Under the pieces are notes generated by a model that was given only the letters and a program-made list of their open reading frames with translations, ran no database searches and had not been told where the DNA came from. From IMG/VR virus record IMGVR_UViG_3300028585_000025, positions 1 to 62,787 of that record: a DNA stretch of 62,787 nt; one strand, given 5' to 3'. Source of the DNA: a virus. Its lineage: Duplodnaviria > Caudoviricetes. Shown here piece after piece: positions 1-62,787 of this stretch. Positions within the stretch are counted from its first letter, which is position 1; every line of letters starts with the position of its first letter. The position numbers and the translations under genes were made by a program.

Positions 1-3
1 ATC

Positions 4-192
4 ATGCCAATAGTTCACAATGCTGAAATTACCAGCGTCGATATCCCTACTTTTATGCAAGCCCTTGATGAGCGAGCAAAAGAGCGGATGCGTTTTAAGA
101 TCGTCGGCTATAAATTAATCGTTCGTGATATCAGTGAAATCATGAAAGTGCGACAATGTAACTTACTGGGGGTTCCCGATGGGCAAAGTTAA
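4..192 (+). CDS. hypothetical protein
   Basis: 62-aa ORF overlapping the next start; no recognisable motif. Confidence 0.5.
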   Translation: MPIVHNAEITSVDIPTFMQALDERAKERMRFKIVGYKLIVRDISEIMKVRQCNLLGVPDGQS

Positions 193-448
193 AGAGCAGT
201 TCTACCGTAAGCGTACTACGGTTGGTGAAGTATTACGGGAAGAGTTTATGATCCCGCTTAAACTTTCTGTGCGTCAATGCGCAAAGAAAGTCGACGTAGG
301 GGCAGCAACGATTTCTCGTCTGATCAATGGACGGTGTCGTATTTCTAAACCCACTGCTGAAAAGCTGGGTAAAGCGTTCGATACCGGACCCGACTTTTGG
401 ATGGGATTTGCGGATAATAAAACCAACCCGTATCCTACCAATTACTGA
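179..448 (+). CDS. higA: HigA-like XRE helix-turn-helix (antitoxin-type) protein
   Basis: GEVLREEFMIPLKLS...A...V....ISRLING...IS...A.KLGKAF.T.PDFWM matches the HigA/VapI antidote pattern. Confidence 0.8.
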   Translation: MGKVKEQFYRKRTTVGEVLREEFMIPLKLSVRQCAKKVDVGAATISRLINGRCRISKPTAEKLGKAFDTGPDFWMGFADNKTNPYPTNY

Positions 449-516
449 CATAAACAAACTTCCTCTCTGATCGTATGGTGACAATCTGTCGCCCTCCGAG
501 CAATAGAGGTAAATTT

Positions 517-810
517 ATGTCAGTCGACGTCGGATTCAATGTATCGGATCAAGCCATTATTGACGCCATCCTTGACTATACCCGTAAGCACACCGATCCT
601 TGTCCTTTGAAGTATGATCCCGATGCAACCGGGCTCGACAAACAAAAGCAAGATGATCGGTTGCTACGCTGGTTTCAAGATACCCGCTCTGTCCTTGACT
701 TTGTTGGCAAGCGACCTGGCTTCTCGGGGCTTAACGTATTGAAAATTGCGGTAGCCGCAATGGAAAGAGACATCATTACTCAAAGCGGCGATTCAATACC
801 TCCCCAATAA
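517..810 (+). CDS. hypothetical protein
   Basis: start moved to ATG 517 behind GAGGT RBS. Confidence 0.65.
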   Translation: MSVDVGFNVSDQAIIDAILDYTRKHTDPCPLKYDPDATGLDKQKQDDRLLRWFQDTRSVLDFVGKRPGFSGLNVLKIAVAAMERDIITQSGDSIPPQ

Positions 811-843
811 TTTGATAGTAGAAAAAGAATAAAGGTTACACAC

Positions 844-1053
844 ATGCAATTGAGTGAGTTAGTTAATCGCGTACGTCCTGGTGATCTGATTGCCAATACT
901 TCCTGGTCAGAGGGTAAAACCTTTACTGTATCCACCGAGTTTATGAAACATCATACCGGTCGTGGTTTTGATGTAACAGAACGCAACTCATGTCCTGATG
1001 GGACATGGGATGGATGGGAGTTGGTTAATCGTTACCAGAACGGTAAGCACTAA
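844..1053 (+). CDS. hypothetical protein
   Basis: ORF with AAGG RBS in co-oriented gene run. Confidence 0.6.
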   Translation: MQLSELVNRVRPGDLIANTSWSEGKTFTVSTEFMKHHTGRGFDVTERNSCPDGTWDGWELVNRYQNGKH

Positions 1054-1083
1054 CCGTAACCCTGAAGTGTAAGAGGAAGTAAA

Positions 1084-1491
1084 ATGATCTTTATTACCGA
1101 TGCTAAGGAAAACGACGACTTTAACGACGACATTCGCAATAAGGTTGTTGAAACGTTACCGGAAGATGACGACGGGGTTGCCCACATCTACGAGTTCACT
1201 GATAATGCTGAAGAGGATCCTTTCTCTGGTTATCTGGTTCTCGGTTCACCAACGCTTGTGTATCACATGGTACGCACAACGAAGGATGATGAAGGTGAAA
1301 CACAATATGGTTTCATTGGTACTTATATACCAACCGTAGACGGCAGTATTATGCCTGATAACGGTCTTGGTCAGAATCTCAGTGACTCAATTGGGTCGCG
1401 TACCTCTGAACTTGAAACCACCATGCGCGCATTTCATCGTAAGGTGCTTGAGCGCTTAGGTCAACCTGTGCCCGGTAGTGGAAGTATCTAA
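1084..1491 (+). CDS. hypothetical protein, paralog of 2566..2964
   Basis: GAGGA RBS; shared PF.G.LV..P.L.Y and A.H..VL blocks. Confidence 0.7.
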   Translation: MIFITDAKENDDFNDDIRNKVVETLPEDDDGVAHIYEFTDNAEEDPFSGYLVLGSPTLVYHMVRTTKDDEGETQYGFIGTYIPTVDGSIMPDNGLGQNLSDSIGSRTSELETTMRAFHRKVLERLGQPVPGSGSI

Positions 1492-1497
1492 ATAACT

Positions 1498-1527
1498 GAG
1501 GAGGGGTAACACCCTCCTCTTATGCCG
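1498..1527 (+). terminator. hairpin + TTATGCCG element
   Basis: gaggagggg-taac-accctcctc then ttatgccg. Confidence 0.75.
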
Positions 1528-1599
1528 TGTGTTTTCACGCTTTGTTGAAAGATACATAACCGCTCGTTTATATACACTCCGTAGAAAAGGAAGAGTAAC

Positions 1600-2562
1600 A
1601 TGTCTGATCAAACTGAAGCTAAGCAAGAATACCCAACTCAGGTGTTTGTAACCATCGCTGGTAACCACCCAATGGCAGAAGCGGCACTGGGGTCGGTGCT
1701 GTCCACGTTCTTCAATGACCTGGGCGTTGCCGGTCGTCGTCAGGATGCCAAAGTATTCGATGCTAAATATGCAGTCGATACTGTAAATGGACTGGCTGCT
1801 AATCAGCAAAATACCATCAACATCATGACTTCTCCATTGACCATGGAGTCAATGCGTGGCGAATACAAAGAATGGGATTGGCCAACCTGGGGCGATGCAT
1901 CTCAGCCGTGGACGGCTCTGGTAAATGACAGCCTGCGTAACATGTGGTCAATGTTCACCAGTGCACAGAAGCGTGCGATCTACGAAAGCTTCAATGAACT
2001 GAACATCCAGGTAGAAGGTGAAGATGAGCCGCTGACACTGGAAAGCGCGCTGCGTATTGTGCACGAGGAATCTGAAACGTATGTTCGTTTCAACCCTAAC
2101 CGGGATCGTACTGCATTCGGCAATGCGACTGTTGATGGTTCATTCCTTGATCAGGCCGAACTGCAAGCGATCCTGTTTGTGCTGAACAACGCCGTTCCTG
2201 GCACTGATGAAGGCGATGACGAACCACGCCTGCGTCAGCAGCAGACTGAAGTAGTTGGTGACGTGCAGCCAGCGCCGGAACTGGAACAGGGTGATAACCC
2301 AGCACAGAACGGCGCACACGCTGCCCCTGAACTGCCAGACGGTCGCGAAGTCCCTGATGTTGATGCGCCGGTTGCCGACCCAGCAAGTCCTGAGCACAAC
2401 CCAGAACACATCAACTTGACTGATGGTGTGCCAACTGTCAAATCAACTGACCCGGTACTGGCGCCTGTTTCAAACGCTGAACCGACCGATGCATTAACAC
2501 TCGCTGAGCCGCCAACATCTGGCTCTGTTGTTCAACCTTCACGTGACTCAGTAGAGGACTAA
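1600..2562 (+). CDS. hypothetical protein with acidic Pro-rich disordered C-terminus
   Basis: 320-aa ORF with RBS; D/E/P-rich last third. Confidence 0.75.
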   Translation: MSDQTEAKQEYPTQVFVTIAGNHPMAEAALGSVLSTFFNDLGVAGRRQDAKVFDAKYAVDTVNGLAANQQNTINIMTSPLTMESMRGEYKEWDWPTWGDASQPWTALVNDSLRNMWSMFTSAQKRAIYESFNELNIQVEGEDEPLTLESALRIVHEESETYVRFNPNRDRTAFGNATVDGSFLDQAELQAILFVLNNAVPGTDEGDDEPRLRQQQTEVVGDVQPAPELEQGDNPAQNGAHAAPELPDGREVPDVDAPVADPASPEHNPEHINLTDGVPTVKSTDPVLAPVSNAEPTDALTLAEPPTSGSVVQPSRDSVED

Positions 2563-2565
2563 ACC

Positions 2566-2964
2566 ATGCTACCCATCTCTGAACCTATCTCCATCTTTGA
2601 TGTACAGAACGTGCGTTTGACTGAAGAGCTTCAAGAGCACTTCCGTAAAGACCTCAACGAAGCAGATAAGATCCATTCGGTCTATGCGTTCAAAGATGGG
2701 TCGCGGTTTATCAAACCTTTTAATGGGTTCCTGGTCGTAACAGGCCCTGTCCTGCAGTATCAGTTGTATCGTGGTAATGAAGCGATTACTGCTGAATGGG
2801 TCGGGGCTTTTGCTTACGATGGTGAAGGCAATGCAATCATCCCTGATGAAATGCGAACGGTATTCAGTGATGTTGATCGTTCTCGTGTTGCACAGTGGAA
2901 AACACTTGCGCAGGCGTTACACTTCGCTGTGTTGCAGGATGTTAAACTGGGGTCGTTCAAATGA
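2566..2964 (+). CDS. hypothetical protein, paralog of 1084..1491
   Basis: GAGGA RBS; shared motif blocks. Confidence 0.7.
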   Translation: MLPISEPISIFDVQNVRLTEELQEHFRKDLNEADKIHSVYAFKDGSRFIKPFNGFLVVTGPVLQYQLYRGNEAITAEWVGAFAYDGEGNAIIPDEMRTVFSDVDRSRVAQWKTLAQALHFAVLQDVKLGSFK

Positions 2965-3695
2965 AAGATTCTTTGTATTCGGATTTACCAGAAGGGTGTT
3001 ATCCGCCTCTCCCGCCTGCTAAAGGTGGTATCTTCCTACGGGAAGGTAATAAAGAAGCCGTTCCACTGGTGTCGTGGAATCATGTTTTCGAAGCCACTCA
3101 TCAACTACCATCCAAGGCTATTCCTAACGAACGAGCATTTATTGCGTTAGCGCATGTGGTGTATGTTTGGAAAGACCGTATGTGGCACGAGGACAAAGAA
3201 GCCAAGCAGCACATTGATCGTTGTGTTCTGGCTGGTAATTTCAATGTCCTTGATATCAACTACATCGACGTACCAGACCCTTCCGAAGAAGCGGGCATTA
3301 CGTACAGTAGCAAAGATCGTCGTGAGTGGACTATCGGCAACTGGATTGCTCACTTAGGTGGTCGCATTAACAATGCTGGTTATTTGGAGTTCGGCAGTAT
3401 CTACGCGTTCAACATGATGATTACGCAGATGCGTCGTGCGGACTACAAGGGCAGTGAAGAGAAGATGCGGATCACTATCGACGGCGGCGATAACAACATG
3501 AAAGTGGCGCTGGCTTCCATGTTGCTTGGCTCTATGGTTGGAGCGGATTGCAATTGCAATACTGGTTCTAATCTTAATGAACTGGTTGATCAAGTCAATG
3601 TACGTAGCACTGATGCCGACGCACTTGACCGACTGGCAAGCAGCATCAAAGATACAGAAGTGATTGTAGACGTCCTACCTTTACTGCGGAGATAA
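2961..3695 (+). CDS. hypothetical protein
   Basis: 244-aa ORF with ATGA overlap. Confidence 0.7.
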   Translation: MKDSLYSDLPEGCYPPLPPAKGGIFLREGNKEAVPLVSWNHVFEATHQLPSKAIPNERAFIALAHVVYVWKDRMWHEDKEAKQHIDRCVLAGNFNVLDINYIDVPDPSEEAGITYSSKDRREWTIGNWIAHLGGRINNAGYLEFGSIYAFNMMITQMRRADYKGSEEKMRITIDGGDNNMKVALASMLLGSMVGADCNCNTGSNLNELVDQVNVRSTDADALDRLASSIKDTEVIVDVLPLLRR

Positions 3696-3697
3696 TC

Positions 3698-4717
3698 ATG
3701 AGCGATTATAAACCGTTAGCCCCAATCGCCAGTAACAAGGCAGGTAAAGACGCGTACACCGGTCAACCTACTATTGATTACATGGCGTTTGAAAAGAGTG
3801 GACTTGATGAGTTGCTGGCATTGTACCCAACGCATACTCTGTTCATTCGTAATCTGGATGCTGCACCGGATTACTATTCATTAATACCAATGGACGTGCT
3901 GGAAGCGAAAGAGTTTCCACTGGTATTATCTGTCATTGGCCCTGTTGATCGTGAGATGAAACATATCGTCTTAGAGGCAGCGGGGATTATTGAAATTCAA
4001 GCGCTTAGCGCACTTCTTAAGCAAAACGAGCAAGAAGCAAAACAGGGTAACTTTTTAATGACAACCGACAACACTAACGTGAATTACTTCGAACTGATTC
4101 GTGACTGGGGCAAGGCCCGTAACATCATCGGCGGTGGGTCTACGCCAATCGACCAGTTCATCAAAGGCATGACCGAAGCCTCTGAAGCATGGGGTAACAT
4201 CCTGGGTGGTCAAACTGATAAACTGAAAGATGACATCGGTGACACACTGGTTTGTCTGACACAGTCTTACGGCATCATCGATAGTACCAAGATCGAAGAA
4301 GCTGCTGCTGACCTGGGTCCATGGCTACAGAACGCCCGTGTCGAATATCAGAACCACGGCGAGTGGGCCGACAAACGTCTGGCGCTGTCTATCCTGCGTA
4401 AGCTTGGTAATATCTCTCTGGAGATTGAAGTGGCGCAGTTCGAACCTGATCACCACAGACCAAGCGAACTGCTGGATGATACCGCAGACCTGATCGCTGA
4501 TCTGGTTGTGCTGGCTGAATCCAAAGGCTGGACACTGCAGGAGTGCCTGGAAGAAGCCTACAACGACATCAAAGACCGTAAAGGCGTGATGTTTAATGGC
4601 GGGTTCGTTAAAGAAGCGAGCTTGACTGTTGATCGCGCGAAAGAGATGTTAGCATCCGGCGATGTCGGTGGTGTCGGTGCAGAATACCTGAACGGCTATA
4701 TCGCAGCTAATAGCTGA
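3698..4717 (+). CDS. MazG-like all-alpha NTP pyrophosphohydrolase with N-terminal extension
   Basis: IRDWGKARNI..QFIKGMTEASE..LKDDIGDTLV..LQECLEEAYNDIKDRKG.M.NG.FVKE is the phage MazG-like pattern. Confidence 0.75.
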   Translation: MSDYKPLAPIASNKAGKDAYTGQPTIDYMAFEKSGLDELLALYPTHTLFIRNLDAAPDYYSLIPMDVLEAKEFPLVLSVIGPVDREMKHIVLEAAGIIEIQALSALLKQNEQEAKQGNFLMTTDNTNVNYFELIRDWGKARNIIGGGSTPIDQFIKGMTEASEAWGNILGGQTDKLKDDIGDTLVCLTQSYGIIDSTKIEEAAADLGPWLQNARVEYQNHGEWADKRLALSILRKLGNISLEIEVAQFEPDHHRPSELLDDTADLIADLVVLAESKGWTLQECLEEAYNDIKDRKGVMFNGGFVKEASLTVDRAKEMLASGDVGGVGAEYLNGYIAANS

Positions 4718-4730
4718 TTCTAAAACATCT

Positions 4731-4756
4731 GTCACCTACATTACCAAAGGGATAGT
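4731..4756 (+). promoter_or_regulatory. putative early (virion RNAP) promoter
   Basis: CCTACATTAC core (TACATTAC at 4737-4744); downstream G-G-G instead of GTG. Confidence 0.55.
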
Positions 4757-4779
4757 GAAAGCTATCCCTTCTATGCCCG
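4747..4779 (+). terminator. hairpin + CTATGCC element
   Basis: aagggatag-tgaaag-ctatccctt then ctatgccc. Confidence 0.6.
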
Positions 4780-4799
4780 TTATAAATCGAGGATTAGAA

Positions 4800-5180
4800 A
4801 TGAAACAACTTGCCCCTAATGTTAATGTTATCTCTGTGAACTTACGTTTCTCTGCTACACAGATGGAGATCTATGCCAAGTTTATCACCGACGCAGTAAC
4901 CGCTGGTAAGAAGATCTTTATCTTTGCCGACAGAGAAGCTCGTGTGAAGGTGAAAGAACTCTTTCCTAAGTTCATGGGTATCGACGTATTGGAAAAGATA
5001 AACGTCAATGCATATCCCGCTAATGAACTGACTGCACTCAATGTTGGTCGTGGTATCTCTAACATGTCGGCTATCTTCATTAGCGAGACTGGTCGCTATA
5101 CCGAACAGATCGCCAAGACAGCTGCTGCTACCAAAGATCACGACGTATTGATCGTTGAATGCAATAAGGTAGCCGCGTAA
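4800..5180 (+). CDS. hypothetical protein
   Basis: ATG 4800 after GAGGA RBS; alpha/beta pattern. Confidence 0.65.
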   Translation: MKQLAPNVNVISVNLRFSATQMEIYAKFITDAVTAGKKIFIFADREARVKVKELFPKFMGIDVLEKINVNAYPANELTALNVGRGISNMSAIFISETGRYTEQIAKTAAATKDHDVLIVECNKVAA

Positions 5181-5524
5181 TGCTGAACGTCAGAAGTGTT
5201 TGGCAAGATCTGTGGATGACTATCCTTGTACTGGGTAGTTGGTTACTGTACATCATCTGTGTAGGTTGGCGCGGTTACTTCTTCCCAGAGAAGACCGTTA
5301 TCAATAACGATGCCGATTTGGCTGAACTGAAAAAGAACCTTTACAACCGCGATGCCTTCGAAGTATTGGATACCGTAATTGCTAATACGGAATGTCTGTA
5401 TCCAATCACCTTTAAAGAAGGCACGCATTGGTTCTTTGCTGTAGATCTCTTTTCCGCCGAGAACGCGAAGTGTTGTTCTAAGTCAGGACTGAAGAGTAAA
5501 GTAAAAACGATCGATTTGAAGTAG
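5180..5524 (+). CDS. membrane-anchored hypothetical protein
   Basis: N-terminal hydrophobic helix LWMTILVLGSWLLYIICVGW; TAATG coupling. Confidence 0.65.
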   Translation: MLNVRSVWQDLWMTILVLGSWLLYIICVGWRGYFFPEKTVINNDADLAELKKNLYNRDAFEVLDTVIANTECLYPITFKEGTHWFFAVDLFSAENAKCCSKSGLKSKVKTIDLK

Positions 5525-5582
5525 TAGTGTTAATGTTCACCCACCCGTCCGTAAATGACAATTGTGTCATTAGGAGATTAAA

Positions 5583-6287
5583 ATGTCCGATACACCAAGA
5601 GTAGTTATTGCAGCGAAATCAACGAAGTTAGATATTCACTTTAATGGAACTGACGAGAGTCCGCAACGTAGTTTGCAGTTCTCACTCAGCAATGAGAATC
5701 TGCATTCAGTCGCCAGGCTATTATTTATGCGTCAGCTCGGGTTCAATGATATCCCGGAAACCAAAGCTGTAATTCCTTTCAAACACACGTGTAATGGCAC
5801 GGTGGTAGAAAGCAAATCTCCGTTCACGTGGTCGCTCAATGACGGCGTGATCAATTTTAACCTCGATAAGAACATCTTCGTTCATCATCAATGGGCATGT
5901 CATGCTGATCTGGTAGTACCTGTCCTTACCCATGAGTTAAACATCGGTATCCATTATGCATTTGCCGGCAGACTGAAAGACCATCCATCTGTCTTTGCGT
6001 ATAAGTACACGCATGTAAATCGGGATACCGAGATGGTTCTGTTGACCGATCGCAGATCGTTCTACGTAGTGCTCGCCAGCAGTGATCTAGCTGGCCATGG
6101 CTGGTATTCGATGTTCGGATACAACAAAGAGATGGTGCATCCTGATTGGAACGCCATGCGATCAAAAGAATTCCGTAGCGAGCAAGCCAAGTTATGCGAC
6201 AAATACGGATTTATGGTTAGACAATACATATCTGTTGATAACTTTATTACTGATGGAGTAATCGCAGACAGCATCGATAACCAGTAA
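5583..6287 (+). CDS. hypothetical protein
   Basis: AGGAG RBS; 234 aa. Confidence 0.7.
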   Translation: MSDTPRVVIAAKSTKLDIHFNGTDESPQRSLQFSLSNENLHSVARLLFMRQLGFNDIPETKAVIPFKHTCNGTVVESKSPFTWSLNDGVINFNLDKNIFVHHQWACHADLVVPVLTHELNIGIHYAFAGRLKDHPSVFAYKYTHVNRDTEMVLLTDRRSFYVVLASSDLAGHGWYSMFGYNKEMVHPDWNAMRSKEFRSEQAKLCDKYGFMVRQYISVDNFITDGVIADSIDNQ

Positions 6288-6355
6288 TCAACCTGGGGAG
6301 GGGTATCCTTCCCCCATTTTACCTTATTCTAATTAATCATTTTGTGGAGTTCATC

Positions 6356-6769
6356 ATGTATCGCTCTCGTGCACAACTCATCGCTGACCGTATCAAAGAA
6401 GTTCTGGCAGGTAAACCTGTTGCTATTAGTGACATTCAATTCGAAACCACTAAAGATGCGTCGTTTGGCCCTGTCAAGATTGTCATGTTTAACTGGAAGG
6501 TCGCAGACAACGACCTCACTGCCGAAATGACAGAACGTGAAGTCCTGGGCATCCTTGCCCAAGATAACATCTATGTCGCTTTCCACAAGACCCGTCGTCA
6601 TGAAGGCGAACGGCTTATCACGGCCACCCTGCCAAGCCAGCCAGGTCACCCTAACTTTAACATGGGTAACTTACAGGGTTTTACACGTATGTGGCTGATT
6701 GAAGCAACGGGTGCTGACAAAAACAAACGCCCTTCTCACCACGATATTACCGCAACCATTCGTCGCTAG
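6356..6769 (+). CDS. hypothetical protein
   Basis: start moved to ATG 6356 behind GGAG. Confidence 0.7.
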   Translation: MYRSRAQLIADRIKEVLAGKPVAISDIQFETTKDASFGPVKIVMFNWKVADNDLTAEMTEREVLGILAQDNIYVAFHKTRRHEGERLITATLPSQPGHPNFNMGNLQGFTRMWLIEATGADKNKRPSHHDITATIRR

Positions 6770-6777
6770 GGTTAACA

Positions 6778-7503
6778 ATGGCCATTGATAAACATCAGTT
6801 ACTCGGTGTGTTACTAAATGACTTCACTGATATGTACATGATACAACTGAACAACCACAGTCGTGAAGCCAGCATCGATGAGCTGAATTCAGGAATGTGT
6901 GGTGTTGCTGCAATGTGTGTGGGTAATGTCATGCGTGAGCGTTATGGCGTTACTGAGATCGATTGGGAGTCACACTGTTTGCATATGTGGCTGGTATTAG
7001 ATGGTAAGCGTTACGACACGTTGTATCCAGAAGGGTATAGCGAGGAAGTCGTTGATGCGTGGTTACTGAAGATGCAGCACTACAACAGTAATGTCATGGT
7101 AGGTGGGAGTGTTATCGATATTGAGGATAACAGCGGTTATGTTGCCGGTGGTTGGTGGGATTGCCTCTATCTCATCAAAGGCTGGTATGAACGTTACGGT
7201 ATGTCACCTCCTGCTTACGTTAAGCGCATGATGGCCAACTTACGTGGTAACCACCTACACCGCCAAGAACGTCGCGCAGAGCGCCGCTACCAGCTCGTAC
7301 TGAAGGCCCCGCTTCCTTCACCTACCGATGAGGTCCGTACCAACAACGTCTTACCGATGACACATTACTGGCACGGTGAGTTCGAGGGTAATCAGAATCG
7401 TGTATTAGCACGCAAACCTGGTATGCCGGCTGTGAACGTCTATAAAAGCTTATTGAAGTATTACCGTGAGAAAGGTGTTCCTATCACGCAGTACTTCTGT
7501 TAA
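6778..7503 (+). CDS. putative transglutaminase/papain-like Cys-His-Asp enzyme, paralog of 13540..14082
   Basis: NSGMCGVAA...HMWL.LDG..YD. Confidence 0.55.
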   Translation: MAIDKHQLLGVLLNDFTDMYMIQLNNHSREASIDELNSGMCGVAAMCVGNVMRERYGVTEIDWESHCLHMWLVLDGKRYDTLYPEGYSEEVVDAWLLKMQHYNSNVMVGGSVIDIEDNSGYVAGGWWDCLYLIKGWYERYGMSPPAYVKRMMANLRGNHLHRQERRAERRYQLVLKAPLPSPTDEVRTNNVLPMTHYWHGEFEGNQNRVLARKPGMPAVNVYKSLLKYYREKGVPITQYFC

Positions 7504-7534
7504 TTAACCGTCCATTTGTTAAGAAGGAAAAGTT

Positions 7535-8323
7535 ATGACTCTGAAGAGCAACGAACAACTCAACGCAGAATCCCCTGAACTGCGCGATGTTATCGTGGTT
7601 GTCGATGGACTGAATGTCCTTGATCTCAACATTGCGCCTGGTGCACGCGCACCACGTTACAGTGTACAGTTATCCGGCGACATGGGCGTAACCCCCAACG
7701 GAATGCGGGCGGTATACGGACATGCAGCACAGGTACTGAATTACCTTATTGAAAAGGGTTTCTCAGCACATGCCAATGTATCGCGCGATGATCTGGATAA
7801 CGACATTGCTCACGCAACCTCGCTTATGAAGCAAGCGGTTGCGGCCCTGACCACCGCCGGCGAAGATATCTCGCTGCATTGTCACGCACTATCTATTTGG
7901 GTGACTACCTGTGATTTTAATCTGACTGAGATGCGTCTGCTCAGCGGCGAAGCAATGGATAAGGTAGAGTTCCTGCTGGAACAACCTGCCGAGCCATCTG
8001 ATGCGTTAACAGAGTTGATGACCCGTAAGCGTAAAAACCTGGTACGTGAAGACCTGGGTGAAACAACACCGGTAACGACATCGCTGGGCACCACCACGAC
8101 CATCATGATTGGTGATGAACTGCATGTGCGCCGTGAGTTTAACGATGAAGATGGTGAAGCGATCATTGTCTGGATTCCATCCGAACTGAACCAGGGTATC
8201 AACAACTGGAACGACGTGGATAAAGACAAGCTCAGTTTCCATGGCGGCGCATCAGAAGGTCATCCGACCTTTATCCTCAACCGTCATGCGGTCAAGGGTA
8301 ATGCTGATCAGTCGCCTGTTTAG
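7535..8323 (+). CDS. hypothetical protein
   Basis: AAGGA RBS; 262 aa. Confidence 0.7.
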   Translation: MTLKSNEQLNAESPELRDVIVVVDGLNVLDLNIAPGARAPRYSVQLSGDMGVTPNGMRAVYGHAAQVLNYLIEKGFSAHANVSRDDLDNDIAHATSLMKQAVAALTTAGEDISLHCHALSIWVTTCDFNLTEMRLLSGEAMDKVEFLLEQPAEPSDALTELMTRKRKNLVREDLGETTPVTTSLGTTTTIMIGDELHVRREFNDEDGEAIIVWIPSELNQGINNWNDVDKDKLSFHGGASEGHPTFILNRHAVKGNADQSPV

Positions 8324-8335
8324 TAAATAAGTAAT

Positions 8336-8411
8336 AGACAGCGTAATCATATGCGATAAGGGGGTCTGGTGAAAGCCATATCCCTTTACGGATTATGCTG
8401 TCTTTTTTTTT
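8336..8411 (+). terminator. long compound hairpin ending TTATGCTG + T-tract
   Basis: agacagcgtaatc pairs with gattatgctgtct; inner aaggggg/tcccttt stem; followed by a T run. Confidence 0.7.
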
Positions 8412-8495
8412 GGTTAAGAAATACTAGCTATCACCATTATATGTCATTTAGTTTTCACATTGTAAAACTTTCACACATTGCAGAAGAGATATCAC

Positions 8496-8639
8496 ATGTC
8501 ACAACCTGAAGAATTTGATCTGGACGGTCTGGAATCACTGGATCTGGAAGGCGCTGAGAAAGCAGCAGAAGAGAAAGGCGCAGGCGGCGGTGAAGCCCTG
8601 GGCGACGGCGAAGCGGATTGCGAAGGTTGCAAGATCTAA
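8496..8639 (+). CDS. 47-aa acidic peptide with C-terminal CxxC-K-I (RNR alpha C-terminal tail-like)
   Basis: own translation MSQPEEFDLDGLESLDLEGAEKAAEEKGAGGGEALGDGEADCEGCKI; GAAGAG upstream; biased codons; below ORF-track cutoff. Confidence 0.75.
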   Translation: MSQPEEFDLDGLESLDLEGAEKAAEEKGAGGGEALGDGEADCEGCKI

Positions 8640-8693
8640 AATGACGTGATGTGACCAGGGGTTGATAAGGGATCAACTAACCGAGGAAGCATC

Positions 8694-8993
8694 ATGAACA
8701 TTTATCTTGTCAAGCTTAAGTCCGAGCCTCGTTACACCCCAGACTCGTTCATTGCTGCAGCGACATCAACAGAGCAAGTTCTATCAATACATCCTGCTTA
8801 TTTTAAAGGTCGACATACTCGTGTCTGTTTTGATGCAGAGATGGCGAAACTTTGGGAATGTGAATCGTCTGATCGCACCATGGACCATCAATGGACAACA
8901 GATAGAAACAATCTTGAGGTTATTTATTTAGGTCAGGCTGCGATTGAGTTTACCGAACCTACAATCGTTGAGATGTGGTACGGTTACTGTTGA
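8694..8993 (+). CDS. hypothetical protein
   Basis: GAGGA RBS; 99 aa. Confidence 0.7.
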   Translation: MNIYLVKLKSEPRYTPDSFIAAATSTEQVLSIHPAYFKGRHTRVCFDAEMAKLWECESSDRTMDHQWTTDRNNLEVIYLGQAAIEFTEPTIVEMWYGYC

Positions 8994-9000
8994 TCATACT

Positions 9001-9027
9001 GGGAGGCTTTGGCCTCCCTTTATGCCG
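9001..9027 (+). terminator. hairpin + TTTATGCCG element
   Basis: gggagg-ctttgg-cctccc then tttatgccg. Confidence 0.75.
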
Positions 9028-9068
9028 GTTATCTTATGACTTGTCTGTAACAGGTCTTGAGGTAATGT

Positions 9069-9719
9069 ATGTTAAAACGTCTGGCGTTTCTTTTATTCAG
9101 TAAGTTCTTTGATCCTAAAGGGGAGTACAAAATGTCCGAGCAGTCTAAAGATCAACCCGTCGTAGATGAGAACGCAACTCCAGAAGTGGAGCAGCTTACT
9201 TCTGCTTCATCTGATCCGATTGCAGAGGCACCTGCGGCAAGTGATAACTTCGTTGTTGCCCAAGACAATGGTGTGTCACGTCCTGTTGTAGACGACGTGG
9301 TAGATGCAGAACCTATCGTCGATGCACCTGTTCAGCCTGCAGCACCGGCTATCCCAGCGGTAGAAGAAGCACCCGCTCCTGTTGTGGTAGAACCTGTCGC
9401 TGAGGATGCACCTATTCCTACACCTGCAGTTGAACCGGCCCCAGCTCCAGTAGTAGTACCTTCGACCGACAGCGATAAGACTGAAGGCGAACCAGATACC
9501 TATCGCTTCGACCTGCTGGCCAGCGCACTGAAGAGTTTACTTCAGGAAGCCGGTCATGACCTGGACGAAGCTTTTGACGATGCTGTACCTTTGGCAAAAG
9601 AGATCGCTTCAAGTGATGAAGACTTTGGGCATAAGCTCAAAGGGATCTTAGTGGTAGTGGGTCGTGAATACGGCGAAGCTTTCCATAAGTTCTTCAATTA
9701 CGCGAAGAAGCATATATAA
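9069..9719 (+). CDS. Pro/Ala/Glu-rich hypothetical protein
   Basis: RBS-preceded ATGs at 9069 and 9132; low-complexity PA repeats then helical domain. Confidence 0.7.
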   Translation: MLKRLAFLLFSKFFDPKGEYKMSEQSKDQPVVDENATPEVEQLTSASSDPIAEAPAASDNFVVAQDNGVSRPVVDDVVDAEPIVDAPVQPAAPAIPAVEEAPAPVVVEPVAEDAPIPTPAVEPAPAPVVVPSTDSDKTEGEPDTYRFDLLASALKSLLQEAGHDLDEAFDDAVPLAKEIASSDEDFGHKLKGILVVVGREYGEAFHKFFNYAKKHI

Positions 9720-9728
9720 CGAAAACAG

Positions 9729-9759
9729 GGGGGTAGGAAATCCTACCCCTTCTATGCTG
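9729..9759 (+). terminator. hairpin + CTATGCTG element
   Basis: ggggtagga-aa-tcctacccc then ttctatgctg. Confidence 0.7.
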
Positions 9760-9802
9760 TTTAAATCTTATAGCTCCTTGTTATTCATTAATAGGCGGTC
9801 TT

Positions 9803-9901
9803 ATGTTTGAGTTATTTATGGGTGGTAACGGAGGCTGTCGACTTATCTGGGGATCTGGTCTTACGTTCCCGGTAGCCAAGACTGTTGATATCACTACTTA
9901 A
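9803..9901 (+). pseudogene. 32-aa remnant of an M(L/F)E(M/L)(L/F)MG-start gene family
   Basis: MFELFMGGNGG...; start and ataggc RBS resemble MLEMLMG of 10560. Confidence 0.4.
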
Positions 9902-9965
9902 CGTTTATGTAAATAAGGAAATACTTGTATTCTTATATGGACTATTCCCTAATGAGACAATTGCC

Positions 9966-10544
9966 ATGGCAAAACTTACTTTTTATTATGCTTCAATGAA
10001 TGCTGGTAAATCGACAGCATGTATTCAGGCAGGCTATAACTACATTGAGCGCGGTATGCATGCGCTGATGATCAAACCTGAGATCGATAACCGTGATGAC
10101 AAAAACAAAGTCAGTTCACGTGTGGGCCTATCAGCTAAAGCCATAGTGTTTGATACCGAGGCTAATCTGTACGAGTTAGTCTTGTTGCAAATGAAGTCCA
10201 GCAAAGTCTCCGTTGTACTGGTTGACGAAGCGCAATTCCTCACCAAAGAACAGGTCACTGAACTTAGCGATATCGCTGATTTCAATGACGTGCCAGTTGT
10301 GTGCTACGGACTGCGTACTGACTTCCAGGGCGAGCTCTTCCCAGGTTCGGCGGCATTGATGGCACGTGCTGATCGTCTTAATGAACTGATTGGTGTCTGC
10401 CACTGCGGTTCAAAAGCCCACTTCGTTCTGCGTCGTGATGAGAAAGGTCACGTTGTAAAAGAAGGCGAACAAATTCTCATCGGCGGGAATGATCGTTACG
10501 AAGCTGTCTGTCGTAAACATCACCGCCATGCAATGATCAGTTAA
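9966..10544 (+). CDS. tdk: thymidine kinase
   Basis: MNAGKST P-loop, LVDEAQF, YGLRTDF, C-H-C...YEAVCRKH Zn site; start at ATG 9966. Confidence 0.95.
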   Translation: MAKLTFYYASMNAGKSTACIQAGYNYIERGMHALMIKPEIDNRDDKNKVSSRVGLSAKAIVFDTEANLYELVLLQMKSSKVSVVLVDEAQFLTKEQVTELSDIADFNDVPVVCYGLRTDFQGELFPGSAALMARADRLNELIGVCHCGSKAHFVLRRDEKGHVVKEGEQILIGGNDRYEAVCRKHHRHAMIS

Positions 10545-10559
10545 TCAATAGAGGCGCGT

Positions 10560-11273
10560 ATGTTAGAAATGCTGATGGGATCAAGGTCACTAGTACCAAA
10601 GGCCGACCAACCCGTATTGGGTTTTAACTTCGACCAGAACAAGAGTATCAGTGCGCCTAGTGCAACAGTATACTCAGGCGGTGCGATTGAAACCTTAACG
10701 AGCAGCAACGCTCTCGCCGGTTATACCAAAAGCTTACGTGTGGCGGGTGGAGTAGCTAACGTCACTCCGTTGTCTGCATTGTCAACTTTGGGCTTAGGTG
10801 ATTTCACTTTAGAGTGTTACGCCTGGATGACCACTATTCCTGCTGATTATTACCAACTCCTTTTTGCAACATTTGCTAACGGCAAATACTTGACGATCCG
10901 TGCTGGTAACGGTTCGTTCGGTCAACGCATGCAGGTTGGTATCGATCTGGGTAATGGTGCTAACTTCTGTAGTAACAAGACCGGGCCTTCTTTACGTAAC
11001 GCATGGCACCATTATGCGTTTGTCCGTAAGGCAGGTAAATGTCGGTTCTTTATTGACGGGCAATTACAGATGCTCGCTCAGGGAGTCAGTACAACTTACA
11101 GTCTCACTGAGTTTGATGGTAATTTTGATCTGTCTGGTAACTTGAACTCATTTGTGATTGGCAAGGCGAACTCTGGTTCGGGTGACATGTCCATACCGGA
11201 GTTTCTAATTTCTAAGTCAGCACGATATCAGACAAGTTTTACACCACCATCACCCCCGCTTTATAATCCATAA
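10560..11273 (+). CDS. LamG/concanavalin-A-like lectin domain virion (tail-associated) protein
   Basis: GDFTLEC..W, WHHYAFVR.AG..RFFIDG, EF.ISKSARY...FTPP. Confidence 0.75.
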   Translation: MLEMLMGSRSLVPKADQPVLGFNFDQNKSISAPSATVYSGGAIETLTSSNALAGYTKSLRVAGGVANVTPLSALSTLGLGDFTLECYAWMTTIPADYYQLLFATFANGKYLTIRAGNGSFGQRMQVGIDLGNGANFCSNKTGPSLRNAWHHYAFVRKAGKCRFFIDGQLQMLAQGVSTTYSLTEFDGNFDLSGNLNSFVIGKANSGSGDMSIPEFLISKSARYQTSFTPPSPPLYNP

Positions 11274-11277
11274 ACAC

Positions 11278-11307
11278 AAGGCCAGGGCTAGCCCTGGCTT
11301 TATGCCG
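11278..11307 (+). terminator. hairpin + TATGCCG element
   Basis: aaggccaggg-ctag-ccctggctt then tatgccg. Confidence 0.75.
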
Positions 11308-11316
11308 TGCTAAATC

Positions 11317-11342
11317 ATTTCATACCTACATTACCCATGTGT
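11317..11342 (+). promoter_or_regulatory. putative early promoter
   Basis: tttCATACCTACATTACccatGTG. Confidence 0.7.
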
Positions 11343-11395
11343 AGAACCAAACATTGTTAACTTAACCTATAGTGTTTTTGCCGTGAGATTAATTA

Positions 11396-11755
11396 ATGAA
11401 CAGTTTAATTCTGGATATAACCCCTAACGTGACATCCATCACGCGCAGATTCACTAACGCAAACTGGGAAGGTATTTTACGTGATATCAGTTTGCGTGTT
11501 CTAAAACAATACGAAGAAGTAAGAGCAACCAACCGCATTCCTTATTTGGATACTGTTTATCTTCAAGAACTGCAGTGGCGTTATGGCTTTGAAAGGAATA
11601 ACCAAGCGGTGCTGTCCCAATTTACCGAACTGTATAGCAACTTATACTCAGCCATTGCCGGGTATGTCAATTCGATTAACCCCACCAAACTGTTGACCGT
11701 TGTTCAAGTAATGACAGCCAACAATGTCTTCCAATTGCATTTAGGGTATGCCTAA
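11396..11755 (+). CDS. hypothetical protein
   Basis: first gene behind the promoter motif; TAATG-coupled to the HslU-like gene. Confidence 0.7.
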   Translation: MNSLILDITPNVTSITRRFTNANWEGILRDISLRVLKQYEEVRATNRIPYLDTVYLQELQWRYGFERNNQAVLSQFTELYSNLYSAIAGYVNSINPTKLLTVVQVMTANNVFQLHLGYA

Positions 11756-13491
11756 TGTCTACCATGACCACTAATGAAGTTGTTGAACACTTAGACCAGT
11801 ATGTAATTGGTCAGATGGAACCTAAACGTGCCATTGCACTGGCGTATCGTGAACGTATGCTCAAAGCCGAAAACACCGGTGCTGAATGGAAATACATTAC
11901 TCCTTCTAACGTCCTCATGGTCGGACCTTCAGGTTCCGGTAAAACTGAGTTAGCCAGGCAGCTGGCTGAAATGACAAACAGTCCTTTCGTCAAATGTGAA
12001 ATCACTGAGTTTACTCAGGTTGGTTATCATGGGCGTGATGTTAAAGCAATCTTGACTGACCTGGTTAACGACGCGGTACGTATCGCGCCAGCTATCTGGG
12101 CAAAAGAGAATAAGCCAAAACTCTCTAAGTCCGCACGCGACATGTTATCCCTGATACTTAAGGATAAGACAGAACGGGAAATGTTCTCAAAGGTAATGAA
12201 CATTCCTGATGATAAACTCACTCTTGCGACATTAGAGGAGGCGCTGCTTAGCAAGAACTCCGTGTACCGTAAAATCAACATCGGTTATCGCTGGTATGGT
12301 GATATGATCATTGCTGCAGCAACAAAGAAGAAACGCGATGAGGAACCCACTGAACCCGAACCCAACATCCTTGAGGACAGCATTGCCTGGTCACAATGGT
12401 ACATCCGCAACAAACTTAATACCCGTAGCTTTGGCATTCGAACTAACGATGAAGTACAGCATATTCGTCAAGCCGCCATGTTACTCGATTCAGTCGGTGC
12501 AAAGGACAGTAAGCTCGAAGAAGCCCTGGTCAATGGCTTAGGCGCGCCTTTTAATGAAGCGCGTAAAAAGATCAACTCTAAAGGCCGGGGTATTGCCAAG
12601 ATTATTAAGTTCTTAATGGACCATAAACTCGAAGGTAATAAGGACACGTCTATCGAGGTGATTAAAGCATTGGCGCCGTTTAAGAAAGTACAGCTGGATA
12701 ACGTCATTGACATCAGCGACGCCCTGCGTACCAGTTCTGAACCGCCATCTGACTTTATCGTCAAATTAGTGGAAGAGCGTGGTATTGTCTTCATTGATGA
12801 ATTTGATAAGATCTTTGTCGACCTGCGTGGTTCTAACGTGGGTAACATGGGTGTGGTGCGTGACTTGATGCCTTACCTGGATGGTGTTATTGCAGACGTC
12901 CCTACAATCACTGACCGTGACCGTAGCGGGGGTATGTTTGGCAGCCGTGGTGAAACGTATCAAATCAATACCGCTAATATCCTCTGGATTGCATCAGGTG
13001 CGTTTCATCTGGCCAAGGTTTCAGATGTACCTGCTGAGATCTTAGGACGTCTCCCAGTGCATGTCACGCTCAATCAGCTGAAAGCAGATGACTTGGAAAA
13101 GGTGTTGATTAAGCCACACGGTTCACTAATCAATGCGATCACCACAGTGCTCAAAGCAGAAGGGGTAGATTTCGTCATCGAACCAGAAGCGATTCGCGCT
13201 ATTGCTGAGTTAGCCTTTGAAGCTAACACTTACGGTGAAGACACTGGCGCTCGTCGTTTGAAGACAGTGTGCCGTGAACTGTTTGGTGATTTGCTGTATA
13301 CCGCATCTAACTTACTACCCGACCAACGTAAGGTTCGCTTTACTGCCGCGCAAGTGAAAGCAGCTCACGACCGCATCATGGCGAACGTTACCAAACGTAA
13401 GGAAAAGAAAGAGCCTGGCGAGAAAGAGCGCGAGGACTTCAAACAAATGCTTGATGCCATTCGTGGTGTCAGACCAACCAATAACGGTTAA
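11755..13491 (+). CDS. hslU: HslU/ClpY-like AAA+ ATPase
   Basis: LDQYVIGQ, TPSNVLMVGPSGSGKTELARQLA, TEFTQVGYHGRDV, GIVFIDEFDK, ASGAFH, GRLPV, GARRL. Confidence 0.9.
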   Translation: MSTMTTNEVVEHLDQYVIGQMEPKRAIALAYRERMLKAENTGAEWKYITPSNVLMVGPSGSGKTELARQLAEMTNSPFVKCEITEFTQVGYHGRDVKAILTDLVNDAVRIAPAIWAKENKPKLSKSARDMLSLILKDKTEREMFSKVMNIPDDKLTLATLEEALLSKNSVYRKINIGYRWYGDMIIAAATKKKRDEEPTEPEPNILEDSIAWSQWYIRNKLNTRSFGIRTNDEVQHIRQAAMLLDSVGAKDSKLEEALVNGLGAPFNEARKKINSKGRGIAKIIKFLMDHKLEGNKDTSIEVIKALAPFKKVQLDNVIDISDALRTSSEPPSDFIVKLVEERGIVFIDEFDKIFVDLRGSNVGNMGVVRDLMPYLDGVIADVPTITDRDRSGGMFGSRGETYQINTANILWIASGAFHLAKVSDVPAEILGRLPVHVTLNQLKADDLEKVLIKPHGSLINAITTVLKAEGVDFVIEPEAIRAIAELAFEANTYGEDTGARRLKTVCRELFGDLLYTASNLLPDQRKVRFTAAQVKAAHDRIMANVTKRKEKKEPGEKEREDFKQMLDAIRGVRPTNNG

Positions 13492-13539
13492 CCTATTACT
13501 GGGGGTTTAAATACCCCCGCTTATTAAGAGGAAGAGTTC

Positions 13540-14082
13540 ATGCAATTCGAATACGTCGAAGTCAGTAAGTTGAACCCGCAGGCCATTATCAAAACGACTC
13601 TGAACAATTTCACGCGTCTTTATTCAGCGTTTAACCAGCTAGGTGATCTGACTAAAGAAGAAGTTGCAGAGAAGATCAACCGTGGTGACTGTGGTGTTGC
13701 GGCAATTGCTGTGCATCATGTTCTCAAAGAGAAATACAAAATTGAGACCATTATCGTTAACTGTCGTAATCATTGCTGGTTGTATTACGAAGGGATCGAT
13801 TACGATACCTTGCAGCCAGATGGCTACGAAGGCTCTGCAGCTGCTCACTGGGAAAAGGATATCAATGCGCCTCGCTGTCCGGTCACATTCGCAGAAGCCT
13901 GTGATGAATGGATGTCGTGCGATGTAAAAGGTGCGGTGATCGTGAAAGGCTTCTGCGATAAGCTCTGGGTTAAGTTCCCCTCTGAACTCCAACACTGTTT
14001 CGATAACGCGGATGAGTACGAACGTCCGGGTGAATTGGAAGCGTATCAAGCAACCATGCAGGCTGCATTGCAGCTGGTATAA
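13540..14082 (+). CDS. putative transglutaminase/papain-like Cys-His-Asp enzyme, paralog of 6778..7503
   Basis: NRGDCGVAA...HCWLYYEG..YD. Confidence 0.55.
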   Translation: MQFEYVEVSKLNPQAIIKTTLNNFTRLYSAFNQLGDLTKEEVAEKINRGDCGVAAIAVHHVLKEKYKIETIIVNCRNHCWLYYEGIDYDTLQPDGYEGSAAAHWEKDINAPRCPVTFAEACDEWMSCDVKGAVIVKGFCDKLWVKFPSELQHCFDNADEYERPGELEAYQATMQAALQLV

Positions 14083-14091
14083 GGTGACGTT

Positions 14092-14640
14092 ATGATCGAC
14101 ATATCTGTTGAAAAGCGTTTAAGTGTTTTCAGTGGCGGTAGTTTCCAAGGCCTGTCTATCAGCGTTATGGAAGGACTGCGTTCGGTATTGACATCCAGTG
14201 TGCGTAAAGTGTTCATCTATGGTCTTCATCGCGATTACCATAAAGCGCTGTTCGCTCAACTGCGGGCAGAGTACGCACCTTACGGTGCGACGGTTACTGT
14301 CAATGCAGGTGTGTTAGGCGGCTCGCTAGATATCGCTTGGCCACAGTCTGATGTGGTGACGTGTGTTGTCATGAAGACTGACCCGGTTGAGCTGTCGATA
14401 CTGGAACACCTGGCACACGATACCCGTGTCTTCAATGTTACCGCCCGTCCGCTTAGTACCACGCAGTTGTTTGACCTCTATGACGTAGCGCGCCGGTTAG
14501 GGATTCACATCCGCATCTACACCACAGGTTACGTGCCAGAACCAGGTCCGTTGAGTTTACTCGAATCGTTTGAACTCATTCGTTACGTATCCAGTGCGAA
14601 GGTTGTAAAGCAAGTAACTGCCGACATAAATGCCCGTTAA
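14092..14640 (+). CDS. hypothetical protein
   Basis: AAGGTG RBS; 182 aa. Confidence 0.7.
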   Translation: MIDISVEKRLSVFSGGSFQGLSISVMEGLRSVLTSSVRKVFIYGLHRDYHKALFAQLRAEYAPYGATVTVNAGVLGGSLDIAWPQSDVVTCVVMKTDPVELSILEHLAHDTRVFNVTARPLSTTQLFDLYDVARRLGIHIRIYTTGYVPEPGPLSLLESFELIRYVSSAKVVKQVTADINAR

Positions 14641-14649
14641 TATGTTACC

Positions 14650-14685
14650 AGCCTCCTGGGTAATTCCGGGAGGCTTTTTATACGG
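14650..14685 (+). terminator. hairpin + T-run/TATACGG variant
   Basis: agcctcctggg-taat-tccgggaggct then ttttatacgg. Confidence 0.7.
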
Positions 14686-14709
14686 TCTTCATTTTTTGTT
14701 GAGGCTAGC

Positions 14710-15063
14710 ATGACACCTGTTGGATTAACAGTCTGTTTTAGATTGCAGGCGACTGATGTGGTGCCGTTCTTGGTTGGTGTCTGCACCTACGATGTGGATG
14801 TAACCACAGAGCGTGCATCAGGATTACTGGACGAGCTCGAAGGCTTGTGCAAACGGATTATGTATCGCTACGATCACAATGCTTGCGAGTACCAGATAAA
14901 GGAAAAACAGTTAGATATCACGCTACCGTTTATCCCTAATTTCTTTGAAGGGAAAATTGAACCACCGATTACTACACGCATTCCGAAAGGTGTTAACTAC
15001 GCAATTAATGGGTGTATGAAAGAAACCCACGAAGTGCTGTATCCGTTAAGATCTAAGGTGTAA
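14710..15063 (+). CDS. hypothetical protein
   Basis: GAGG RBS; 117 aa. Confidence 0.65.
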   Translation: MTPVGLTVCFRLQATDVVPFLVGVCTYDVDVTTERASGLLDELEGLCKRIMYRYDHNACEYQIKEKQLDITLPFIPNFFEGKIEPPITTRIPKGVNYAINGCMKETHEVLYPLRSKV

Positions 15064-15065
15064 AG

Positions 15066-15093
15066 TTTTTCAAGTCTACATTACTATCGTGAT
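15066..15093 (+). promoter_or_regulatory. putative early promoter
   Basis: tttttCAAGTCTACATTACtatcGTGA. Confidence 0.7.
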
Positions 15094-15119
15094 GTATGAT
15101 AATTAACAATAGGTGACCT

Positions 15120-15704
15120 ATGGCCTGGAAAGGTTATGTTATCGAATTCCTGCACGTTAAGCCACCTCGCTACTATTATGGTGCGGCGGTAGGCGATGTG
15201 TTTGAAACGGTAGATGCGTTGTTAGCACGAGCACGTAACAAAGATGTTGATGTTGCCAACGGTCTTATTGAGTTGGTTGCTTACCCGCAAGAAGAACTTG
15301 GTGAACCTGTCTATAAGGTCATCGAACTTCCCACGGGAAAAGAGAAAGACCCTACCATCTGGCTCGATGAACTAATGCGTGCCGATGTCGAGAAAGGTGA
15401 TCAAGCAGCAAGTATTAATATCAATCAGCTTAAACGACGTATTCGTCGTCTGCGTTCTGTTGTAACAGTCAATGCTGGACTGTATTACGATAATGACGCG
15501 CCAATGATTACCGATCAACAATGGGACGAGTTTGCTTACAAGCTTGTTGAATTGCAAAAGCGGTATCACTGGTTGTTACCACATATCGACTTCTTTGATA
15601 GTTTCTTCTATGACTTCGATGGCAGTACTGGCATGCATCTGCCCTATCGCGATGCCTACTTCATGGGGATCATGAAAGTAGTGACGACTTCTACGGATAA
15701 GTAA
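15120..15704 (+). CDS. protein with stand-alone NAD+-dependent DNA ligase domain Ia (NMN-binding) module
   Basis: LYYDNDAPMITDQQWDE..KLVELQK resembles LigA YHVMDAPEIPDAEYD; no KxDG adenylation motif. Confidence 0.7.
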   Translation: MAWKGYVIEFLHVKPPRYYYGAAVGDVFETVDALLARARNKDVDVANGLIELVAYPQEELGEPVYKVIELPTGKEKDPTIWLDELMRADVEKGDQAASININQLKRRIRRLRSVVTVNAGLYYDNDAPMITDQQWDEFAYKLVELQKRYHWLLPHIDFFDSFFYDFDGSTGMHLPYRDAYFMGIMKVVTTSTDK

Positions 15705-15752
15705 TCCCTCATATGCCTGCCATGGCGCTTATTAAAAGCAAGAGAGAAAACA

Positions 15753-16370
15753 ATGAACATTATTAACAGTATTATCGAACTGGGTGCAGATAACCAACCT
15801 TGCAAACTGGCCATCAATCACGATCAAGAAACCGGTGTATCAACAGTTAAGTTGAGCTATCTGGAATCTGATATTGTTGATATCAGCTGGGGTGCCAAGC
15901 AGCGCAAAGACACCAAGTTCCGTTTAGGTGCAACTGCTCATGGATTAACGCAACTCTATCTGCATATCCATCACAACCTGATCAAAACTGACAGTGAGTT
16001 TGTGCGTGATTACTTTGCCTGGAAACGTGAAGAGATCCTGGAGAACATCAAAGCACTTGGCATTATCTACAATGGCGATGAGTGGTGGGATAAACTTAAG
16101 CAATCCTTCTTCCGTCTGGCCATTAGTGAACAGCAGTCAGAAACGTTAAAAGTAGTGATGGTCCTGACCAGTGACGTTAAAGAACACAAAGCGGTCTACA
16201 CCATCAGTACTGATTTCAAACTGGCTGACAAAGCAAGCAATGGTCGGACACAATTACTGGGTGGCAATACCCGTGTGGTTAGTCGATACAGCCTGGCCGA
16301 ATCACCCGAATCAATTGATTCTATTCTGGCGAAGTACACCCCTGAACATGTTACAGCAGCCGCTGTTTAA
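15753..16370 (+). CDS. hypothetical protein
   Basis: 205-aa ORF with RBS. Confidence 0.7.
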   Translation: MNIINSIIELGADNQPCKLAINHDQETGVSTVKLSYLESDIVDISWGAKQRKDTKFRLGATAHGLTQLYLHIHHNLIKTDSEFVRDYFAWKREEILENIKALGIIYNGDEWWDKLKQSFFRLAISEQQSETLKVVMVLTSDVKEHKAVYTISTDFKLADKASNGRTQLLGGNTRVVSRYSLAESPESIDSILAKYTPEHVTAAAV

Positions 16371-16383
16371 AAAGGAAAGTAAG

Positions 16384-18012
16384 ATGAGCAAGCAGATTCA
16401 AGATATGGTCTTTGAAATCAAATTCGAAGACTCAGTGACTGGTGTCGACTACCGGATGTTGACTCTGGTCAATGACGAAGGGCATCTCATTGTTGAACAT
16501 CCCGTTGCGATCAACACGGTTAACTACCTGCTGTCACTTGACACTGATGAGCGTAACAAGGCGTGTGCGGCGTACTTGGCCATCGCGTTTAATTATACCC
16601 GTGACTACCCCGAAGGTACCGGTGCCGCTACTGCCGAGTATGCGCGTTCTGCCTGGGTCTGTCTGGAACAATATGTAGTTGAATCGGGGCTGGGTGAATT
16701 CACCGATGAAGACTTCGCTAATCTCACGGTTATCGATTTCTACGAAGGTCGTGCAGTGGCGTCAATCACCAGTCCTAACGGTTCTGAGGTGGTGATTACT
16801 CTGCGTCGTCAGAATGGCCAGCTGTGGACCGAGCATGTTCGTCACTTTACTGATGAAGATACCATCCCGACTATCCAGGAATTATTCCAGGAATGGGAAG
16901 ATGCGGCGAACTCTCGACTGCAGATCGAACCGGCCGCGGTCATGAGTTTTGGCGATGTTAACTTCGTCTATGCGGTTGATACATCTGAAGCAGCACGTGT
17001 GCGTCGTGAAGCACTCCTGCAGATCACTATCGGTGATCGCCTGATTGTTGAGCAACGTATCTTTGAAGGCAGTAAGCCAATTCTGTACTTCATCCTGGAA
17101 GTCTTCAACATGCTGGCATTGCGTTTTCGTATTGGAAGCGTTGCGTCGGTTAATGAAGAAGATCGTGTCACTATCCTGAATGCGGTTGTCGGTTTAATCG
17201 GCGGGCATTTGGGCATGAGCGAACATGTCCAGATCGAAGCGGGTATGGTGTATGCACACGAAGGCAGTATCGACGATCACGTGACCTACGCAATCACCCA
17301 TGAACTCACGGCAGATAATCTCATCAAGGCAACGTATCGTTTCATGCGTATGGTAGATGACACTATGCGTCGTAGCATCGAGATGGTTGATCAGGTGGAA
17401 TACCTGGAATACCCGATGACACCACTGGAGTTCTACAATGCGTTCCAGGTTGATATCTCGCGTGAACTCGGTGTGGCGCGTCGTTTTGACATTGCGATGA
17501 TTGCAGCAATTGATAATGCCAGTGGTCTGGGTAAAGACAACGAACTGTTGTTCCGTATCAAAGAGGATATGATGTACTTTAAACAGAGTACGCTGCATTC
17601 TCCGGTGATCATGGGTCGCAAGACGTATGATTCGCTACCTAACCCGTTGGTTGATCGTCTGAACATCGTGATCACTTCTCAGCCAATCAAAGACCATACC
17701 ACCAAATCAGGTGTGGTGTTTGTTAACAGCAAAGAAGAGGCACTGTCTAAAGCGGTGAATTACTTAACCGAAAATGGCGGCGACAAGATCTGGATTATTG
17801 GTGGCGCGCAGATCTATGCAATGTTCCTGCCGGATGCAGCAGAGTTGCACCTGACCGTTATCCATGCTGAACGTGAAGATGCAGATACCTTCTTCCCTGA
17901 ATTCAATCACAATGCCTGGGATGCAGAAGTGTTGTTTGACGAACCTCAACTCACTTCACGTGAAGGTGAGGATATCTCTTACAACCGCTTCATCATGCGT
18001 CGTAAAGCATAA
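16384..18012 (+). CDS. folA: dihydrofolate reductase with large N-terminal unknown domain
   Basis: C-terminal IAMIAA..GLGKDNEL..EDM.YFK..T...VIMGRKTYDSL..PL.DRLNIVIT..IWIIGGAQIY..ADTFFP; start ATG 16384 after AAGGA. Confidence 0.9.
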   Translation: MSKQIQDMVFEIKFEDSVTGVDYRMLTLVNDEGHLIVEHPVAINTVNYLLSLDTDERNKACAAYLAIAFNYTRDYPEGTGAATAEYARSAWVCLEQYVVESGLGEFTDEDFANLTVIDFYEGRAVASITSPNGSEVVITLRRQNGQLWTEHVRHFTDEDTIPTIQELFQEWEDAANSRLQIEPAAVMSFGDVNFVYAVDTSEAARVRREALLQITIGDRLIVEQRIFEGSKPILYFILEVFNMLALRFRIGSVASVNEEDRVTILNAVVGLIGGHLGMSEHVQIEAGMVYAHEGSIDDHVTYAITHELTADNLIKATYRFMRMVDDTMRRSIEMVDQVEYLEYPMTPLEFYNAFQVDISRELGVARRFDIAMIAAIDNASGLGKDNELLFRIKEDMMYFKQSTLHSPVIMGRKTYDSLPNPLVDRLNIVITSQPIKDHTTKSGVVFVNSKEEALSKAVNYLTENGGDKIWIIGGAQIYAMFLPDAAELHLTVIHAEREDADTFFPEFNHNAWDAEVLFDEPQLTSREGEDISYNRFIMRRKA

Positions 18013-18066
18013 TCAATTAACTCTGGGGGTTAACCACCCCCTTCTTGTATATAAAGGAAAAGTATC

Positions 18067-18678
18067 ATGGCCAAGTCAGCCGCGTTGAAGAAAGCAACCA
18101 TCCCTGCTATTGTTGAATTCGCAATGGGTACCAATGTATTCGATTTCGCAGCAACGAAACCGAATGCCGTTATTCTGTTGGACAGCAACACCATCAGTAT
18201 TCAGTACACACCTGCGTTTCATCAGTTCAAACCAGAAGTCCAACAAGCATTGATGACTGCAGAAGCCACCGCACCTATTCTCAGTCTGCAACGTCCTCTG
18301 CTGGAAAACGGTAAAGTTGATACCGAAAGCAACAGCATGGTTATTGCTGCGCTCTCTGATAAAACTGAAGCGTATGACTCTAAGAAGCTTGGACATCTGC
18401 GTGAGTTTCCTGGCGGGTATTTCATCCATACGCATTATCACGCTAACCACGGTGCTGATTTCAGCTACGTTCGCTTTGAAGAGTCTCTGCGTAACTACTG
18501 CGAAATGGCGTACCTGATGGGTGCGAAAGATCGTCCGGTAATCATCAACTTACCTGGCCTGCAGTGTGATTGTGTTTACACCAAAGATCGCGCGGTCAGT
18601 CCAAAGCATATCGAACGTGTCAAAGAGATCATCGAAAACACCATGTTCGAAAACACCACTGTTTATCTGGTACTGTAA
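18067..18678 (+). CDS. possible divergent macro-domain-like protein
   Basis: N-terminal strand/DSN, KKLG, FSY..FEESL, I.LPGLQC, VKEIIE..VYLV order resembles Poa1p-type macro fold. Confidence 0.4.
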   Translation: MAKSAALKKATIPAIVEFAMGTNVFDFAATKPNAVILLDSNTISIQYTPAFHQFKPEVQQALMTAEATAPILSLQRPLLENGKVDTESNSMVIAALSDKTEAYDSKKLGHLREFPGGYFIHTHYHANHGADFSYVRFEESLRNYCEMAYLMGAKDRPVIINLPGLQCDCVYTKDRAVSPKHIERVKEIIENTMFENTTVYLVL

Positions 18679-18679
18679 C

Positions 18680-19123
18680 ATGGTCAGGCTTGATTCAACG
18701 ATCAGCTTTACTGGCGCCTTTGCGGTGTTACCATTTATCGAAAGCCTTGATGCTTACTATCCTGAGGTTAGCCATTGGTACATCAATACGGTAATCCCTG
18801 GTCTGTCACTCGGTACTGACAAACTGATCATCGCGCGTGATGGATTAAACATTGCAGGCGTTGCACTCGGTAAGATGGGTGATGAACCTAAACTGCGCTG
18901 TATTCGCGTGCATCCTGATTATCAGGGATCTGGGCTTGGTATTCGTCTGATCGATCAGATGTTAGAGTTGATCGAAGATGGTAAACCTGGGGTCACGGTA
19001 TCTGAAGAGATGTTGCATTTATACAGTCGGGCATTTGTGAATCGTTACGACTTTGAACTCAGTGACGTGACCAAAGGTCGGTACCGTCGCGGTAAACTCG
19101 AATACGCCTTCAACGGAGCGTGA
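18680..19123 (+). CDS. GNAT-family acetyltransferase
   Basis: IRVHPDYQGSGLGIRLI acetyl-CoA motif A; start ATG 18680. Confidence 0.85.
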   Translation: MVRLDSTISFTGAFAVLPFIESLDAYYPEVSHWYINTVIPGLSLGTDKLIIARDGLNIAGVALGKMGDEPKLRCIRVHPDYQGSGLGIRLIDQMLELIEDGKPGVTVSEEMLHLYSRAFVNRYDFELSDVTKGRYRRGKLEYAFNGA

Positions 19124-19124
19124 T

Positions 19125-19556
19125 ATGTCAGCCAATATTGAACCTTGTCCGCTCTGTGCATCAAAAGCCAATACGTTTAAGTTTGCGTTGGTATTTTGGG
19201 GCGTGAAGTGCAGTAGTTGTATGCTTGTGCTAAAAGATATGAACACGTCTGAGGCTGGAGCGATTAAGCAATGGGGTACGCGGATTTCACCGGAAGAGAA
19301 GAAGGCTGCTAAGAAAGGGAAGAAAACCAAAGCTAAGAGCAAAGGTGATTTCTTGTTCTACGTTGATGGTGAACTGATCTCTGTCTGGCCGTATGAAGAA
19401 CATATCCCTCATGAACTGAGCATTAAACATTCCCTGTTCATATCTGACACGATTACCGCAGAACATTCGGCACTGCACCGAGGTCGTAACACTACGGTTA
19501 CCTGGAATTGCAACGGTCATTGTAAGTTATTGTTTAAGTCAACTGAAAAGGAATGA
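19125..19556 (+). CDS. Lar-family (restriction alleviation)-like Zn-ribbon protein
   Basis: PCPLC...VKCSSC...EAGAIKQWGTR. Confidence 0.6.
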   Translation: MSANIEPCPLCASKANTFKFALVFWGVKCSSCMLVLKDMNTSEAGAIKQWGTRISPEEKKAAKKGKKTKAKSKGDFLFYVDGELISVWPYEEHIPHELSIKHSLFISDTITAEHSALHRGRNTTVTWNCNGHCKLLFKSTEKE

Positions 19557-19873
19557 TCATGTTGAAGAAAGTGTTATTGAGTCTGGTAGTCTGCACAGCA
19601 CTCTCTGGTTGTAATTCAGCAGAGTCCGACAATGTGCCCGTCAAATCTGTCGAAGGCAAGATCATCAGCAATGATGTCTGTCAGGTAGGTCGTAAGTGTG
19701 AAGCGGTTATTGCACGTGACGGTGAGGCCTGGACATACCAGCTGGTTGAAGGACCTTTTAAGAAAGGTGATAAAGTCTTTAAGGCCTGTGCGTACTATCC
19801 TAATCGTGAACGCTGCTCGACCGTTTGGTCATCGATACCTGACCAGTTTATCCCGCCTGAATCAAAGAAATAA
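19553..19873 (+). CDS. Cys-rich lipoprotein
   Basis: MLKK-hydrophobic-ALSGC lipobox. Confidence 0.75.
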   Translation: MIMLKKVLLSLVVCTALSGCNSAESDNVPVKSVEGKIISNDVCQVGRKCEAVIARDGEAWTYQLVEGPFKKGDKVFKACAYYPNRERCSTVWSSIPDQFIPPESKK

Positions 19874-19939
19874 TTAACAGTCCGGCATGGGATGACCCGT
19901 GCCGTTTAATCCAATTAAATAAATGTAAGGTTACCTGCC

Positions 19940-21328
19940 ATGAAATCCCACATCAAAGATACTACTATCGACACCTCTACTCAGTTCAGTGATGAATTGG
20001 CTGAACTTATCGAAACTTATGTTGCTGACCGTTTCACCGTTATGGATGATTCAGTTATTGAAGCACTTTATGTCGACTTACCCGATATCGCTTACCTGAA
20101 AGGGATGGTCAAAGGACTGCGTCGTAACCTGGTTCGTCAAGCCGCTATCGATGTTGACATCGAGGACGCGTATCCAAAGATTAAAGCAGGATCAATGGCA
20201 GCAGCATTAGAGCAGGCGAAGCTGCAAATGCTTAATGTCGAAGACCAGTACCCAAAAGTAGAAACAATTGATAATAAATCACTGACCGTTGAAAAGGTAA
20301 CGGAGATTCTAGGTAAAGACAACCCAGATAAATCACCTGAACAAATAAATGCAGAAGCGATAGAAGTGGTTACCGCGGCTAAGCAACAAAACGATACTCC
20401 ATTGTCAACACCAGAGCTCATGGTTCTGATGTCAGGGATGTCCTTCAGTAAACCTCGGCTTCATGAGAAGAGTCACGAGGACGAGTGGGAAGATGACAGT
20501 GTTCAACCAGCACATTTATTAGAACAGGATCCAACTGCAACGCATCGTGTACCTACGACACGTGAATTCCTGGAACCTCACCTCAGTCGTGTTACCCAGA
20601 ACACGCCGTATCGCAATCCTGATTGGCGCCGTACAGGTCTGACTGAAAAGGATCTGCGTCCGTTGATGGTTACAGACGAAGATATGCGACCACCAGTGGA
20701 GGCCGAGGCTAAGTTCGAATCTCAGGTTAATACAAACAAAGCTCCGCAGATTGATCGTGACTTTCGCAGTAACCTGGCTCGCTATGGTATCGCTCAGGCA
20801 ACGCTTGCGGATATTACCAGTAATGCACGTCCAGGCGGTATGTTCTCAGCAGATACATTGAAACACTCCAAGAACAAAGATCTGCTTTTAGTGCGTTCTC
20901 CCGTAACACGTCCTCGTCAACATCTTCAGTTATTGGAAAGTACTGATCCGCAGTATTACCAGTATATGTGGATGGCGTTCGAAGAAGCACTGTCAATCAT
21001 TCTGGCGGATACCACACTGCCTGATAACCAAGCACGTCGTTTAGATGACGAGCTGTTGATTGAACGGTTTGCTGTTGATACTGCATCTGCAGCACAGGTC
21101 CTGACGGCAATTGGCAATCGCGACTTACTGCATGTTGAAAACGTCAATACCTGTATTCGTCTGCTGACCGATAAATTTGCCGGTGTGAAACTCTACACGG
21201 GTGACAAGGTCATGGTTGATGGTGTGTGGGCTAAGACCTGGACACATACTACGTTAAGAACACCGAAAGGTCGTTTTGTATTCGGTGATGAAGGAGAAAA
21301 CATCGTATGGCAAACTCCGGCGAATTGA
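19940..21328 (+). CDS. hypothetical protein with C-terminal TPKG..FG domain
   Basis: 462 aa; ends LRTPKGRFVFG. Confidence 0.75.
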   Translation: MKSHIKDTTIDTSTQFSDELAELIETYVADRFTVMDDSVIEALYVDLPDIAYLKGMVKGLRRNLVRQAAIDVDIEDAYPKIKAGSMAAALEQAKLQMLNVEDQYPKVETIDNKSLTVEKVTEILGKDNPDKSPEQINAEAIEVVTAAKQQNDTPLSTPELMVLMSGMSFSKPRLHEKSHEDEWEDDSVQPAHLLEQDPTATHRVPTTREFLEPHLSRVTQNTPYRNPDWRRTGLTEKDLRPLMVTDEDMRPPVEAEAKFESQVNTNKAPQIDRDFRSNLARYGIAQATLADITSNARPGGMFSADTLKHSKNKDLLLVRSPVTRPRQHLQLLESTDPQYYQYMWMAFEEALSIILADTTLPDNQARRLDDELLIERFAVDTASAAQVLTAIGNRDLLHVENVNTCIRLLTDKFAGVKLYTGDKVMVDGVWAKTWTHTTLRTPKGRFVFGDEGENIVWQTPAN

Positions 21329-21330
21329 TT

Positions 21331-21630
21331 ATGTGGGATAAACTACTGCGGGCCCTGACACTGGTGGCTACGACGGATAAAATCCCAGATGACAAAAAAC
21401 GCTGTCTATCTGTACCACAGGTTCACAGTAATTTAAAGTCCTGTGTGCGTCGTGCTGTTACGCGCATCGATACTATCGTCAGCCAGCAGATCACGGACGA
21501 TGACACCTACGCTGAACTCGATCGCCTTATAAAGGAAACGGGATTAGCAGTGAAGGTAGTGCGGTTTCCAAACGGTAAGTTCAACCACGGCGAAATAGTC
21601 ACACCGAAAGGCTTTATTCTTTATGGTTAA
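21331..21630 (+). CDS. hypothetical protein, TPKG..YG paralog
   Basis: likely start ATG 21331; ends IVTPKGFILYG. Confidence 0.65.
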   Translation: MWDKLLRALTLVATTDKIPDDKKRCLSVPQVHSNLKSCVRRAVTRIDTIVSQQITDDDTYAELDRLIKETGLAVKVVRFPNGKFNHGEIVTPKGFILYG

Positions 21631-21916
21631 TGATCCAGCAGTACTTCGGGCGATGATGTACATTGACGAACTTGAGCATACGTTGGTTGTTCTACAACTT
21701 GCTAAAGCGAGTGCGGATTACGACAACCGGGTGTACGGGTTACCAGTGAAAGATACGACGGCGATGATCAAGCATTGTGCTCGCACACTTTATGTGAAAG
21801 CCAAGTTTGATCCAACGCGCGATCTATTACTGAAAGTGATGGCTGATCGTTCGCCCTTAAAAGTTGTAACCGATAAGCAAGATGAGTATTATCGTGTGAT
21901 TGGTAAAACGACATAA
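21623..21916 (+). CDS. hypothetical protein
   Basis: 97-aa overlapping ORF. Confidence 0.6.
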   Translation: MVNDPAVLRAMMYIDELEHTLVVLQLAKASADYDNRVYGLPVKDTTAMIKHCARTLYVKAKFDPTRDLLLKVMADRSPLKVVTDKQDEYYRVIGKTT

Positions 21917-21918
21917 GA

Positions 21919-21971
21919 CGGCATAGAGGAAGGCATCTGCCTTCCTCTAGCCTTTATGCCATCTTTTTTTT
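21919..21971. terminator. bidirectional hairpin flanked by CGGCATA / TATGCC
   Basis: cggcata-gaggaagg..ccttcctc-..tttatgcc + T run between convergent genes. Confidence 0.8.
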
Positions 21972-24126
21972 ACCAGTCTAATGCTTTGTTACTGCGCGGG
22001 ATCTCAACCGATACCGGAACATCATCACAGACGAGCTCTTGACTTTCCATATCGTCAAGCCAGGCTTCCATCGATGCGGATAAGAAGCGGTGATCTGTTT
22101 GCTCTGAATAGGAGAACAATGCTTTATAATACATATCGTCCGCAAACGCTTCCAGACCCACTGACTCGGCAATCTCGGTTACATCGATGGTCGAGCCGTA
22201 ACGATCAAGACCCATCAACTGATCAACCTGAGTCTTAGACCAGGCCATGATGTCTTCCGAACGGGTAGAGATGTTCGGTAGGTTTCCGGTGTCCAATACG
22301 AAGTTGTAAATATACACTTCATCAGTTTGACCGATGCGGTGCATACGCGACACGGCTTGTTCGTAATGGAAGAAACGGAAAGGCTTGTTGATCATTAGCC
22401 CGCAGTTGGCCTCAATCAATGGAACAGCTTCTGCCAGCGAGCGATACGTAGCGACACCAGGGTTAGCTTCTTCAGAGTTACGCAACCTCGCAACCATCTC
22501 AACCAGATCTTTGTTCGTATCACCGTAAACCACGATTGGTTGATATCCGAGCTTACGACAAATCGCTGCGGTTGCTTCGAGGGCGGGTACAAAGTCGGTG
22601 AAGATCAGGGTCTTCTTCTTGGCGTTGTCGATGTAAGTACCGAACGGAATCGCTTCAGCAAGCTCTACATGACACTGAGTGCGTTCTTTACCTAACACCC
22701 TACCAAGACACTCCCCTTTGATCTTAAGGTCCACATACTTGATTACAGAGCGCGCATCCTTGAATGGTTTGCGCATGGCATCAGGGATCGCAGGGATGAT
22801 CCGTTTGAGTTCGTAGTCATTGCAGTACTTACTGTAAGGACTCATCCACTCTGCTTGGAAACCTTGCTTGATGAACATCTGCACGTATTCGTTGTACTTC
22901 TTGAAGTCCTCTTTCTCAGCCGGAGTACGCAGGGTTTTCTCGAAGTAGTGCAGTGCATCATCATAGATCCGTTGGTAAGTCGCTTTGTTTTTGGTATAGA
23001 ACTCAAAGCGCTCTTTGATAAAGTCCATCATGATACGCTGGATGTTGTCCAGGGTATAATGCGCTCCGTTCTTGATCTGGATCTTCACCGTTGCTTCAAT
23101 CGGCTTGGTGTCCATGAAGCGAGACTTCGGTACAGAGAAACTTACGATACCCAGACGGTTTGCCAAGATGTCATTTGCCTTCGTCGCAGTCTTGCCCCAG
23201 ATCTTGCGCATTGCCAGTTCAACGGTGTCGTTGAAACCAGGAATCAATGAACGGAACAGTGGAATCGCTTCGGTACCCATTGCGGTCATTGCAGTACCGG
23301 ATGCCCACACGATGTCTTCAGACTTTGATTCAATGCAGAGATCAATAAAGGTCTGGGTACGAATAGACTCTTTAGTCTTCTGGTTAAGGTTGTGTGATTC
23401 ATCCAGGATGATACCCACGTTTGGCAAACGATGTTCTTTGACCAACGCCAGAACTTCATCTAAACGTTCGTAGTGTGCAACGATCCATTTAGTGCCTTTC
23501 ACGTAAGGCTTATCGTATTCGGCAACCCACACATCCTGAGGGGTAGTGAGCTCAGTGGTAATGGTTCTTTCCCATACGTCACGAGTGGCTTTCTTTGGCG
23601 CAATGACAATGACGTAATCTTTCTTACGACACAGCATCGTCATGATACCGCACAATGTTTTACCTGCACCTGGTGCGGCAGCCAGTAATGCACCACGCAG
23701 ACCGTAACGAGGTTTGGCGGAGTTATAATAGTTCAGCCAGTTACGTTGTTCCGGCAGAGGAGATTTCTTGACATACTTTAACTGGTTCAGATCGATGATG
23801 TCTTCAAACGGAGCATCGACATTTCGCAACCACGTGTTCTTCTTTAATAAGTCAATGATCTTGCCAAGACCTCGACGATCGGAATACGTCTTGTCATTAT
23901 CGTACAATGTTTGCAGGATATATTGCACTTCAATGGCAAAGAAACTGTGGAAAACAATCTTGCTTGCGGTGACTTCTTTAAAGATCCAACCGGCCACTTT
24001 AGAGGTCTTCCAGATCTTTTGAATATCGCGACTTACCAAAGGAGCATTAAAGCCGGTGATGGTAATGAGGTCATTCTTTTCTTCAACATTAATAAGGCCT
24101 AATGCCTTACGTAAATAATCAAACAT
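21970..24126 (-). CDS. SF2 (SNF2/DEAD-like) helicase
   Basis: APGAGKT Walker A, ILDESH, ASGT motif III, QAVSRMHRIGQ motif VI. Confidence 0.9.
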   Translation of the reverse strand: MFDYLRKALGLINVEEKNDLITITGFNAPLVSRDIQKIWKTSKVAGWIFKEVTASKIVFHSFFAIEVQYILQTLYDNDKTYSDRRGLGKIIDLLKKNTWLRNVDAPFEDIIDLNQLKYVKKSPLPEQRNWLNYYNSAKPRYGLRGALLAAAPGAGKTLCGIMTMLCRKKDYVIVIAPKKATRDVWERTITTELTTPQDVWVAEYDKPYVKGTKWIVAHYERLDEVLALVKEHRLPNVGIILDESHNLNQKTKESIRTQTFIDLCIESKSEDIVWASGTAMTAMGTEAIPLFRSLIPGFNDTVELAMRKIWGKTATKANDILANRLGIVSFSVPKSRFMDTKPIEATVKIQIKNGAHYTLDNIQRIMMDFIKERFEFYTKNKATYQRIYDDALHYFEKTLRTPAEKEDFKKYNEYVQMFIKQGFQAEWMSPYSKYCNDYELKRIIPAIPDAMRKPFKDARSVIKYVDLKIKGECLGRVLGKERTQCHVELAEAIPFGTYIDNAKKKTLIFTDFVPALEATAAICRKLGYQPIVVYGDTNKDLVEMVARLRNSEEANPGVATYRSLAEAVPLIEANCGLMINKPFRFFHYEQAVSRMHRIGQTDEVYIYNFVLDTGNLPNISTRSEDIMAWSKTQVDQLMGLDRYGSTIDVTEIAESVGLEAFADDMYYKALFSYSEQTDHRFLSASMEAWLDDMESQELVCDDVPVSVEIPRSNKALDW

Positions 24127-24199
24127 AGCAAAGCCCCTCGGGAATGTTAAATCATACTAAACCGGCCTATAGAATAGCGATGTGGTTCTAATCTCAGTA

Positions 24200-24227
24200 T
24201 TTCTCATGCCTACATTACATAGGTGAT
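24200..24227 (+). promoter_or_regulatory. putative early promoter
   Basis: ttctCATGCCTACATTACatagGTGA. Confidence 0.75.
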
Positions 24228-24322
24228 ATGTGGTGCAACACAATGTACCATATTGAGTTGGGTATACTAAAACTTTATTCATTATAGAGTTTTATTACGC
24301 TAACAACATGAGGGGGGTCTGT

Positions 24323-24394
24323 ATGGATCGATTAGTTATCTTTATTTTAGTTATTGTCGCATTTGTAGTCGCTGCGGTGACCAATGTGACATAA
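24323..24394 (+). CDS. 23-aa single-pass membrane microprotein
   Basis: MDRLVIFILVIVAFVVAAVTNVT after GAGGGGG; first ORF behind the promoter motif. Confidence 0.55.
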   Translation: MDRLVIFILVIVAFVVAAVTNVT

Positions 24395-24407
24395 GAGGAG
24401 CAGGGGA

Positions 24408-24821
24408 ATGAACAGCCCTACAATGACTGTGCGATGTATGGTAGATGACATGCTGTCACACGCCAAAAACAATTACCCTGATGTAACGCAGCTAGCTATG
24501 AAGGTCGTCTATATTCAGAATGAGGACGCAAAGTACATTGTGAATATCACAACGGCAGCTGGAGTGGTACCATTCACTGATGAATGTCAGATGGATGTTA
24601 TGGGAGTTGTAGAAGCGGAAGTGGCAAAGATCACTACTCGCGAACGCAACAGACCCAATGTAGGCGAGGTTGATATCGCCAGCAATACCACGATTCAGCT
24701 GTATACAAAGTTTAGGCACATCTTTGGGCCTCGACCCATTATCACAGTGAAATTGGGTTATCTTGATCCACAAAACTCTAACGTAAACAGAGTGACAGTG
24801 GAATTAGACTACACTTACTAA
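24408..24821 (+). CDS. hypothetical protein
   Basis: GAGGAG RBS. Confidence 0.7.
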   Translation: MNSPTMTVRCMVDDMLSHAKNNYPDVTQLAMKVVYIQNEDAKYIVNITTAAGVVPFTDECQMDVMGVVEAEVAKITTRERNRPNVGEVDIASNTTIQLYTKFRHIFGPRPIITVKLGYLDPQNSNVNRVTVELDYTY

Positions 24822-24834
24822 GGGTTTGACAATA

Positions 24835-25410
24835 ATGTTAAACAAAATCATAAACGAAAATGTAGGACGTCTGGGGTTGAAGTCCTGGGAGAATTGTGAG
24901 GAATATCTTCTGCGGCTTACGCAGGGGATTAAACGTGACATCATGCGCGAAGTTAAGCAGTATGGTGGTAAGCTCACATTCCGGGTCGCGATTCGCAATA
25001 CTCTGGGTTACAGCAAAACCGACGGCGTCTTTCATGATGTCCAGGTTGTTGTGATCTGTCTGGCTACCAGCCGGGAATTGAAAGAAACCGTACGTCTGCC
25101 AGTGGGTGTTGCTAACCCACTAATTTCACTGCAGGGTACATTAAAGCACATTGCCATGCGTGCTAACCTGATACGCAACTACACTGCGCTTAGAAGCGGC
25201 GTAGATCAGTTACGTATCCAGCTCACTGAGCAACTTGACGACATGTTGAAAACACACCGCGCAGTTGTGTCGATTTATGCGAACACTGCAGGTCAGGCTG
25301 AAATCTCTGCCGAGTTTCTGCAAACCAGTGGCCCTACTATGGCAGCTCTGTTTGAGAAACTTGCCCAGCGTAATCCGTTGACCGGTCTGTCCGCTTCACC
25401 TTCTGTCTAA
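24835..25410 (+). CDS. hypothetical protein
   Basis: start moved to ATG 24835. Confidence 0.7.
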   Translation: MLNKIINENVGRLGLKSWENCEEYLLRLTQGIKRDIMREVKQYGGKLTFRVAIRNTLGYSKTDGVFHDVQVVVICLATSRELKETVRLPVGVANPLISLQGTLKHIAMRANLIRNYTALRSGVDQLRIQLTEQLDDMLKTHRAVVSIYANTAGQAEISAEFLQTSGPTMAALFEKLAQRNPLTGLSASPSV

Positions 25411-25459
25411 GCACGTTTAATCAGTTAGGCGGGAGCGTTTAGCCCGCCTAACTTTATGG

Positions 25460-25963
25460 GTGTCTTATATGAGCTTAGCAGATTATCTTTCATTACCGAA
25501 TATGCTCTCGGGCGTGTTCATTGCTGTCTGCACGTGGTTGCTTGTTGTGAAATTAACTAACCAGTCGAAACAACGCGCCATCAATCAAGTTGGGCATAAG
25601 CTCGTGATTGATATTGAGAATCTTTGTCGGGAGCTCGCAAGTCCTTCTGACCACAGGCGTTATGTGAAGACGGATCTTCCACCAGAAGCAGATCTTGATA
25701 ACTTTCTGCGAAAGCACATTGAAACGTATATCAAACTGCGTGTAAGTAAATACATAACCGAAGCTTATTATAACGATTCAACCATCGGTATAATCCGATC
25801 AAAAGTCAAGGTGACCAAGATCGTTATTCCACGAATGGGCGATGGCATTCAGATTAGTTTTAAACTAGGGTTCGGATTCTTCTCCGATTACACCACCTAT
25901 TTTAAACCATCTCCGTTTGCGCACGCATCCTGGTTTTTCCAACAAGAAGTTTTATCAAAGTAA
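25460..25963 (+). CDS. membrane-anchored hypothetical protein
   Basis: N-terminal TM helix MLSGVFIAVCTWLLVV. Confidence 0.65.
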   Translation: MSYMSLADYLSLPNMLSGVFIAVCTWLLVVKLTNQSKQRAINQVGHKLVIDIENLCRELASPSDHRRYVKTDLPPEADLDNFLRKHIETYIKLRVSKYITEAYYNDSTIGIIRSKVKVTKIVIPRMGDGIQISFKLGFGFFSDYTTYFKPSPFAHASWFFQQEVLSK

Positions 25964-25977
25964 GAGGAATAAGTTCC

Positions 25978-27288
25978 ATGTCTAAGAACGCAGCCAAGAA
26001 ACCAAAATTGAAGAAACAACATCAGCAGGCCGTTGCACAGCAGATGCAACAGACCAACGCTGAGTTGCAGTGGGCGGAGCATAACTTCAAAGCGATTGAT
26101 AACTACTTTGTCAATCGTGTTAACAACGACGTGTATCGTCGCTATAAAGGAAGTGATAACTTCCCTAAACATTTTGGCGCACGCGTTGAGATCAATGAGC
26201 GTAACGGTCGTTACGACATTCTGGAATTTGAAACGCACAACGAAAGCGGACCACTGCTGTCAGATGGCACACAAGCTGAAGGCGTCTATCGTCTGGGTTA
26301 TGTCACCTTCGATCGTCTGAAACGTGTCCATGAAGATGCGCATCAGAACGGTCGTCAAACTGACATCGGCTGGGCCTACATTCCACACGTGGCATTTGAT
26401 TACAACCCTGACCGTGCAATTGCTGCACAGAAAGCGCAAGTGCAACTGGAAGCTAAAGTCCATGCTCACCTGAGTCGTGCACTGGCGGTGTATCATGTTA
26501 CCCGTGATGAACTCAAAGCGGAATGGAACAGTGAAAACGCCGACGGTAAATATGTCGGTATCTGTTTCTTCTATAACCCGGAAACCGCTAAGCTCGAATA
26601 CGTAGTGCAAAAGCATGGCGTGACCGATCTGATTGATGGTAAGAACTCAGAGCGTGATTTCCGTGATCTGCCATGTGATGCAGCAATTGTTGAACCGCTG
26701 GCAATTGAAGGTGATACTGATTTCATTAACTACAAATCATGCATCCAGCGTCTGGTCGCTGAAACCTCCGAAGCTAAATGGGAGCGTATCAGTAAACCAA
26801 ACAAAGACCGCATGACCGAAGCTGCAGCGCAGTTGGTTGATCGCATGATTGATAACGCCCATAAAGTGTTTGATATCGCCAAAGAGAAAGCAGTGGTTCA
26901 AGGCATCACTGCCGAACTGTCAATGCGCTTCAATGGTCTGCGTGGCCTGTTGGAAGTTGTCTATACCGATGATCAGGGTAACCTGGCTCACATCGACCTG
27001 GGTGCGGATGCAGCAGCCGTGCTGATGATCATGACACGTATCGAACCAGACCTGGCTGTGTACACCACGCCACGTTTCAACGATGCTTGTGTTCGTGAGT
27101 TCGGCAATGGCGATCAGTTCGTACGTACGGAAGATGGTAAGATCATTGCCACTAACGTCACCCCAGTTCAGCACGAACGTGGTAACATGCCGGTGTTTCA
27201 GGTAATCGACGAACTCGCATATGTTGATGCGGATGAAGCGAAGAACGACGAACCAGCGGCTGATGAAACCTACGCGCTGAAAAGCTAA
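25978..27288 (+). CDS. hypothetical protein
   Basis: GAGGA RBS; 436 aa; basic/Gln-rich N-terminus. Confidence 0.8.
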   Translation: MSKNAAKKPKLKKQHQQAVAQQMQQTNAELQWAEHNFKAIDNYFVNRVNNDVYRRYKGSDNFPKHFGARVEINERNGRYDILEFETHNESGPLLSDGTQAEGVYRLGYVTFDRLKRVHEDAHQNGRQTDIGWAYIPHVAFDYNPDRAIAAQKAQVQLEAKVHAHLSRALAVYHVTRDELKAEWNSENADGKYVGICFFYNPETAKLEYVVQKHGVTDLIDGKNSERDFRDLPCDAAIVEPLAIEGDTDFINYKSCIQRLVAETSEAKWERISKPNKDRMTEAAAQLVDRMIDNAHKVFDIAKEKAVVQGITAELSMRFNGLRGLLEVVYTDDQGNLAHIDLGADAAAVLMIMTRIEPDLAVYTTPRFNDACVREFGNGDQFVRTEDGKIIATNVTPVQHERGNMPVFQVIDELAYVDADEAKNDEPAADETYALKS

Positions 27289-27311
27289 GTATTGTTGTAA
27301 GTTGTAGTAAA

Positions 27312-27340
27312 AGGAGGGGTTTCGGCCCCTCCTCTTTCTA
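27312..27340 (+). terminator. intrinsic terminator
   Basis: aggagggg-tttcgg-cccctcct then ctttct. Confidence 0.75.
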
Positions 27341-27369
27341 ATTGGTTGTTTATTTTTTGTAAAAATTGT

Positions 27370-27405
27370 AATGCAGATTTTTTCAGACCTATATGACACA
27401 GGTGA
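27370..27405 (+). promoter_or_regulatory. putative early promoter (TATATGAC variant)
   Basis: aATGCAGA-n6-CAGACCTATATGACacagGTGA. Confidence 0.7.
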
Positions 27406-27461
27406 ATAGATCCACTAGTCCTAGTGATCTAAACTTTAATCTAACCTGTGGGGTAATAAAA

Positions 27462-27899
27462 ATGAAACTGTCTAAACTGCGTTATGTGCTTTCTAAAGAC
27501 TTCATCAAACTTTGTGCTGACAACATCGAAGCGATGGGTATGGCGACTGTGATCCGTATGGCTGAGCGTCGCTTCATCTTCGCTAACCCAAAAGCTGATG
27601 AAATCGAAATCAACGAATCTGACGTGCTGCGTGCACTGAGCATTGCCAAAAACAAAGATGCTCGTTATGACCGTATTGCTAACCTGTACTCTTGGTTAAG
27701 CAACAATCTGAAAGGTGCTCGCACTTCCGCTTCCCTCAGCCGTGAAGTTGTGAAAAGCCTGTGGACCAGCTATCGTGGTTATGTTACTGCGAACGCACTG
27801 GAAGAACTGTGGGTCGTGACCAAAGTCTACGATAGCAATACCGAAGTTGAAGTTGAATTCGGTGCAGTTGTCGCTCTGATCGCCAACAGTGAAGTATAA
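27462..27899 (+). CDS. hypothetical early protein
   Basis: start ATG 27462 after GGGGT; strongly biased codons. Confidence 0.75.
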   Translation: MKLSKLRYVLSKDFIKLCADNIEAMGMATVIRMAERRFIFANPKADEIEINESDVLRALSIAKNKDARYDRIANLYSWLSNNLKGARTSASLSREVVKSLWTSYRGYVTANALEELWVVTKVYDSNTEVEVEFGAVVALIANSEV

Positions 27900-27909
27900 G
27901 GAGCACATT

Positions 27910-28392
27910 ATGTCTAACGGGGTAATGTGGATGATATTAGCAGGCTTTATAGCCATTGGTATGAAACTGGTCGGCACGGCAATGTCATCTCCGGCCTCGA
28001 CTGTTGCGGATCTTAAACGCTGGGCTTCTATGAAGACACCAGATTTCATTGACGCGGCTTTCACCGGGAATACCATGTTCAGCCTCACTGAACGTACGGC
28101 TAAACGCCATCTTAGCCAATTTGGTTCAAGTGGCATTGTGCAGATGTACACAGAAATATTTGCTGAACTCAGGCAATGTGTTGCAATGGATGGATGGATG
28201 GTATTAGGATCTATTGAAGATACCAACAACGGAGCTGTAAAGATCAACCTGACATTAATCAGAGAAGAAGTAACATTAGAGCGTGAATACATCGTACCTT
28301 ACTTGCACATCCTGCGAGTCACTGATACGTTCTCACCTGAAATGCTGCGTCGCTCTGTACGTGATGGACTGGTTATTAATGAAGCTGTCTGA
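27910..28392 (+). CDS. membrane-anchored hypothetical protein
   Basis: ATG 27910 after AAGGAG; N-terminal TM helix. Confidence 0.7.
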   Translation: MSNGVMWMILAGFIAIGMKLVGTAMSSPASTVADLKRWASMKTPDFIDAAFTGNTMFSLTERTAKRHLSQFGSSGIVQMYTEIFAELRQCVAMDGWMVLGSIEDTNNGAVKINLTLIREEVTLEREYIVPYLHILRVTDTFSPEMLRRSVRDGLVINEAV

Positions 28393-28411
28393 AAACTCCT
28401 CTACCTAATTC

Positions 28412-28441
28412 AGGCCAGGGTAATACCTGGCCTTTATGCCG
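28412..28441 (+). terminator. hairpin + TTTATGCCG element
   Basis: aggccagg-gtaata-cctggcct then ttatgccg. Confidence 0.75.
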
Positions 28442-28618
28442 GTTCAGGGGGTGGGTCCTAATATGCCACTACTAATTAATCAAAATGTAAAAACAGTAGA
28501 TTGGCTCGATTTTGGGCCAACTACCTAACCGACATAACTGCGCTGGGGATCCTAAGTGGTCCCCAGGCAATCAATCTAATTTAACTGACAACTTGTTTAA
28601 CACCAGGACAACGACCTC

Positions 28619-28789
28619 ATGCTGCGAACTCTCGTACGCTTTTTTAAATCAGCTGCAGTATTACCAGTCGATCAGACTGTAGCAAAACTCCAACAGGAGG
28701 TGAATGAACAACAAGCGCTTATCAATAGAATCCGTCGTCGCAATGAATCAAACATTCGCGGTGAACGTCTTCGTGATACGCGTGATTAA
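28619..28789 (+). CDS. 56-aa basic coiled-coil small protein
   Basis: MLRTLVRFFKSAAVLPVDQTVAKLQQEVNEQQALINRIRRRNESNIRGERLRDTRD; AGGA upstream. Confidence 0.5.
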   Translation: MLRTLVRFFKSAAVLPVDQTVAKLQQEVNEQQALINRIRRRNESNIRGERLRDTRD

Positions 28790-28802
28790 CCGTAGTTTAT
28801 TG

Positions 28803-28838
28803 AATGCAGAAAATCTCACACCTATATGACCTAGGTGA
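28803..28838 (+). promoter_or_regulatory. putative early promoter (TATATGAC variant)
   Basis: aATGCAGA-n6-CACACCTATATGACctagGTGA. Confidence 0.7.
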
Positions 28839-28901
28839 TATGCAGTAGTAAGCACATCAAGATTCAATCCAATTTAATTATTCGTCTAGTGAGGTATCAT
28901 C

Positions 28902-29498
28902 ATGTCAAACATCCATTCTATCAATAACATCATTCCATCTAACCCGGCCATGGCTGAAGCTTTCCAGAAAGCAGCAGAAAAAGTGTCACCGGGAATCGGT
29001 GGTGATACCTTGCAAGCTGAATCAATCAACATGACCGAACGTAGCGAAACAGCCACTCACCACTATGCCAAAGTAATGGCCAACATGACCGGTGATAAAG
29101 GAAGCAATGCCATGCACGAAACTAACGGCGAAGATGCCGACATGTTCACTTCTGTAAATGTGGTTGCTGAACCTACCTTCACTGGTAATCACGGTACCCT
29201 CAAACGTCAAGCGATTGCAACTGTCGCTTCTGTGGCAGGTAGTGCACTGGCATACAGTCTGTTGACCGGTGATGTTAAACGCACGAAAGCGGCTGCAGTC
29301 TCTAACTTAACGGTAAGTACCGCAATCATCGGTTACGGTGTTGCAAAGCGTGCCATCTTCAAACGGAAAGATCCATTGAACAGCAAAAAGCTGACCTGGA
29401 AAGAAGCACTGGGTATCGCTGCTACTAACCTGGCACTGACCGCAGGTGTCTGCAGTCTGGCTATTGTCATCAACAAGAAAGCTTCTTCAGCCGAATAA
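28902..29498 (+). CDS. membrane protein, three Ala/Gly-rich hydrophobic helices
   Basis: GAGGT RBS; hydrophobic segments in C-terminal half. Confidence 0.7.
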   Translation: MSNIHSINNIIPSNPAMAEAFQKAAEKVSPGIGGDTLQAESINMTERSETATHHYAKVMANMTGDKGSNAMHETNGEDADMFTSVNVVAEPTFTGNHGTLKRQAIATVASVAGSALAYSLLTGDVKRTKAAAVSNLTVSTAIIGYGVAKRAIFKRKDPLNSKKLTWKEALGIAATNLALTAGVCSLAIVINKKASSAE

Positions 29499-29510
29499 GG
29501 TACTGCCGTC

Positions 29511-29891
29511 ATGGAACAATTTGAAACCGTAAAAGAAGTACAAGAACCGATGGTTGATCGTGCTGTGGCAACACGCTCTATCATGCTGGGTTCAGCTATC
29601 CGTGCAGCCTCTGTGGCTGCCGGCGTTGGTATCGGTGCAATGGCACTGAAGGTCAAATCGAAAACTGCCATCCAGGCGGCAATCCTGCCAGCAGCGATCG
29701 AGCTGGCAGTGACCTATGCTTCAATCCGTGCAGCGGATGACGAGCAGCTGGAAGAGATCGCATTAGAACGCGACAGTAAAAAGAACCTCAACGACGCAGC
29801 TATCAATTTCGTGGTAGGTGCAGTCACACTCGTGGCAGGCGTATTAATCGCCCGTCAACTCACAGTGCCGGAAAAGCCGGCTGCAGAATAA
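29511..29891 (+). CDS. membrane protein, three hydrophobic helices
   Basis: AAGGT RBS; architecture like the preceding gene. Confidence 0.7.
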   Translation: MEQFETVKEVQEPMVDRAVATRSIMLGSAIRAASVAAGVGIGAMALKVKSKTAIQAAILPAAIELAVTYASIRAADDEQLEEIALERDSKKNLNDAAINFVVGAVTLVAGVLIARQLTVPEKPAAE

Positions 29892-29904
29892 AAAGGAACT
29901 AGCC

Positions 29905-30093
29905 ATGTTCAACAATCAGAAATGTGTAGAAGAGCCAGCATGTGAAGTAGAAATCCGCGTTGGCATTCAGATCGTGGGCATGGCTATGGGCTGTGTCCTC
30001 GCACAGAGCGAATCTACCTGGACTAAGGCATGTGGCGTGGGTTTGACCACGGCTTCATTCCTGTCCCTGATCAAGAAGCTGTCTAAGATCTAA
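29905..30093 (+). CDS. small two-helix membrane protein
   Basis: AAGGA RBS; two hydrophobic segments. Confidence 0.65.
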   Translation: MFNNQKCVEEPACEVEIRVGIQIVGMAMGCVLAQSESTWTKACGVGLTTASFLSLIKKLSKI

Positions 30094-30102
30094 GGATCTG
30101 CC

Positions 30103-30372
30103 ATGTTAAGTAAACGTAAATTAAAACGTCGTGCTCAAACGCGGCTGTTTCGCGCTGCAATGATTACCCCATTGCTGGTCAAACGTGCCCAAGCAAAAAC
30201 GGGTTACGATTCGGTTCAGCAACGGTTGCTTAGCAGCAAACACATCGATGATGGCGGTAAGACGTACCGAGCGTTTCTCGGTATGAACAACCACTATGCC
30301 GATGAGTACAACCGCCTGACCTGTATCATTGAACGTCGGTTGCATCAACAACCAAAGCACGAACAGTACTAA
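30103..30372 (+). CDS. basic hypothetical protein
   Basis: AAGGA RBS; K/R-rich N-terminus. Confidence 0.65.
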   Translation: MLSKRKLKRRAQTRLFRAAMITPLLVKRAQAKTGYDSVQQRLLSSKHIDDGGKTYRAFLGMNNHYADEYNRLTCIIERRLHQQPKHEQY

Positions 30373-30443
30373 GCAGTACCGTAACAATCAATTACCCAAA
30401 CCAAACAAACTTCAATTAACCTAACTGTATAAGTGAGAATACC

Positions 30444-30734
30444 ATGAAAACTGAATCAATCACTGCAATCAACGAAACTGCAAAAACTGCTGGCGCAACT
30501 ATTGAAGCGGTTGTTAAAGACGAGCTGTTCGGTAAAGTCAAAACTGTCGTTGAACCATCTGTCGCTAAGAAGGTGGTCAAAGGCACTCTTATCGGTGCCG
30601 GTGTTCTGGCGCTGGTAGCCGGTGGTTTCTACGGTTACAAAGTGCTGAAGAAAACCAAATCAATCACCATCGTGACTGATGAAACTTCCAGCGATCCAGC
30701 AGTCGATGTTACGGTTGACGAAACCGCAGCATAA
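30444..30734 (+). CDS. single-pass membrane protein
   Basis: TLIGAGVLALVAGGFYGY helix. Confidence 0.7.
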   Translation: MKTESITAINETAKTAGATIEAVVKDELFGKVKTVVEPSVAKKVVKGTLIGAGVLALVAGGFYGYKVLKKTKSITIVTDETSSDPAVDVTVDETAA

Positions 30735-30741
30735 TTTTGTG

Positions 30742-30789
30742 AGGGCTAGGGAATCCTAGCCCCACTCTTTCCTCTTTCTTTTTTTTTTT
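30742..30789 (+). terminator. intrinsic terminator
   Basis: gggctagg-gaat-cctagccc then pyrimidine/T tract. Confidence 0.7.
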
Positions 30790-30803
30790 GTTTCGAGGTA
30801 TGT

Positions 30804-31274
30804 ATGCACGTTATTACTATCGGTGCAGTAGCGATACTGCTATTTATTACCTTCCTGATTTTATCGGAATGGCGGTTACGTGCTAGTAAGAATCTTATCT
30901 TCCGTGAGATCACGAAGATCGCTTACTCAGTCCTGCGTTACACAGAAGTAAAAGAAGTCACGCCAGAGATCTATCTCATCTGTGCAGAACTGCAATCACG
31001 TATGATCAAGATGGGTAATTTCTCAATCACCCCACGTGATAAAGAGATCGCCATGTCCATCGCTAAATACATTGCAGTGTTTGGTAATCAACGCGTACGT
31101 GACCCAGTGGTGTTACTAACCGTTATTGCTAGACGCTTAAATGAGTTTGATGGCATCTCGGCTAAATCACTGACTACCACCAATGGACGCATGGAACTCG
31201 TTATAGGACATGACGATGCTACCGACTATGATCGTATCATCTTTCGCTTCAACTCTACCCAGACGTTGTTTTAG
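30804..31274 (+). CDS. membrane-anchored hypothetical protein
   Basis: GAGGT RBS; N-terminal TM helix. Confidence 0.7.
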   Translation: MHVITIGAVAILLFITFLILSEWRLRASKNLIFREITKIAYSVLRYTEVKEVTPEIYLICAELQSRMIKMGNFSITPRDKEIAMSIAKYIAVFGNQRVRDPVVLLTVIARRLNEFDGISAKSLTTTNGRMELVIGHDDATDYDRIIFRFNSTQTLF

Positions 31275-31275
31275 G

Positions 31276-31312
31276 CGGCATAAAGGGCAGGGTTTCCCCC
31301 GCCCTCTTTTAT
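31276..31312. terminator. bidirectional terminator (minus strand hairpin+TTTATGCCG; plus strand hairpin+T run)
   Basis: cggcataaa-gggcaggg-tttc-cccgccc-tctttt. Confidence 0.7.
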
Positions 31313-31953
31313 TTACTGGTAAGACGTGTTTCGTAGTCTGCAATGATTGCGCGTAACTGACTGACTTCTGCCGTTAGTGCCAATACCTGGGCATGCTCAG
31401 TAGTACGACGCTTAATTGCATTTAACCGATTGATCTCATTCAGGCGATATTGTTCAGCTGTCACCGCATTAGTAGAAGGTGCGACGGCAATGGCAATTGA
31501 CGGTTCTACACCGATGAGGTCACTGATGTCTGCTTTAATAACATCCTGAACCTGGGTTAACTGCGAAACAATAGAAGAAGGCAACGCGCCAAGCGACATT
31601 GACATCACGATGTACTCGTATTGAATTGCTGAGTCATCAGGGAATTGGGTGATGTACGTGCTTGGGATATATACCGGTGGAACGCCTGTGCCTTGGAGTG
31701 TGATGATATTAGCGTTAGCCAATACATCGTTATCCATGTTCGTTTGCGCAAGTCCAACCGGTGTATATACGCGTCCCAGGATATCCACATTTAATGACTG
31801 CAGATCTTGGAACGTGCGGATTGCTTCTACTTCGTAAATGATACCCGGATCAATCTTGGTGGTATCGCCCGATCCCGCTGTGGTTTGATAAGGCGCATTA
31901 ACCTTAAACAAACCTTTGGTATTAATCGGGGGCGTTAAAGAGGTAACCGCCAT
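31309..31953 (-). CDS. putative virion structural protein
   Basis: 214 aa; minus-strand pair upstream of RNase H as recalled for phiKZ-like phages. Confidence 0.6.
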   Translation of the reverse strand: MAVTSLTPPINTKGLFKVNAPYQTTAGSGDTTKIDPGIIYEVEAIRTFQDLQSLNVDILGRVYTPVGLAQTNMDNDVLANANIITLQGTGVPPVYIPSTYITQFPDDSAIQYEYIVMSMSLGALPSSIVSQLTQVQDVIKADISDLIGVEPSIAIAVAPSTNAVTAEQYRLNEINRLNAIKRRTTEHAQVLALTAEVSQLRAIIADYETRLTSK

Positions 31954-31963
31954 GTATTACTCC

Positions 31964-33286
31964 TTATGCGTACAGTGACTCAACATAAGGTTTCGCCACT
32001 ACCAGGAACTTAATCCCGTTAACTGATTTAGCTGCGCAGACAACACCATCGCGCACAACACGCGAAACCCCATCAGGAAGCTCAGAGAACTCAGTCATGG
32101 TTTCTGCTGCTTTGAGCATAACCTGGGCCTGGTAAATGAAGTCCTGGGTTTCTGGTGAAATGCGGTCAAACTCAACGTCTTGTGAACTGATCAGTGCGTA
32201 ATCAGGATACAATTCTTTAAGTTTGATCTGACCATCGCGGTTAGTTGGTTTAGCAACAGCGTACAGCGCCAGGGATTTGGTCAATGACGGGAATACCTGC
32301 AGCGAGGCTTTGATGTGGTCAGCGTCGTACCACTTCATCACTTTGGTTGGCATTTCCAGCATTGTTTCAAAATCGATAACAGGTGAGTTAACACCGGCTT
32401 CGGTTGTTTTGTTAGGAATGCTATAGGACCGCCAGTCTGGCGCAATCACGTACTCGATCGGGTTAAACAGGTCGGGGATTACCAGTGCCCATTCTTCCTC
32501 TGTGAACTTCGAATTAGCCAGGATATCGGCTTTCAACAGTTCATAGATCGCGTCATCGTTATTACCATTCTTACCATAACCAACGATGGGGAAGTAACCC
32601 AACTGCCAACGTGTTGTATTTTCTTTATCGTAGATCTTAAATGAGATCTCGTTAATGAAGGTTGGCGGGTTCACACCCATCAGCTTATTGATGTTGCTTG
32701 CCACATCACCTTTGGTGACCGCATCGATAGCCGCTTTTGCTGTTGCATAGTCTTCGTGCAACACGTCGATATTCGACAATGGGACAGGGTAGTCTGCAAA
32801 GAGTTCATAGCGCGGATAACTAAGCTCAAATGACTCGTCACTCAGCCACACCTTGACAATATTGTCAGATGCATCGGATCCGATACTGCCAGAAATCCAT
32901 TCAGGTGCCCAGTTCTTGCCATCAGTGATCATGTCACCAATAGTCAGGTTAACCCAGCTTGAATCAAAGTCGGCCTTGATCTGTTGCAATGCAACAATCT
33001 TGTCGTTGGTGAACCGACCGTCTACAATACGCGGCAGCATCCAAGCTTGTAGCTTGAGAATCGCCAGCTGGTAGGTGGTCATCTGAGAAGCACTAATGGG
33101 TACGTTGTTCTCATCTACCGCAGTGAAAGCTAAAAAAGCTGTGCCTGCCTGATCCGTGTTAGTGTACGTCCCAACTTCCCGTGAGAAAGAGATTGAGAGT
33201 TGCGATAATTCGCCAATGGGGTTTGTAACACCTTTCTGGTTGTTATTCAGTGACGGATACACCGAAAACCCTAGAATCGTTTTCAT
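31964..33286 (-). CDS. putative virion structural (baseplate-associated) protein
   Basis: 440 aa; N-terminal NN..G...PIGELS; synteny with phiKZ-like core. Confidence 0.6.
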   Translation of the reverse strand: MKTILGFSVYPSLNNNQKGVTNPIGELSQLSISFSREVGTYTNTDQAGTAFLAFTAVDENNVPISASQMTTYQLAILKLQAWMLPRIVDGRFTNDKIVALQQIKADFDSSWVNLTIGDMITDGKNWAPEWISGSIGSDASDNIVKVWLSDESFELSYPRYELFADYPVPLSNIDVLHEDYATAKAAIDAVTKGDVASNINKLMGVNPPTFINEISFKIYDKENTTRWQLGYFPIVGYGKNGNNDDAIYELLKADILANSKFTEEEWALVIPDLFNPIEYVIAPDWRSYSIPNKTTEAGVNSPVIDFETMLEMPTKVMKWYDADHIKASLQVFPSLTKSLALYAVAKPTNRDGQIKLKELYPDYALISSQDVEFDRISPETQDFIYQAQVMLKAAETMTEFSELPDGVSRVVRDGVVCAAKSVNGIKFLVVAKPYVESLYA

Positions 33287-33364
33287 AGCTCGCCCTTTAC
33301 ATGGGATGGGATTAAATACATAACATTTAACACAGCGATATGAGTGCCTGTAGGGAGACCAGAC

Positions 33365-33775
33365 GTGTTATGGTTAAAGCTATTCTTTTGGAGTCTGCCC
33401 TTCATTAAGAAACGTTCTAAAACGTTTATGGCCGATGGTGCTACTCGTTACAATGCATCGAAAAAAGCACGTGGTTGGTTTTACGCTATTGCGATTGCAT
33501 TCTTTCTATTCCTTGGGGTTATTACGTGGGGTTATCGTCAGTACGATTTTCTGACAAAGCAAAACCGCCAGATGACTGTGGAGATATCTCAGCTCAAAGG
33601 CCGTATTGATGTCTACCCAACCCTATCTGACACAATTGAGCAAAACCGTCTCCTATTATCGCAAAACCGTGATCTTGCTGACGAATTAATTAAAACTCGT
33701 CAAAGTAATCGTGAATTGTATTCCGACAACGTAAAACTGCAAGATCAAATCGATAAGTTGAAACTTAAGAAATAA
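33365..33775 (+). CDS. membrane protein with TM helix and coiled coil (possible inner-membrane spanin-like)
   Basis: GTG 33365 after GGGAG; FYAIAIAFFLFLGVITW then heptad repeats. Confidence 0.55.
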   Translation: MLWLKLFFWSLPFIKKRSKTFMADGATRYNASKKARGWFYAIAIAFFLFLGVITWGYRQYDFLTKQNRQMTVEISQLKGRIDVYPTLSDTIEQNRLLLSQNRDLADELIKTRQSNRELYSDNVKLQDQIDKLKLKK

Positions 33776-33843
33776 CGCCCGTTTTGGTAATTTATTACGT
33801 GGTTGATCAATTATAAGAGAGATATTGTTTATTCGAGGGCGTT

Positions 33844-35364
33844 ATGGATAAGTTACCTACTACTTCGCTGCCAAAGGTATCGATGGTTCTTTACACCGAT
33901 GGCGGTTGTCGTCAGAAGGTCGGCGGATGGGGTATTCATGGATACACCTGGTTGCTGGAAGATGATGACAAAAAGAAAAAGAAGAAGCCGGCACGTGACG
34001 TCCCGTCAACGACTGGCTATATCGTAAAGGATGACCCTAAGCTTGAAAACCGTGAAGTGGTTCGTCCATATCAGGTAATTGAAGGCTTCGGTGGCATTCT
34101 GCCCGATACGACCAATAACGTTGCTGAACTCCGGGCAACGATTAATGGCATTGACTTAGCACTACAGCACAACACTGATAAGATCCTTGTCATCTCGGAC
34201 TCCGAATATGTTGGTAAGAATATCCGGGGTTCGCTCCATCGTTGGCAAGCCAATGGCTGGAAGAAGGCTGATGGCGGGGAAGTCGCAAACCGTGGTCTGT
34301 GGGAAACCATGATCACAAAGCTCGACGAATTAAAGTATCGCGGCATCAAGTTCGATATCGAATGGCTCAAAGGCCACGCCGGTCATCGTGGTAACCAGTT
34401 CGCTGATTACATGGCAACACGTGGTGTGTTCAAAGGCCGCGCTGGGGATGATAAAGATTACATTCAAACCCAGGATGCTGCAGAGTACGAAAAGTATAAA
34501 ACAGAACGTCCTCGTTTTGTCACCCACTCGCGCTGGTACTTCACGCTTCAAGACGAGAAGCTGATGAACAAGAACGAACAGGGGATGTACGAGTATTGCT
34601 TTGGCCATCCAAGCAAAGGCGACTCTGATCAAGTTTATCTTGGGAAGGCTTTAGCCGATACCGCTTTCAGCGTCGTTTGGTTGAAAGCTCCTGAAGAATG
34701 TTTAGATTTAGTCTACACCCGCACCAAGGAAATCTCGACTAACGTTTACGGTAACGCATTCATTGGTCGACTGGATAACATTTACAATCCATTCATTCAC
34801 AAAGAGATCATGGACTATGGTGCGTCATTGCTGCAGCGTGCAAACAGCTACAACAACGATATCACTAACTGTACCGATGCTCTTGTGGTGCGTGAATGTA
34901 ATCCGCCTGGGATCTCTTATCGTGCATTAACTAACCTTGCGTATATGTCGCGGACGCTGGGTGGTTTTGTCACGGGTGACTTGCCACCGGATGTATCGGT
35001 GATTGACATTACGGACAGTGTCTATCAGACAGTTGCCGGTAAGAAATCTGAGAAGTTGGCGTTGGTGGATGGCATTACTCAAATCGCCAAGGCCATCAAG
35101 GTCAGTGTACCGTGTAAGGAACTCCTCGGTAAAGATGTATCCGTGGATGTTACCTGCACGCTCGGTTTAAGCATGCCTAACCGTAATACATTAAACGGTA
35201 TTACTGAGCTTAACCCGAAGGTATACCTGTACCTGATCAAGGAGTCCGACATTGCATTCCGCTACGGATCGATCGTGGTATGTGATGAAGGGTACTGCAT
35301 CATGGCTAATGTCTACGCTGACTTACGTACGTTATCAAAGAAGGATCTTGAGCGTTGTAGTTAG
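33844..35364 (+). CDS. rnhA: ribonuclease H (phiKZ-type, with C-terminal extension)
   Basis: LYTDGGC, TNNVAEL, ISDSEY, W..NGWKK, WLKGHAGHRGNQFAD. Confidence 0.9.
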   Translation: MDKLPTTSLPKVSMVLYTDGGCRQKVGGWGIHGYTWLLEDDDKKKKKKPARDVPSTTGYIVKDDPKLENREVVRPYQVIEGFGGILPDTTNNVAELRATINGIDLALQHNTDKILVISDSEYVGKNIRGSLHRWQANGWKKADGGEVANRGLWETMITKLDELKYRGIKFDIEWLKGHAGHRGNQFADYMATRGVFKGRAGDDKDYIQTQDAAEYEKYKTERPRFVTHSRWYFTLQDEKLMNKNEQGMYEYCFGHPSKGDSDQVYLGKALADTAFSVVWLKAPEECLDLVYTRTKEISTNVYGNAFIGRLDNIYNPFIHKEIMDYGASLLQRANSYNNDITNCTDALVVRECNPPGISYRALTNLAYMSRTLGGFVTGDLPPDVSVIDITDSVYQTVAGKKSEKLALVDGITQIAKAIKVSVPCKELLGKDVSVDVTCTLGLSMPNRNTLNGITELNPKVYLYLIKESDIAFRYGSIVVCDEGYCIMANVYADLRTLSKKDLERCS

Positions 35365-35376
35365 CAGGAGTGTAAT

Positions 35377-35733
35377 GTGACAACATTATTTGCCGGTGCA
35401 CCAACAAAGCTCCCTATGATGGACCTGTCCGCACTCATCGACCCTGACCGGGATGTTGAGTCGCGGATGAAACGGAAACTGTTATTGACTTTCGTTTGTC
35501 ATCGCCGTAAACCTCGCGCCAGTGCCGATGAACTTAATCGGCTACACCATCTTGATGAGGATTCAGGTGATGTCGAGCAGTGTCTTGATTACATTGCTCG
35601 GATGGGTTCAGAGTTTAATGAAGCTTATGAAGGTGTGGACTTTAACGATATCATGGATGTCATGAACCATACGCCACGGTGGCTACGTTACGGTTCGACC
35701 ATTGAGATGTGGTCAGATCTAAAGCAGTTGTAG
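35377..35733 (+). CDS. hypothetical protein
   Basis: GTG start after AGGAG. Confidence 0.65.
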   Translation: MTTLFAGAPTKLPMMDLSALIDPDRDVESRMKRKLLLTFVCHRRKPRASADELNRLHHLDEDSGDVEQCLDYIARMGSEFNEAYEGVDFNDIMDVMNHTPRWLRYGSTIEMWSDLKQL

Positions 35734-35781
35734 GGCATAAGAGGAGGGCACTAGCCCTCCTCTATTTATGCTCATTTTTTT
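35733..35781. terminator. bidirectional hairpin flanked by GGCATAA / TTATGC
   Basis: ggcataa-gaggaggg-cactag-ccctcctc-tatttatgctc + T run, between convergent genes. Confidence 0.8.
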
Positions 35782-36577
35782 ATTTTACTTCCACGGCGAG
35801 TTTCTTAGCCGAGTTCGTAAGCGCAGTACCGGTAGCGATGAATAGTGTATTACATACGCTATACAGATCAATGGCACGTGCCGTATCCAGCATGACTTTC
35901 GCCAGCAGATCAACATCGGGCTTGGTGATTTTAATATCACCTGACTCAATTTGAGCATAGATAACGTCCGTGAGTTCAGCAACACGTTTAACCGCGGCAT
36001 TCAGATCACGCACGTTCCCGCGTTTAATAGATTCAACTAATTTGTTGAAGTCATCGTACGCGGTGATGAATTCAATCATGTTAGCAAAACGAGAAGCGAA
36101 TGAAACTGTAGTAACATCTTTACCGCCTAAGCTTTTGCCAAGAACGGATTCAACTTTACCCAGTGTCATTTTATCGATCGTGGGCGCGTAGGCGACGCTT
36201 GCCTTACCGGCAGCCACCTGACCCAGCCAGCTTTGCAGCTTATTCAGATGATCAGTCTCTAACAGCACGCAGAAATTACGTACTGTCTGCAGGTTACCAA
36301 TCCACTCTTTATAAGAGATGTTCAGACGGGCAGGCTGATACACTTGCAGATCCATGAAGTCAGTGTAGTTATGTGTCTTCACAGCTTTTGCAACCGGTGA
36401 GAAATCCGCATACACCATCGCAGTGGATGTGTCGTAGATCTTATCACCGAAGAACTTCTTTACACCATCAAAGAAGTTACGAACGGGGGCAATTAGGTCA
36501 AGGCCCTCTAAGCCTGTACCAGTCGACTCACGCAGTCCACGGTAATCGGCTTCTAGGTTATCAATGTTGTACGACAT
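35780..36577 (-). CDS. putative internal head protein with protease-cleaved propeptide
   Basis: N-terminal ..TGTGLE-GL matches the phiKZ-type S/A/G-x-E site; divergent from uvsX. Confidence 0.6.
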   Translation of the reverse strand: MSYNIDNLEADYRGLRESTGTGLEGLDLIAPVRNFFDGVKKFFGDKIYDTSTAMVYADFSPVAKAVKTHNYTDFMDLQVYQPARLNISYKEWIGNLQTVRNFCVLLETDHLNKLQSWLGQVAAGKASVAYAPTIDKMTLGKVESVLGKSLGGKDVTTVSFASRFANMIEFITAYDDFNKLVESIKRGNVRDLNAAVKRVAELTDVIYAQIESGDIKITKPDVDLLAKVMLDTARAIDLYSVCNTLFIATGTALTNSAKKLAVEVK

Positions 36578-36658
36578 ATGTACTCCGTGAGGGAAAAGTA
36601 ATCTGTTACATAAGATGACTTATTATGAAGGTATTATTAATTACAAGGACCACACACA

Positions 36659-38044
36659 ATGTTGTCATTCGGTGAATTTGTTGAGAAGTCACGCCCTATT
36701 CGTCCTTTCCTGAATATAGGCGCTGGCTTTGATATTCCGACCGGTAGCTACCGTCTTGGTAAGCACGGGGAATCTATTCTTAATGGTGGTCTTGCTCCCT
36801 TTATTGCAATCGTAGGTAAAGGCAACACCTTTAAGACAGCGATCGGCTGTTTTATGCTGACGCGGGCATTAGAGCGTTACAGCAACGCTAACGCCTTACA
36901 CTACGATACCGAGTGTACTTTCAGTCCTGAACGTTTAGTCAGCCTGACCAACCGCTTAGGGCCCGAAGCGGCACTGCAATGGTTAGAGTCTGAACGTATC
37001 TATCTGACCGATGACTCCGTGGTGAAAGGCAACCAATGGTTTAAGAAAACGGTGCAGGAATACTCAGAAGCCAAATCAAAAGGCAAGATGGGTACATTGC
37101 CGTTCATTGATAAAGACGGTAACCTGATTCGTCATCCGTTCCCAACAGTGAACTTTGGCGACTCCATGTCTGAGATGAAATTCAATGACCTGGAAAAGAA
37201 CTATGCCAAGATGGAAATTGGTCAGGGTGAGATGCAGACCGAAGCCATGCGTGTGTCAAACGCCAAACGCATGTTAATCGAGAAGACTCAGGGCTACGCT
37301 AACGCCGGTGGCCTGTATGTACTGATGACCGCACACCTGGGCAAAGAGCTCAACCTGGACGGTAAACCACAAGAGAAGAAAACCACCTTCATGAAACAAG
37401 GTGATAAGATCTCTAAGGTGCCTTCACAAATTCTGTCTCTACCGAACAACGTCTGGGAAATCTCTACTGGTACACAGCTCATTGATAAGAACACCAAAGA
37501 GTGGATGTACCCGAAAGCCGGTCGTGACGATGTGGATACTAATGGTAACCCAGATCTGATCACCCTGGTTGCGAAGAACCTGCGTGGTAAAAACGGGCCT
37601 TCTGGCGTACCGTGGGAATTTGTCATGTCGCAGTCTGAAGGTTTACTGCCACACCTGACAGAGTTCCATTACATCAAGAACGCCGGTCGCTATGGTCTGG
37701 GTGGTAATGACCGTAATTACTATGTTGAGTTGTGTCCTGATGTGAAACTGCAGCGTACGCAGGTCCGTGGCAAGATCGATGAAACACCAGAACTGCAACG
37801 CGCTCTGGAGATCACCATGGAAATGTGTCAGATGCGTTTCCTCTGGCATACCCGCGATCCAAAGTACAACATGACTCCAGAAGAACTTCGTGTTGGTCTG
37901 GAGAAGAAAGGGTACAAATGGGATCAGTTACTTAACACCCGTGGGTTCTGGACTTATGAAGAAGATAATCATCCATTACCATTCTTAAGCACAATGGACT
38001 TACTCCGCATGTATCATGACGAGTACCGCCCATACTGGCTGTAA
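36659..38044 (+). CDS. uvsX: UvsX/RecA-like recombinase
   Basis: RPFLNIGAGFDIPTG, GKGNTFKT Walker A, YDTE, RGKNGPSG. Confidence 0.85.
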   Translation: MLSFGEFVEKSRPIRPFLNIGAGFDIPTGSYRLGKHGESILNGGLAPFIAIVGKGNTFKTAIGCFMLTRALERYSNANALHYDTECTFSPERLVSLTNRLGPEAALQWLESERIYLTDDSVVKGNQWFKKTVQEYSEAKSKGKMGTLPFIDKDGNLIRHPFPTVNFGDSMSEMKFNDLEKNYAKMEIGQGEMQTEAMRVSNAKRMLIEKTQGYANAGGLYVLMTAHLGKELNLDGKPQEKKTTFMKQGDKISKVPSQILSLPNNVWEISTGTQLIDKNTKEWMYPKAGRDDVDTNGNPDLITLVAKNLRGKNGPSGVPWEFVMSQSEGLLPHLTEFHYIKNAGRYGLGGNDRNYYVELCPDVKLQRTQVRGKIDETPELQRALEITMEMCQMRFLWHTRDPKYNMTPEELRVGLEKKGYKWDQLLNTRGFWTYEEDNHPLPFLSTMDLLRMYHDEYRPYWL

Positions 38045-38058
38045 GTGTACCCAAATGC

Positions 38059-38088
38059 AGGGGGAGGAAACTCCTCCTCTTTATACCG
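38059..38088 (+). terminator. hairpin + TTTATACCG variant
   Basis: agggggag-gaaa-ctcctcct then ctttataccg. Confidence 0.7.
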
Positions 38089-38122
38089 TCAGTAGAGGGA
38101 ACTAAGCGAATAGGAAAGCAGT

Positions 38123-38542
38123 ATGCTTAATAAAGAAATACGCATTGTCGTGGCGTCTGTACGAGGCTTTACGGATGTCGAGCGTTTAAAATTGACTATT
38201 GACGGTCTCCTCAACGATATCTACGACCTGAACGAAGGTCTTACCGATGAGGATGATGAAATGATTACTGATGCGAAGATTGTGTTTATGATCAATGGCG
38301 AGGGGAGAACCGCTGCAGATATTCTGCCGGCGCTTGCTGCAGAACGTAACATCGAAGTAGAAGTACTCAAAGTCGATTGGTCAAAAGGTAAGAAAGCCTT
38401 TTTTGACAACTGTGCCGTTTTAGGCGCGAAGTCAACCCATGCTATTATTTTCACGGACAGCAAAGACGACGGAATGCAGACACTGATCAAATCGTGTCTT
38501 GATGCCGGATCTCGTGTTCGTAGCTATAGCGCATCCATCTAA
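38123..38542 (+). CDS. divergent YspA/SLOG-like protein
   Basis: IVVASVR.F.D, INGE..AD, DW..GK.A...N, AIIF.D order parallels the SLOG domain of 39349..40224. Confidence 0.55.
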   Translation: MLNKEIRIVVASVRGFTDVERLKLTIDGLLNDIYDLNEGLTDEDDEMITDAKIVFMINGEGRTAADILPALAAERNIEVEVLKVDWSKGKKAFFDNCAVLGAKSTHAIIFTDSKDDGMQTLIKSCLDAGSRVRSYSASI

Positions 38543-38551
38543 GGTGTAACC

Positions 38552-39004
38552 ATGATAGCCTCTGAAACCAACGTTAGTATACTTGATGTTAATGTCACCC
38601 ACGTTATATGCACAGTTAATTGCGAAGGGCATATGGGCCGTGGCATTGCCTTGTATCTGCGTAAATGTATTCCGGGGCTATACGACCGCTACAATGAACT
38701 TTGCAAATTAAAGCTGTTAACGGTAGATAAGTTGTGGATCTATCGCGCAGCACCCAAATCGATTATCTGCTTTCCAACCAAGGATAAAACTTGGGAAGAC
38801 AGTAGAATGGAGTGGATCGAGGCAAACTTGATCAAGCTTCGCAATACGTACAAAGAGAAAGGCATTCGCTCGGTTGCAATGCCTCCTCTGGGATGTGGAA
38901 ATGGTAATCTAAACTGGGTTGAGGTGCGAAGCCTCATTTATGCCATCTTGGGCGATTGTGACCTAGAAGTCCACATTTGTCTGGGTCGAAAACAACAAGG
39001 GTAG
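38552..39004 (+). CDS. DarG/TARG1-type macro domain ADP-ribosyl hydrolase
   Basis: TVNCEGHMGRGIA, IICFPTK, SVAMPPLGCGNGNLNW. Confidence 0.9.
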   Translation: MIASETNVSILDVNVTHVICTVNCEGHMGRGIALYLRKCIPGLYDRYNELCKLKLLTVDKLWIYRAAPKSIICFPTKDKTWEDSRMEWIEANLIKLRNTYKEKGIRSVAMPPLGCGNGNLNWVEVRSLIYAILGDCDLEVHICLGRKQQG

Positions 39005-39010
39005 GCACTC

Positions 39011-39352
39011 ATGAAGACATTGATATTTCTCTATATTTTAGCCGGATATCACTCTGACGTGAAGTTAATGCCAGATGAAATATCCTGCAAAGCGGCTATC
39101 ATCGCATTGGATCGCGGTGATAAAGAACATGGTAATAATGACGACAGCACCAAAGCGGGTTGTTACTCTGTTAGTCTCGCCGATATGAAAGCAAAGCAAG
39201 TTGCGTCTGACGCGGAACTTGAGAAAGAAGTGCGGCGCATCATTGTTACCCAGCAAGCACTCTTAAAAGAAGAGAAGCAGGAGACTGCTGATCCGGCCGG
39301 TGCTGTTCGTTTGCAGCAACACTTAAACGATGCACAGAAGGCAAAACCATGA
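39011..39352 (+). CDS. hypothetical exported/membrane protein
   Basis: hydrophobic N-terminus, two Cys, coiled-coil end. Confidence 0.6.
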   Translation: MKTLIFLYILAGYHSDVKLMPDEISCKAAIIALDRGDKEHGNNDDSTKAGCYSVSLADMKAKQVASDAELEKEVRRIIVTQQALLKEEKQETADPAGAVRLQQHLNDAQKAKP

Positions 39353-40224
39353 GTGACGTTCGCGTATTACCCGATCCTGCTAAGGACGGCGTGGATCACA
39401 TCAACATTTATACCAAGGGAATGACGTGGCTTGGTCAGCAGTTATCCAACATGTCGTACTACAGCTTCGCCCATCCCAAACACGGGGTGTTCGGATCACT
39501 GGAGGCATACTGGTATTGGTTAGCTACTGGACAGCAGCACGAAGAACTCCGTAACCTGGCAGGCTTTAAAGCAAAGCTTGTTGGTAAACAATTCCAACGC
39601 GTACCGGTCGATGACTTTGAAGATCAGTTCAAATTCGCCATGCAGCTGCGACTGGAACAGAACCCGATCATTGCAAAGTCATTGTCAGATTCACATTTAC
39701 CTTTTGAACACTATTTCTGTTACAGTGACAAAGTGGTTGACCAGTCTGAGACCCATCGCTGGCAGCTCGACTTCTATGAGCAGTGGCGTAAAGATCATCC
39801 GACTGAAGAGCAGACTATTGCACTGCTTATTTCAGGCTCACGTAAAGAGAAAGATTACGACAGCTTTAAGAAGATCGTAATTGAGTATCTGGAACCGTAT
39901 CGCGACAAGATCAAGGATACCTATCGGATCGGTATCATCTCAGGACTTGCCTGGGACGGACCGGATGACATGGCGATTCGGTTATGCCGTGAAGAAGGCT
40001 TCATGCTGATCGGTGTGCCCGCCAAATGGAAAGAGCAAGGCAAAGCCGCAGGGATGATACGAAACGGTGTGATGGGGCGCTTATGCACGCAGGCGCTGGT
40101 CTTCTGGGATGGTGAGTCACCAGGGACAAAAGGTCAGATTGAGTACTTGAAGAAAAATAATATAGACCATCTGGTTTATATTCACGGGAAACACGATCCC
40201 GACTGGAAATCTGCTGATCAATGA
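39349..40224 (+). CDS. NADAR-like domain fused to YspA/SLOG domain
   Basis: N-term DHINIY..LG..LSN..F.SLEAYW; C-term ISGSR, IISGLAWDGPD, W...GKAAGMIRN, FWDGESPGTK. Confidence 0.7.
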   Translation: MSDVRVLPDPAKDGVDHINIYTKGMTWLGQQLSNMSYYSFAHPKHGVFGSLEAYWYWLATGQQHEELRNLAGFKAKLVGKQFQRVPVDDFEDQFKFAMQLRLEQNPIIAKSLSDSHLPFEHYFCYSDKVVDQSETHRWQLDFYEQWRKDHPTEEQTIALLISGSRKEKDYDSFKKIVIEYLEPYRDKIKDTYRIGIISGLAWDGPDDMAIRLCREEGFMLIGVPAKWKEQGKAAGMIRNGVMGRLCTQALVFWDGESPGTKGQIEYLKKNNIDHLVYIHGKHDPDWKSADQ

Positions 40225-40236
40225 GAGGTAGGTCAC

Positions 40237-40521
40237 ATGTCGACATTGCAGCTTGCCGTTAACGGCGAATACTTCGATGCCATGAAAGACGGGACCAAAC
40301 CGGAGGAGTATCGCTTAGTCAATGACTACTGGACTAAGCGTTTATTCAACCGCGATTACGACCGACTGGTGATTACCAAAGGCTACCCTAATCGTGCTGA
40401 TCTCTCACGCCGTATTGAGGTACCTTATAATGGCTACGAAATTAAAACCATTACTCATCCTCACTTTGGTGACCAGCCCGTGAATGTTTTCGCCATTAAA
40501 GTAAATCTGGAGAAACCATGA
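40237..40521 (+). CDS. ASCH domain protein
   Basis: L....YFD.MKDGTKPEEYR (GxKxxExR). Confidence 0.85.
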   Translation: MSTLQLAVNGEYFDAMKDGTKPEEYRLVNDYWTKRLFNRDYDRLVITKGYPNRADLSRRIEVPYNGYEIKTITHPHFGDQPVNVFAIKVNLEKP

Positions 40522-41192
40522 ACGCAGCACGCCAACAAGTCCAGGAATTTATCCTGACTTCTATTGATGAAATCATGCCTGGTTCTAAGAACCGGGATAT
40601 CTACGTCGACTTCTTTGCTCGTCAGTCGGACGAAGCATTTGCCGCATTAATGCAACGCATGGAAGAGGATGAGGAGATCTTTCCTTTCTATCACCCTAAC
40701 TTCACCGGGAAGGTGATTGACGTTGAACGGGTAATCGGATTGATTGAAAAGCACGGCGATACCATTATGGAACAGCTGTACGACATCGATCCAGAAACCG
40801 GTCTGCAATACCTGACGCCGCTTAAGTACCCCGTGTTATTACTGCCTCTGCGTATTCAGCAGCAGAAGCTACAAAAGAAAATGTCGGTACCAAAAGACAA
40901 CAACCACATCGATGACCTGACCAACCAGCCAACCACGGAATCGAAAGGCGCGTCACTGTCTTATCCAGAAGTCCAGATCCTGTATGCAATGGGCGGTGAC
41001 AAAATCCTGGAAGAGACAATGAAGGTTCGTGGTGGTGACGAGAAAGCCTTCCGTGATTATAACAACGCCATTATCGCTGACGGCGGTGTCACGATCGAGG
41101 CAATCAGCTCAAGCAAAACGAAAGTGAAATCGACTCTTACAGTACAGACCATTTTAGAGGCGATGCACTTGAGTAACAACCTGGCTAAATAA
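40518..41192 (+). CDS. virion RNA polymerase beta subunit, C-terminal part (phiKZ gp149-like)
   Basis: DPETG, R.QQQKL.KK.S.P, D.LT.QP...SKG..LS.PE, E.MKVRGGD resemble RpoB C-terminal region. Confidence 0.75.
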   Translation: MNAARQQVQEFILTSIDEIMPGSKNRDIYVDFFARQSDEAFAALMQRMEEDEEIFPFYHPNFTGKVIDVERVIGLIEKHGDTIMEQLYDIDPETGLQYLTPLKYPVLLLPLRIQQQKLQKKMSVPKDNNHIDDLTNQPTTESKGASLSYPEVQILYAMGGDKILEETMKVRGGDEKAFRDYNNAIIADGGVTIEAISSSKTKVKSTLTVQTILEAMHLSNNLAK

Positions 41193-41212
41193 ACCGGGTA
41201 AAGGAATATGGG

Positions 41213-41779
41213 ATGAGTAGCATTATTAGTCAATTTGGTAATAAGGGCAAGTCTGACCTTAATCCATTAGAGTTGGACTTACACGTAGAGGGTGTCGTTG
41301 CGGATTATGTTGGTTCTTACCTACGTAATCGCATTTACCTTTCGCGGGTCAGTAAAACTGAAGTAAAAGATGATGTCGGGTACACCAGTGTCGTAGAGTT
41401 CCTTGCTTTTGTGAACAACGAGCTGAACTTCATTCGTATGTGGGCACCATCATCAATGAAAGATGATATCTGGCCAAAGATCCTTACTGATGAAAACGTC
41501 CTGCGGTTCGTCTTCAAAGGTACAACCAATGTCAGTGTGCGTTCATTTACGAGTGATGACCAGTTCGCTAAATTGGTGACGCATATTGCGGGTTCGTTAA
41601 GTTGTCTGTCGTTTTCAAACAATGACATTATTGATGACGATGCCTTTGTTAAGATTCTGCCACGTAATGACGAGCTCACGGATCTTTTCACAAAAAACCA
41701 ATGGGCGTTGTTCCTGTACTACCTGACGCGTATTGACATCATTGAAATTATCACCGGTGGGGGCAAAGCAGATGAGTAG
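41213..41779 (+). CDS. hypothetical protein
   Basis: 188 aa; core block. Confidence 0.7.
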   Translation: MSSIISQFGNKGKSDLNPLELDLHVEGVVADYVGSYLRNRIYLSRVSKTEVKDDVGYTSVVEFLAFVNNELNFIRMWAPSSMKDDIWPKILTDENVLRFVFKGTTNVSVRSFTSDDQFAKLVTHIAGSLSCLSFSNNDIIDDDAFVKILPRNDELTDLFTKNQWALFLYYLTRIDIIEIITGGGKADE

Positions 41780-42500
41780 TGGTGATCAGATTAACTGTTA
41801 TGTCCCGCTGGATGCTCTGCTCGATACACGTATTGGTACGATCGATAAGGTCGCGGGTGAGGAAGGATTAAACCTGGTGGCAGATTGGTACCATACACGC
41901 ACCTCTGATAAGTTCCACCGTAAAGGCAGTGAGCTTACACAGGAGCGGTATGACGCAGCATGGAAGTCACGCGATGAAGATACCTTAAAACGTACCCGCA
42001 TGACTTTTGTCCCGCAGTATCTCTTGCACTTGGTGAGTCGCTACAACACCTCCCACGGTATGCCTGTTATGGCCGCTAAGTACAAGATCACCATCAACCT
42101 GTGGCCATACAAGTTACCTCCAGAGCGTGTACAACAGTTACAGGAGATCATGCAGGCCTTTACATCAGGGGTGGCAGAGATCGCTGTCGACTATATTGAC
42201 CCGGTTGATTTGTCGGTGCAGTATTTGAAGTCAACATATTCCCTCTGCATTATGTACGAGTTCAATGCATGGTTAAACTTGCATAAGGATGAGTTTACGA
42301 AAGTGCAGATGCCGGGTACAGTCATACTGGCGCCAGAGCTTTATCTGGCCGATGTACCGGATGAGTTGATTGATGCTGCGAAGAAGACAGATGGATTTGC
42401 GGGGGTAAGTCTGGCGTTATGTGCGTTATGCACGGTGGTGTTCTTAGATGTAAGGTTATTCTCTTACGTCACCGATACACCACCGGTCATCGATGGTTAG
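41772..42500 (+). CDS. hypothetical protein (possible HAD-like, VPLDALLDTR)
   Basis: start ATG 41772; LD.LLDTR N-terminal motif. Confidence 0.65.
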   Translation: MSSGDQINCYVPLDALLDTRIGTIDKVAGEEGLNLVADWYHTRTSDKFHRKGSELTQERYDAAWKSRDEDTLKRTRMTFVPQYLLHLVSRYNTSHGMPVMAAKYKITINLWPYKLPPERVQQLQEIMQAFTSGVAEIAVDYIDPVDLSVQYLKSTYSLCIMYEFNAWLNLHKDEFTKVQMPGTVILAPELYLADVPDELIDAAKKTDGFAGVSLALCALCTVVFLDVRLFSYVTDTPPVIDG

Positions 42501-42955
42501 CTTTTTTTCTGCCCAGGGGTCATGATGTCATCGTACTCGATGTGCTCAACCCCTTGGCGGGTCTCGCCATCTTTATAGTCAGCCTGTGGTAATTGGTTCT
42601 GATCGATCGTTGGTGCTGCCTGCGGTTGCGAGCCCGGTAAGTCGGTGCGCAGTGCCAGACCGCCGGCGCTCAGTACCTGCTTGATCACATTGCCAACAAT
42701 CGCTGCCTGCGCTTCATCAGACTCTTGTGCTTTGGTTTCCAGATCAAGACGTTGACGGTTGATGATTGATTTGTCGATATCCGCCATTGAAGTTAGTGCG
42801 ATCTTCAACATCTTAGGATCTTGTTTGCTGGCACGGATCGGGGCACCGCTCTCGTCATCCTTCTCATCAAGGATATCTTCAACGATACCCAGGCGTCGCA
42901 TTTGCATACGGCGCATCAAGGCCCCATCATCTAATTCAAAGTCTGTAGCAGCCAT
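42497..42955 (-). CDS. hypothetical protein
   Basis: GGAGG RBS on minus strand. Confidence 0.7.
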   Translation of the reverse strand: MAATDFELDDGALMRRMQMRRLGIVEDILDEKDDESGAPIRASKQDPKMLKIALTSMADIDKSIINRQRLDLETKAQESDEAQAAIVGNVIKQVLSAGGLALRTDLPGSQPQAAPTIDQNQLPQADYKDGETRQGVEHIEYDDIMTPGQKKS

Positions 42956-42969
42956 GTGGCCTCCAAAAT

Positions 42970-42997
42970 AAGTTACACCTACATTACATAGGTGATA
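42970..42997 (+). promoter_or_regulatory. putative early promoter
   Basis: ttACACCTACATTACatagGTGA. Confidence 0.7.
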
Positions 42998-43021
42998 GTA
43001 CGTGTATTAAAAGGAATCGTT

Positions 43022-43552
43022 ATGCGCTTTCTGAAGAAGATAGCACTAAAACGCTGCATGGCGATGTTGAGTGAAGTTAAGGGGGAAACCTTTACCATTC
43101 AAGAAAGCCTGCGTGTCTTTGAGGTGCTGGATAAAGTATTGTCAACAAACGGCATCATAAAATATTTCGATACGCGGGTTACGCTCTCCATACAAATGGA
43201 GATGCAAATCCCTAATGCAGCATTAATGCTTGACTCACTTACCGAAATAAATGGTTTTATTCAAAAGGATATCGATGCCACTTTACCTGAATACGGTGTG
43301 TTGTTTGCATCAATTCGAGGTAAACAATCAATTTCGCTTTACGACTGGTTATCAGATGGTAACGGTCATGTTGTAGATGCATTGCAATTTTACCGACTCT
43401 TTAACGAAGAATTGAGTCAATTAATTACCGTTATAGTGAACTGTGAAGATCAAACTACCCAACAGTATTATCTGCGTAGATTGCAGCCGCTCTACAATGA
43501 ATTACTGGAAACCGTACACGCTGCATTGTATTGTGGGTTGTTGAGTCTCTAA
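43022..43552 (+). CDS. hypothetical protein
   Basis: start ATG 43022 after AAGGA; GTG 42992 is part of the promoter motif. Confidence 0.7.
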   Translation: MRFLKKIALKRCMAMLSEVKGETFTIQESLRVFEVLDKVLSTNGIIKYFDTRVTLSIQMEMQIPNAALMLDSLTEINGFIQKDIDATLPEYGVLFASIRGKQSISLYDWLSDGNGHVVDALQFYRLFNEELSQLITVIVNCEDQTTQQYYLRRLQPLYNELLETVHAALYCGLLSL

Positions 43553-43562
43553 GGAGATTTAG

Positions 43563-44021
43563 GTGGCAGATAAAAAGAAACCTAAAGACCAACTAACCGA
43601 TATGTTGACGGATCCTTTAAAACGGTCACGTCAAGCTAACGATCCGTTAGTTAGGCTTTGGCGACAGTTTATGACTCGTGAGCTTGTTACTCCATCGAAG
43701 TGGAGTGCCTTGATTGCGGATCACATAAACCGTCTACGTTCTTTTAAAACGATGGATGTGCAATCGATAGGTACCGAGAGGGGGAACCTAAAGAAAGCAT
43801 TCATTGAAAAGTCAACGATGTCGTTTAGTGCACTGAGACGCGGGTTACGGTTCCTGGGCTTTGTAAAAGTTACCATAATTGTAATCGCTGAAAGACCGTC
43901 AGGTGAGAAAGTCGAAGAGCAAGTGACAATCGAGCTTGTCCCAAAACGTATGTTTGGGGATCGTACACCGACTCAGCCAACACCGAATGGCACCCCAGGA
44001 GAAACTCCTCCTGAACAATAA
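43563..44021 (+). CDS. hypothetical protein
   Basis: GTG start after AAGGAG; RGNL.K..MSF...RGLRFL motif. Confidence 0.7.
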   Translation: MADKKKPKDQLTDMLTDPLKRSRQANDPLVRLWRQFMTRELVTPSKWSALIADHINRLRSFKTMDVQSIGTERGNLKKAFIEKSTMSFSALRRGLRFLGFVKVTIIVIAERPSGEKVEEQVTIELVPKRMFGDRTPTQPTPNGTPGETPPEQ

Positions 44022-44036
44022 ATGGATACTATAGAA

Positions 44037-44079
44037 GATGGGACTTCGGTCCCATCCCTATTACTGTTCTTTTTTTTTT
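44037..44079 (+). terminator. intrinsic terminator
   Basis: gatgggac-ttcg-gtcccatc then T tract. Confidence 0.75.
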
Positions 44080-44093
44080 GTTAAGGATCACTC

Positions 44094-45164
44094 ATGGCCG
44101 GCGTAGATATTGGCAGCTCCATCCAGAACTCGATTAAGTCAGCGGGTGCAATCACTACCAATGCGGTGAACAAAGCATCGTCTACGTTTGTCGGTGGGAT
44201 TAAAGAAAACCTGACGTTGATCGATGACAAAACAAAGTCAGCGGTTCAAACATTAAACTCTTATAAAGACTCGGCGATTGGTTCAGTCGATGGGTTCATC
44301 AAGAAGGTCTCTAACGGCGCTCTAAGCATCTCAGAGCTCTCGAGTATCATCGATGTACGTAATGGCATCAGTATCGACTACCAACGCTTATATCGCCGCC
44401 TAGGCGATGCTGCGGGATTCCCCATGGATTCAATCATCGGGATGACCAACGACTTAAAGATGGAAGTCGCCAACGTACTCGATGCGTATTCAAATAAGAA
44501 CTATACCTACCTGTTAAATGCAGCGGGTATTAAGATCAATGTCAACGATGCGTCGTATAAAGCGATGCAGTTGATCTCAGGGGTCATCAGTAAGTATTCT
44601 GAAAGTGATTCCAAGTTTAACTATATCGTTGATGAAGCGGCCCAGATCGCATTCTTAAATGTAATGGTGCGTAACGCAGTCCAAGTCGGTCTTTATAGCG
44701 GAATCGATACATTACTCGATCAATACACGATCAAGTCAGAAGGGCTTAAGAACTTGGCCAACTGTGCATCGATCTCTATTCGAACAGGCGATATCTGGAC
44801 CACGAAGTATATTGTTGATAAAGTCGGGATCGGTACTGTCGTCTCATTGAACACCGACTTCCTGACTGACATGTTGCGCTTCTTTAAGTTTAAGTCAGAT
44901 GCAACACCTGCGGCCTATCCAGATTATCTGAATACGTTAATCTATTCATTGAATCTGGCTGATGTTGATTGGGCGTTCAGGAACTTCGGTACAGTACGTG
45001 CACTTAACCTGAAACCGTTTACCATGGCATCAACTGATGCGATCACGTTGTTCTCTAACACCGAGACGTATCGTCAGCATGTAATGATCGCCAAGTCTTA
45101 TCCATCAAAAGACAAGATGGATCTGTTAACCCAGATGTATCCGCAATTAGCTATCGTACAATAA
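44094..45164 (+). CDS. putative virion structural protein
   Basis: 356 aa; convergent with tail genes as in SPN3US-like gene order (recalled). Confidence 0.55.
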   Translation: MAGVDIGSSIQNSIKSAGAITTNAVNKASSTFVGGIKENLTLIDDKTKSAVQTLNSYKDSAIGSVDGFIKKVSNGALSISELSSIIDVRNGISIDYQRLYRRLGDAAGFPMDSIIGMTNDLKMEVANVLDAYSNKNYTYLLNAAGIKINVNDASYKAMQLISGVISKYSESDSKFNYIVDEAAQIAFLNVMVRNAVQVGLYSGIDTLLDQYTIKSEGLKNLANCASISIRTGDIWTTKYIVDKVGIGTVVSLNTDFLTDMLRFFKFKSDATPAAYPDYLNTLIYSLNLADVDWAFRNFGTVRALNLKPFTMASTDAITLFSNTETYRQHVMIAKSYPSKDKMDLLTQMYPQLAIVQ

Positions 45165-45166
45165 AT

Positions 45167-45221
45167 CGACATAGCAGAGGAAGGAGCATTGCGCTCCTTC
45201 CTCTATGCCATCTTTTTTTTT
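45167..45221. terminator. bidirectional hairpin flanked by CGACATA / CTATGCC
   Basis: cgacatagc-agaggaaggagc..gctccttcctct-atgcc + T run. Confidence 0.8.
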
Positions 45222-45255
45222 ACTTCAGATACTACTATATGTTTTTGTAGAAGGG

Positions 45256-47247
45256 TCAGTTGCGGTAAGTACCTTCAACAAACGCCGAGATAATGTTACC
45301 CGCTAATGAAGAGGAGAACGTTGCCGCCATTTGTGTTGGGGATACCCACTGCTTTACATCTAACTGCGTTTTCGCAAGCATACGTGCCAGTTTGTCAGAA
45401 CGATAAATCTGCTCATTCAAACCTTGACCCGAAAGGATTGCCAGATAATCCGAATAGTTGTTATCATCGGTCATCAGTTTTGCAGCCGCACGAGCCGGGT
45501 TGGTTAAGTCACCTGGGTTCAGTGCAGGGTCAATTGGCGCATGAAGCATTGGGGACATATCTGCAACCGAGAATGTTACATCAATGCCCAGTGGTTGTTT
45601 GTCTTTTGTCCAACCAACGTTACCTACACCACGTTGAATAGACATTGCGTCAAGCATACCTAAACGGGTTTGTGAACGACCTTTGGAGAATGCTTCTACC
45701 AAGAAGGGAGAAGTATAGGCCTGAGCGCCCACAGAACGCGGCAGGATCATATTTAACAGACAAACCAAGGGAATGATAAGGTTTTGTATACGACTCACTG
45801 GGTGGCCGTATGGCGACCTTAAATTGATGGTGTACGTTTCGCGCGGAAGTGAAGCCGTAGATCCTGTCCAGTGTTGAGGGATCTCAATATAACCCTGACC
45901 CAATAACAAGTTTACGATACCACCCAAACCTGTACCGGATGAGTAACCCTGTACGACCTGCATACCGGCGTCAATCAATCCATCAATCGGTGCAAATCCC
46001 GTTTTACCACCACCTGCCATGAAGCGTGCATCTGCAGCAGCGGTTGACGCACCGTTTAATATCCCGGCTAATTGGTTCTCACCAAAGGAGCTTTGGAATG
46101 ATTCGCCCACTGCGCCATTATGATTAACCTTGAACCCAATAAAGCTACCGCCATCACGCAGTTCTGATTCCATGTGATCAAGCACACTGTTAAAGAATCC
46201 AGAAGCTTTCTCAACATCAGTTACAGATTGCGTATCACCATTGTCAGCGACCGTTACGTTAGTGCCGGTATCGCCATCAGAATCCATGGTGTAGTTACCC
46301 GCAGTTTCCATACTGCTACCCGTCGCATCTTTAACCTGACCTAAACCTGAATTGAAATATGAGCTTAAGTAGTTAGTGAGCGTTGAGTTAGGACTATCCC
46401 CGGCAGGGTCAGTCCAAGTACGACCATGACTTTGAATAGTGGTGATGGCTGTGTCACGGTTACTGACGGTTGCGGATTCAATACGTTGCCCTAATGCTTT
46501 CTGCCAACGAATGTGCTTACGGTTCGCACGGTTAGCAAGATAGAAAAGGTCAACAGAACCATCAGCACGCCAGAGACCAGGCAACATGTTTGCAAGCAGC
46601 TTACGCTCATTCGGCGTATAGGCAGAGAAGTCAAAGGTCTGTTCCTTTACAGTACTGTGGCGCGTACGGAAAGCCGGCGGAATGATACCCATGTTGATCA
46701 TGATGGCATTCAGCATGTTGGTGCATGACTTCCAGTACAACGGCATGGCATTCTTCGAATAATAGAACTTCGATTTAGGAATACCCATGAGCCAGGTCAC
46801 GGTGGTATAAGTCACAGATATCGCTTGGATCGGCCAGTGAATAATCGCCGATGCAGCTTCTGCAAAATGGAATAACCAACCCGGTGCGCGACCGGTGCGT
46901 GCCAGATAAGCGGCATTCGCATCGAACATGTTGGCTAAGAAACTGAACAGGCCATTGAACTCGGGAACCCCCATGCGGAAATAAACCACATCGGCATTGT
47001 CATCAATGTTCGCGCTGTAGTCAGACCCCATTCCACCAAACTGATCATTCCACCAACGCGAGGCACGAATGTCACAAGTCGGGGACCACTGGGGAGGAGG
47101 GTTAATCCAGAAGTTACCACCCGGTGTTGTATCCGTGAATTTATTCCGGGCCTTTTGATATTGCCTGCGGTCTTTCAACCCGTCATCAATATTCACACCA
47201 GACAACATAAATGCCTGTTGTAAATAATCATGGTCTTTGATATTCAT
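45256..47247 (-). CDS. tail/baseplate hub protein (phiKZ gp182-like)
   Basis: KFTDTTPGGN..INPPPQ, GMG..YS..ID, R.GVPEFN, LRSPYG; immediately downstream of the giant tail protein. Confidence 0.75.
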   Translation of the reverse strand: MNIKDHDYLQQAFMLSGVNIDDGLKDRRQYQKARNKFTDTTPGGNFWINPPPQWSPTCDIRASRWWNDQFGGMGSDYSANIDDNADVVYFRMGVPEFNGLFSFLANMFDANAAYLARTGRAPGWLFHFAEAASAIIHWPIQAISVTYTTVTWLMGIPKSKFYYSKNAMPLYWKSCTNMLNAIMINMGIIPPAFRTRHSTVKEQTFDFSAYTPNERKLLANMLPGLWRADGSVDLFYLANRANRKHIRWQKALGQRIESATVSNRDTAITTIQSHGRTWTDPAGDSPNSTLTNYLSSYFNSGLGQVKDATGSSMETAGNYTMDSDGDTGTNVTVADNGDTQSVTDVEKASGFFNSVLDHMESELRDGGSFIGFKVNHNGAVGESFQSSFGENQLAGILNGASTAAADARFMAGGGKTGFAPIDGLIDAGMQVVQGYSSGTGLGGIVNLLLGQGYIEIPQHWTGSTASLPRETYTINLRSPYGHPVSRIQNLIIPLVCLLNMILPRSVGAQAYTSPFLVEAFSKGRSQTRLGMLDAMSIQRGVGNVGWTKDKQPLGIDVTFSVADMSPMLHAPIDPALNPGDLTNPARAAAKLMTDDNNYSDYLAILSGQGLNEQIYRSDKLARMLAKTQLDVKQWVSPTQMAATFSSSLAGNIISAFVEGTYRN

Positions 47248-47262
47248 TCACAAACTCCGAAT

Positions 47263-47298
47263 GATAGTAAAAAGGAGGAGAGGGTTTCCCCTCTCCCG
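47263..47298 (-). terminator. intrinsic terminator after giant tail gene
   Basis: minus strand gggagaggg-gaaa-ccctctcc-tccttttt. Confidence 0.65.
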
Positions 47299-47306
47299 AT
47301 TACTGA

Positions 47307-50300
47307 TTAACCGTTACCATACCCGCGTCTGAACCCAACCGATGGAGCACCCGCGCCATTCGCTGGTTGCTGTGGCGCAGCAGGTGTCGCTGCCGGCGTA
47401 TTCATTTTATCCATAGTAAGACTGACAAACTTGGACATGATATCAATCAATGACCCCATCTTAGTATCGATATTCGCGAGGTGATCCTTACTGTCGGCCA
47501 GATGACCCTGTGTCTCCTTCGGCATGACAGGAGCTGCAGGTGCAGGTTGCGCAGCCGTAACTTGAGGTGCGTTACTGACTTGCGGTTGCTGCGGTTGCAT
47601 CTGAGGCGGTGTGTTAAGGGTCGGTGTTGGTGTTGGTGTAGCCGCTGCCTGATTGTCTTGTGCCGACGCAGTAGAGTTCGTTGCATTCGGTGTAGATGAT
47701 CCGGCATTGGTTGTCGCCGCTGCACTTGGTCCGCTTGTTGAGCGCAGAGCCGGTGCGTCAGCAACAGGTGCGGTACCAGCCGCTGCAGCGTTAGCCGCAG
47801 ATGCACCCGGTGCCGTGAGTTCAGCTGCAGTCTTCGCACCAGACAACGCCGGTGTATCTGGACCTTGCTGTGCCTGTTGACTCGCCAATGCCGCAGCAGT
47901 GCCATCGCCTGATGATTCACCTTGTGCGCCAGCAGATTTATCTTTGCCGGAGAGGATGTCATCAAACTTCCCACTTCCCACCATATCGGTATACTGCTTA
48001 AAGAGTTGACCACGTTCAGCCAGACCATGCGTACCGCCATTGATCATCTTCGTAACAGTATTCAGATCCCCTTTCTTCGCAGCATCTTCTAATCCCTTAC
48101 GAGACTTCCAATACCACAACGCCGTTTTAGCCGCCACATCAGAATCACTGGCAACTTTGTCTGGGTCGGTTATCAGGTCAATACCTAAGCCTTTTGACGC
48201 CGCTGCATAGTTAGCTTTACCGGTCAGCTGCATGAAGCCACGTCCACGGTACTTCCAACCATCACCTGGTTTATCGTTCCCCATACGACCACCGTAGATC
48301 GAGTTCGCAATAGCGACAGGACCTGCAGCAGCAAGCTGTTGAGCAACCGCCATGTTCGGGAAACGGTTAGGCCAGAGTTTCATCAGAGTCTCTGCTTTAT
48401 AACGCAGGTTCTCCTCAAGCTTACTAAACCCACCGGACTCTAAGTGAGTTTGTGCGAGCAGCATGGCGATCTCTTGCTTGTCGGTAATACCCTGAGCCAT
48501 AGCGTTACGAATCAGGATACGTGCTCCCTCTTCGGCACCTGGGCCCAGTTTCAACGGAGTGACCTTACCGGTGTTATCAATACCGCCTGCGCCGGCACTA
48601 CCCGCAGCACCATTCAGACCCCCTGTGTTACCACCGTATGATGTTTCCAGTCGACCGGTTTCAGGGTTGTACGTTGTCTGCTGACGTTGTGACGTATAGA
48701 CCTGACCGTTGGACGTCTTCACTTGGTTATTAACCATATTGCCAGAAGAGTCTTTACGCCATGCCTTCTCAGTCGTCCCGTCTTTGCTTTGGCTCACACC
48801 GCCTTTAACAGGCTCAGCTGAGAACTGGGCTTGCTTGACAGCAGCTTTCAAGTTGTTCAGATGGTTTTGAACAATTGACGCATCGTCATTAAGTTCGCCA
48901 CTGCCCCATGGGGATGCTTTGACTGTCCAGATACTGATTGCATTGACGCCATCACCTGTGTATTTCTGATTGACCATCGACGTCGCGATTGCTAATTGCA
49001 ACTCAGGTGGCATCTTCTTCACAGCAAGGGTAGGGCGTGTATCACCAATCTGTGTATAGGTCGTGCCAGCAAATGCAAGGTACGCTGGTAAGAAGCGACT
49101 GACGAACCAAGGTTCCCAGCGTTTGAACTGCCACTGGTTACCTGCGCTCAATCCAAAGGTCGGTGCCACGATCTGGAAGATGTCTGATGCTTTACCATCA
49201 AACGTTGCTCCCTTATCAGTGAACTTCACTTTGTTTGCCATCACTAATTCCAACTCAAGGAGTGTTGACACTTTGTCAATATCCAGAGAAGGAAGGCCAT
49301 AGACTTTCATACGCAGCGCAGTGAGATCGTCCATCGCCTGGCCAGGCTTAGGTAACAGACCTGCTAACAGATCACCGACATTGACCACCGTACGATCACC
49401 AGTCAGCCAAGAGGTCTCTTTATGACCCACGGTGTTCAGACCTGGGAGATTCTCGTTGTTCGGGTTGATGGCTTTGATAAGATCGCTTGATACATCACGT
49501 CTCATCGCACTATCACGAGAACCTGTCGTGAAGACTGATGCTGACTTCTCACCTGTGCTTGCACGTTCTGATCGTTTACGCAGCTGATCTACTACATCCT
49601 GAACTAAAGATACAGTGACTTTATAATCAGTTGCATTCAGATCACCAAAGATACGACCGGTGAAGCGGTAAGGATGATCGATACTCGGATCGAACTGTTG
49701 AGAACGTTTAGCGATCTCATACTTCGCAGTTTCATCCGATGACTTGTCCAGATCAATAAAGGACTGATTTGGCAAGACTTGTTTCGCCATCGCTTTGTGC
49801 GTCAAGTAGACCGGTTTAAAACGTTGGGTCAACCAACCACCAAACTGTTCGACTTGGTCGTGGCTGTTTGGGTCATCAACAAACATGGCAGCGAGTTTGA
49901 CAATTGGGGCTTTTGGATCAAGTGACGCATAACCTTCATCAGTGACTTTCACGTAAGGTTCTAATGCTGCCTCGAGTTTAAGGATAGCTTCCACGTGAGA
50001 TGAGTCATTGTCCGGGATACCATACTGACGCATACGCATCTGTTGGAGTAATCCTGGGTTCTTGAACCAACCGTACATGGAACGACCTAACGCACCGCCT
50101 GCCGCGCTACCAAGAATACCACCAATGATACCGCCGGCTACTGTACCAACTACAGGGATTACAGAACCGATTGCCGCGCCTGCTGCTGCCCCGCCGAGAA
50201 TACCACCGAGACCGCTACCCGCAGCTTCGGCTACCCCTGCGCCATCACCCGCTTTATAAGCATCATACGCCTCCATTGCGCTGACACCTGCTGTGATGAC

Positions 50301-53300
50301 CGCTGCACCTTTACCGAATGTCTTGAGCATGCCGCCTGGACTACGAATAGCACCAACCGTGCGACCCAAGATCCCCGAACCTAACTTAGTCACACCTTTG
50401 GCGGCATTACGACCAACGAAGCGACCAGCACGACTCAGCAGACCCCGACGACCCCGTGCTCTTCCACCTCGACGACCCCGACGACGTTCACGGGTACCAT
50501 CTCCGGCTTCATCACCACCTGGTAAGTCGTCCAGTAGATCACTACCAGCATCAAGGGCTTTCTTGCCTAACAAGATCTTACCCAGGCCACCGACAAGGGT
50601 ACCCACCCAACCGAGTTTTAAGAAGTTAGCTAAACCACCGAGAATACCAAACTCTTTGATTCCACCAACCAAACTACTGACCGATGAGAAGAGACCAGAA
50701 ACCAGACCGAAGATCGTAGACGGTTTCTCTTTAGCATCTCCTTTTCCATCGTGTTGCTTTTTGGCCTCTTCCTGTTCCTTCTTGCGTTGTGCACGTTTGC
50801 GTAGAATATCACGCACGGAATTCTCACGTACACCGTCACCATCAGTATCCCCTTCTGCGTCACGTCGTTTATCACGTAACATGTTCCAGAGACCCTTGGT
50901 GGCTTTAAAGCCAAGATAGGCAGGGCCAAATGTAGCCCACTTCGCGACAGTCAGTACCGGTGAGTTGATATTTGGCAGATGTTTAAACACCGTCTTAGCA
51001 AATGAGCCTAAACGACCGGCCTTGCTGTCCGACATGCGTTTACCCAAACCACGTAACCAACCTTGACGCTCAGTCATCCCATCGCGCAATACCGAAGCAT
51101 CGCCTGTGACCTGTGCAAGGGTTGCATCTTTCGTGGCGGTTGTCGCATCACGCACCGAGGCCATAACACCAATCACTTCACGTAACAGATTGTTATTGTC
51201 CATCTGGGCTTGTACGATACTTGCCGCTTCAGAAGTCCGCTGTTCTTCAGCTGGAGTTGGTGTGTAGTTACGTTGCTCAACGTTACTGTCGGTTTGACGG
51301 AAGACCGAACTCGTTGCTTGGGGCTGTGACTCGGCAACTTGCTCAGCTTCTTTAACCATGGTACTTACTGCTTGGTCAACCGCTTTCTTACCAAACCGGG
51401 ATTGCAGTTCGGCAATGGTGGTACGGATCGCATCTTTACCTTGACCTGCTGCTGACATCAACGATTGTTTGATCATTGAGAGATCAGGCGCACCCATGCC
51501 ACTCACCCGGCTGTGTACAGCAGAACCAATGTCGGAGGCTGACTTGACAATGTTGTTAAACATGTCGCTGCCATTGCCGCCTTGCGAGAACCCACTTAAC
51601 CGATCACGGATACCTTGTCCAGCAGAATTATCCATACGGCGAACAATGCGATTAACAGCCACTTCACCATAGCGTCCAGCAAGCTGACGGCGAACCACGT
51701 CATAAGCCTGCGGACTGTTAGCTCGGGCATTCGAAAGTTGCTCACGGATTTGATCCTCTTCTTCACGAGACAGACGACCACGCAGGTTACCCAGACGATC
51801 AGTAACACCACGACGGAGGTTATCTAATGCTTCACGACCCATGCCACCAAGTTCAGCACCTGGATTAACGTCACTGCCTTTCTCATCGCCTTCACGATCA
51901 GGACGGTAGTTCGGGTTCTCCAAGAACTTCTGCATCATCTCCCAGTACATGTCATGGTTAAACACATCCTGGTTGTTAACGCGTTTGATGATCCCCATGT
52001 CTTTCAGCTGGGCGCGACTACCGCTGTTCGCCATGGTGTTCAACGACTCTTCAACATTCGGCATGTACTGGCTTTGCGCCTGCATGATGTTCGACATGTT
52101 GTTGCGCAGCTGTGCGAGTTCTGGCGCATCACCGATCTGGTACTGACCGAAGGCTTTGGCTTTACCCGTAGATTCCCGTGTATCGAAGCGTTTATGTAAG
52201 AACTCGTTGATCTCACGTACTGCGTCTTTATTAGCATCGCCCCAGCCACTTGACTTCAAGTAACTGTTCACGTTGAATCCATCACCAGCTTCTGCATCAC
52301 GTGCAAAACGCATCGCTAACGCAACACGGGCATTGGGTGAGAGTTCCTTATCCGGGTCAAGTGAATCAACCATGGTCGAGAACGAGGAAGCGGCAGATGA
52401 AAATTCATTGCGGTTAAAGATAGAAGAACGCAAATCGACGTTGGCGCGTTTCTTAGAAGTGAACCCACCTTGAATATGGTTGAAGTTAACTTCTTTCACG
52501 TTCTCAGCATCAGCACCCATTTTGTTAGCAATCGCGGTGACTTGCGTTAACTGACGAGTAAGCAGACCAGGGATAACTTCGACAATGGAACGACGGGTCA
52601 TCTGATCAAAGATAGCCGGGGTCGTCAGATCCTTTACACCTGGGTTATTCAGACGGGTCCGATTCCCCATTGAGGCCGGCATCTGGAACAAGGTGTTATT
52701 AACGAAAGGATTCACTACGCGCTTTTGCAGACGAGTGTACCATTTGTTATTCGGATCATTTGGGTTGTAATCTTCGCTGAAGTTATCACGATTACGTAAC
52801 CAACCATTTGCCAAACCCGGTGCTGCGTTTGCATAGTAGCTTAGGTCGTGCCCCATGCGATTGAGTTTATCGTTCTTCGCTAATGCAGGGCGGGCAAACG
52901 TTGAGAACAACCAAGGCATCGCACTGGCTAAACCAGCACCTGCCATCTGACCGTAATCACGTGCACCTAATGAACGACCAGCCATACGTGCTTGCTGCGC
53001 ACCCATCATTGCCATACGTGCAGCGGCTAAGCCACCTGAGGCACGATGGTTAACATCCTGGCTACGTTGATCGACGACATTATAAATGTTATCGAACAGG
53101 CGGTTACCAAACTGTGAGAAGCTACCACCTAACGCACCCAGTGCACGCTTACGAACAAGCTCACGGGCTGAGGCGCCATGTGACATTTTCTCAAAGTCGG
53201 TTAAGCCGGTATTCTTCACTAAAGAAGCCATACCTTCCAGCTGACGTTTATAGAAGCGTTCTTGCATCTTGCCGATAGACATTTGCAGCTTGTATGAACG

Positions 53301-53999
53301 GTACTGGAGCTCTAATGACTTACGCTGGTAGTTCGCAGTGAACTGTTCAGTGAAACCAACCTGGCGCGCCGTGAGACGGTGTATGCCCTGGAGGAAACCA
53401 ATGGTATCTATATCTGCACGCTGAGATCGAGTAGCGATCGCGGCATTCTGCGCCATGGCTTCATTATGAAGCGCAGTGGCCAACTGAGATGACTGAACCG
53501 CAGATTGCTGAAGTGCTGTCAGCAGATCTTCTGTGGTCGCATCCACATCGAGCTGTGGTGTGTCATCTTTACTGGTAGACGAATACGAATAATCAACCGA
53601 CTTACTGTTCGCCCACGTTTCGATATTCTTTAAGAGTTTCTCTGGAAGCTTACCGCCATACATGGATAATGCATCAGCAGTGGTCTCTTTTAGATCTTTT
53701 ACCGAGTCACGGGTATTGGTTTTAACTTTATCGTATAGGTCATCTTTGAATCTGGTTGCGCGATCTTTAGCATCAAACGCAGGTGAAAAGGATGTAGGAA
53801 GTAATGAGCGGATAATTCGCTGCGGTGAGCCTTTAGCAGTGAACTCTTGTTTGGCACCGGTCCATAGACCTGCGGCGAATTCACGAATCGCACCGCCCTT
53901 GCCTTTCTTCTTCTCACCCGCATTGTCACCGAAGTCGAAATCGAAATCCAGGTCAAGATCACCCAGATCTTCGTATCCGAGATTGACATTATCGGCCAT
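47307..53999 (-). CDS. tape-measure/lytic tail protein (phiKZ gp181-like) with C-terminal GH19 lysozyme domain
   Basis: 2230 aa helical; Gly-zipper segments; AQTHLESGGF..LEENL.Y, GDGWKYRGRGFMQLTGK.NY, INGG..GL.ER. Confidence 0.85.
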   Translation of the reverse strand: MADNVNLGYEDLGDLDLDFDFDFGDNAGEKKKGKGGAIREFAAGLWTGAKQEFTAKGSPQRIIRSLLPTSFSPAFDAKDRATRFKDDLYDKVKTNTRDSVKDLKETTADALSMYGGKLPEKLLKNIETWANSKSVDYSYSSTSKDDTPQLDVDATTEDLLTALQQSAVQSSQLATALHNEAMAQNAAIATRSQRADIDTIGFLQGIHRLTARQVGFTEQFTANYQRKSLELQYRSYKLQMSIGKMQERFYKRQLEGMASLVKNTGLTDFEKMSHGASARELVRKRALGALGGSFSQFGNRLFDNIYNVVDQRSQDVNHRASGGLAAARMAMMGAQQARMAGRSLGARDYGQMAGAGLASAMPWLFSTFARPALAKNDKLNRMGHDLSYYANAAPGLANGWLRNRDNFSEDYNPNDPNNKWYTRLQKRVVNPFVNNTLFQMPASMGNRTRLNNPGVKDLTTPAIFDQMTRRSIVEVIPGLLTRQLTQVTAIANKMGADAENVKEVNFNHIQGGFTSKKRANVDLRSSIFNRNEFSSAASSFSTMVDSLDPDKELSPNARVALAMRFARDAEAGDGFNVNSYLKSSGWGDANKDAVREINEFLHKRFDTRESTGKAKAFGQYQIGDAPELAQLRNNMSNIMQAQSQYMPNVEESLNTMANSGSRAQLKDMGIIKRVNNQDVFNHDMYWEMMQKFLENPNYRPDREGDEKGSDVNPGAELGGMGREALDNLRRGVTDRLGNLRGRLSREEEDQIREQLSNARANSPQAYDVVRRQLAGRYGEVAVNRIVRRMDNSAGQGIRDRLSGFSQGGNGSDMFNNIVKSASDIGSAVHSRVSGMGAPDLSMIKQSLMSAAGQGKDAIRTTIAELQSRFGKKAVDQAVSTMVKEAEQVAESQPQATSSVFRQTDSNVEQRNYTPTPAEEQRTSEAASIVQAQMDNNNLLREVIGVMASVRDATTATKDATLAQVTGDASVLRDGMTERQGWLRGLGKRMSDSKAGRLGSFAKTVFKHLPNINSPVLTVAKWATFGPAYLGFKATKGLWNMLRDKRRDAEGDTDGDGVRENSVRDILRKRAQRKKEQEEAKKQHDGKGDAKEKPSTIFGLVSGLFSSVSSLVGGIKEFGILGGLANFLKLGWVGTLVGGLGKILLGKKALDAGSDLLDDLPGGDEAGDGTRERRRGRRGGRARGRRGLLSRAGRFVGRNAAKGVTKLGSGILGRTVGAIRSPGGMLKTFGKGAAVITAGVSAMEAYDAYKAGDGAGVAEAAGSGLGGILGGAAAGAAIGSVIPVVGTVAGGIIGGILGSAAGGALGRSMYGWFKNPGLLQQMRMRQYGIPDNDSSHVEAILKLEAALEPYVKVTDEGYASLDPKAPIVKLAAMFVDDPNSHDQVEQFGGWLTQRFKPVYLTHKAMAKQVLPNQSFIDLDKSSDETAKYEIAKRSQQFDPSIDHPYRFTGRIFGDLNATDYKVTVSLVQDVVDQLRKRSERASTGEKSASVFTTGSRDSAMRRDVSSDLIKAINPNNENLPGLNTVGHKETSWLTGDRTVVNVGDLLAGLLPKPGQAMDDLTALRMKVYGLPSLDIDKVSTLLELELVMANKVKFTDKGATFDGKASDIFQIVAPTFGLSAGNQWQFKRWEPWFVSRFLPAYLAFAGTTYTQIGDTRPTLAVKKMPPELQLAIATSMVNQKYTGDGVNAISIWTVKASPWGSGELNDDASIVQNHLNNLKAAVKQAQFSAEPVKGGVSQSKDGTTEKAWRKDSSGNMVNNQVKTSNGQVYTSQRQQTTYNPETGRLETSYGGNTGGLNGAAGSAGAGGIDNTGKVTPLKLGPGAEEGARILIRNAMAQGITDKQEIAMLLAQTHLESGGFSKLEENLRYKAETLMKLWPNRFPNMAVAQQLAAAGPVAIANSIYGGRMGNDKPGDGWKYRGRGFMQLTGKANYAAASKGLGIDLITDPDKVASDSDVAAKTALWYWKSRKGLEDAAKKGDLNTVTKMINGGTHGLAERGQLFKQYTDMVGSGKFDDILSGKDKSAGAQGESSGDGTAAALASQQAQQGPDTPALSGAKTAAELTAPGASAANAAAAGTAPVADAPALRSTSGPSAAATTNAGSSTPNATNSTASAQDNQAAATPTPTPTLNTPPQMQPQQPQVSNAPQVTAAQPAPAAPVMPKETQGHLADSKDHLANIDTKMGSLIDIMSKFVSLTMDKMNTPAATPAAPQQPANGAGAPSVGFRRGYGNG

Positions 54000-54040
54000 G
54001 TTTTTACCCTATTTAAGTTGCTGCTAAAAGGACACACATC

Positions 54041-55657
54041 ATGCGGTCAGCATTACTACCTTTTAACATTACCATTACTGACTCCAAGACCGTCCCTTGG
54101 AGAATGATGCGGCCTGTGACGTCTCTCGACATTTACGATGGCCTGACCACTGAACTGAATGACAATGGTCTTTACTCCATTCCCATTTTTGGACGCGTTG
54201 GGTCTGAAGAGCGTGACCAACGGTTTAGCTACATCCACATCAAATGTTCGATCTTCCATCCCGATGTCTTCCGTGCATTGACTGCATTAAAGCAGATGTA
54301 CACAGGCATTCTTTCTGGTAGCGTTTATGCCGTTTGGGATGATGAATTAAAGGACTTCATAAAATCTACGCCACTTGAGGGACAGACGGGTTTTTCTTTC
54401 TTTGTCCAGCATTGGAAAAGCATAGAATTTAAGCGCAATGAATCTTCGTCTCGAAATGACAAGATTGCACTGGTTGAGAAATATAAAGATATTGCGATGT
54501 ATCGAAATATCTTGGTCTCTCCTGCAGGTCTTCGCGAGATCCAGATTGATGACCGTGGTCGCACGATTGAGAACGAAGTCAACTCGCTGTATCGCAAGTT
54601 ACTCTCCGCTGCCAACACCATTACCGATGACCCAGCTGCGGCTGATACGTCGTTGTATGATTCTGTGCGCTGGTCATTGCAGAACCGCTTTAACGAAATC
54701 TATAAAAGCTACGCTGACATGCTGGAAGGTAAGCGTGGTATCCTGCAGCAGAAGTGGGGTCGTCGTCGTATCTTTAACGGCACACGAAATGTTATCACCG
54801 CAGCACCAGTTGGTACCATGACACTGGGTGCGCTCAACTCACCACACATGAACGATACGCAAATCGGTCTGTACGAGTTGGCACGTGGTGCATTGCCGTT
54901 AACCGTACATGGGTTATTGAATGGCTGGTTGAAACACGTCTTTAATGACGGCACTCGTATTCAGGTCATCAACCCCAAGTCGCTGAAACAAGAAACCATT
55001 GAAGTCGATATCCCAACGGTTGCCAAATGGACAACGCAGGAAGGGTTAGAGAAACTCATTGGCGGTTTTGCTGACACAACCATCCGTAATAAGCCGATCA
55101 CGATCCAAGGTCGCTATATCGGTTTGGTGTATGCTGATAACGATCACTTCCGTGTTTTTGGTGACATCGGTGAACTCCCGGCGAACTTCAACCGCGAGCT
55201 CGTCCATCCAATGACTTACACGGAACTTCTTTATCTGTGTCTGTACCAGCGCTGGAATACCCTTTATATGCTGGTTACCCGTTACCCGATTACCGGTATG
55301 GGTTCAGTCTATCAAACCAAAGCGTTTGTGCGCACAACCATCAAGTCCAGTGTCAAAGTTGAATTGGATGAGAACTGGCAGGCGATCCCTGGCGCGTACG
55401 CCACCGCCTTCCCAGTGCATGACCGTTTCGCGGAATTCATGGACTCCCTCTCAGTGCACCCTTCTCGTTTAGGTTTACTGGGCGGCGACTATGATGGCGA
55501 TACCATGTCAGCAACCATTCTTTTAGGTGATGACGTATTACGTGAATGTGAGATGTTACTTGCACAGCGTGAGTCGTACATTACCGGCCGTGGTGAATTC
55601 CTCGTTGACGTAACCAACGAAACCCTGGACTTTGTGCTTAAGGCGCTGACTTCTTAA
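54041..55657 (+). CDS. virion RNA polymerase beta-prime subunit, catalytic part (phiKZ gp180-like)
   Basis: GLYS..IFG, GKRG.LQ.K...R, TRYP, GGDYDGD metal-binding motif. Confidence 0.9.
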   Translation: MRSALLPFNITITDSKTVPWRMMRPVTSLDIYDGLTTELNDNGLYSIPIFGRVGSEERDQRFSYIHIKCSIFHPDVFRALTALKQMYTGILSGSVYAVWDDELKDFIKSTPLEGQTGFSFFVQHWKSIEFKRNESSSRNDKIALVEKYKDIAMYRNILVSPAGLREIQIDDRGRTIENEVNSLYRKLLSAANTITDDPAAADTSLYDSVRWSLQNRFNEIYKSYADMLEGKRGILQQKWGRRRIFNGTRNVITAAPVGTMTLGALNSPHMNDTQIGLYELARGALPLTVHGLLNGWLKHVFNDGTRIQVINPKSLKQETIEVDIPTVAKWTTQEGLEKLIGGFADTTIRNKPITIQGRYIGLVYADNDHFRVFGDIGELPANFNRELVHPMTYTELLYLCLYQRWNTLYMLVTRYPITGMGSVYQTKAFVRTTIKSSVKVELDENWQAIPGAYATAFPVHDRFAEFMDSLSVHPSRLGLLGGDYDGDTMSATILLGDDVLRECEMLLAQRESYITGRGEFLVDVTNETLDFVLKALTS

Positions 55658-55668
55658 TAAGGTGTCCC

Positions 55669-58600
55669 ATGATTCTTTATAATGCATTCTTTCGTCGTAC
55701 GGTGGTGCGTAAGAAAGAGCAGATCTTTGGACCACGCTTTCTCCAGCTCTCGCAGCTGGAGTTACCCCGTGGGGCATTGCTGCACTACATCCCAAGCGAC
55801 CTAACCGAATACGGGATTGAAAACAATGACATCTTAATCAACCGTTACTCTGAAGACATTTATGTCGATCACGTACTGAAGATTGAGACACCGCTTGGTA
55901 ATCCGCAACGCAAGCCTATCTCGTTGCTACCCAGTATCAAACGTTATCATAACTCGCATCGTCGCTTTAAATTGGTTCGTAACATCAATTCAGTGATTCG
56001 TAATCCACTGTACATGATCGTTGAGAACTACGCGATGGCGCAGCACCAGTTAGTGTATCGTCCTGCTATGTACTCCAACTACTACCGTTGGTACAACATG
56101 CAGTACACCGTGATGCACAACATGACGCGTTTGCAAGAATCCAGCGATCGTAATCAGTTCCTTTATTTACAGATTCCGGCATCACTACCACAGCTACAGC
56201 AGCTTAAGATCTACGAAGAGCGCTTGTCAGCAGGTCTGGATAAAGTACAAAACGGTACCGGCCTGGAAGACTTCACCGAGATCTCACCAGAAGCACGTAT
56301 CGGTTACGCTATGGAAGCGATGCTTGAGTATCAGGACAGTGCTGATCTCTCTGTGCCGATGGCACCTGATCAAGCGAACGCCTTCCAAACCATGGTGATG
56401 TGGGCAACGGATCAACAGGTTGACCTGGCAAACCGTATTCCTAATTACTATCGTGGTAATGCGGATTCAGTGCTGCGTGTCGGTATGGAAGCATTAGGTG
56501 CGTATGCCTCTAAGGTGATGAACTTCACCCCACAGCTCTCGATGGCTGTAATGAACCGTCTTCGCACACCTGCGGATTATTGGTTCATTCACTTCTGGAT
56601 GTGGATGGGCAATCACCGTGAAGCGTCACTCTTCTCCATGCTCGACCACAACAAACTCGACAAGATCCATCTGATCATCGGGAACGTAGGTGCTTATTCG
56701 ATTATCCGTCTGGATGTGCTGGATAAATGGCGCACCGAGATTATGGATAAGACCTCCAATCCAGAAGCTGCGGTTCAGAACTTCCGTAAACACTTACTGA
56801 AATTCTTGACCCGTTTGTTTGATGTGAAGAACGGTAACGAAACAGTTATTGAACATCTGGATGACGAGAGTGCACCCCATGAGGTTGTCGAAGTTGCGGA
56901 AGATGAGACAGAGACGCAAGGTGATGTGGTTTCAACACCATCAAGCACCAGTACCTTTGGTGTGGAAATTCCAACCCTGGAAGACGTCACCATTGTTTCT
57001 TCGCCTAAGCCTGATAAAGCAGCAAAAGGAAAAGACGTCGGCTCTGCCTTAAACGACGAACCGCCTGTTGATGCAACGGATGTGTACGAAGCCCGTACCC
57101 TGGCTGATGACATTGACGATGATGAGTTCAACCACGACGTTGAATCCCGTCGTGCTGATGAGGTGCTGTACCAGCCCAATGCGACTACTGCCGTGGAAGA
57201 TGGCGTGCTGCTGTATCTGGAACGTCTCACCGATGCAGGTGTATTAACAGCGGCTGAGTACAAACGCTTTAAACTGCTGGCCGAAGCATACAAAACAATC
57301 CCTAACCCAGTTGGCCCTGGTACGCTTGCCGATCTGATGGTTATCGATCCTTCTAAGGTGAGCGACATCGGTGGTCTTAACGCACCTGACTCAGTCAGCA
57401 TTATCGACAAGGGCCTGCTTAAGTCGTCTACCAAAGATTTTGATAAGAACTACATCAAACATCTCTTGGAAGCAGATGTGTTAAACGCGGTACTTTCTAT
57501 TCAGAACTCTGGCGTTGCGGTTATTGACTATCAGCGTGAAGAAAAGAAAGATGCGAAGAACCACTACGTCGTGTACACCGTGCAGGTTCAACCCGTCGGT
57601 GGTAAAGTCACCACCTTGCGTTTCCGCTTACCGAAGATGGCGGATGATGGCTCCACTGTGGTCAACGGGGTTAAGACACGGTTACGTAAACAACGTGTTG
57701 ATATCCCTATTCGTAAAGTCTCTGCTAGTCGCGTGTCACTGACAAGCTATTACGGCAAGCTCTTTATGATGCGCTCTGAACTTAGTGCGTACAACTACAG
57801 CGAATGGCTGGGGCGTCGCATTATTGCACTGTCCATCCAGAAAGATCCTGATGTTACCAAACTGGTACTCGGTCGTGCGTTTGACCCTAAGGTGCGTGTT
57901 CCTCATTTATACGCCATCTTGTCTCAGCGCTTCAAAGGCTTCCAGTTTATGGACTACGAATTCAACTTCAATCGTCGCGAGATGATCGCCTTCTTTGGTG
58001 ACGAGTTGGTTTCGAAGTATGCACAGAACCGTCTGGTTGTGTGTGGCGTCTGCGAAGATCAACCGCTGCTGATGGACGACAACGGTACACTCTACCTTGC
58101 TAAAGACGATACCTTATCTAACCTGGGTGATTTCGAAACCCTGATTGGTCTGGAGACGTCAAAGGCGCCGGTTGAGATCGTGACCCTTGGTATCTTTAAA
58201 CGTGCCGTACCGATTGGTTTAATCCTGGCGTATTACTACGGTTTGGGTAATCTAATCGAGCAGCTTAATCTGCAAGTGCGCACCGTTAACCGAGGTGAGC
58301 GTTACCAGCTGACGAAAGATGAACGTGTCGTGCTCTTTAATGACGAAGCGTTAATCTTTAACCGTACTGATCGTTTAGGCGCCATGCTCTTAAACGGTTT
58401 TAACATGTACGATAAAGAGGTCAGTCGTTTCTCTCGTTACGACTTTGACCGTAAGTCAGTTTATCTCAACGTACTGTCTTCAGCCGGTATGGGTGTGCGT
58501 TGGTTGCGTGAATTTGATCTGATGCGTGAAATGTACATCGATCCGATTACTCGTGACGAACTGCTTAAGATGAATGCGCCGATCAAATTTGATCTGTTGC

Positions 58601-60252
58601 TAATTCACGGTATGAAGATGCTGCTTAACGATCAGCATGCTCGTGAAACATCTTTCCGTGAACAACGTGTGCGTGGCGCTGAACGTTTATCGGGTGCGAT
58701 CTATTTGGAACTGGTACGCGCGATGCGTATCCAGAAAGCCCGAGCAACTTCGGCCAAGGTAGGATTGGAACTTCATCCAGATGCAGTATGGTTTGAATTG
58801 ATGAAGGACACCTCAAGCATTCCTGTTGAAGAGTGTAACCCAATCCATAACGTCAAAGACTCTGAAGTGATCACATATGGCGGTAGTGGTGGGCGTACTT
58901 CACGTTCCATGACTAAGCCATCGCGTGAATACATTCCTGATAACATCGGGATGATCTCAGAGGCATCTGTGGATAACGCTGACGTAGGCTATACGGCTTA
59001 CCTGTCGATGGACCCACTGATGACTGACCTGCGTGGTAACACTCAGGCGGCAACTGACGATACCAATCCAACGCATATCGTGTCGACTTCGGCGTTGTTA
59101 GCGCCGGCTGCTGACCGTGATTCACCGAACCGTACTAACTTCATCTCGATCCAACACTCACAAGGTATGTACGCCGATGGTTATCAGACCACGCCGTATC
59201 GTACTGGCGCTGAGCGTGTAATCGCGCACCGTGTGAGTAAGCTCTTTGCTTACGCCGCTGAAGAGGATGGTGTTATTGCTGAGATCTCTGCAAAACATTT
59301 GATTGCCGAATATAAGAGTCGTCGAGTGGGGGTAGAACTTGGTATCCGTTACGGTAGTGCATCGGGTACGGTATACGTGCATCCGATCATCACGGACATG
59401 GCGGTAGGTCAGACGTTCAAGAAAGGGGATGTTCTGGCGTGGAACCGAAATTACTTCGAACGTGATTTCATGGAACCGACGCAAGTCTCCTGGAAGGCAG
59501 GGGCGATGGTGCGTGTGGCGTTAATGGAGGAAGAGTTCACTTTCGAGGACTCCTCAGTTATTTCCCAGCGCACGGCAATGCGGTTAGGTACTCGTACGGC
59601 TAAGCCAATTGCGATTACCGTGGACTTCAATCAGGAAGTGCGTAACTTACTCCCAGTCGGCACAAAAGTTGACTCGGAAACTATTTTATGTACCCTGGAA
59701 GATCCAGTGACGGCGAACCTTGGGCAGTTTGACGATGAGTCATTTGACTCACTGCGCATTCTGGCTAACAAGAACCCGAAAGCGAAAGCTGTTGGTGACA
59801 TTGCCCGTATCGAAGTGACGTATCGTGGTAACATCGACGACATGTCAGAATCGTTAGGGATTATCGCTAACCGCTCAGACCGGGAACGCGCTAAACTCAA
59901 TCGTCAGTTAGGCAGTGATGCAGCCAATACCGGCGAGTGTTTAACACCCGTTCGTGTACAAGGCACGCCACTTGAACTTAACCAGGCTATCATCGAAGTC
60001 TATGTGATCACCCCAATGCCAACTCGTTCTGGCGATAAGGGTGTCTTCGCTAACCAGATGAAGTCAACGTTTGGTTCTATCATGCCCGATGGCATCACGA
60101 CGAAATCCGGTAAACGGCTGGATGCGAAGTTTAGTAACAAGAGTATCGCCAACCGTATGGTAACCTCTCCTTACGTCATGGGTGTGACAAACGTCCTCCT
60201 CGATACGATCACGCGTCGTTCCATTGAGATGTGGAAACGCCTTAAAGGTTAA
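55669..60252 (+). CDS. virion RNA polymerase beta subunit, N-terminal/middle part (phiKZ gp178-like)
   Basis: 1527 aa; T..G.GGR, D.PNR.NF..IQ, FEDS.VIS, GDK.VF.NQ.K. Confidence 0.9.
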   Translation: MILYNAFFRRTVVRKKEQIFGPRFLQLSQLELPRGALLHYIPSDLTEYGIENNDILINRYSEDIYVDHVLKIETPLGNPQRKPISLLPSIKRYHNSHRRFKLVRNINSVIRNPLYMIVENYAMAQHQLVYRPAMYSNYYRWYNMQYTVMHNMTRLQESSDRNQFLYLQIPASLPQLQQLKIYEERLSAGLDKVQNGTGLEDFTEISPEARIGYAMEAMLEYQDSADLSVPMAPDQANAFQTMVMWATDQQVDLANRIPNYYRGNADSVLRVGMEALGAYASKVMNFTPQLSMAVMNRLRTPADYWFIHFWMWMGNHREASLFSMLDHNKLDKIHLIIGNVGAYSIIRLDVLDKWRTEIMDKTSNPEAAVQNFRKHLLKFLTRLFDVKNGNETVIEHLDDESAPHEVVEVAEDETETQGDVVSTPSSTSTFGVEIPTLEDVTIVSSPKPDKAAKGKDVGSALNDEPPVDATDVYEARTLADDIDDDEFNHDVESRRADEVLYQPNATTAVEDGVLLYLERLTDAGVLTAAEYKRFKLLAEAYKTIPNPVGPGTLADLMVIDPSKVSDIGGLNAPDSVSIIDKGLLKSSTKDFDKNYIKHLLEADVLNAVLSIQNSGVAVIDYQREEKKDAKNHYVVYTVQVQPVGGKVTTLRFRLPKMADDGSTVVNGVKTRLRKQRVDIPIRKVSASRVSLTSYYGKLFMMRSELSAYNYSEWLGRRIIALSIQKDPDVTKLVLGRAFDPKVRVPHLYAILSQRFKGFQFMDYEFNFNRREMIAFFGDELVSKYAQNRLVVCGVCEDQPLLMDDNGTLYLAKDDTLSNLGDFETLIGLETSKAPVEIVTLGIFKRAVPIGLILAYYYGLGNLIEQLNLQVRTVNRGERYQLTKDERVVLFNDEALIFNRTDRLGAMLLNGFNMYDKEVSRFSRYDFDRKSVYLNVLSSAGMGVRWLREFDLMREMYIDPITRDELLKMNAPIKFDLLLIHGMKMLLNDQHARETSFREQRVRGAERLSGAIYLELVRAMRIQKARATSAKVGLELHPDAVWFELMKDTSSIPVEECNPIHNVKDSEVITYGGSGGRTSRSMTKPSREYIPDNIGMISEASVDNADVGYTAYLSMDPLMTDLRGNTQAATDDTNPTHIVSTSALLAPAADRDSPNRTNFISIQHSQGMYADGYQTTPYRTGAERVIAHRVSKLFAYAAEEDGVIAEISAKHLIAEYKSRRVGVELGIRYGSASGTVYVHPIITDMAVGQTFKKGDVLAWNRNYFERDFMEPTQVSWKAGAMVRVALMEEEFTFEDSSVISQRTAMRLGTRTAKPIAITVDFNQEVRNLLPVGTKVDSETILCTLEDPVTANLGQFDDESFDSLRILANKNPKAKAVGDIARIEVTYRGNIDDMSESLGIIANRSDRERAKLNRQLGSDAANTGECLTPVRVQGTPLELNQAIIEVYVITPMPTRSGDKGVFANQMKSTFGSIMPDGITTKSGKRLDAKFSNKSIANRMVTSPYVMGVTNVLLDTITRRSIEMWKRLKG

Positions 60253-60260
60253 AGGTAATA

Positions 60261-60977
60261 ATGATGAACAAAGACATTTTAGAAGTCCAGAAGATGCTAA
60301 TCGGTGGAGGCTTCAATGTCGGGAAAGCAGGAGCGGATGGTCTGTATGGACCGTCTACCCGTGAAGCCCTTCGTCAATGTATTGCCAAAGCAACAACCGG
60401 TGGGGCAGCAAGCCCCACCACCCCTATCATCACTTCAGGTGACGGGTATGACTTAGCCTGGAGTGCGAAAGTCACTCCAGAGTTTTGTCGTAAGGTTGAG
60501 CATATGTCGCAAGCATTGGGATTACCATCTGATGGCCCGAACAACTTCATGGCGTGCATGGCTTTCGAATCCGGCGAAACCTTCAGTCCTAGCATCCAGA
60601 ACCAAGGCGGTGCGCCTTATTATGGCTTGATCCAATTTGGTGATGCTGCAGCGATTGATTTAAAAACCACAACCGATGCACTGCGTAAAATGACAGCGTT
60701 CGATCAGCTCGATTACGTTTATGAGTTCTTCCGTCCTTACGCCGGAAAAATCAAAACACTCAGTGACATCTATATGCGTATTCTGTGGCCACGTGCTGTC
60801 GGTCAGCCAGAGTCGTACGAACTGTGGAACCAGACTACACGCCCAACCACTTATTTACAAAACCGCGGTTTGGACATCAATAAAGATGGTTCGATAACCA
60901 AAGCCGAGGCTGCGCAAATGGTACAGGCAAAATTGACCCGTGGCATGCAACCACAATTCCGTCGTAAGTTAACATAA
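60261..60977 (+). CDS. endolysin: peptidoglycan-binding domain + lytic transglycosylase-like domain
   Basis: VQKML...GF..G.ADGLYGPST..AL; MAFESGETFSP..YGLIQF. Confidence 0.8.
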   Translation: MMNKDILEVQKMLIGGGFNVGKAGADGLYGPSTREALRQCIAKATTGGAASPTTPIITSGDGYDLAWSAKVTPEFCRKVEHMSQALGLPSDGPNNFMACMAFESGETFSPSIQNQGGAPYYGLIQFGDAAAIDLKTTTDALRKMTAFDQLDYVYEFFRPYAGKIKTLSDIYMRILWPRAVGQPESYELWNQTTRPTTYLQNRGLDINKDGSITKAEAAQMVQAKLTRGMQPQFRRKLT

Positions 60978-61001
60978 GTTTTTATAAGTAAGGAGAGGTG
61001 T

Positions 61002-61202
61002 ATGTCACAGACAGCACTGTATGATAACGCGAATATCGTTGCGAATATCATCAGCGTAGCCGCGGCCGTTCACAAGAACGTTGCGGGAAATGAATTTGCA
61101 GCTTTATCAACGCCGAAAGACCCGGACGCAGTAAACTACCTGCTTGCGGCTAAACTGCGGGCGCGTATGGCTGCCATGATTGCGAATGGAGCCAATAAAT
61201 GA
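61002..61202 (+). CDS. small putative virion protein
   Basis: GGAGAGG RBS; overlap with next gene. Confidence 0.6.
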   Translation: MSQTALYDNANIVANIISVAAAVHKNVAGNEFAALSTPKDPDAVNYLLAAKLRARMAAMIANGANK

Positions 61203-62737
61203 TCAGATCATCTGAAGCAGCTGCCGGTGCTGAAGTTGCGCGATTACTGACAGGTGCCGGGGTTACCCTGGTCGCTTCGAACGGTACGCCGCTTGATGCA
61301 CTGCGCATGGCAACTGATATTGTCACACCAGTTAACGACGACAGTATTGAAACCACGCTGATCAACCGTACTAAATCGGTTCCGCTGGGTGGTACTAATG
61401 AAGATGGTTCTCCGCGTGAGATCCCTTCTGAACATGGCTGGGCGAAACAGCGTTTAGTTGAAGCGCTGACTGCTGGTGTGCAGAAGATTTCTGCTGCGGC
61501 AAAGAACACCGTCATCCCAACCATCAAGCTACTGCACGATCGTGTCGACCAGTATGTTGATACTAAGTCTGATCCTGCTAACGCCATGCCGGATATCAAC
61601 GTCTACGTTTATGACGATGTCTGGAACTCGCAAGTGATTGATGGGGTCGTCACTCATTATTCACAGGTTGGTCTGGTCGGTATGCCGTCTGTTGAGTTGC
61701 CATCATTAACCGATGAACAGCTCGCTGAACTGACGCACACAGGTTCTTCAGAGCTTGGTGCATTCGTTGGTCGTCAGCTGACCAAGAACCCGAATCTGGC
61801 ACGTGCTATTTACCAGATCTGGTTCCAAGGCGCGATGGTGTCTAACCAGGATGAGTTTGTTTATCTGAGCCGTGTATTACAGACCAACAATATCGATCGC
61901 TCTATCCAGGTGTTCGGTAATGATGCATTGGATACCCGTCGTGTGTATGAGCCGTTGGTTATGGCTTATCTGATGGCTGACAATCTGTATAACAACCCAA
62001 TCGCTAACAGTGGTATTCCAAGCGATCGTTATGCAATGATCATGTCTGCTTTCCGTGCGCACTTCGCTAAAGCGATTGAGCGTATCTATCGTACCCGTGT
62101 TGGTAACCTTGATCGTAAGATCATGATCATCAGCATGCCGGTTGTCGATGGCTGGCGCGTAACTGGTCTGTCAAACGAAACCCTGCTGTTGAACGGCGAC
62201 GTTTATCAGTGGTATCTGCAGGCTGGCGGCACTATCGAAAGTATCCTGGGTAACGTCTACGGCGAACGTTCTGTCAATGCACGTACTATCCTCGATGCTA
62301 AAGATCGTAACGAAACTGAATACGCTCGTGTTAACTCATTGATCAAATCGCTTGCGATCACCAATAAGCACACGCTGACTATTCAGGGTATCATGAACGC
62401 GGTGGATAACCACATCGTTAATGAAATCAGCGACGAGCGGTGGAAAACGATCTACGAGAAGTACAGCTATGACCAGACCAAAGCAGATGCGATCACGGAC
62501 ATCCGTTATTACATCTCTTCGCTGCAGTCTGTTCCTACCTACCAGGCGATCGACGACGTGCTGACCTATATCGTGGCAAACATGATCTACGGTCCGCTGA
62601 ACGTCTCTTCCTTCTTAAATGCAATGGCAAACTACCCGGACCAGACTCTGAGCCCGCGTGAGATTGCGTCGCACGTTGAGATGGATATCGTACTCGACAA
62701 CTTGCTGCAGATGACGTACTACTCCGGCACTCGCTAA
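61199..62737 (+). CDS. putative virion/head protein
   Basis: 512 aa; position after RNAP beta in phiKZ-like core. Confidence 0.65.
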   Translation: MIRSSEAAAGAEVARLLTGAGVTLVASNGTPLDALRMATDIVTPVNDDSIETTLINRTKSVPLGGTNEDGSPREIPSEHGWAKQRLVEALTAGVQKISAAAKNTVIPTIKLLHDRVDQYVDTKSDPANAMPDINVYVYDDVWNSQVIDGVVTHYSQVGLVGMPSVELPSLTDEQLAELTHTGSSELGAFVGRQLTKNPNLARAIYQIWFQGAMVSNQDEFVYLSRVLQTNNIDRSIQVFGNDALDTRRVYEPLVMAYLMADNLYNNPIANSGIPSDRYAMIMSAFRAHFAKAIERIYRTRVGNLDRKIMIISMPVVDGWRVTGLSNETLLLNGDVYQWYLQAGGTIESILGNVYGERSVNARTILDAKDRNETEYARVNSLIKSLAITNKHTLTIQGIMNAVDNHIVNEISDERWKTIYEKYSYDQTKADAITDIRYYISSLQSVPTYQAIDDVLTYIVANMIYGPLNVSSFLNAMANYPDQTLSPREIASHVEMDIVLDNLLQMTYYSGTR

Positions 62738-62754
62738 TCTAACAGGATGGAAAC

Positions 62755-62787
62755 ATGTACCTGTCTACATTAACACGCAACAAAGAC
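62755..62787 (+). CDS. start of next gene (truncated by window end)
   Basis: AGGA/GGA RBS then MYLSTLTRNKD. Confidence 0.45.
   Translation, partial: MYLSTLTRNKD

Follow-up and report, generated by a model that had tools for sequence, protein, structure and literature searches.

Hairpins followed by a TTATKYYGT-like box at gene ends of an uncultured jumbo phage as probable phiKZ-type transcription terminators

The window analysed here (the whole 62,787-nt stretch of IMG/VR record IMGVR_UViG_3300028585_000025; Duplodnaviria, Caudoviricetes) is a metagenomic contig from an uncultured jumbo phage related to the Erwinia Agricanvirus phages. A preliminary description had noted recurrent GC-rich hairpins followed by a TATGCCG-like box and proposed a termination or processing signal, or a coupled terminator/re-initiation site, in a phage using its own RNA polymerases (RNAPs). 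The window does encode multisubunit RNAP subunits (region 54041..60252, with matches to phrog_2986 at E = 1.9e-237 and phrog_3148 at E = 0), and these two beta-type subunits are presumably the enzymes that read the signal. The RNAP genes and the candidate sites are as follows.

54041-55657, plus strand: phage multisubunit RNAP beta-type subunit gene
55669-60252, plus strand: phage multisubunit RNAP beta-type subunit gene
1498..1528, plus strand: candidate terminator 3′ of ORF 1084-1491; hairpin 1498-1519 (dG -16.0), box TTATGCCGT 1520-1528
4747..4779, plus strand: candidate terminator 3′ of ORF 3698-4717; hairpin 4747-4770, box CTATGCCCG 4771-4779
8357..8410, plus strand: candidate terminator 3′ of ORF 7535-8323; hairpin 8357-8388, box TTATGCTGT 8393-8401 (offset +5), with a T9 run 3′ of the box; Simmy50 orthologue at L002 10101-10130
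9001..9028, plus strand: candidate terminator 3′ of ORF 8694-8993; hairpin core 9001-9018, box TTATGCCGG 9020-9028
9728..9760, plus strand: candidate terminator 3′ of ORF 9069-9719; hairpin 9728-9751, box CTATGCTGT 9752-9760
11280..11308, plus strand: candidate terminator 3′ of ORF 10560-11273; hairpin 11280-11299, box TTATGCCGT 11300-11308
14650..14686, plus strand: candidate terminator 3′ of ORF 14092-14640; hairpin 14650-14675, variant box TTATACGGT 14678-14686
21908..21962, both strands: candidate bidirectional terminator between convergent ORFs 21623-21916 (plus) and 21970-24126 (minus); hairpin 21924-21949, plus box TTATGCCAT 21954-21962, minus box CTATGCCGT 21926-21918, second minus copy TTATGTCGT 21916-21908
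28412..28442, plus strand: candidate terminator 3′ of ORF 27889-28392; hairpin 28412-28433, box TTATGCCGG 28434-28442; orthologues in L002, L004 and L006
28529..28566, minus strand: hairpin 28566-28543 with box TTATGTCGG 28537-28529, conserved in L004
31275..31317: candidate terminator between convergent ORFs 30804-31274 (plus) and 31309-31953 (minus); hairpin 31284-31305, minus box TTATGCCGC 31283-31275, weak plus side TTATTTACT only (7/9)
35732..35774, both strands: candidate bidirectional terminator between convergent ORFs 35377-35733 (plus) and 35780-36577 (minus); hairpin 35740-35763, plus box TTATGCTCA 35766-35774, minus box TTATGCCCT 35740-35732
38059..38089, plus strand: candidate terminator 3′ of the UvsX-like gene 36659-38044; hairpin 38059-38081, variant box TTATACCGT 38081-38089
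45166..45211, both strands: candidate bidirectional terminator between convergent ORFs 44094-45164 (plus) and 45256-47247 (minus); hairpin 45176-45204, plus box CTATGCCAT 45203-45211 with a T9 run 3′ of it, minus box CTATGTCGA 45174-45166

Each site comprises a GC-rich hairpin and then about nine conserved bases with the consensus Y-TTAT-G-C-C-G-T, and all 14 sites named in the preliminary description carry a hairpin followed by a (Y)TTATGCCGT-like box. The core is TATG at 15 of 17 aligned sites and TATAC at the other two (14678 and 38081). The box begins 0-2 nt past the stem at most sites and at +4/+5 at 8393, 21954, and 35766, so the spacing is not fixed. The remark that a U-tract is often missing also holds, just 2 of the 176 strong hairpins having a T5 run within 10 nt. 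The minus-strand site at 28529..28566 falls within a 509-nt intergenic region, with no evident minus-strand gene 5′ of it. A promoter-like motif, CTACATTAC, occupies 4736-4744, directly 5′ of the hairpin at 4747-4770.

Enrichment was assessed with a pattern fixed a priori from the published phiKZ motif, TTATKYYGT (PMC10914365), and a hairpin of dG ≤ -12 kcal/mol was scored as boxed when at least 8 of the 9 positions matched between -5 and +8 nt of its 3′ end. By this measure the window was enriched, with a box on 15 of the 176 strong hairpins against 1.96 expected from the genome-wide box frequency (Poisson P = 3e-9); two of the 15 fall within coding sequence (26025-26058, minus; 60455-60484, plus) and look like chance matches. 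An unbiased k-mer count returned TATGCC as the top 6-mer at gene junctions. The box follows transcript orientation, as had been proposed: TATGCC follows the hairpin on 10 of 33 sense sides and on none of 25 antisense sides (P = 0.003), and among co-directional loci with a match of at least 8/9, seven are on the sense strand and two on the antisense strand. At convergent junctions the mirror-image arrangement was borne out in all four hairpins, each with at least 7/9 matches on both strands. This includes the site at 31276, for which a minus-strand box only had been described; that is roughly right, except that a weaker plus-side match is present.

The box is not obligatory, because 9 of 23 terminator-like gene-end hairpin loci have none, while 13 have a sense TAT[G/A]YY box and one has a box on the minus strand only; these loci were judged terminator-like by eye from 34 rows, with 11 dropped because the hairpin was not GC-rich or lay elsewhere than at a gene end. 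Five of the nine plus-strand copies of the bare heptamer TATGCCG lie away from hairpins, about the number expected by chance.

The same scan gave 16 boxed hairpins against 2.11 expected in Simmy50, 7 against 1.05 in Proteus phage 10, and counts above expectation in each of ten IMG/VR relatives (1-9 boxed hairpins against 0.19-2.03, the shortest loci having no more than 1-2). Rescanning of phiKZ yielded 20 against 1.65 (L001) and 16 against 1.34 (L003), and the window pooled with all 14 loci yielded 131 against 18.5. The box is conserved across relatives while the stems turn over: orthologues of the convergent terminator at 35732..35774 retain both boxes (GGCATA...TATGC) in 12 of 12 loci, around stems of six different sequences. 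The orthologous series 3′ of UvsX has TATAC or TATTAC throughout, in place of TATG. No enrichment was seen in a 50-kb E. coli K-12 control, either for boxed hairpins (6 of 261 against 3.18 expected) or for TATKYYG (3 against 3.17), and none of 15 T4 hairpins was boxed.

This signal is not new. A hairpin followed by TTATKYYGT was reported at 61 mapped phiKZ terminators by Putzeys et al. in microLife in 2024 (PMC10914365), the main terminator motif of phage 201phi2-1, motif A (n = 59), resembles it (PMC11512511), and the window adds a related uncultured jumbo phage. What is added here is the placement of published RNA 3′ ends, nine coordinates in all, within the motif. Eight termination-site coordinates printed for 201phi2-1 (PMC11512511) were placed on NC_010821, and all eight are a hairpin with a TTTATGYYGT-like box, including one TATAC variant. 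In seven of the eight the RNA ends at the second Y of TTATKY[Y]GT, some 8 nt past the GC stem, and in one it ends a base earlier; these ends come from ONT-cappable-seq, in which, according to the authors, 5′ ends may be off by up to 2 nt (PMC11512511). For phiKZ a single 3′ end is given in the main text (270485, minus strand); it occupies the same box position, 7 nt past the stem, and the coordinate frame is checked by the 5′ end of the same RNA, 1 nt away from the G of a TATG. It follows that the conserved G is placed immediately 3′ of the RNA end. By analogy with the 201phi2-1 ends, the site at 1498..1528 is predicted to give an RNA 3′ end near 1526.

Several other explanations were weighed. 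That the boxes are a product of composition, namely AT-rich intergenic DNA and stop codons beside hairpins, is barely conceivable: the box is indeed fourfold more frequent in intergenic than in coding DNA, and TTAT read on the other strand contains a TAA stop, which explains some antisense near-matches (1495, 11274, and 30734), yet the association persists within intergenic DNA alone (11 of 651 hairpin-adjacent strand-positions against 12 of 8013 others; odds ratio 11.5, Fisher P = 2e-7), and strand specificity, conservation in orthologues with different stems, and absence from both controls (E. coli and T4) contradict it. The coupled terminator/re-initiation site of the preliminary description, in which TATG would be a late-promoter start for nvRNAP (G = +1) that restarts the downstream gene, is not supported and is improbable. 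TATG at 15 of 17 sites would suit it, as a late promoter of phiKZ depends on TATG with G at +1 (PMC4666361) and late-type start sites number 66 in phiKZ, and where neighbouring genes run in the same direction the next start codon follows after ~25-45 nt, which would make a plausible leader. However, all four convergent hairpins are boxed on both sides, where starts would yield only antisense RNA, and TATAC or TATTAC replaces TATG at two of the 17 sites and throughout the series downstream of UvsX, whereas late-promoter activity needs each TATG base (PMC4666361); the phiKZ terminator motif, too, has K at the G position (PMC10914365). The model late promoter P119L lacks an upstream hairpin, the bases past its TATG are unlike the CCGT past the box, and the would-be start G is 3 nt short of the mapped 201phi2-1 3′ ends.

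An RNA processing or stability element, with transcription ending elsewhere and the hairpin and box acting as a nuclease cleavage site or protected 3′ end, is improbable to the same degree. RNA ends 7-8 nt past a stem are typical of stalled 3′ exonucleases such as RNase II and PNPase, so trimming could give them; ends of either origin look alike in ONT-cappable-seq, and at several sites (8402, 21964, and 45212) a long T-run 3-4 nt past the box is a possible true release site. Most box sites have no such run, however, and the conserved G and T, lying past the mapped end, cannot belong to the mature RNA, so trimming alone gives no reason for their conservation; moreover, eight 201phi2-1 elements blocked downstream reporter expression in uninfected cells (PMC11512511). 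That last result also weighs against a binding site for a phage (anti-)termination factor or other sequence-specific protein, since these elements work without phage proteins in uninfected host cells, and no candidate factor was identified in this analysis. Such a site is a shade less probable again, although nine conserved bases exceed the need of a weak hybrid, the motif, as judged against E. coli and T4, is limited to phages of this lineage, and the 201phi2-1 authors propose antitermination proteins (PMC11512511).

The window sites are very probably phiKZ-type transcription terminators, and the proposal of a sequence-specific termination signal is upheld by homology to the motif mapped in phiKZ and 201phi2-1. 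The best reading is of intrinsic-type terminators whose U-rich segment is short and whose stop point is Y|G, the stop point within the box standing at roughly even chances. Phage multisubunit RNAPs would transcribe through the stem and the nascent RNA would fold into the hairpin, while UUAU, the first half of the box, would form a short, weak, rU:dA-rich RNA:DNA hybrid where bacterial terminators have a long U-tract. The enzyme would then stop and release the RNA 7-8 nt past the stem; the last base added would be the second pyrimidine of KYY, and the conserved G that follows would stay out of the transcript. The terminal GT would thus have its effect as DNA, in or in front of the active site, and not within the released RNA, and the Y(-1)/G(+1) stop point would resemble the most strongly conserved portion of the elemental pause signal to which multisubunit RNAPs respond, pointing to a pause-type role. 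RNA ends would accordingly be expected at these sites in the uncultured phage, arising by termination and not by trimming, and between convergent genes a single hairpin flanked by two boxes, one per strand, would terminate transcription in both directions.

The window sites share with the phiKZ motif a GC-rich stem-loop leading directly into TTATKYYGT 3′ of genes, and bidirectional copies between convergent genes (PMC10914365). The stems differ, those of the window clade having mostly a purine-rich 5′ arm and C-rich 3′ arm (n = 38) and those of phiKZ the reverse, CCYCCCC...GGGRRGG (n = 36). At box positions 5-6 the window clade has G (34/38) and C (30/38) and phiKZ G/T and T/C, giving the window a GC-richer, less U-like tail; sites in this comparison were picked with the pattern itself, which colours their G and T counts, and when 17 sites picked as box-bearing were aligned on TAT only, G was present in 12 and T in 10. 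In 201phi2-1 the stems end in GGC, placing G at -10/-11 of the mapped end, unlike the window stems, and activity was measured in vivo with the host RNAP (PMC11512511).

With bacterial intrinsic (Rho-independent) terminators the sites share a GC-rich hairpin and, by homology, an RNA end ~7-8 nt past the stem, and differ in having a fixed UUAU and a conserved G-Y-Y-G-T instead of a long U-tract. Elements of this kind also work with bacterial RNAP, as intrinsic terminators do, eight from 201phi2-1 being active in uninfected P. chlororaphis (PMC11512511); the suggestion of a phage RNAP signal thus stands for termination, by homology, and not for exclusive use by the phage enzyme. The phiKZ late promoter, whose non-template TATG is bound by a beta-lobe pocket of GP123 (PMC4666361, PMC12809450), has these four letters in common with 15 of 17 window sites. 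The terminator box differs in its upstream hairpin, its gene-end position (including convergent junctions), RNA ends 3 nt past the G, and variation at the G itself (K in phiKZ; in the window, A at two sites). The consensus elemental pause, g-11 G-10 t-3 g-2 Y-1 G+1, acts on diverse RNAPs (PMC11077087, PMC6336406). The mapped RNA ends match it at -1, a pyrimidine, and at +1, the conserved G, and no further, TG lying at -4/-3, one base off -3/-2, and the window clade being C-rich at -10/-11, with G-10 absent. The class II termination signal of T7 RNA polymerase is a short conserved sequence that needs no hairpin and stops a single-subunit enzyme; it differs from the window sites in sequence, hairpin, and enzyme type, and shares with them the use of a short conserved sequence instead of a U-tract.

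GC-rich hairpins followed by a short TATG-type box had been proposed at 14 places in the window in the preliminary description, and at each of them TATGCC, TATGCT, TATGTC or TATAC lies 0-5 nt past a GC-rich hairpin, with hairpin stabilities from -13.5 to -24.2 kcal/mol. Hairpins were scanned on both strands with RNAfold in a 34-nt sliding window, and the test pattern, TTATKYYGT, is the published tail of phiKZ terminators, chosen independently of the window. A box was scored when at least 8 of 9 positions matched between -5 and +8 nt from the hairpin 3′ end, and hairpins with dG ≤ -12 kcal/mol were classed as strong. By these measures, 15 of the 176 strong hairpins are boxed, compared with 1.96 expected from the genome-wide frequency (Poisson P = 3e-9), the 15 including two intragenic, chance-like cases at 26025-26058 (- strand) and 60455-60484 (+ strand). 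At a stricter dG ≤ -14, 14 matches occur at 75 hairpins against 0.84 expected. Because box-like words are about four times more common in intergenic DNA, the comparison was repeated there alone, giving 11 matches in 651 hairpin-adjacent strand-positions versus 12 in 8013 elsewhere (odds ratio 11.5, P = 2e-7). TATGCC also ranked first among 6-mers when every word of 4 to 6 nt was counted, without bias, in the 22 nt surrounding the 3′ edges of junction hairpins.

The box follows the transcribed strand, as had been claimed: TATGCC lies on 10 of 33 sense and 0 of 25 antisense hairpin sides (P = 0.003), counted on a gene map that reflects our own choice of ORFs. The mirror-image arrangement described for convergent junctions is present at all four such hairpins, each matching at least 7 of 9 positions on both strands, and the remark that a U-tract is often missing holds because a T5 run lies within 10 nt of only 2 of the 176 strong hairpins. 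Among 34 junction rows, 23 loci were judged terminator-like, the other 11 being dropped because they were not GC-rich or lay away from gene ends; 13 of the 23 have a sense box, nine have none, and one (28539) is boxed on the minus strand only. The box is thus a majority feature of terminator-like hairpins, not a universal one.

Hairpin and box features singled out in the text

21908-21926, - strand: tandem boxes after a bidirectional hairpin, CTATGCCGT then TTATGTCGT
31275-31305, - strand: box after a virion structural gene
45166-45204, - strand: another site with the same hairpin and box grammar
6295, 13500, 18025, 19883, 25423, 27312, 30739, 44031 and 47275: terminator-like hairpins without a box

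Seventeen box-bearing sites were aligned by TAT alone, with the T of TAT as position 0. The preceding base is T in 12 and C in five; TAT is followed by G in 15 of 17 (A in two, hence TATG at 15 sites and TATA at two) and then by C in 15. The second position after the G is C in 13 and a pyrimidine in 16, and the tail ends with G in 12 and T in 10, with an extra T at +9 in 14. The box therefore carries three U in its first four bases and is G/C-rich thereafter. It usually starts 0-2 nt past the GC core of the stem, and at +4 or +5 at 8393, 21954 and 35766. A box that merely extends the stem by pairing with an upstream CATAA would fit the convergent sites and, in part, only 8995 and 11275. No contiguous complement of the box occurs in the flanks of 1498, 4747, 8357, 9728, 14650, 28412 or 38059; at 1498, pairing of TTAT with an upstream ATAA would need a 2-nt bulge. 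Most co-directional junctions have an upstream flank that is not complementary to the box, so stem symmetry does not account for the box, in agreement with the original argument.

The contig that carries these signals is 62,787 bases long with 47% GC. Simmy50, RAY and Ea35-70, Erwinia jumbo phages of the genus Agricanvirus, are collinear with it, and their DNA identity to it is patchy, at about 76%. Products encoded by the contig include a UvsX-like recombinase, an RNase H-like ribonuclease, a helicase, virion proteins and two large RNA polymerase subunits.

RNA polymerase genes of the window

54041-55657, + strand: large RNA polymerase beta-type subunit gene, by profile match
55669-60252, + strand: large RNA polymerase beta-type subunit gene, by profile match

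The UvsX homologue is common to phiKZ, 201phi2-1, RSL2, PCH45, SPN3US-like phages and others. Polymerase genes, Agricanvirus synteny and UvsX homologues together identify an uncultured phiKZ-like phage predicted to bring its own transcription machinery in the form of multisubunit RNA polymerases. A sequencing-run search found the contig in a single run, a leaf-litter DNA metagenome that may be its source, and listed no RNA run containing it.

The signal is a known one, mapped in two related phages. In the available text on phiKZ, ONT-cappable-seq defined 133 termination regions, with the motif at 61 terminators and six bidirectional terminators between convergent genes (Putzeys et al. 2024, PMC10914365). 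The 201phi2-1 study (PMC11512511) says that its motif A (n = 59) 'strongly' resembles the phiKZ terminator motif. The same scan applied to two 50-kb stretches of phiKZ gave 20 boxed hairpins versus 1.65 expected and 16 versus 1.34. Like phiKZ, the window has a stable GC-rich stem followed directly by TTAT and KYYGT, with boxes that follow genes in the direction of transcription and are bidirectional between convergent genes. The stem arms differ: phiKZ has CCYCCCC (5′) and GGGRRGG (3′), and the window clade reverses this polarity, its 3′ arm being C-rich (C at -7 in 27 of 38 sites), whereas that of phiKZ is G-rich (G at -8 in 27 of 36); in the window, the phiKZ polarity is found at 14650-14675 alone. 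Tails of the window clade are GC-richer, too, than those of phiKZ, on 38 and 36 sites, respectively, that were selected with the pattern itself. The window version is thus distinguished by a GC-rich tail and reversed stem polarity. Among the papers searched, none connects this motif with Agricanvirus phages. What is new is its occurrence in this clade, the element as such being known from two related phages.

The box is conserved among relatives. Simmy50 has 16 boxed hairpins against 2.11 expected and Proteus phage 10 has seven against 1.05, and each of ten IMG/VR relatives with UvsX identities of 74-95% exceeds expectation (1-9 boxed versus 0.19-2.03), the shortest loci contributing only one or two boxed hairpins; pooled over the window and 14 loci, 131 boxed hairpins were counted against 18.5 expected. 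The convergent terminator orthologous to 35740-35763 keeps GGCATA to the left of the stem and TATGC to its right in 12 of 12 loci, with six different stem sequences between them. The terminator after UvsX shows a non-G variant, TATACCG or TATTACG, throughout its orthologous series, and one relative (L010) has the hairpin at this place without the box. Control genomes behaved differently: in 50 kb of E. coli K-12, six of 261 hairpins were boxed against 3.18 expected and TATKYYG was found three times against 3.17, and none of 15 hairpins was boxed in T4. Enrichment, strand bias, orthologue conservation and these two controls exclude a chance origin of the box.

Farther afield the picture is mixed, and an identical motif across the whole family was rejected. 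On stretches of 23-25 kb each, the pattern with at least 8 of 9 matches is near expectation in RSL2 (3/150 hairpins versus 0.95) and BONAISHI (1/38 versus 0.36), and raised in Serratia phage PCH45 (6/70 versus 0.66) and the SPN3US-like SEGD1 (9/109 versus 1.41). In the same stretches variant tails occur, namely TTATG or TATGT in RSL2 and BONAISHI, TTGTGCTGT in PCH45 and a T-rich TTATTTTTT in SEGD1. The variant tails after strong hairpins in PCH45 and SEGD1 suggest that the tail diverged together with the polymerases.

The position of the RNA end within the motif was read from nine coordinates printed in main texts. Eight tested termination sites of 201phi2-1 are given as genome positions in the available text (PMC11512511), and when placed on the NC_010821 sequence each of them is a plus-strand site directly past a hairpin, with a plus-strand gene upstream. 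In seven cases the end coincides exactly with the second pyrimidine of TTATKY[Y]GT, some 8 nt past the GC stem, and in the eighth it falls one base earlier; one of the eight sites carries the TATAC variant. For phiKZ, the single RNA 3′ end printed in the main text, 270485 (- strand), occupies the same motif position, 7 nt past the stem, and as a check of the coordinate frame the 5′ end printed for this RNA is 1 nt from the G of a TATG. With ends at the second pyrimidine, the final conserved G and T lie past the mapped RNA end in 201phi2-1 and phiKZ and, by homology, probably in the window. A statement that conserved bases lie beyond the RNA end was not found in the available parts of the phiKZ and 201phi2-1 papers, and this end position inside the motif is the modest insight added here. 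Because the published 3′ ends fall inside the motif, they suggest that the last conserved box bases act ahead of the RNA end.

An intrinsic-type terminator is the best-supported reading of hairpin and box. The hairpin would form first, UUAU would then supply a short, weak hybrid, and the RNA would be released 7-8 nt past the stem, at the step between the second pyrimidine (-1) and the conserved G (+1). Relative to a canonical bacterial intrinsic terminator, which releases RNA 7-9 nt past the stem independently of factors, the window lacks the U-tract of about 5-8 residues directly after the stem; by homology it probably shares RNA ends 7-8 nt after the stem and activity in uninfected cells. 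The same eight 201phi2-1 elements terminate transcription in uninfected P. chlororaphis, six of them matching or beating lambda T0, according to the text available (PMC11512511). Phage proteins are therefore not required by the signal in those elements, and the window signal is presumably independent of them as well. The release step recalls the elemental pause, whose reported consensus g-11 G-10 t-3 g-2 Y-1 G+1 acts on bacterial to mammalian RNA polymerases (PMC11077087, PMC6336406). The Y(-1)/G(+1) pair of the box is the best conserved part of that consensus, but the match is only partial: the TG of the box is off register by one base, and G-10 is present in 201phi2-1 stems and absent from the window clade. 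In the window this grammar of hairpin and box is found behind virion genes as well as behind small genes of unknown function, which suggests that both phage polymerases may read it.

The preliminary description had taken the signal as a terminator, and this main line stood; its alternative, a coupled re-initiation site with the box TATG as a late-promoter start, is wrong or unsupported. A phiKZ late promoter would have an invariant TATG, with primary 5′ ends at the G (+1) and late genes downstream; the box reads TATG at 15 of the 17 aligned sites and TATA at two. Re-initiation is unlikely given that boxes also stand at convergent gene ends, that TATAC or TATTAC occupies the whole post-UvsX orthologous series, that the phiKZ motif has K at the G position, that P119L, the model phiKZ late promoter, has no upstream hairpin, and that mapped RNAs end 3 nt past the G. 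Processing or trimming could yield constant RNA ends past a hairpin, but leaves the conserved bases beyond the RNA end unexplained. A phage-encoded factor acting at the box is not needed, none being required in uninfected cells.

It is also conceivable, though improbable, that the box is read as DNA by the polymerase itself and not as RNA, a TATG pocket being reused as a terminator or pause sensor; sigma-dependent pausing, a reuse of -10 recognition, provides a parallel for such reuse of a promoter pocket. The GP123 beta-lobe pocket of phiKZ is described in the available texts as recognising single-stranded non-template TATG at late promoters (PMC4666361, PMC12809450). A GP123-type pocket would catch the box TATG while the transcription bubble passes the hairpin, and the held enzyme would add three further bases and stall at the pyrimidine/G step, giving the hairpin time for RNA release. 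If true, this would explain why TATGYYG is kept after hairpins although a U-tract would do, but the elements work with host RNA polymerase, the G position is variable, and the motif is presumably served by both phage polymerases.

Taken as an intrinsic-type terminator, the signal provides an annotation rule for uncultured phiKZ-like phages, in which a hairpin plus TTATGYYGT tells where a transcript ends and on which strand, so that operon limits become readable on contigs for which RNA data will never exist. In the window clade, at 47% GC, the tail reads TTATGCCGT, and it is therefore a real sequence signal rather than a degenerate U-tract, a distinction harder to see in AT-rich phiKZ. With the published 3′ ends placed inside the motif, termination by non-canonical RNA polymerases is reduced to a mutational question on box positions 5-9.

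Several further elements accompany the terminators. Boxless GC-rich gene-end hairpins span 6295-6314, 18025-18041, 19883-19904, 27312-27333, 30739-30765 and 47275-47297, with a TTTTAC-like sequence after those at 6295 and 47275 (- strand), and boxless gene-end hairpins may be a second terminator class or weaker sites. T-runs (T7-T11) begin 1-4 nt past the box at 8402-8410, 21964-21971, 35776-35782 and 45212-45220 and are also present at 30776-30786 and 44071-44080; Simmy50 orthologues show the same post-box runs. At convergent sites the runs occur on the plus side only, where they are the A-run that directly follows the minus-strand gene's stop codon. They could provide a second point of release, act as spacers or belong to promoters.

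In the 509-nt intergenic region 28393-28901, a plus-strand terminator (28412-28442) faces a minus-strand hairpin followed by TTATGTCGG (28529-28566, - strand), and this facing pair is conserved in one relative (L004). Upstream of 28529-28566 on the minus strand there is no evident gene, only ORFs of 27-39 aa, and Rfam at the gathering threshold and ARAGORN gave zero matches to RNA genes in the window, hence also none beside this hairpin. This pair may point to a small transcription unit that is antisense or non-coding.

The exact word CTACATTAC occurs five times, always on the plus strand (4736-4744, 11326-11334, 15076-15084, 24210-24218 and 42979-42987), and all five copies are intergenic and upstream of plus-strand genes, with about 0.5 exact copies expected for a 9-mer; with one mismatch allowed it is not enriched (17 versus 12.7 expected). 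The copy at 4736 directly precedes a terminator hairpin. In sequence the word is similar to the middle-promoter element of phiKZ, given as AAanTTACc in the text available (PMC4666361), and it is a candidate promoter motif.

Two other genes were noted. A 506-aa ribonuclease/RNase H-like product (phrog_3265) is encoded at 33844-35364 on the plus strand, with a possible link to an RNase H-clamp protein that the accessible portion of a 2026 preprint (PMC13648698) describes as supporting both the replication and the transcription of nucleus-forming phages. A 2230-aa tail-fibre/lysin-like protein of tail-fibre family phrog_3201 is encoded at 47307-53999 on the minus strand and contains lysozyme/endolysin-like and chitinase-like stretches at residues ∼1830-2090.

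What the first reader, a model, noticed from the sequence alone, without database searches (positions are those of the whole stretch)
8496..8639. Free-standing mimic of the ribonucleotide reductase alpha C-terminal redox tail
Seen: an unannotated 47-aa ORF after a strong terminator, encoding an acidic, Gly-rich, probably disordered peptide that ends ..GDGEADCEGCKI. Known: class Ia RNR alpha subunits end in a flexible acidic tail whose cysteine pair shuttles electrons from thioredoxin/glutaredoxin to the active site (E. coli NrdA ends DDGCESGACKI; many others end CxxC-x-x). No nrdA is present in this window, but thymidine kinase, a MazG-like gene and DHFR are nearby. Inference: the phage supplies the swinging arm in trans to speed re-reduction of host or phage RNR, or uses it as a thioredoxin/glutaredoxin decoy. 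It also contains GLE, a possible prohead-protease site. This is my best candidate for an undescribed system here.
Basis: partly seen in the sequence, partly recalled or inferred. Interest (0 to 1): 0.85.

Follow-up and report, generated by a model that had tools for sequence, protein, structure and literature searches.

The report
Orphan ribonucleotide-reductase redox tail in phages
A small conserved jumbo-phage peptide ends in the same cysteine-pair tail that ribonucleotide reductase uses to recharge itself, and similar free or grafted tails occur on many phage proteins, pointing to an undescribed way phages tap the host's DNA-precursor and thiol-redox machinery.

Summary
The 47-aa ORF at 8496-8639 is real, conserved and under purifying selection. 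It is PHROG 10239 and is annotated as a hypothetical protein in Erwinia jumbo phages.

Its ending, CEGCKI, matches the C-terminus of a true phage NrdA (coliphage RB16). Close relatives end in CESGACKI, and their last 10 residues equal those of Erwinia NrdA.

Pattern scans of viral contigs found this tail on 67 non-NrdA phage proteins. These are small acidic peptides, PF13876 proteins (including phage N4 gp48) and several proteins with no known family. In 201 bacterial genomes the motif occurs at most once per genome, and 29 of 30 checked sites are NrdA.

None of 65 phage genomes carrying an orphan tail encodes NrdA. Eight of 56 encode NrdB alone.

All five orphan-tail genomes that encode a glutaredoxin or thioredoxin place it within 0-460 bp of the tail gene. 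In three of them the gap is 2-3 nt.

Best reading: a redoxin-coupled dithiol arm supplied in trans, most likely to host class Ia RNR. Whether it boosts or inhibits the enzyme, and what its target is, remain unproven. No literature on this was found. It is new and worth bench tests.

The parts
8336..8412 (+). Long hairpin (8336-8403) plus T run (8404-8412): an intrinsic terminator that closes the upstream gene 7535-8323 and isolates the peptide gene.
   Evidence: dG -35.7, z -5.8. The sequence is conserved in 5 of 6 aligned relatives. The simple terminator scan missed it.
8436..8450 (+). Conserved upstream motif ATTATATGTCATTTA, about 46-60 nt before the ATG. It is a candidate phage promoter. 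This is inference only.
   Evidence: Conserved in 5 of 6 aligned relatives. It is unique in the window: 4 matches at <=3 mismatches against 6.2 expected, and only this one is exact. No sigma-70-like site was found here.
8496..8582 (+). Codons 1-29 of the peptide: the acidic, hydrophobic 'handle' (EEFDLDGLESLDLE followed by an AEKAAEEK helix).
   Evidence: the [FL]-D-x-D-x-[LF] motif and the A-E-x-[KR] helix recur across 30 aligned peptides. AF2 helices at 9-14 and 17-29.
8583..8639 (+). Codons 30-47 plus the stop: a disordered Gly/acidic arm ending DCEGCKI. Cys42 is at 8619-8621, Cys45 at 8628-8630, and the stop at 8637-8639. This is the NrdA-type dithiol tail.
   Evidence: C42, E43, C45, K46 and I47 are invariant in 30 of 30 aligned peptides. 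The ending is identical to that of RB16 NrdA. pLDDT is about 50.
8694..8993 (+). Downstream 99-aa ORF (phrog_11706), same strand, 55 nt after the peptide stop. It may be co-transcribed. Function unknown.
   Evidence: No Pfam match. Only close homologues found. The AF2 model is poor, pLDDT 49.6.
9885..10544 (+). Thymidine kinase. This is nucleotide-metabolism context.
   Evidence: PF00265, E 1.1e-50.
16171..18012 (+). 613-aa ORF with a DHFR domain at residues 441-585. This is nucleotide-metabolism context.
   Evidence: PF00186, E 2.8e-40.

Best explanation
The ORF is a genuine phage gene for a two-part peptide. A short helical acidic 'handle' (residues ~7-29) carries a disordered acidic arm that ends in the dithiol motif of the class Ia RNR alpha C-terminal tail (C-E-G-C-K-I-COOH).

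It belongs to a phage-restricted set of 'orphan RNR-alpha tails'. These are either free-standing or grafted onto unrelated domains, and they occur in phages that have no nrdA of their own.

Most likely mechanism (inferred, not shown):
1. The Cys pair is reduced by a thioredoxin-fold redoxin. In this phage that would be host thioredoxin or glutaredoxin. In some relatives it would be a phage glutaredoxin encoded next to the peptide.
2. The reduced arm then acts in trans on host NrdA, entering the site that NrdA's own tail visits to re-reduce the active-site disulfide.
3. Together with the phage's orphan NrdB, this would sustain or raise dNTP synthesis by the host catalytic subunit.

Shown: the motif identity, its specificity to NrdA in bacteria, its distribution, and its gene context.
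Inferred: translation, redox cycling, NrdA as the client, and the direction of the effect.
For: (1) Motif identity.
- CEGCKI-stop ends a true 750-aa NrdA of coliphage RB16 and a second NrdA fragment.
- Homologous peptides end CESGACKI, CEGGACKI or CEGGGCKI, the same variants as true NrdAs.
- The peptide of Erwinia phage pEa_SNUABM_2 shares its last 10 residues with all 4 Erwinia NrdAs retrieved.
- 65 of 80 Enterobacterales/Vibrionaceae NrdAs end CESGACKI.

(2) Specificity.
- In 201 genomes of the Erwinia order, 54 have exactly one match, none has two, and the reversed-pattern control gives 0.
- 29 of 30 loci checked are NrdA ends.
- In viral contigs, 27 of 31 CX2C hits and 40 of 61 CX4C hits are non-NrdA proteins.

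(3) Redoxin context.
- All 5 orphan-tail genomes with a Grx/Trx hit place it 0-460 bp from the tail gene. These 5 are out of 25 CX2C genomes; 0 of 40 CX4C genomes have such a hit.
- Three are Grx-then-peptide pairs with 2-3 nt gaps.
- One 90-kb phage has the order dCTP-deaminase-like, tail protein, 82-aa ORF, thioredoxin.

(4) RNR context.
- 0 of 65 orphan-tail genomes have PF02867.
- 8 of 56 have NrdB alone.
- The Agricanvirus NrdB is 74-77% identical to enterobacterial NrdB and keeps a host-like C-terminal tail. It was detected by MS in lysate (passage in PMC6690015).

(5) Real gene.
- dN/dS 0.09-0.42; PHROG 10239.

(6) Weak structural support.
- Co-folding with E. coli NrdA residues 1-737 scored 0.50 against a best control of 0.01.
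- The pass mark was reached by 58 of 80 solved complexes and 2 of 110 mismatched pairs. At 0.60 or under it was reached by only 7 of those 80 solved complexes, and by both mismatches that passed.
- The runs agree in >=71% of contacts; partner pLDDT >=58. The tool's verdict is 'weak support'.
Against: - There is no evidence of translation. The lysate proteomics main text has 0 occurrences of gp108 or gp112.
- There is no experimental link to NrdA, thioredoxin or glutaredoxin.
- This window's lineage has no phage redoxin: 0 of 5 for thioredoxin and no glutaredoxin. The operon evidence is therefore borrowed from homologues that are 45-48% identical.
- Its tail is CX2C, while the presumed host tail is CX4C.
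- Similarity upstream of the Cys pair is not significant for this lineage (p=0.18). Overall 18 of 57 orphans reach p<0.05, and those sequences are related to one another.
- 48 of 56 tail-bearing genomes have no NrdB. An RNR link must therefore run through host NrdA alone.
- The nrdA exclusivity is statistically soft. Only about 9% of phage records have an NrdA-like match (4762 of 50,697), and the 65 genomes fall into few lineages.
- NrdA's own tail is tethered at high local concentration. A free peptide would need docking or high abundance to compete or help (reasoning).
- A tail grafted on PF13876 proteins and other unrelated domains suggests the tail may deliver or tag cargo rather than simply shuttle electrons.
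Confidence: 0.45

Rival explanations
1. Decoy or inhibitor. The orphan tail competes with NrdA's own tail. It either soaks up reduced thioredoxin/glutaredoxin or plugs the NrdA active site. This would throttle host RNR or redirect host thiol-redox flux.
For: The motif identity and specificity evidence is the same as for the best explanation. In 40 of 40 CX4C genomes the phage encodes no redoxin, so the host-type tail would meet host redoxins. Grafting onto unrelated domains fits a targeting or blocking tag. The co-fold score with NrdA is weak: 0.50 against a best control of 0.01, verdict 'weak support'.
Against: Eight of 56 genomes add a seemingly intact NrdB with a host-like tail, which argues for using host NrdA rather than blocking it. 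A glutaredoxin-peptide operon is odd for a decoy of host redoxins. These phages lack their own RNR catalytic subunit and carry salvage and folate genes such as TK and DHFR, which suggests dNTP demand.
Confidence: 0.2
2. Redoxin-coupled arm for another client. The tail recruits thioredoxin or glutaredoxin, or carries electrons, to a phage or host target other than RNR. Alternatively it tethers its cargo domain to a redoxin.
For: Redoxin adjacency in 5 of 5 genomes that have a redoxin. The tail sits on diverse cargo: PF13876 proteins, 61-360-aa proteins with no family, and a conserved helical handle. 48 of 56 genomes have no RNR gene at all.
Against: The tail copies NrdA down to the decapeptide of the host enzyme. 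In bacteria no other thioredoxin or glutaredoxin substrate carries it. Orphan tails are never found together with phage nrdA.
Confidence: 0.17
3. Not redox. The C-terminal Cys pair binds a metal or serves another role (a stability or degradation signal), and the likeness to NrdA is convergent.
For: The similarity is short, 6-10 residues. The linker test is not significant for this lineage. There is no match to any solved structure or Pfam family.
Against: The same CX2C/CX4C variants occur in parallel in NrdAs and in orphans. The motif is NrdA-specific in 201 bacterial genomes. Redoxin genes lie adjacent.
Confidence: 0.08
4. Evolutionary leftover: the 3' end of a lost phage nrdA, or an untranslated ORF with no present function.
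For: The phage keeps nrdB next to an HNH endonuclease gene but has no nrdA. Homing endonucleases are known to disrupt nrd genes; this comes from the title of a reference listed, and that paper was not read.
Against: dN/dS is 0.09-0.42. The gene has its own start codon and a conserved upstream region. The N-terminal handle is conserved and is not NrdA-like. The tail is present in many lineages and fused contexts. The gene lies about 8.5 kb from nrdB, on the side opposite to where nrdA sits in bacteria.
Confidence: 0.04
5. Precursor of a processed peptide: either a RiPP-like leader plus core, or a prohead-protease substrate packed in the virion.
For: The [FL]-[DN]-L-D motif and the GG(G)E stretch loosely recall lantibiotic or double-glycine leaders (that resemblance is recalled, not tested). 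There are several small-residue-x-Glu sites.
Against: No modifying enzyme or transporter family is found next door: neighbours have no Pfam hits, or only PHROGs of unknown function. Ser/Thr is not conserved in the would-be core, and GGGE is lost in distant homologues. The lysate proteomics main text has 0 occurrences of gp108 or gp112.
Confidence: 0.03

Closest known systems
C-terminal redox tail of class Ia RNR alpha (E. coli / Erwinia NrdA, ...DDGCESGACKI)
   Same: Both have an acidic, disordered stretch ending in a Cys pair followed by K-I at the very C-terminus. Homologous phage peptides match the last 10 residues exactly. The known role is a disordered tail with a double-Cys motif that re-reduces the active site (passages in PMC9669993).
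   Different: The peptide is not attached to any RNR barrel. This window's copy has CX2C spacing rather than the host's CX4C. It carries an N-terminal helical handle that is absent from NrdA.
NrdA of T4-like coliphage RB16 (ends ...EEEAEDSCEGCKI) with phage glutaredoxins
   Same: The terminal hexapeptide CEGCKI is identical. RB16 also encodes two glutaredoxin-family proteins, so a phage redoxin plus a CX2C tail is a natural pair.
   Different: In RB16 the tail is in cis on a 750-aa enzyme. Here it is a separate 47-aa gene in a phage without nrdA.
Phage N4 gp48 (GenBank EF056009.1 numbering) and other PF13876 'Phage_gp49_66' proteins
   Same: They carry the same kind of grafted tail (...DDNCEGGGCKI...DDCEGCKI) after a short acidic, hydrophobic linker, in phages without rnr (the statement that N4 has no rnr is a passage in PMC2784036).
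   Different: The cargo is an 82-position folded domain of unknown function, not the helical handle. The PF13876 protein of Cba120, a relative of NrdA-encoding Ackermannviridae, has no such tail. I did not search Cba120 itself for nrdA.
Split or in-trans RNR parts: the homing-endonuclease-split nrdA of phage Aeh1, and yeast R1 tails acting across the dimer with Sml1 competing (recalled; only a reference title on Aeh1 mobE was seen)
   Same: These are precedents for RNR pieces encoded or acting separately, and for proteins that compete with the alpha tail.
   Different: No catalytic partner is encoded by this phage. The peptide would have to work on, or against, the host enzyme. None of these precedents was tested here.
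NrdB C-terminal peptide, which binds NrdA
   Same: It is acidic and hydrophobic (the phage and E. coli NrdB tails end ...DFDDFQL and ...DDLSNFQL) and loosely resembles the peptide's FDLD..L handle.
   Different: In the peptide the motif is N-terminal or internal, not at a free C-terminus. The resemblance is by eye only and was not tested.

Membership tests
Class Ia RNR alpha C-terminal redox tail | Cys pair (C-x2-C or C-x4-C) followed by K-I at the extreme C-terminus | tested here: met
   C42, E43, C45, K46 and I47 are invariant in 30 of 30 aligned peptides.
Class Ia RNR alpha C-terminal redox tail | Preceded by an acidic, flexible linker | tested here: met
   Sequence. pLDDT is about 50 over the last 18 residues. 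The order-sensitive likeness to NrdA linkers is not significant for this lineage, p=0.18.
Class Ia RNR alpha C-terminal redox tail | Covalently attached to the RNR alpha catalytic barrel (PF02867) | tested here: not met
   No Pfam domain in the peptide. No PF02867 in the window or in 65 related or tail-bearing genomes. No longer homologue found.
Class Ia RNR alpha C-terminal redox tail | Reduced by thioredoxin, glutaredoxin or NrdH-type redoxins | not testable with these tools
   Context only: the redoxin gene lies 0-460 bp away in 5 of 5 orphan-tail genomes that encode one.
Class Ia RNR alpha C-terminal redox tail | Delivers electrons to the NrdA active-site cysteines | tested here: inconclusive
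   Co-fold with E. coli NrdA 1-737 scored 0.50 against a best control of 0.01. The verdict was 'weak support' and no interface was reported.
PHROG 10239 (phage protein family of unknown function) | Full-length profile match | tested here: met
   E 6.5e-26, residues 1-47 against profile positions 1-47 of 47.
RiPP precursor (lantibiotic or double-glycine type) | Adjacent modification enzyme or transporter, and conserved modifiable core residues | tested here: not met
   Neighbours have no Pfam match, or only PHROGs of unknown function. Ser/Thr in the core is not conserved, and GGGE is lost in distant homologues.
Prohead-protease substrate / virion internal peptide | Presence in virions and cleavage at conserved sites | not tested
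   The lysate MS paper's main text has 0 occurrences of gp108 or gp112, and supplements are closed. The GLE site varies: G11 and E13 are not invariant.
Glutaredoxin / thioredoxin | Thioredoxin fold with an active-site CxxC after beta-1 | tested here: not met
   No Pfam match. The model has two helices plus a disordered tail.

The most novel reading that the evidence does not exclude
Phages that lack an RNR catalytic subunit carry a portable 'RNR-alpha tail' module that lets them take over the host enzyme. The free peptide, or a cargo protein bearing the tail, docks on host NrdA. It serves as a phage-controlled electron entry point, fed by host redoxins or by a co-encoded phage glutaredoxin. 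In some lineages it is teamed with a phage NrdB. Together these would form an RNR takeover kit made only of accessory parts. The same tail on other domains (N4 gp48 and others) would target those cargos to NrdA or its redoxins.
Probability: 0.35. Interest if true: 0.9.

Novelty: new variant of a known kind. Interest (0 to 1): 0.8.

Why it matters
RNR sets the rate of DNA-precursor supply, and re-reduction through the alpha tail is part of its catalytic cycle.

A phage-encoded tail working in trans would be a new type of auxiliary metabolic factor. It would be a detached piece of an enzyme's moving part rather than an enzyme. It would also explain why some phages carry nrdB and/or a glutaredoxin without nrdA.

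The finding gives a testable function to PHROG 10239, to the tail of model phage N4 gp48, and to dozens of 'hypothetical' small acidic proteins. It also offers natural peptides as probes or modulators of class Ia RNR and of thioredoxin/glutaredoxin specificity.

If the tails turn out to be inhibitory decoys, they would be a new class of phage-made RNR or redoxin antagonists.

Tried and rejected
Searches that gave nothing:
- Pfam, NCBIfam and PDB sequence searches of the peptide.
- tblastn of the peptide against the phage collection found nothing, probably because of the low-complexity filter.
- The 'longer proteins' search scored none of 97 candidates.
- Rfam on 8200-8700 gave only a sub-threshold hit (13.7 bits against a gathering score of 39).
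- The upstream motif is not a repeated promoter consensus in the window.
- The ESM Atlas gave only unnamed clusters scoring under 0.9.

Side quest on the downstream 99-aa ORF as a possible hidden redoxin:
- Only close homologues were found.
- The model's pLDDT was 49.6, so no fold search was made.

A wrong lead that I corrected: I first took the N4 tail protein to be gp49 and Tad2-like. The GenBank record and Pfam show that the tail protein is gp48 (PF13876) and that the neighbouring gene, gp49, is the Tad2-like one.

Literature:
- 'CEGCKI': 0 papers.
- RNR + C-terminal tail + phage + mimic + thioredoxin: 3 papers, all on general RNR phylogeny by title and abstract. I read passages of one.
- 'NrdB, phage, lacks NrdA': 0 papers.
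- Phage_gp49_66: 1 genome note.
- gp49 + N4-like: 9 papers, none on this by title.
- The jumbo-phage comparative paper has no glutaredoxin or NrdA passage.
- Supplements are closed. The proteomics tables of PMC6690015 and the RAY localisation data may bear on expression.

Limits of the census:
- The nrdA exclusivity is given little weight, because of the low base rate and shared ancestry.
- NrdD (PF13597) was searched only in 2 relatives.
- Fragments L011, L013, L027, L028 and L041 were not searched for nrdA.
- Nine fragmentary CX4C contigs (L051, L055, L057, L062, L069, L070, L088, L101, L105) were left out of the NrdB search because of the 50-locus limit.
Full report
**What is there.**
- Positions 8496-8639 (+) hold an ATG-to-TAA ORF of 47 codons. 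It reads MSQPEEFDLDGLESLDLEGAEKAAEEKGAGGGEALGDGEADCEGCKI.
- Upstream there is a long hairpin at 8336-8403 followed by a T run (dG -35.7 kcal/mol, z -5.8). A sequence block conserved among relatives follows.
- The window is a 23%-complete fragment of a jumbo phage about 80% identical in DNA to the Erwinia Agricanvirus group: Deimos-Minion, Ea35-70, RAY and AH06.
- In those genomes the same 144-nt gene is annotated as a hypothetical protein. It matches PHROG 10239 over its full length (E 6.5e-26).
- Ten homologues of 45-48 aa exist in the large protein collection.
- Pairwise dN/dS is 0.09-0.42 in 10 of 10 pairs.
- An AlphaFold2 model on 30 aligned homologues gives two short helices (9-14, 17-29) and a low-confidence C-terminal third.
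Translation itself is not shown.

**The tail is an RNR alpha tail.**
- E. coli NrdA ends ...QDDGCESGACKI.
- I scanned 2.9 million viral contigs for DNA encoding C-E-G-C-K-I-stop and got 31 stretches:
  - 2 are true NrdA ends. One is the 750-aa NrdA of coliphage RB16.
  - 2 look like chance.
  - 27 are non-NrdA proteins.
- A second scan for C-E-x-G-x-C-K-I-stop gave 61 stretches: 15 NrdA ends, 6 chance-like and 40 non-NrdA proteins.
- The non-NrdA proteins fall into four groups:
  - (a) small acidic peptides of 40-63 aa that align with the window peptide (30-row alignment);
  - (b) longer proteins ending in that same module (85-208 aa);
  - (c) PF13876 'Phage_gp49_66' proteins with a roughly 20-residue linker plus tail;
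  - (d) 61-360-aa proteins with no known family.
- Group (c) includes the protein labelled gp48 in the phage N4 GenBank record.
- Orphan tails use the same variants as true NrdAs: CEGCKI, CESGACKI, CEGGACKI and CEGGGCKI.
- The spacing switches within one close family. P0011 is 72% identical to the window peptide overall but ends CEGGGCKI.
- In 80 nrdA-nrdB loci of Enterobacterales and Vibrionaceae, 65 NrdAs end CESGACKI. All 4 Erwinia entries do. One Photobacterium NrdA has a CX2C tail, and one locus was mis-parsed.
- The peptide of Erwinia phage pEa_SNUABM_2 ends DADGCESGACKI, so its last ten residues equal the Erwinia NrdA end.

**Specificity control.**
- In 201 bacterial genomes of the order around an Erwinia genome, the CX4C pattern hits 54 genomes exactly once. 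No genome has two hits, and the reversed pattern hits none.
- 29 of the 30 loci I inspected are NrdA C-termini.
- In cells the motif therefore belongs to NrdA. Tails detached from NrdA turned up only in viral contigs in these scans.
- The likeness upstream of the Cys pair is weaker. Against a position matrix of 60 NrdA linkers, 18 of 57 orphans beat 95% of their own shuffles. The window's lineage does not (p=0.18), and the orphans are related to one another.

**Genomic correlates.**
- None of the genomes carrying an orphan tail has the RNR alpha barrel PF02867:
  - 0 of 2 and 0 of 5 Agricanvirus-like genomes;
  - 0 of 25 in the CX2C set. The single positive of 26 is RB16, whose tail sits on NrdA. 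These 25 include the seven genomes above;
  - 0 of 40 in the CX4C set.
  - In all 0 of 65 distinct genomes, of which 46 virus records are >=90% complete and 2 are complete GenBank genomes.
- I weight this lightly. Only 4762 of 50,697 phage records have an NrdA-like match, and the 65 genomes represent few lineages.
- NrdB occurs without NrdA in 4 of 7 Agricanvirus-like genomes and in 4 of 49 others.
  - The Agricanvirus NrdB is 74-77% identical to enterobacterial NrdB.
  - It ends in a host-like tail.
  - It was detected by MS in a Deimos-Minion lysate (passage in PMC6690015).
- The strongest context signal concerns redoxins.
  - Glutaredoxin or thioredoxin hits occur in 5 of the 25 CX2C genomes and in 0 of 40 CX4C genomes.
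  - In all 5, the redoxin gene lies 0-460 bp from the tail gene (coordinates).
  - Three are glutaredoxin-then-peptide pairs separated by 2-3 nt.
  - One has the peptide followed about 450 nt later by a glutaredoxin.
  - One 90-kb phage has the order dCTP-deaminase-like, tail protein, 82-aa ORF, thioredoxin.
  - These five genomes represent two independent lineages. They are also the same four jumbo genomes that carry NrdB without NrdA, plus the 90-kb phage.
- The window's own lineage has no phage redoxin, so it would have to use host thioredoxin or glutaredoxin.

**Mechanism.**
- The most economical reading of the data is as follows.
  - The peptide is a detached version of that arm.
  - It is charged by a thioredoxin-fold redoxin.
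  - It acts in trans on the host catalytic subunit.
  - The helical handle provides docking.
- A co-fold of the peptide with E. coli NrdA lacking its own tail gave only weak support.
  - The score was 0.50 against a best control of 0.01.
  - The pass mark was reached by 58 of 80 solved complexes and 2 of 110 mismatched pairs. At 0.60 or under it was reached by only 7 of those 80 solved complexes, and by both mismatches that passed.
  - The runs agree in >=71% of contacts and partner pLDDT is >=58. No interface was reported.
- The direction of the effect is open.
  - The presence of intact NrdB, glutaredoxin, thymidine kinase and DHFR argues for support of dNTP synthesis.
  - A tail that meets host redoxins or plugs NrdA could equally be a decoy.
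  - The tail's presence on unrelated cargo domains hints at a targeting role.

**Comparison and novelty.**
- The peptide works like, and copies, an NrdA tail. It fails the defining feature of attachment to an RNR barrel, so it is not an NrdA.
- It is a member of PHROG 10239, a family of unknown function.
- I found no paper describing free or grafted RNR tails in phages. The library is incomplete and supplements were closed.
- I rate it a new variant of a known kind: the RNR re-reduction pathway with its arm encoded apart. It has a bolder reading as a host-RNR takeover kit.

**Limits.**
- There is no expression evidence.
- There is no biochemistry.
- The operon evidence is borrowed from homologues 45-48% identical to this peptide.

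Noticed in passing
L090:1088-1459 (phage N4; EF056009.1 33632-34003): The model phage N4 protein labelled gp48 (PF13876) ends ...DDNCEGGGCKI, an NrdA-type tail. The next gene, gp49, carries a Tad2-like anti-Thoeris domain (PF11195).
   Followed up: partly
L005:12006-13142 (Deimos-Minion gp94); L014, L015; G009, G010, G015, G016: Orphan nrdB without nrdA occurs in Agricanvirus-like phages, beside an HNH endonuclease gene, and in a second jumbo lineage. In G009 and G015 the NrdB match is split into two ORFs (profile positions 7-190 and 189-281) about 0.3-1 kb apart, which suggests an insertion.
   Followed up: partly
window 8336-8412: The terminator hairpin is unusually long (about 68 nt). Its sequence, loop included, is nearly identical in 5 relatives, although the flanking DNA is only about 80% identical. 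The only Rfam hit is sub-threshold. It could be more than a terminator.
   Followed up: partly
L029:6598-7934: A 90-kb phage has a compact cluster: a dCTP-deaminase-like gene, a 71-aa protein ending DDDDCEGCKI (start overlapping the previous stop), an 82-aa ORF, and a thioredoxin with a CQPC site.
   Followed up: partly
window 16171-18012: The DHFR domain occupies only residues 441-585 of a 613-aa ORF. The 440-residue N-terminal part has no Pfam match.
   Followed up: no
window 3698-4717 and 5583-6287: These ORFs are syntenic with genes annotated as MazG / NTP pyrophosphohydrolase in AH06 and Deimos-Minion, but they gave no Pfam match at E<=0.001.
   Followed up: no
L175 (Photobacterium obscurum nrdA end): This is a bacterial NrdA with a CX2C tail (...DDCTSCKI), so CX2C spacing is not confined to phage NrdAs.
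   Followed up: no
L019:5791-6417; L044:3323-3763; L048:2750-3244; L070:3661-4743; L062:1052-1843: In other jumbo phages, proteins of 146-360 aa with no known family end in the same handle-plus-tail module. In those phages the module is fused rather than free.
   Followed up: partly
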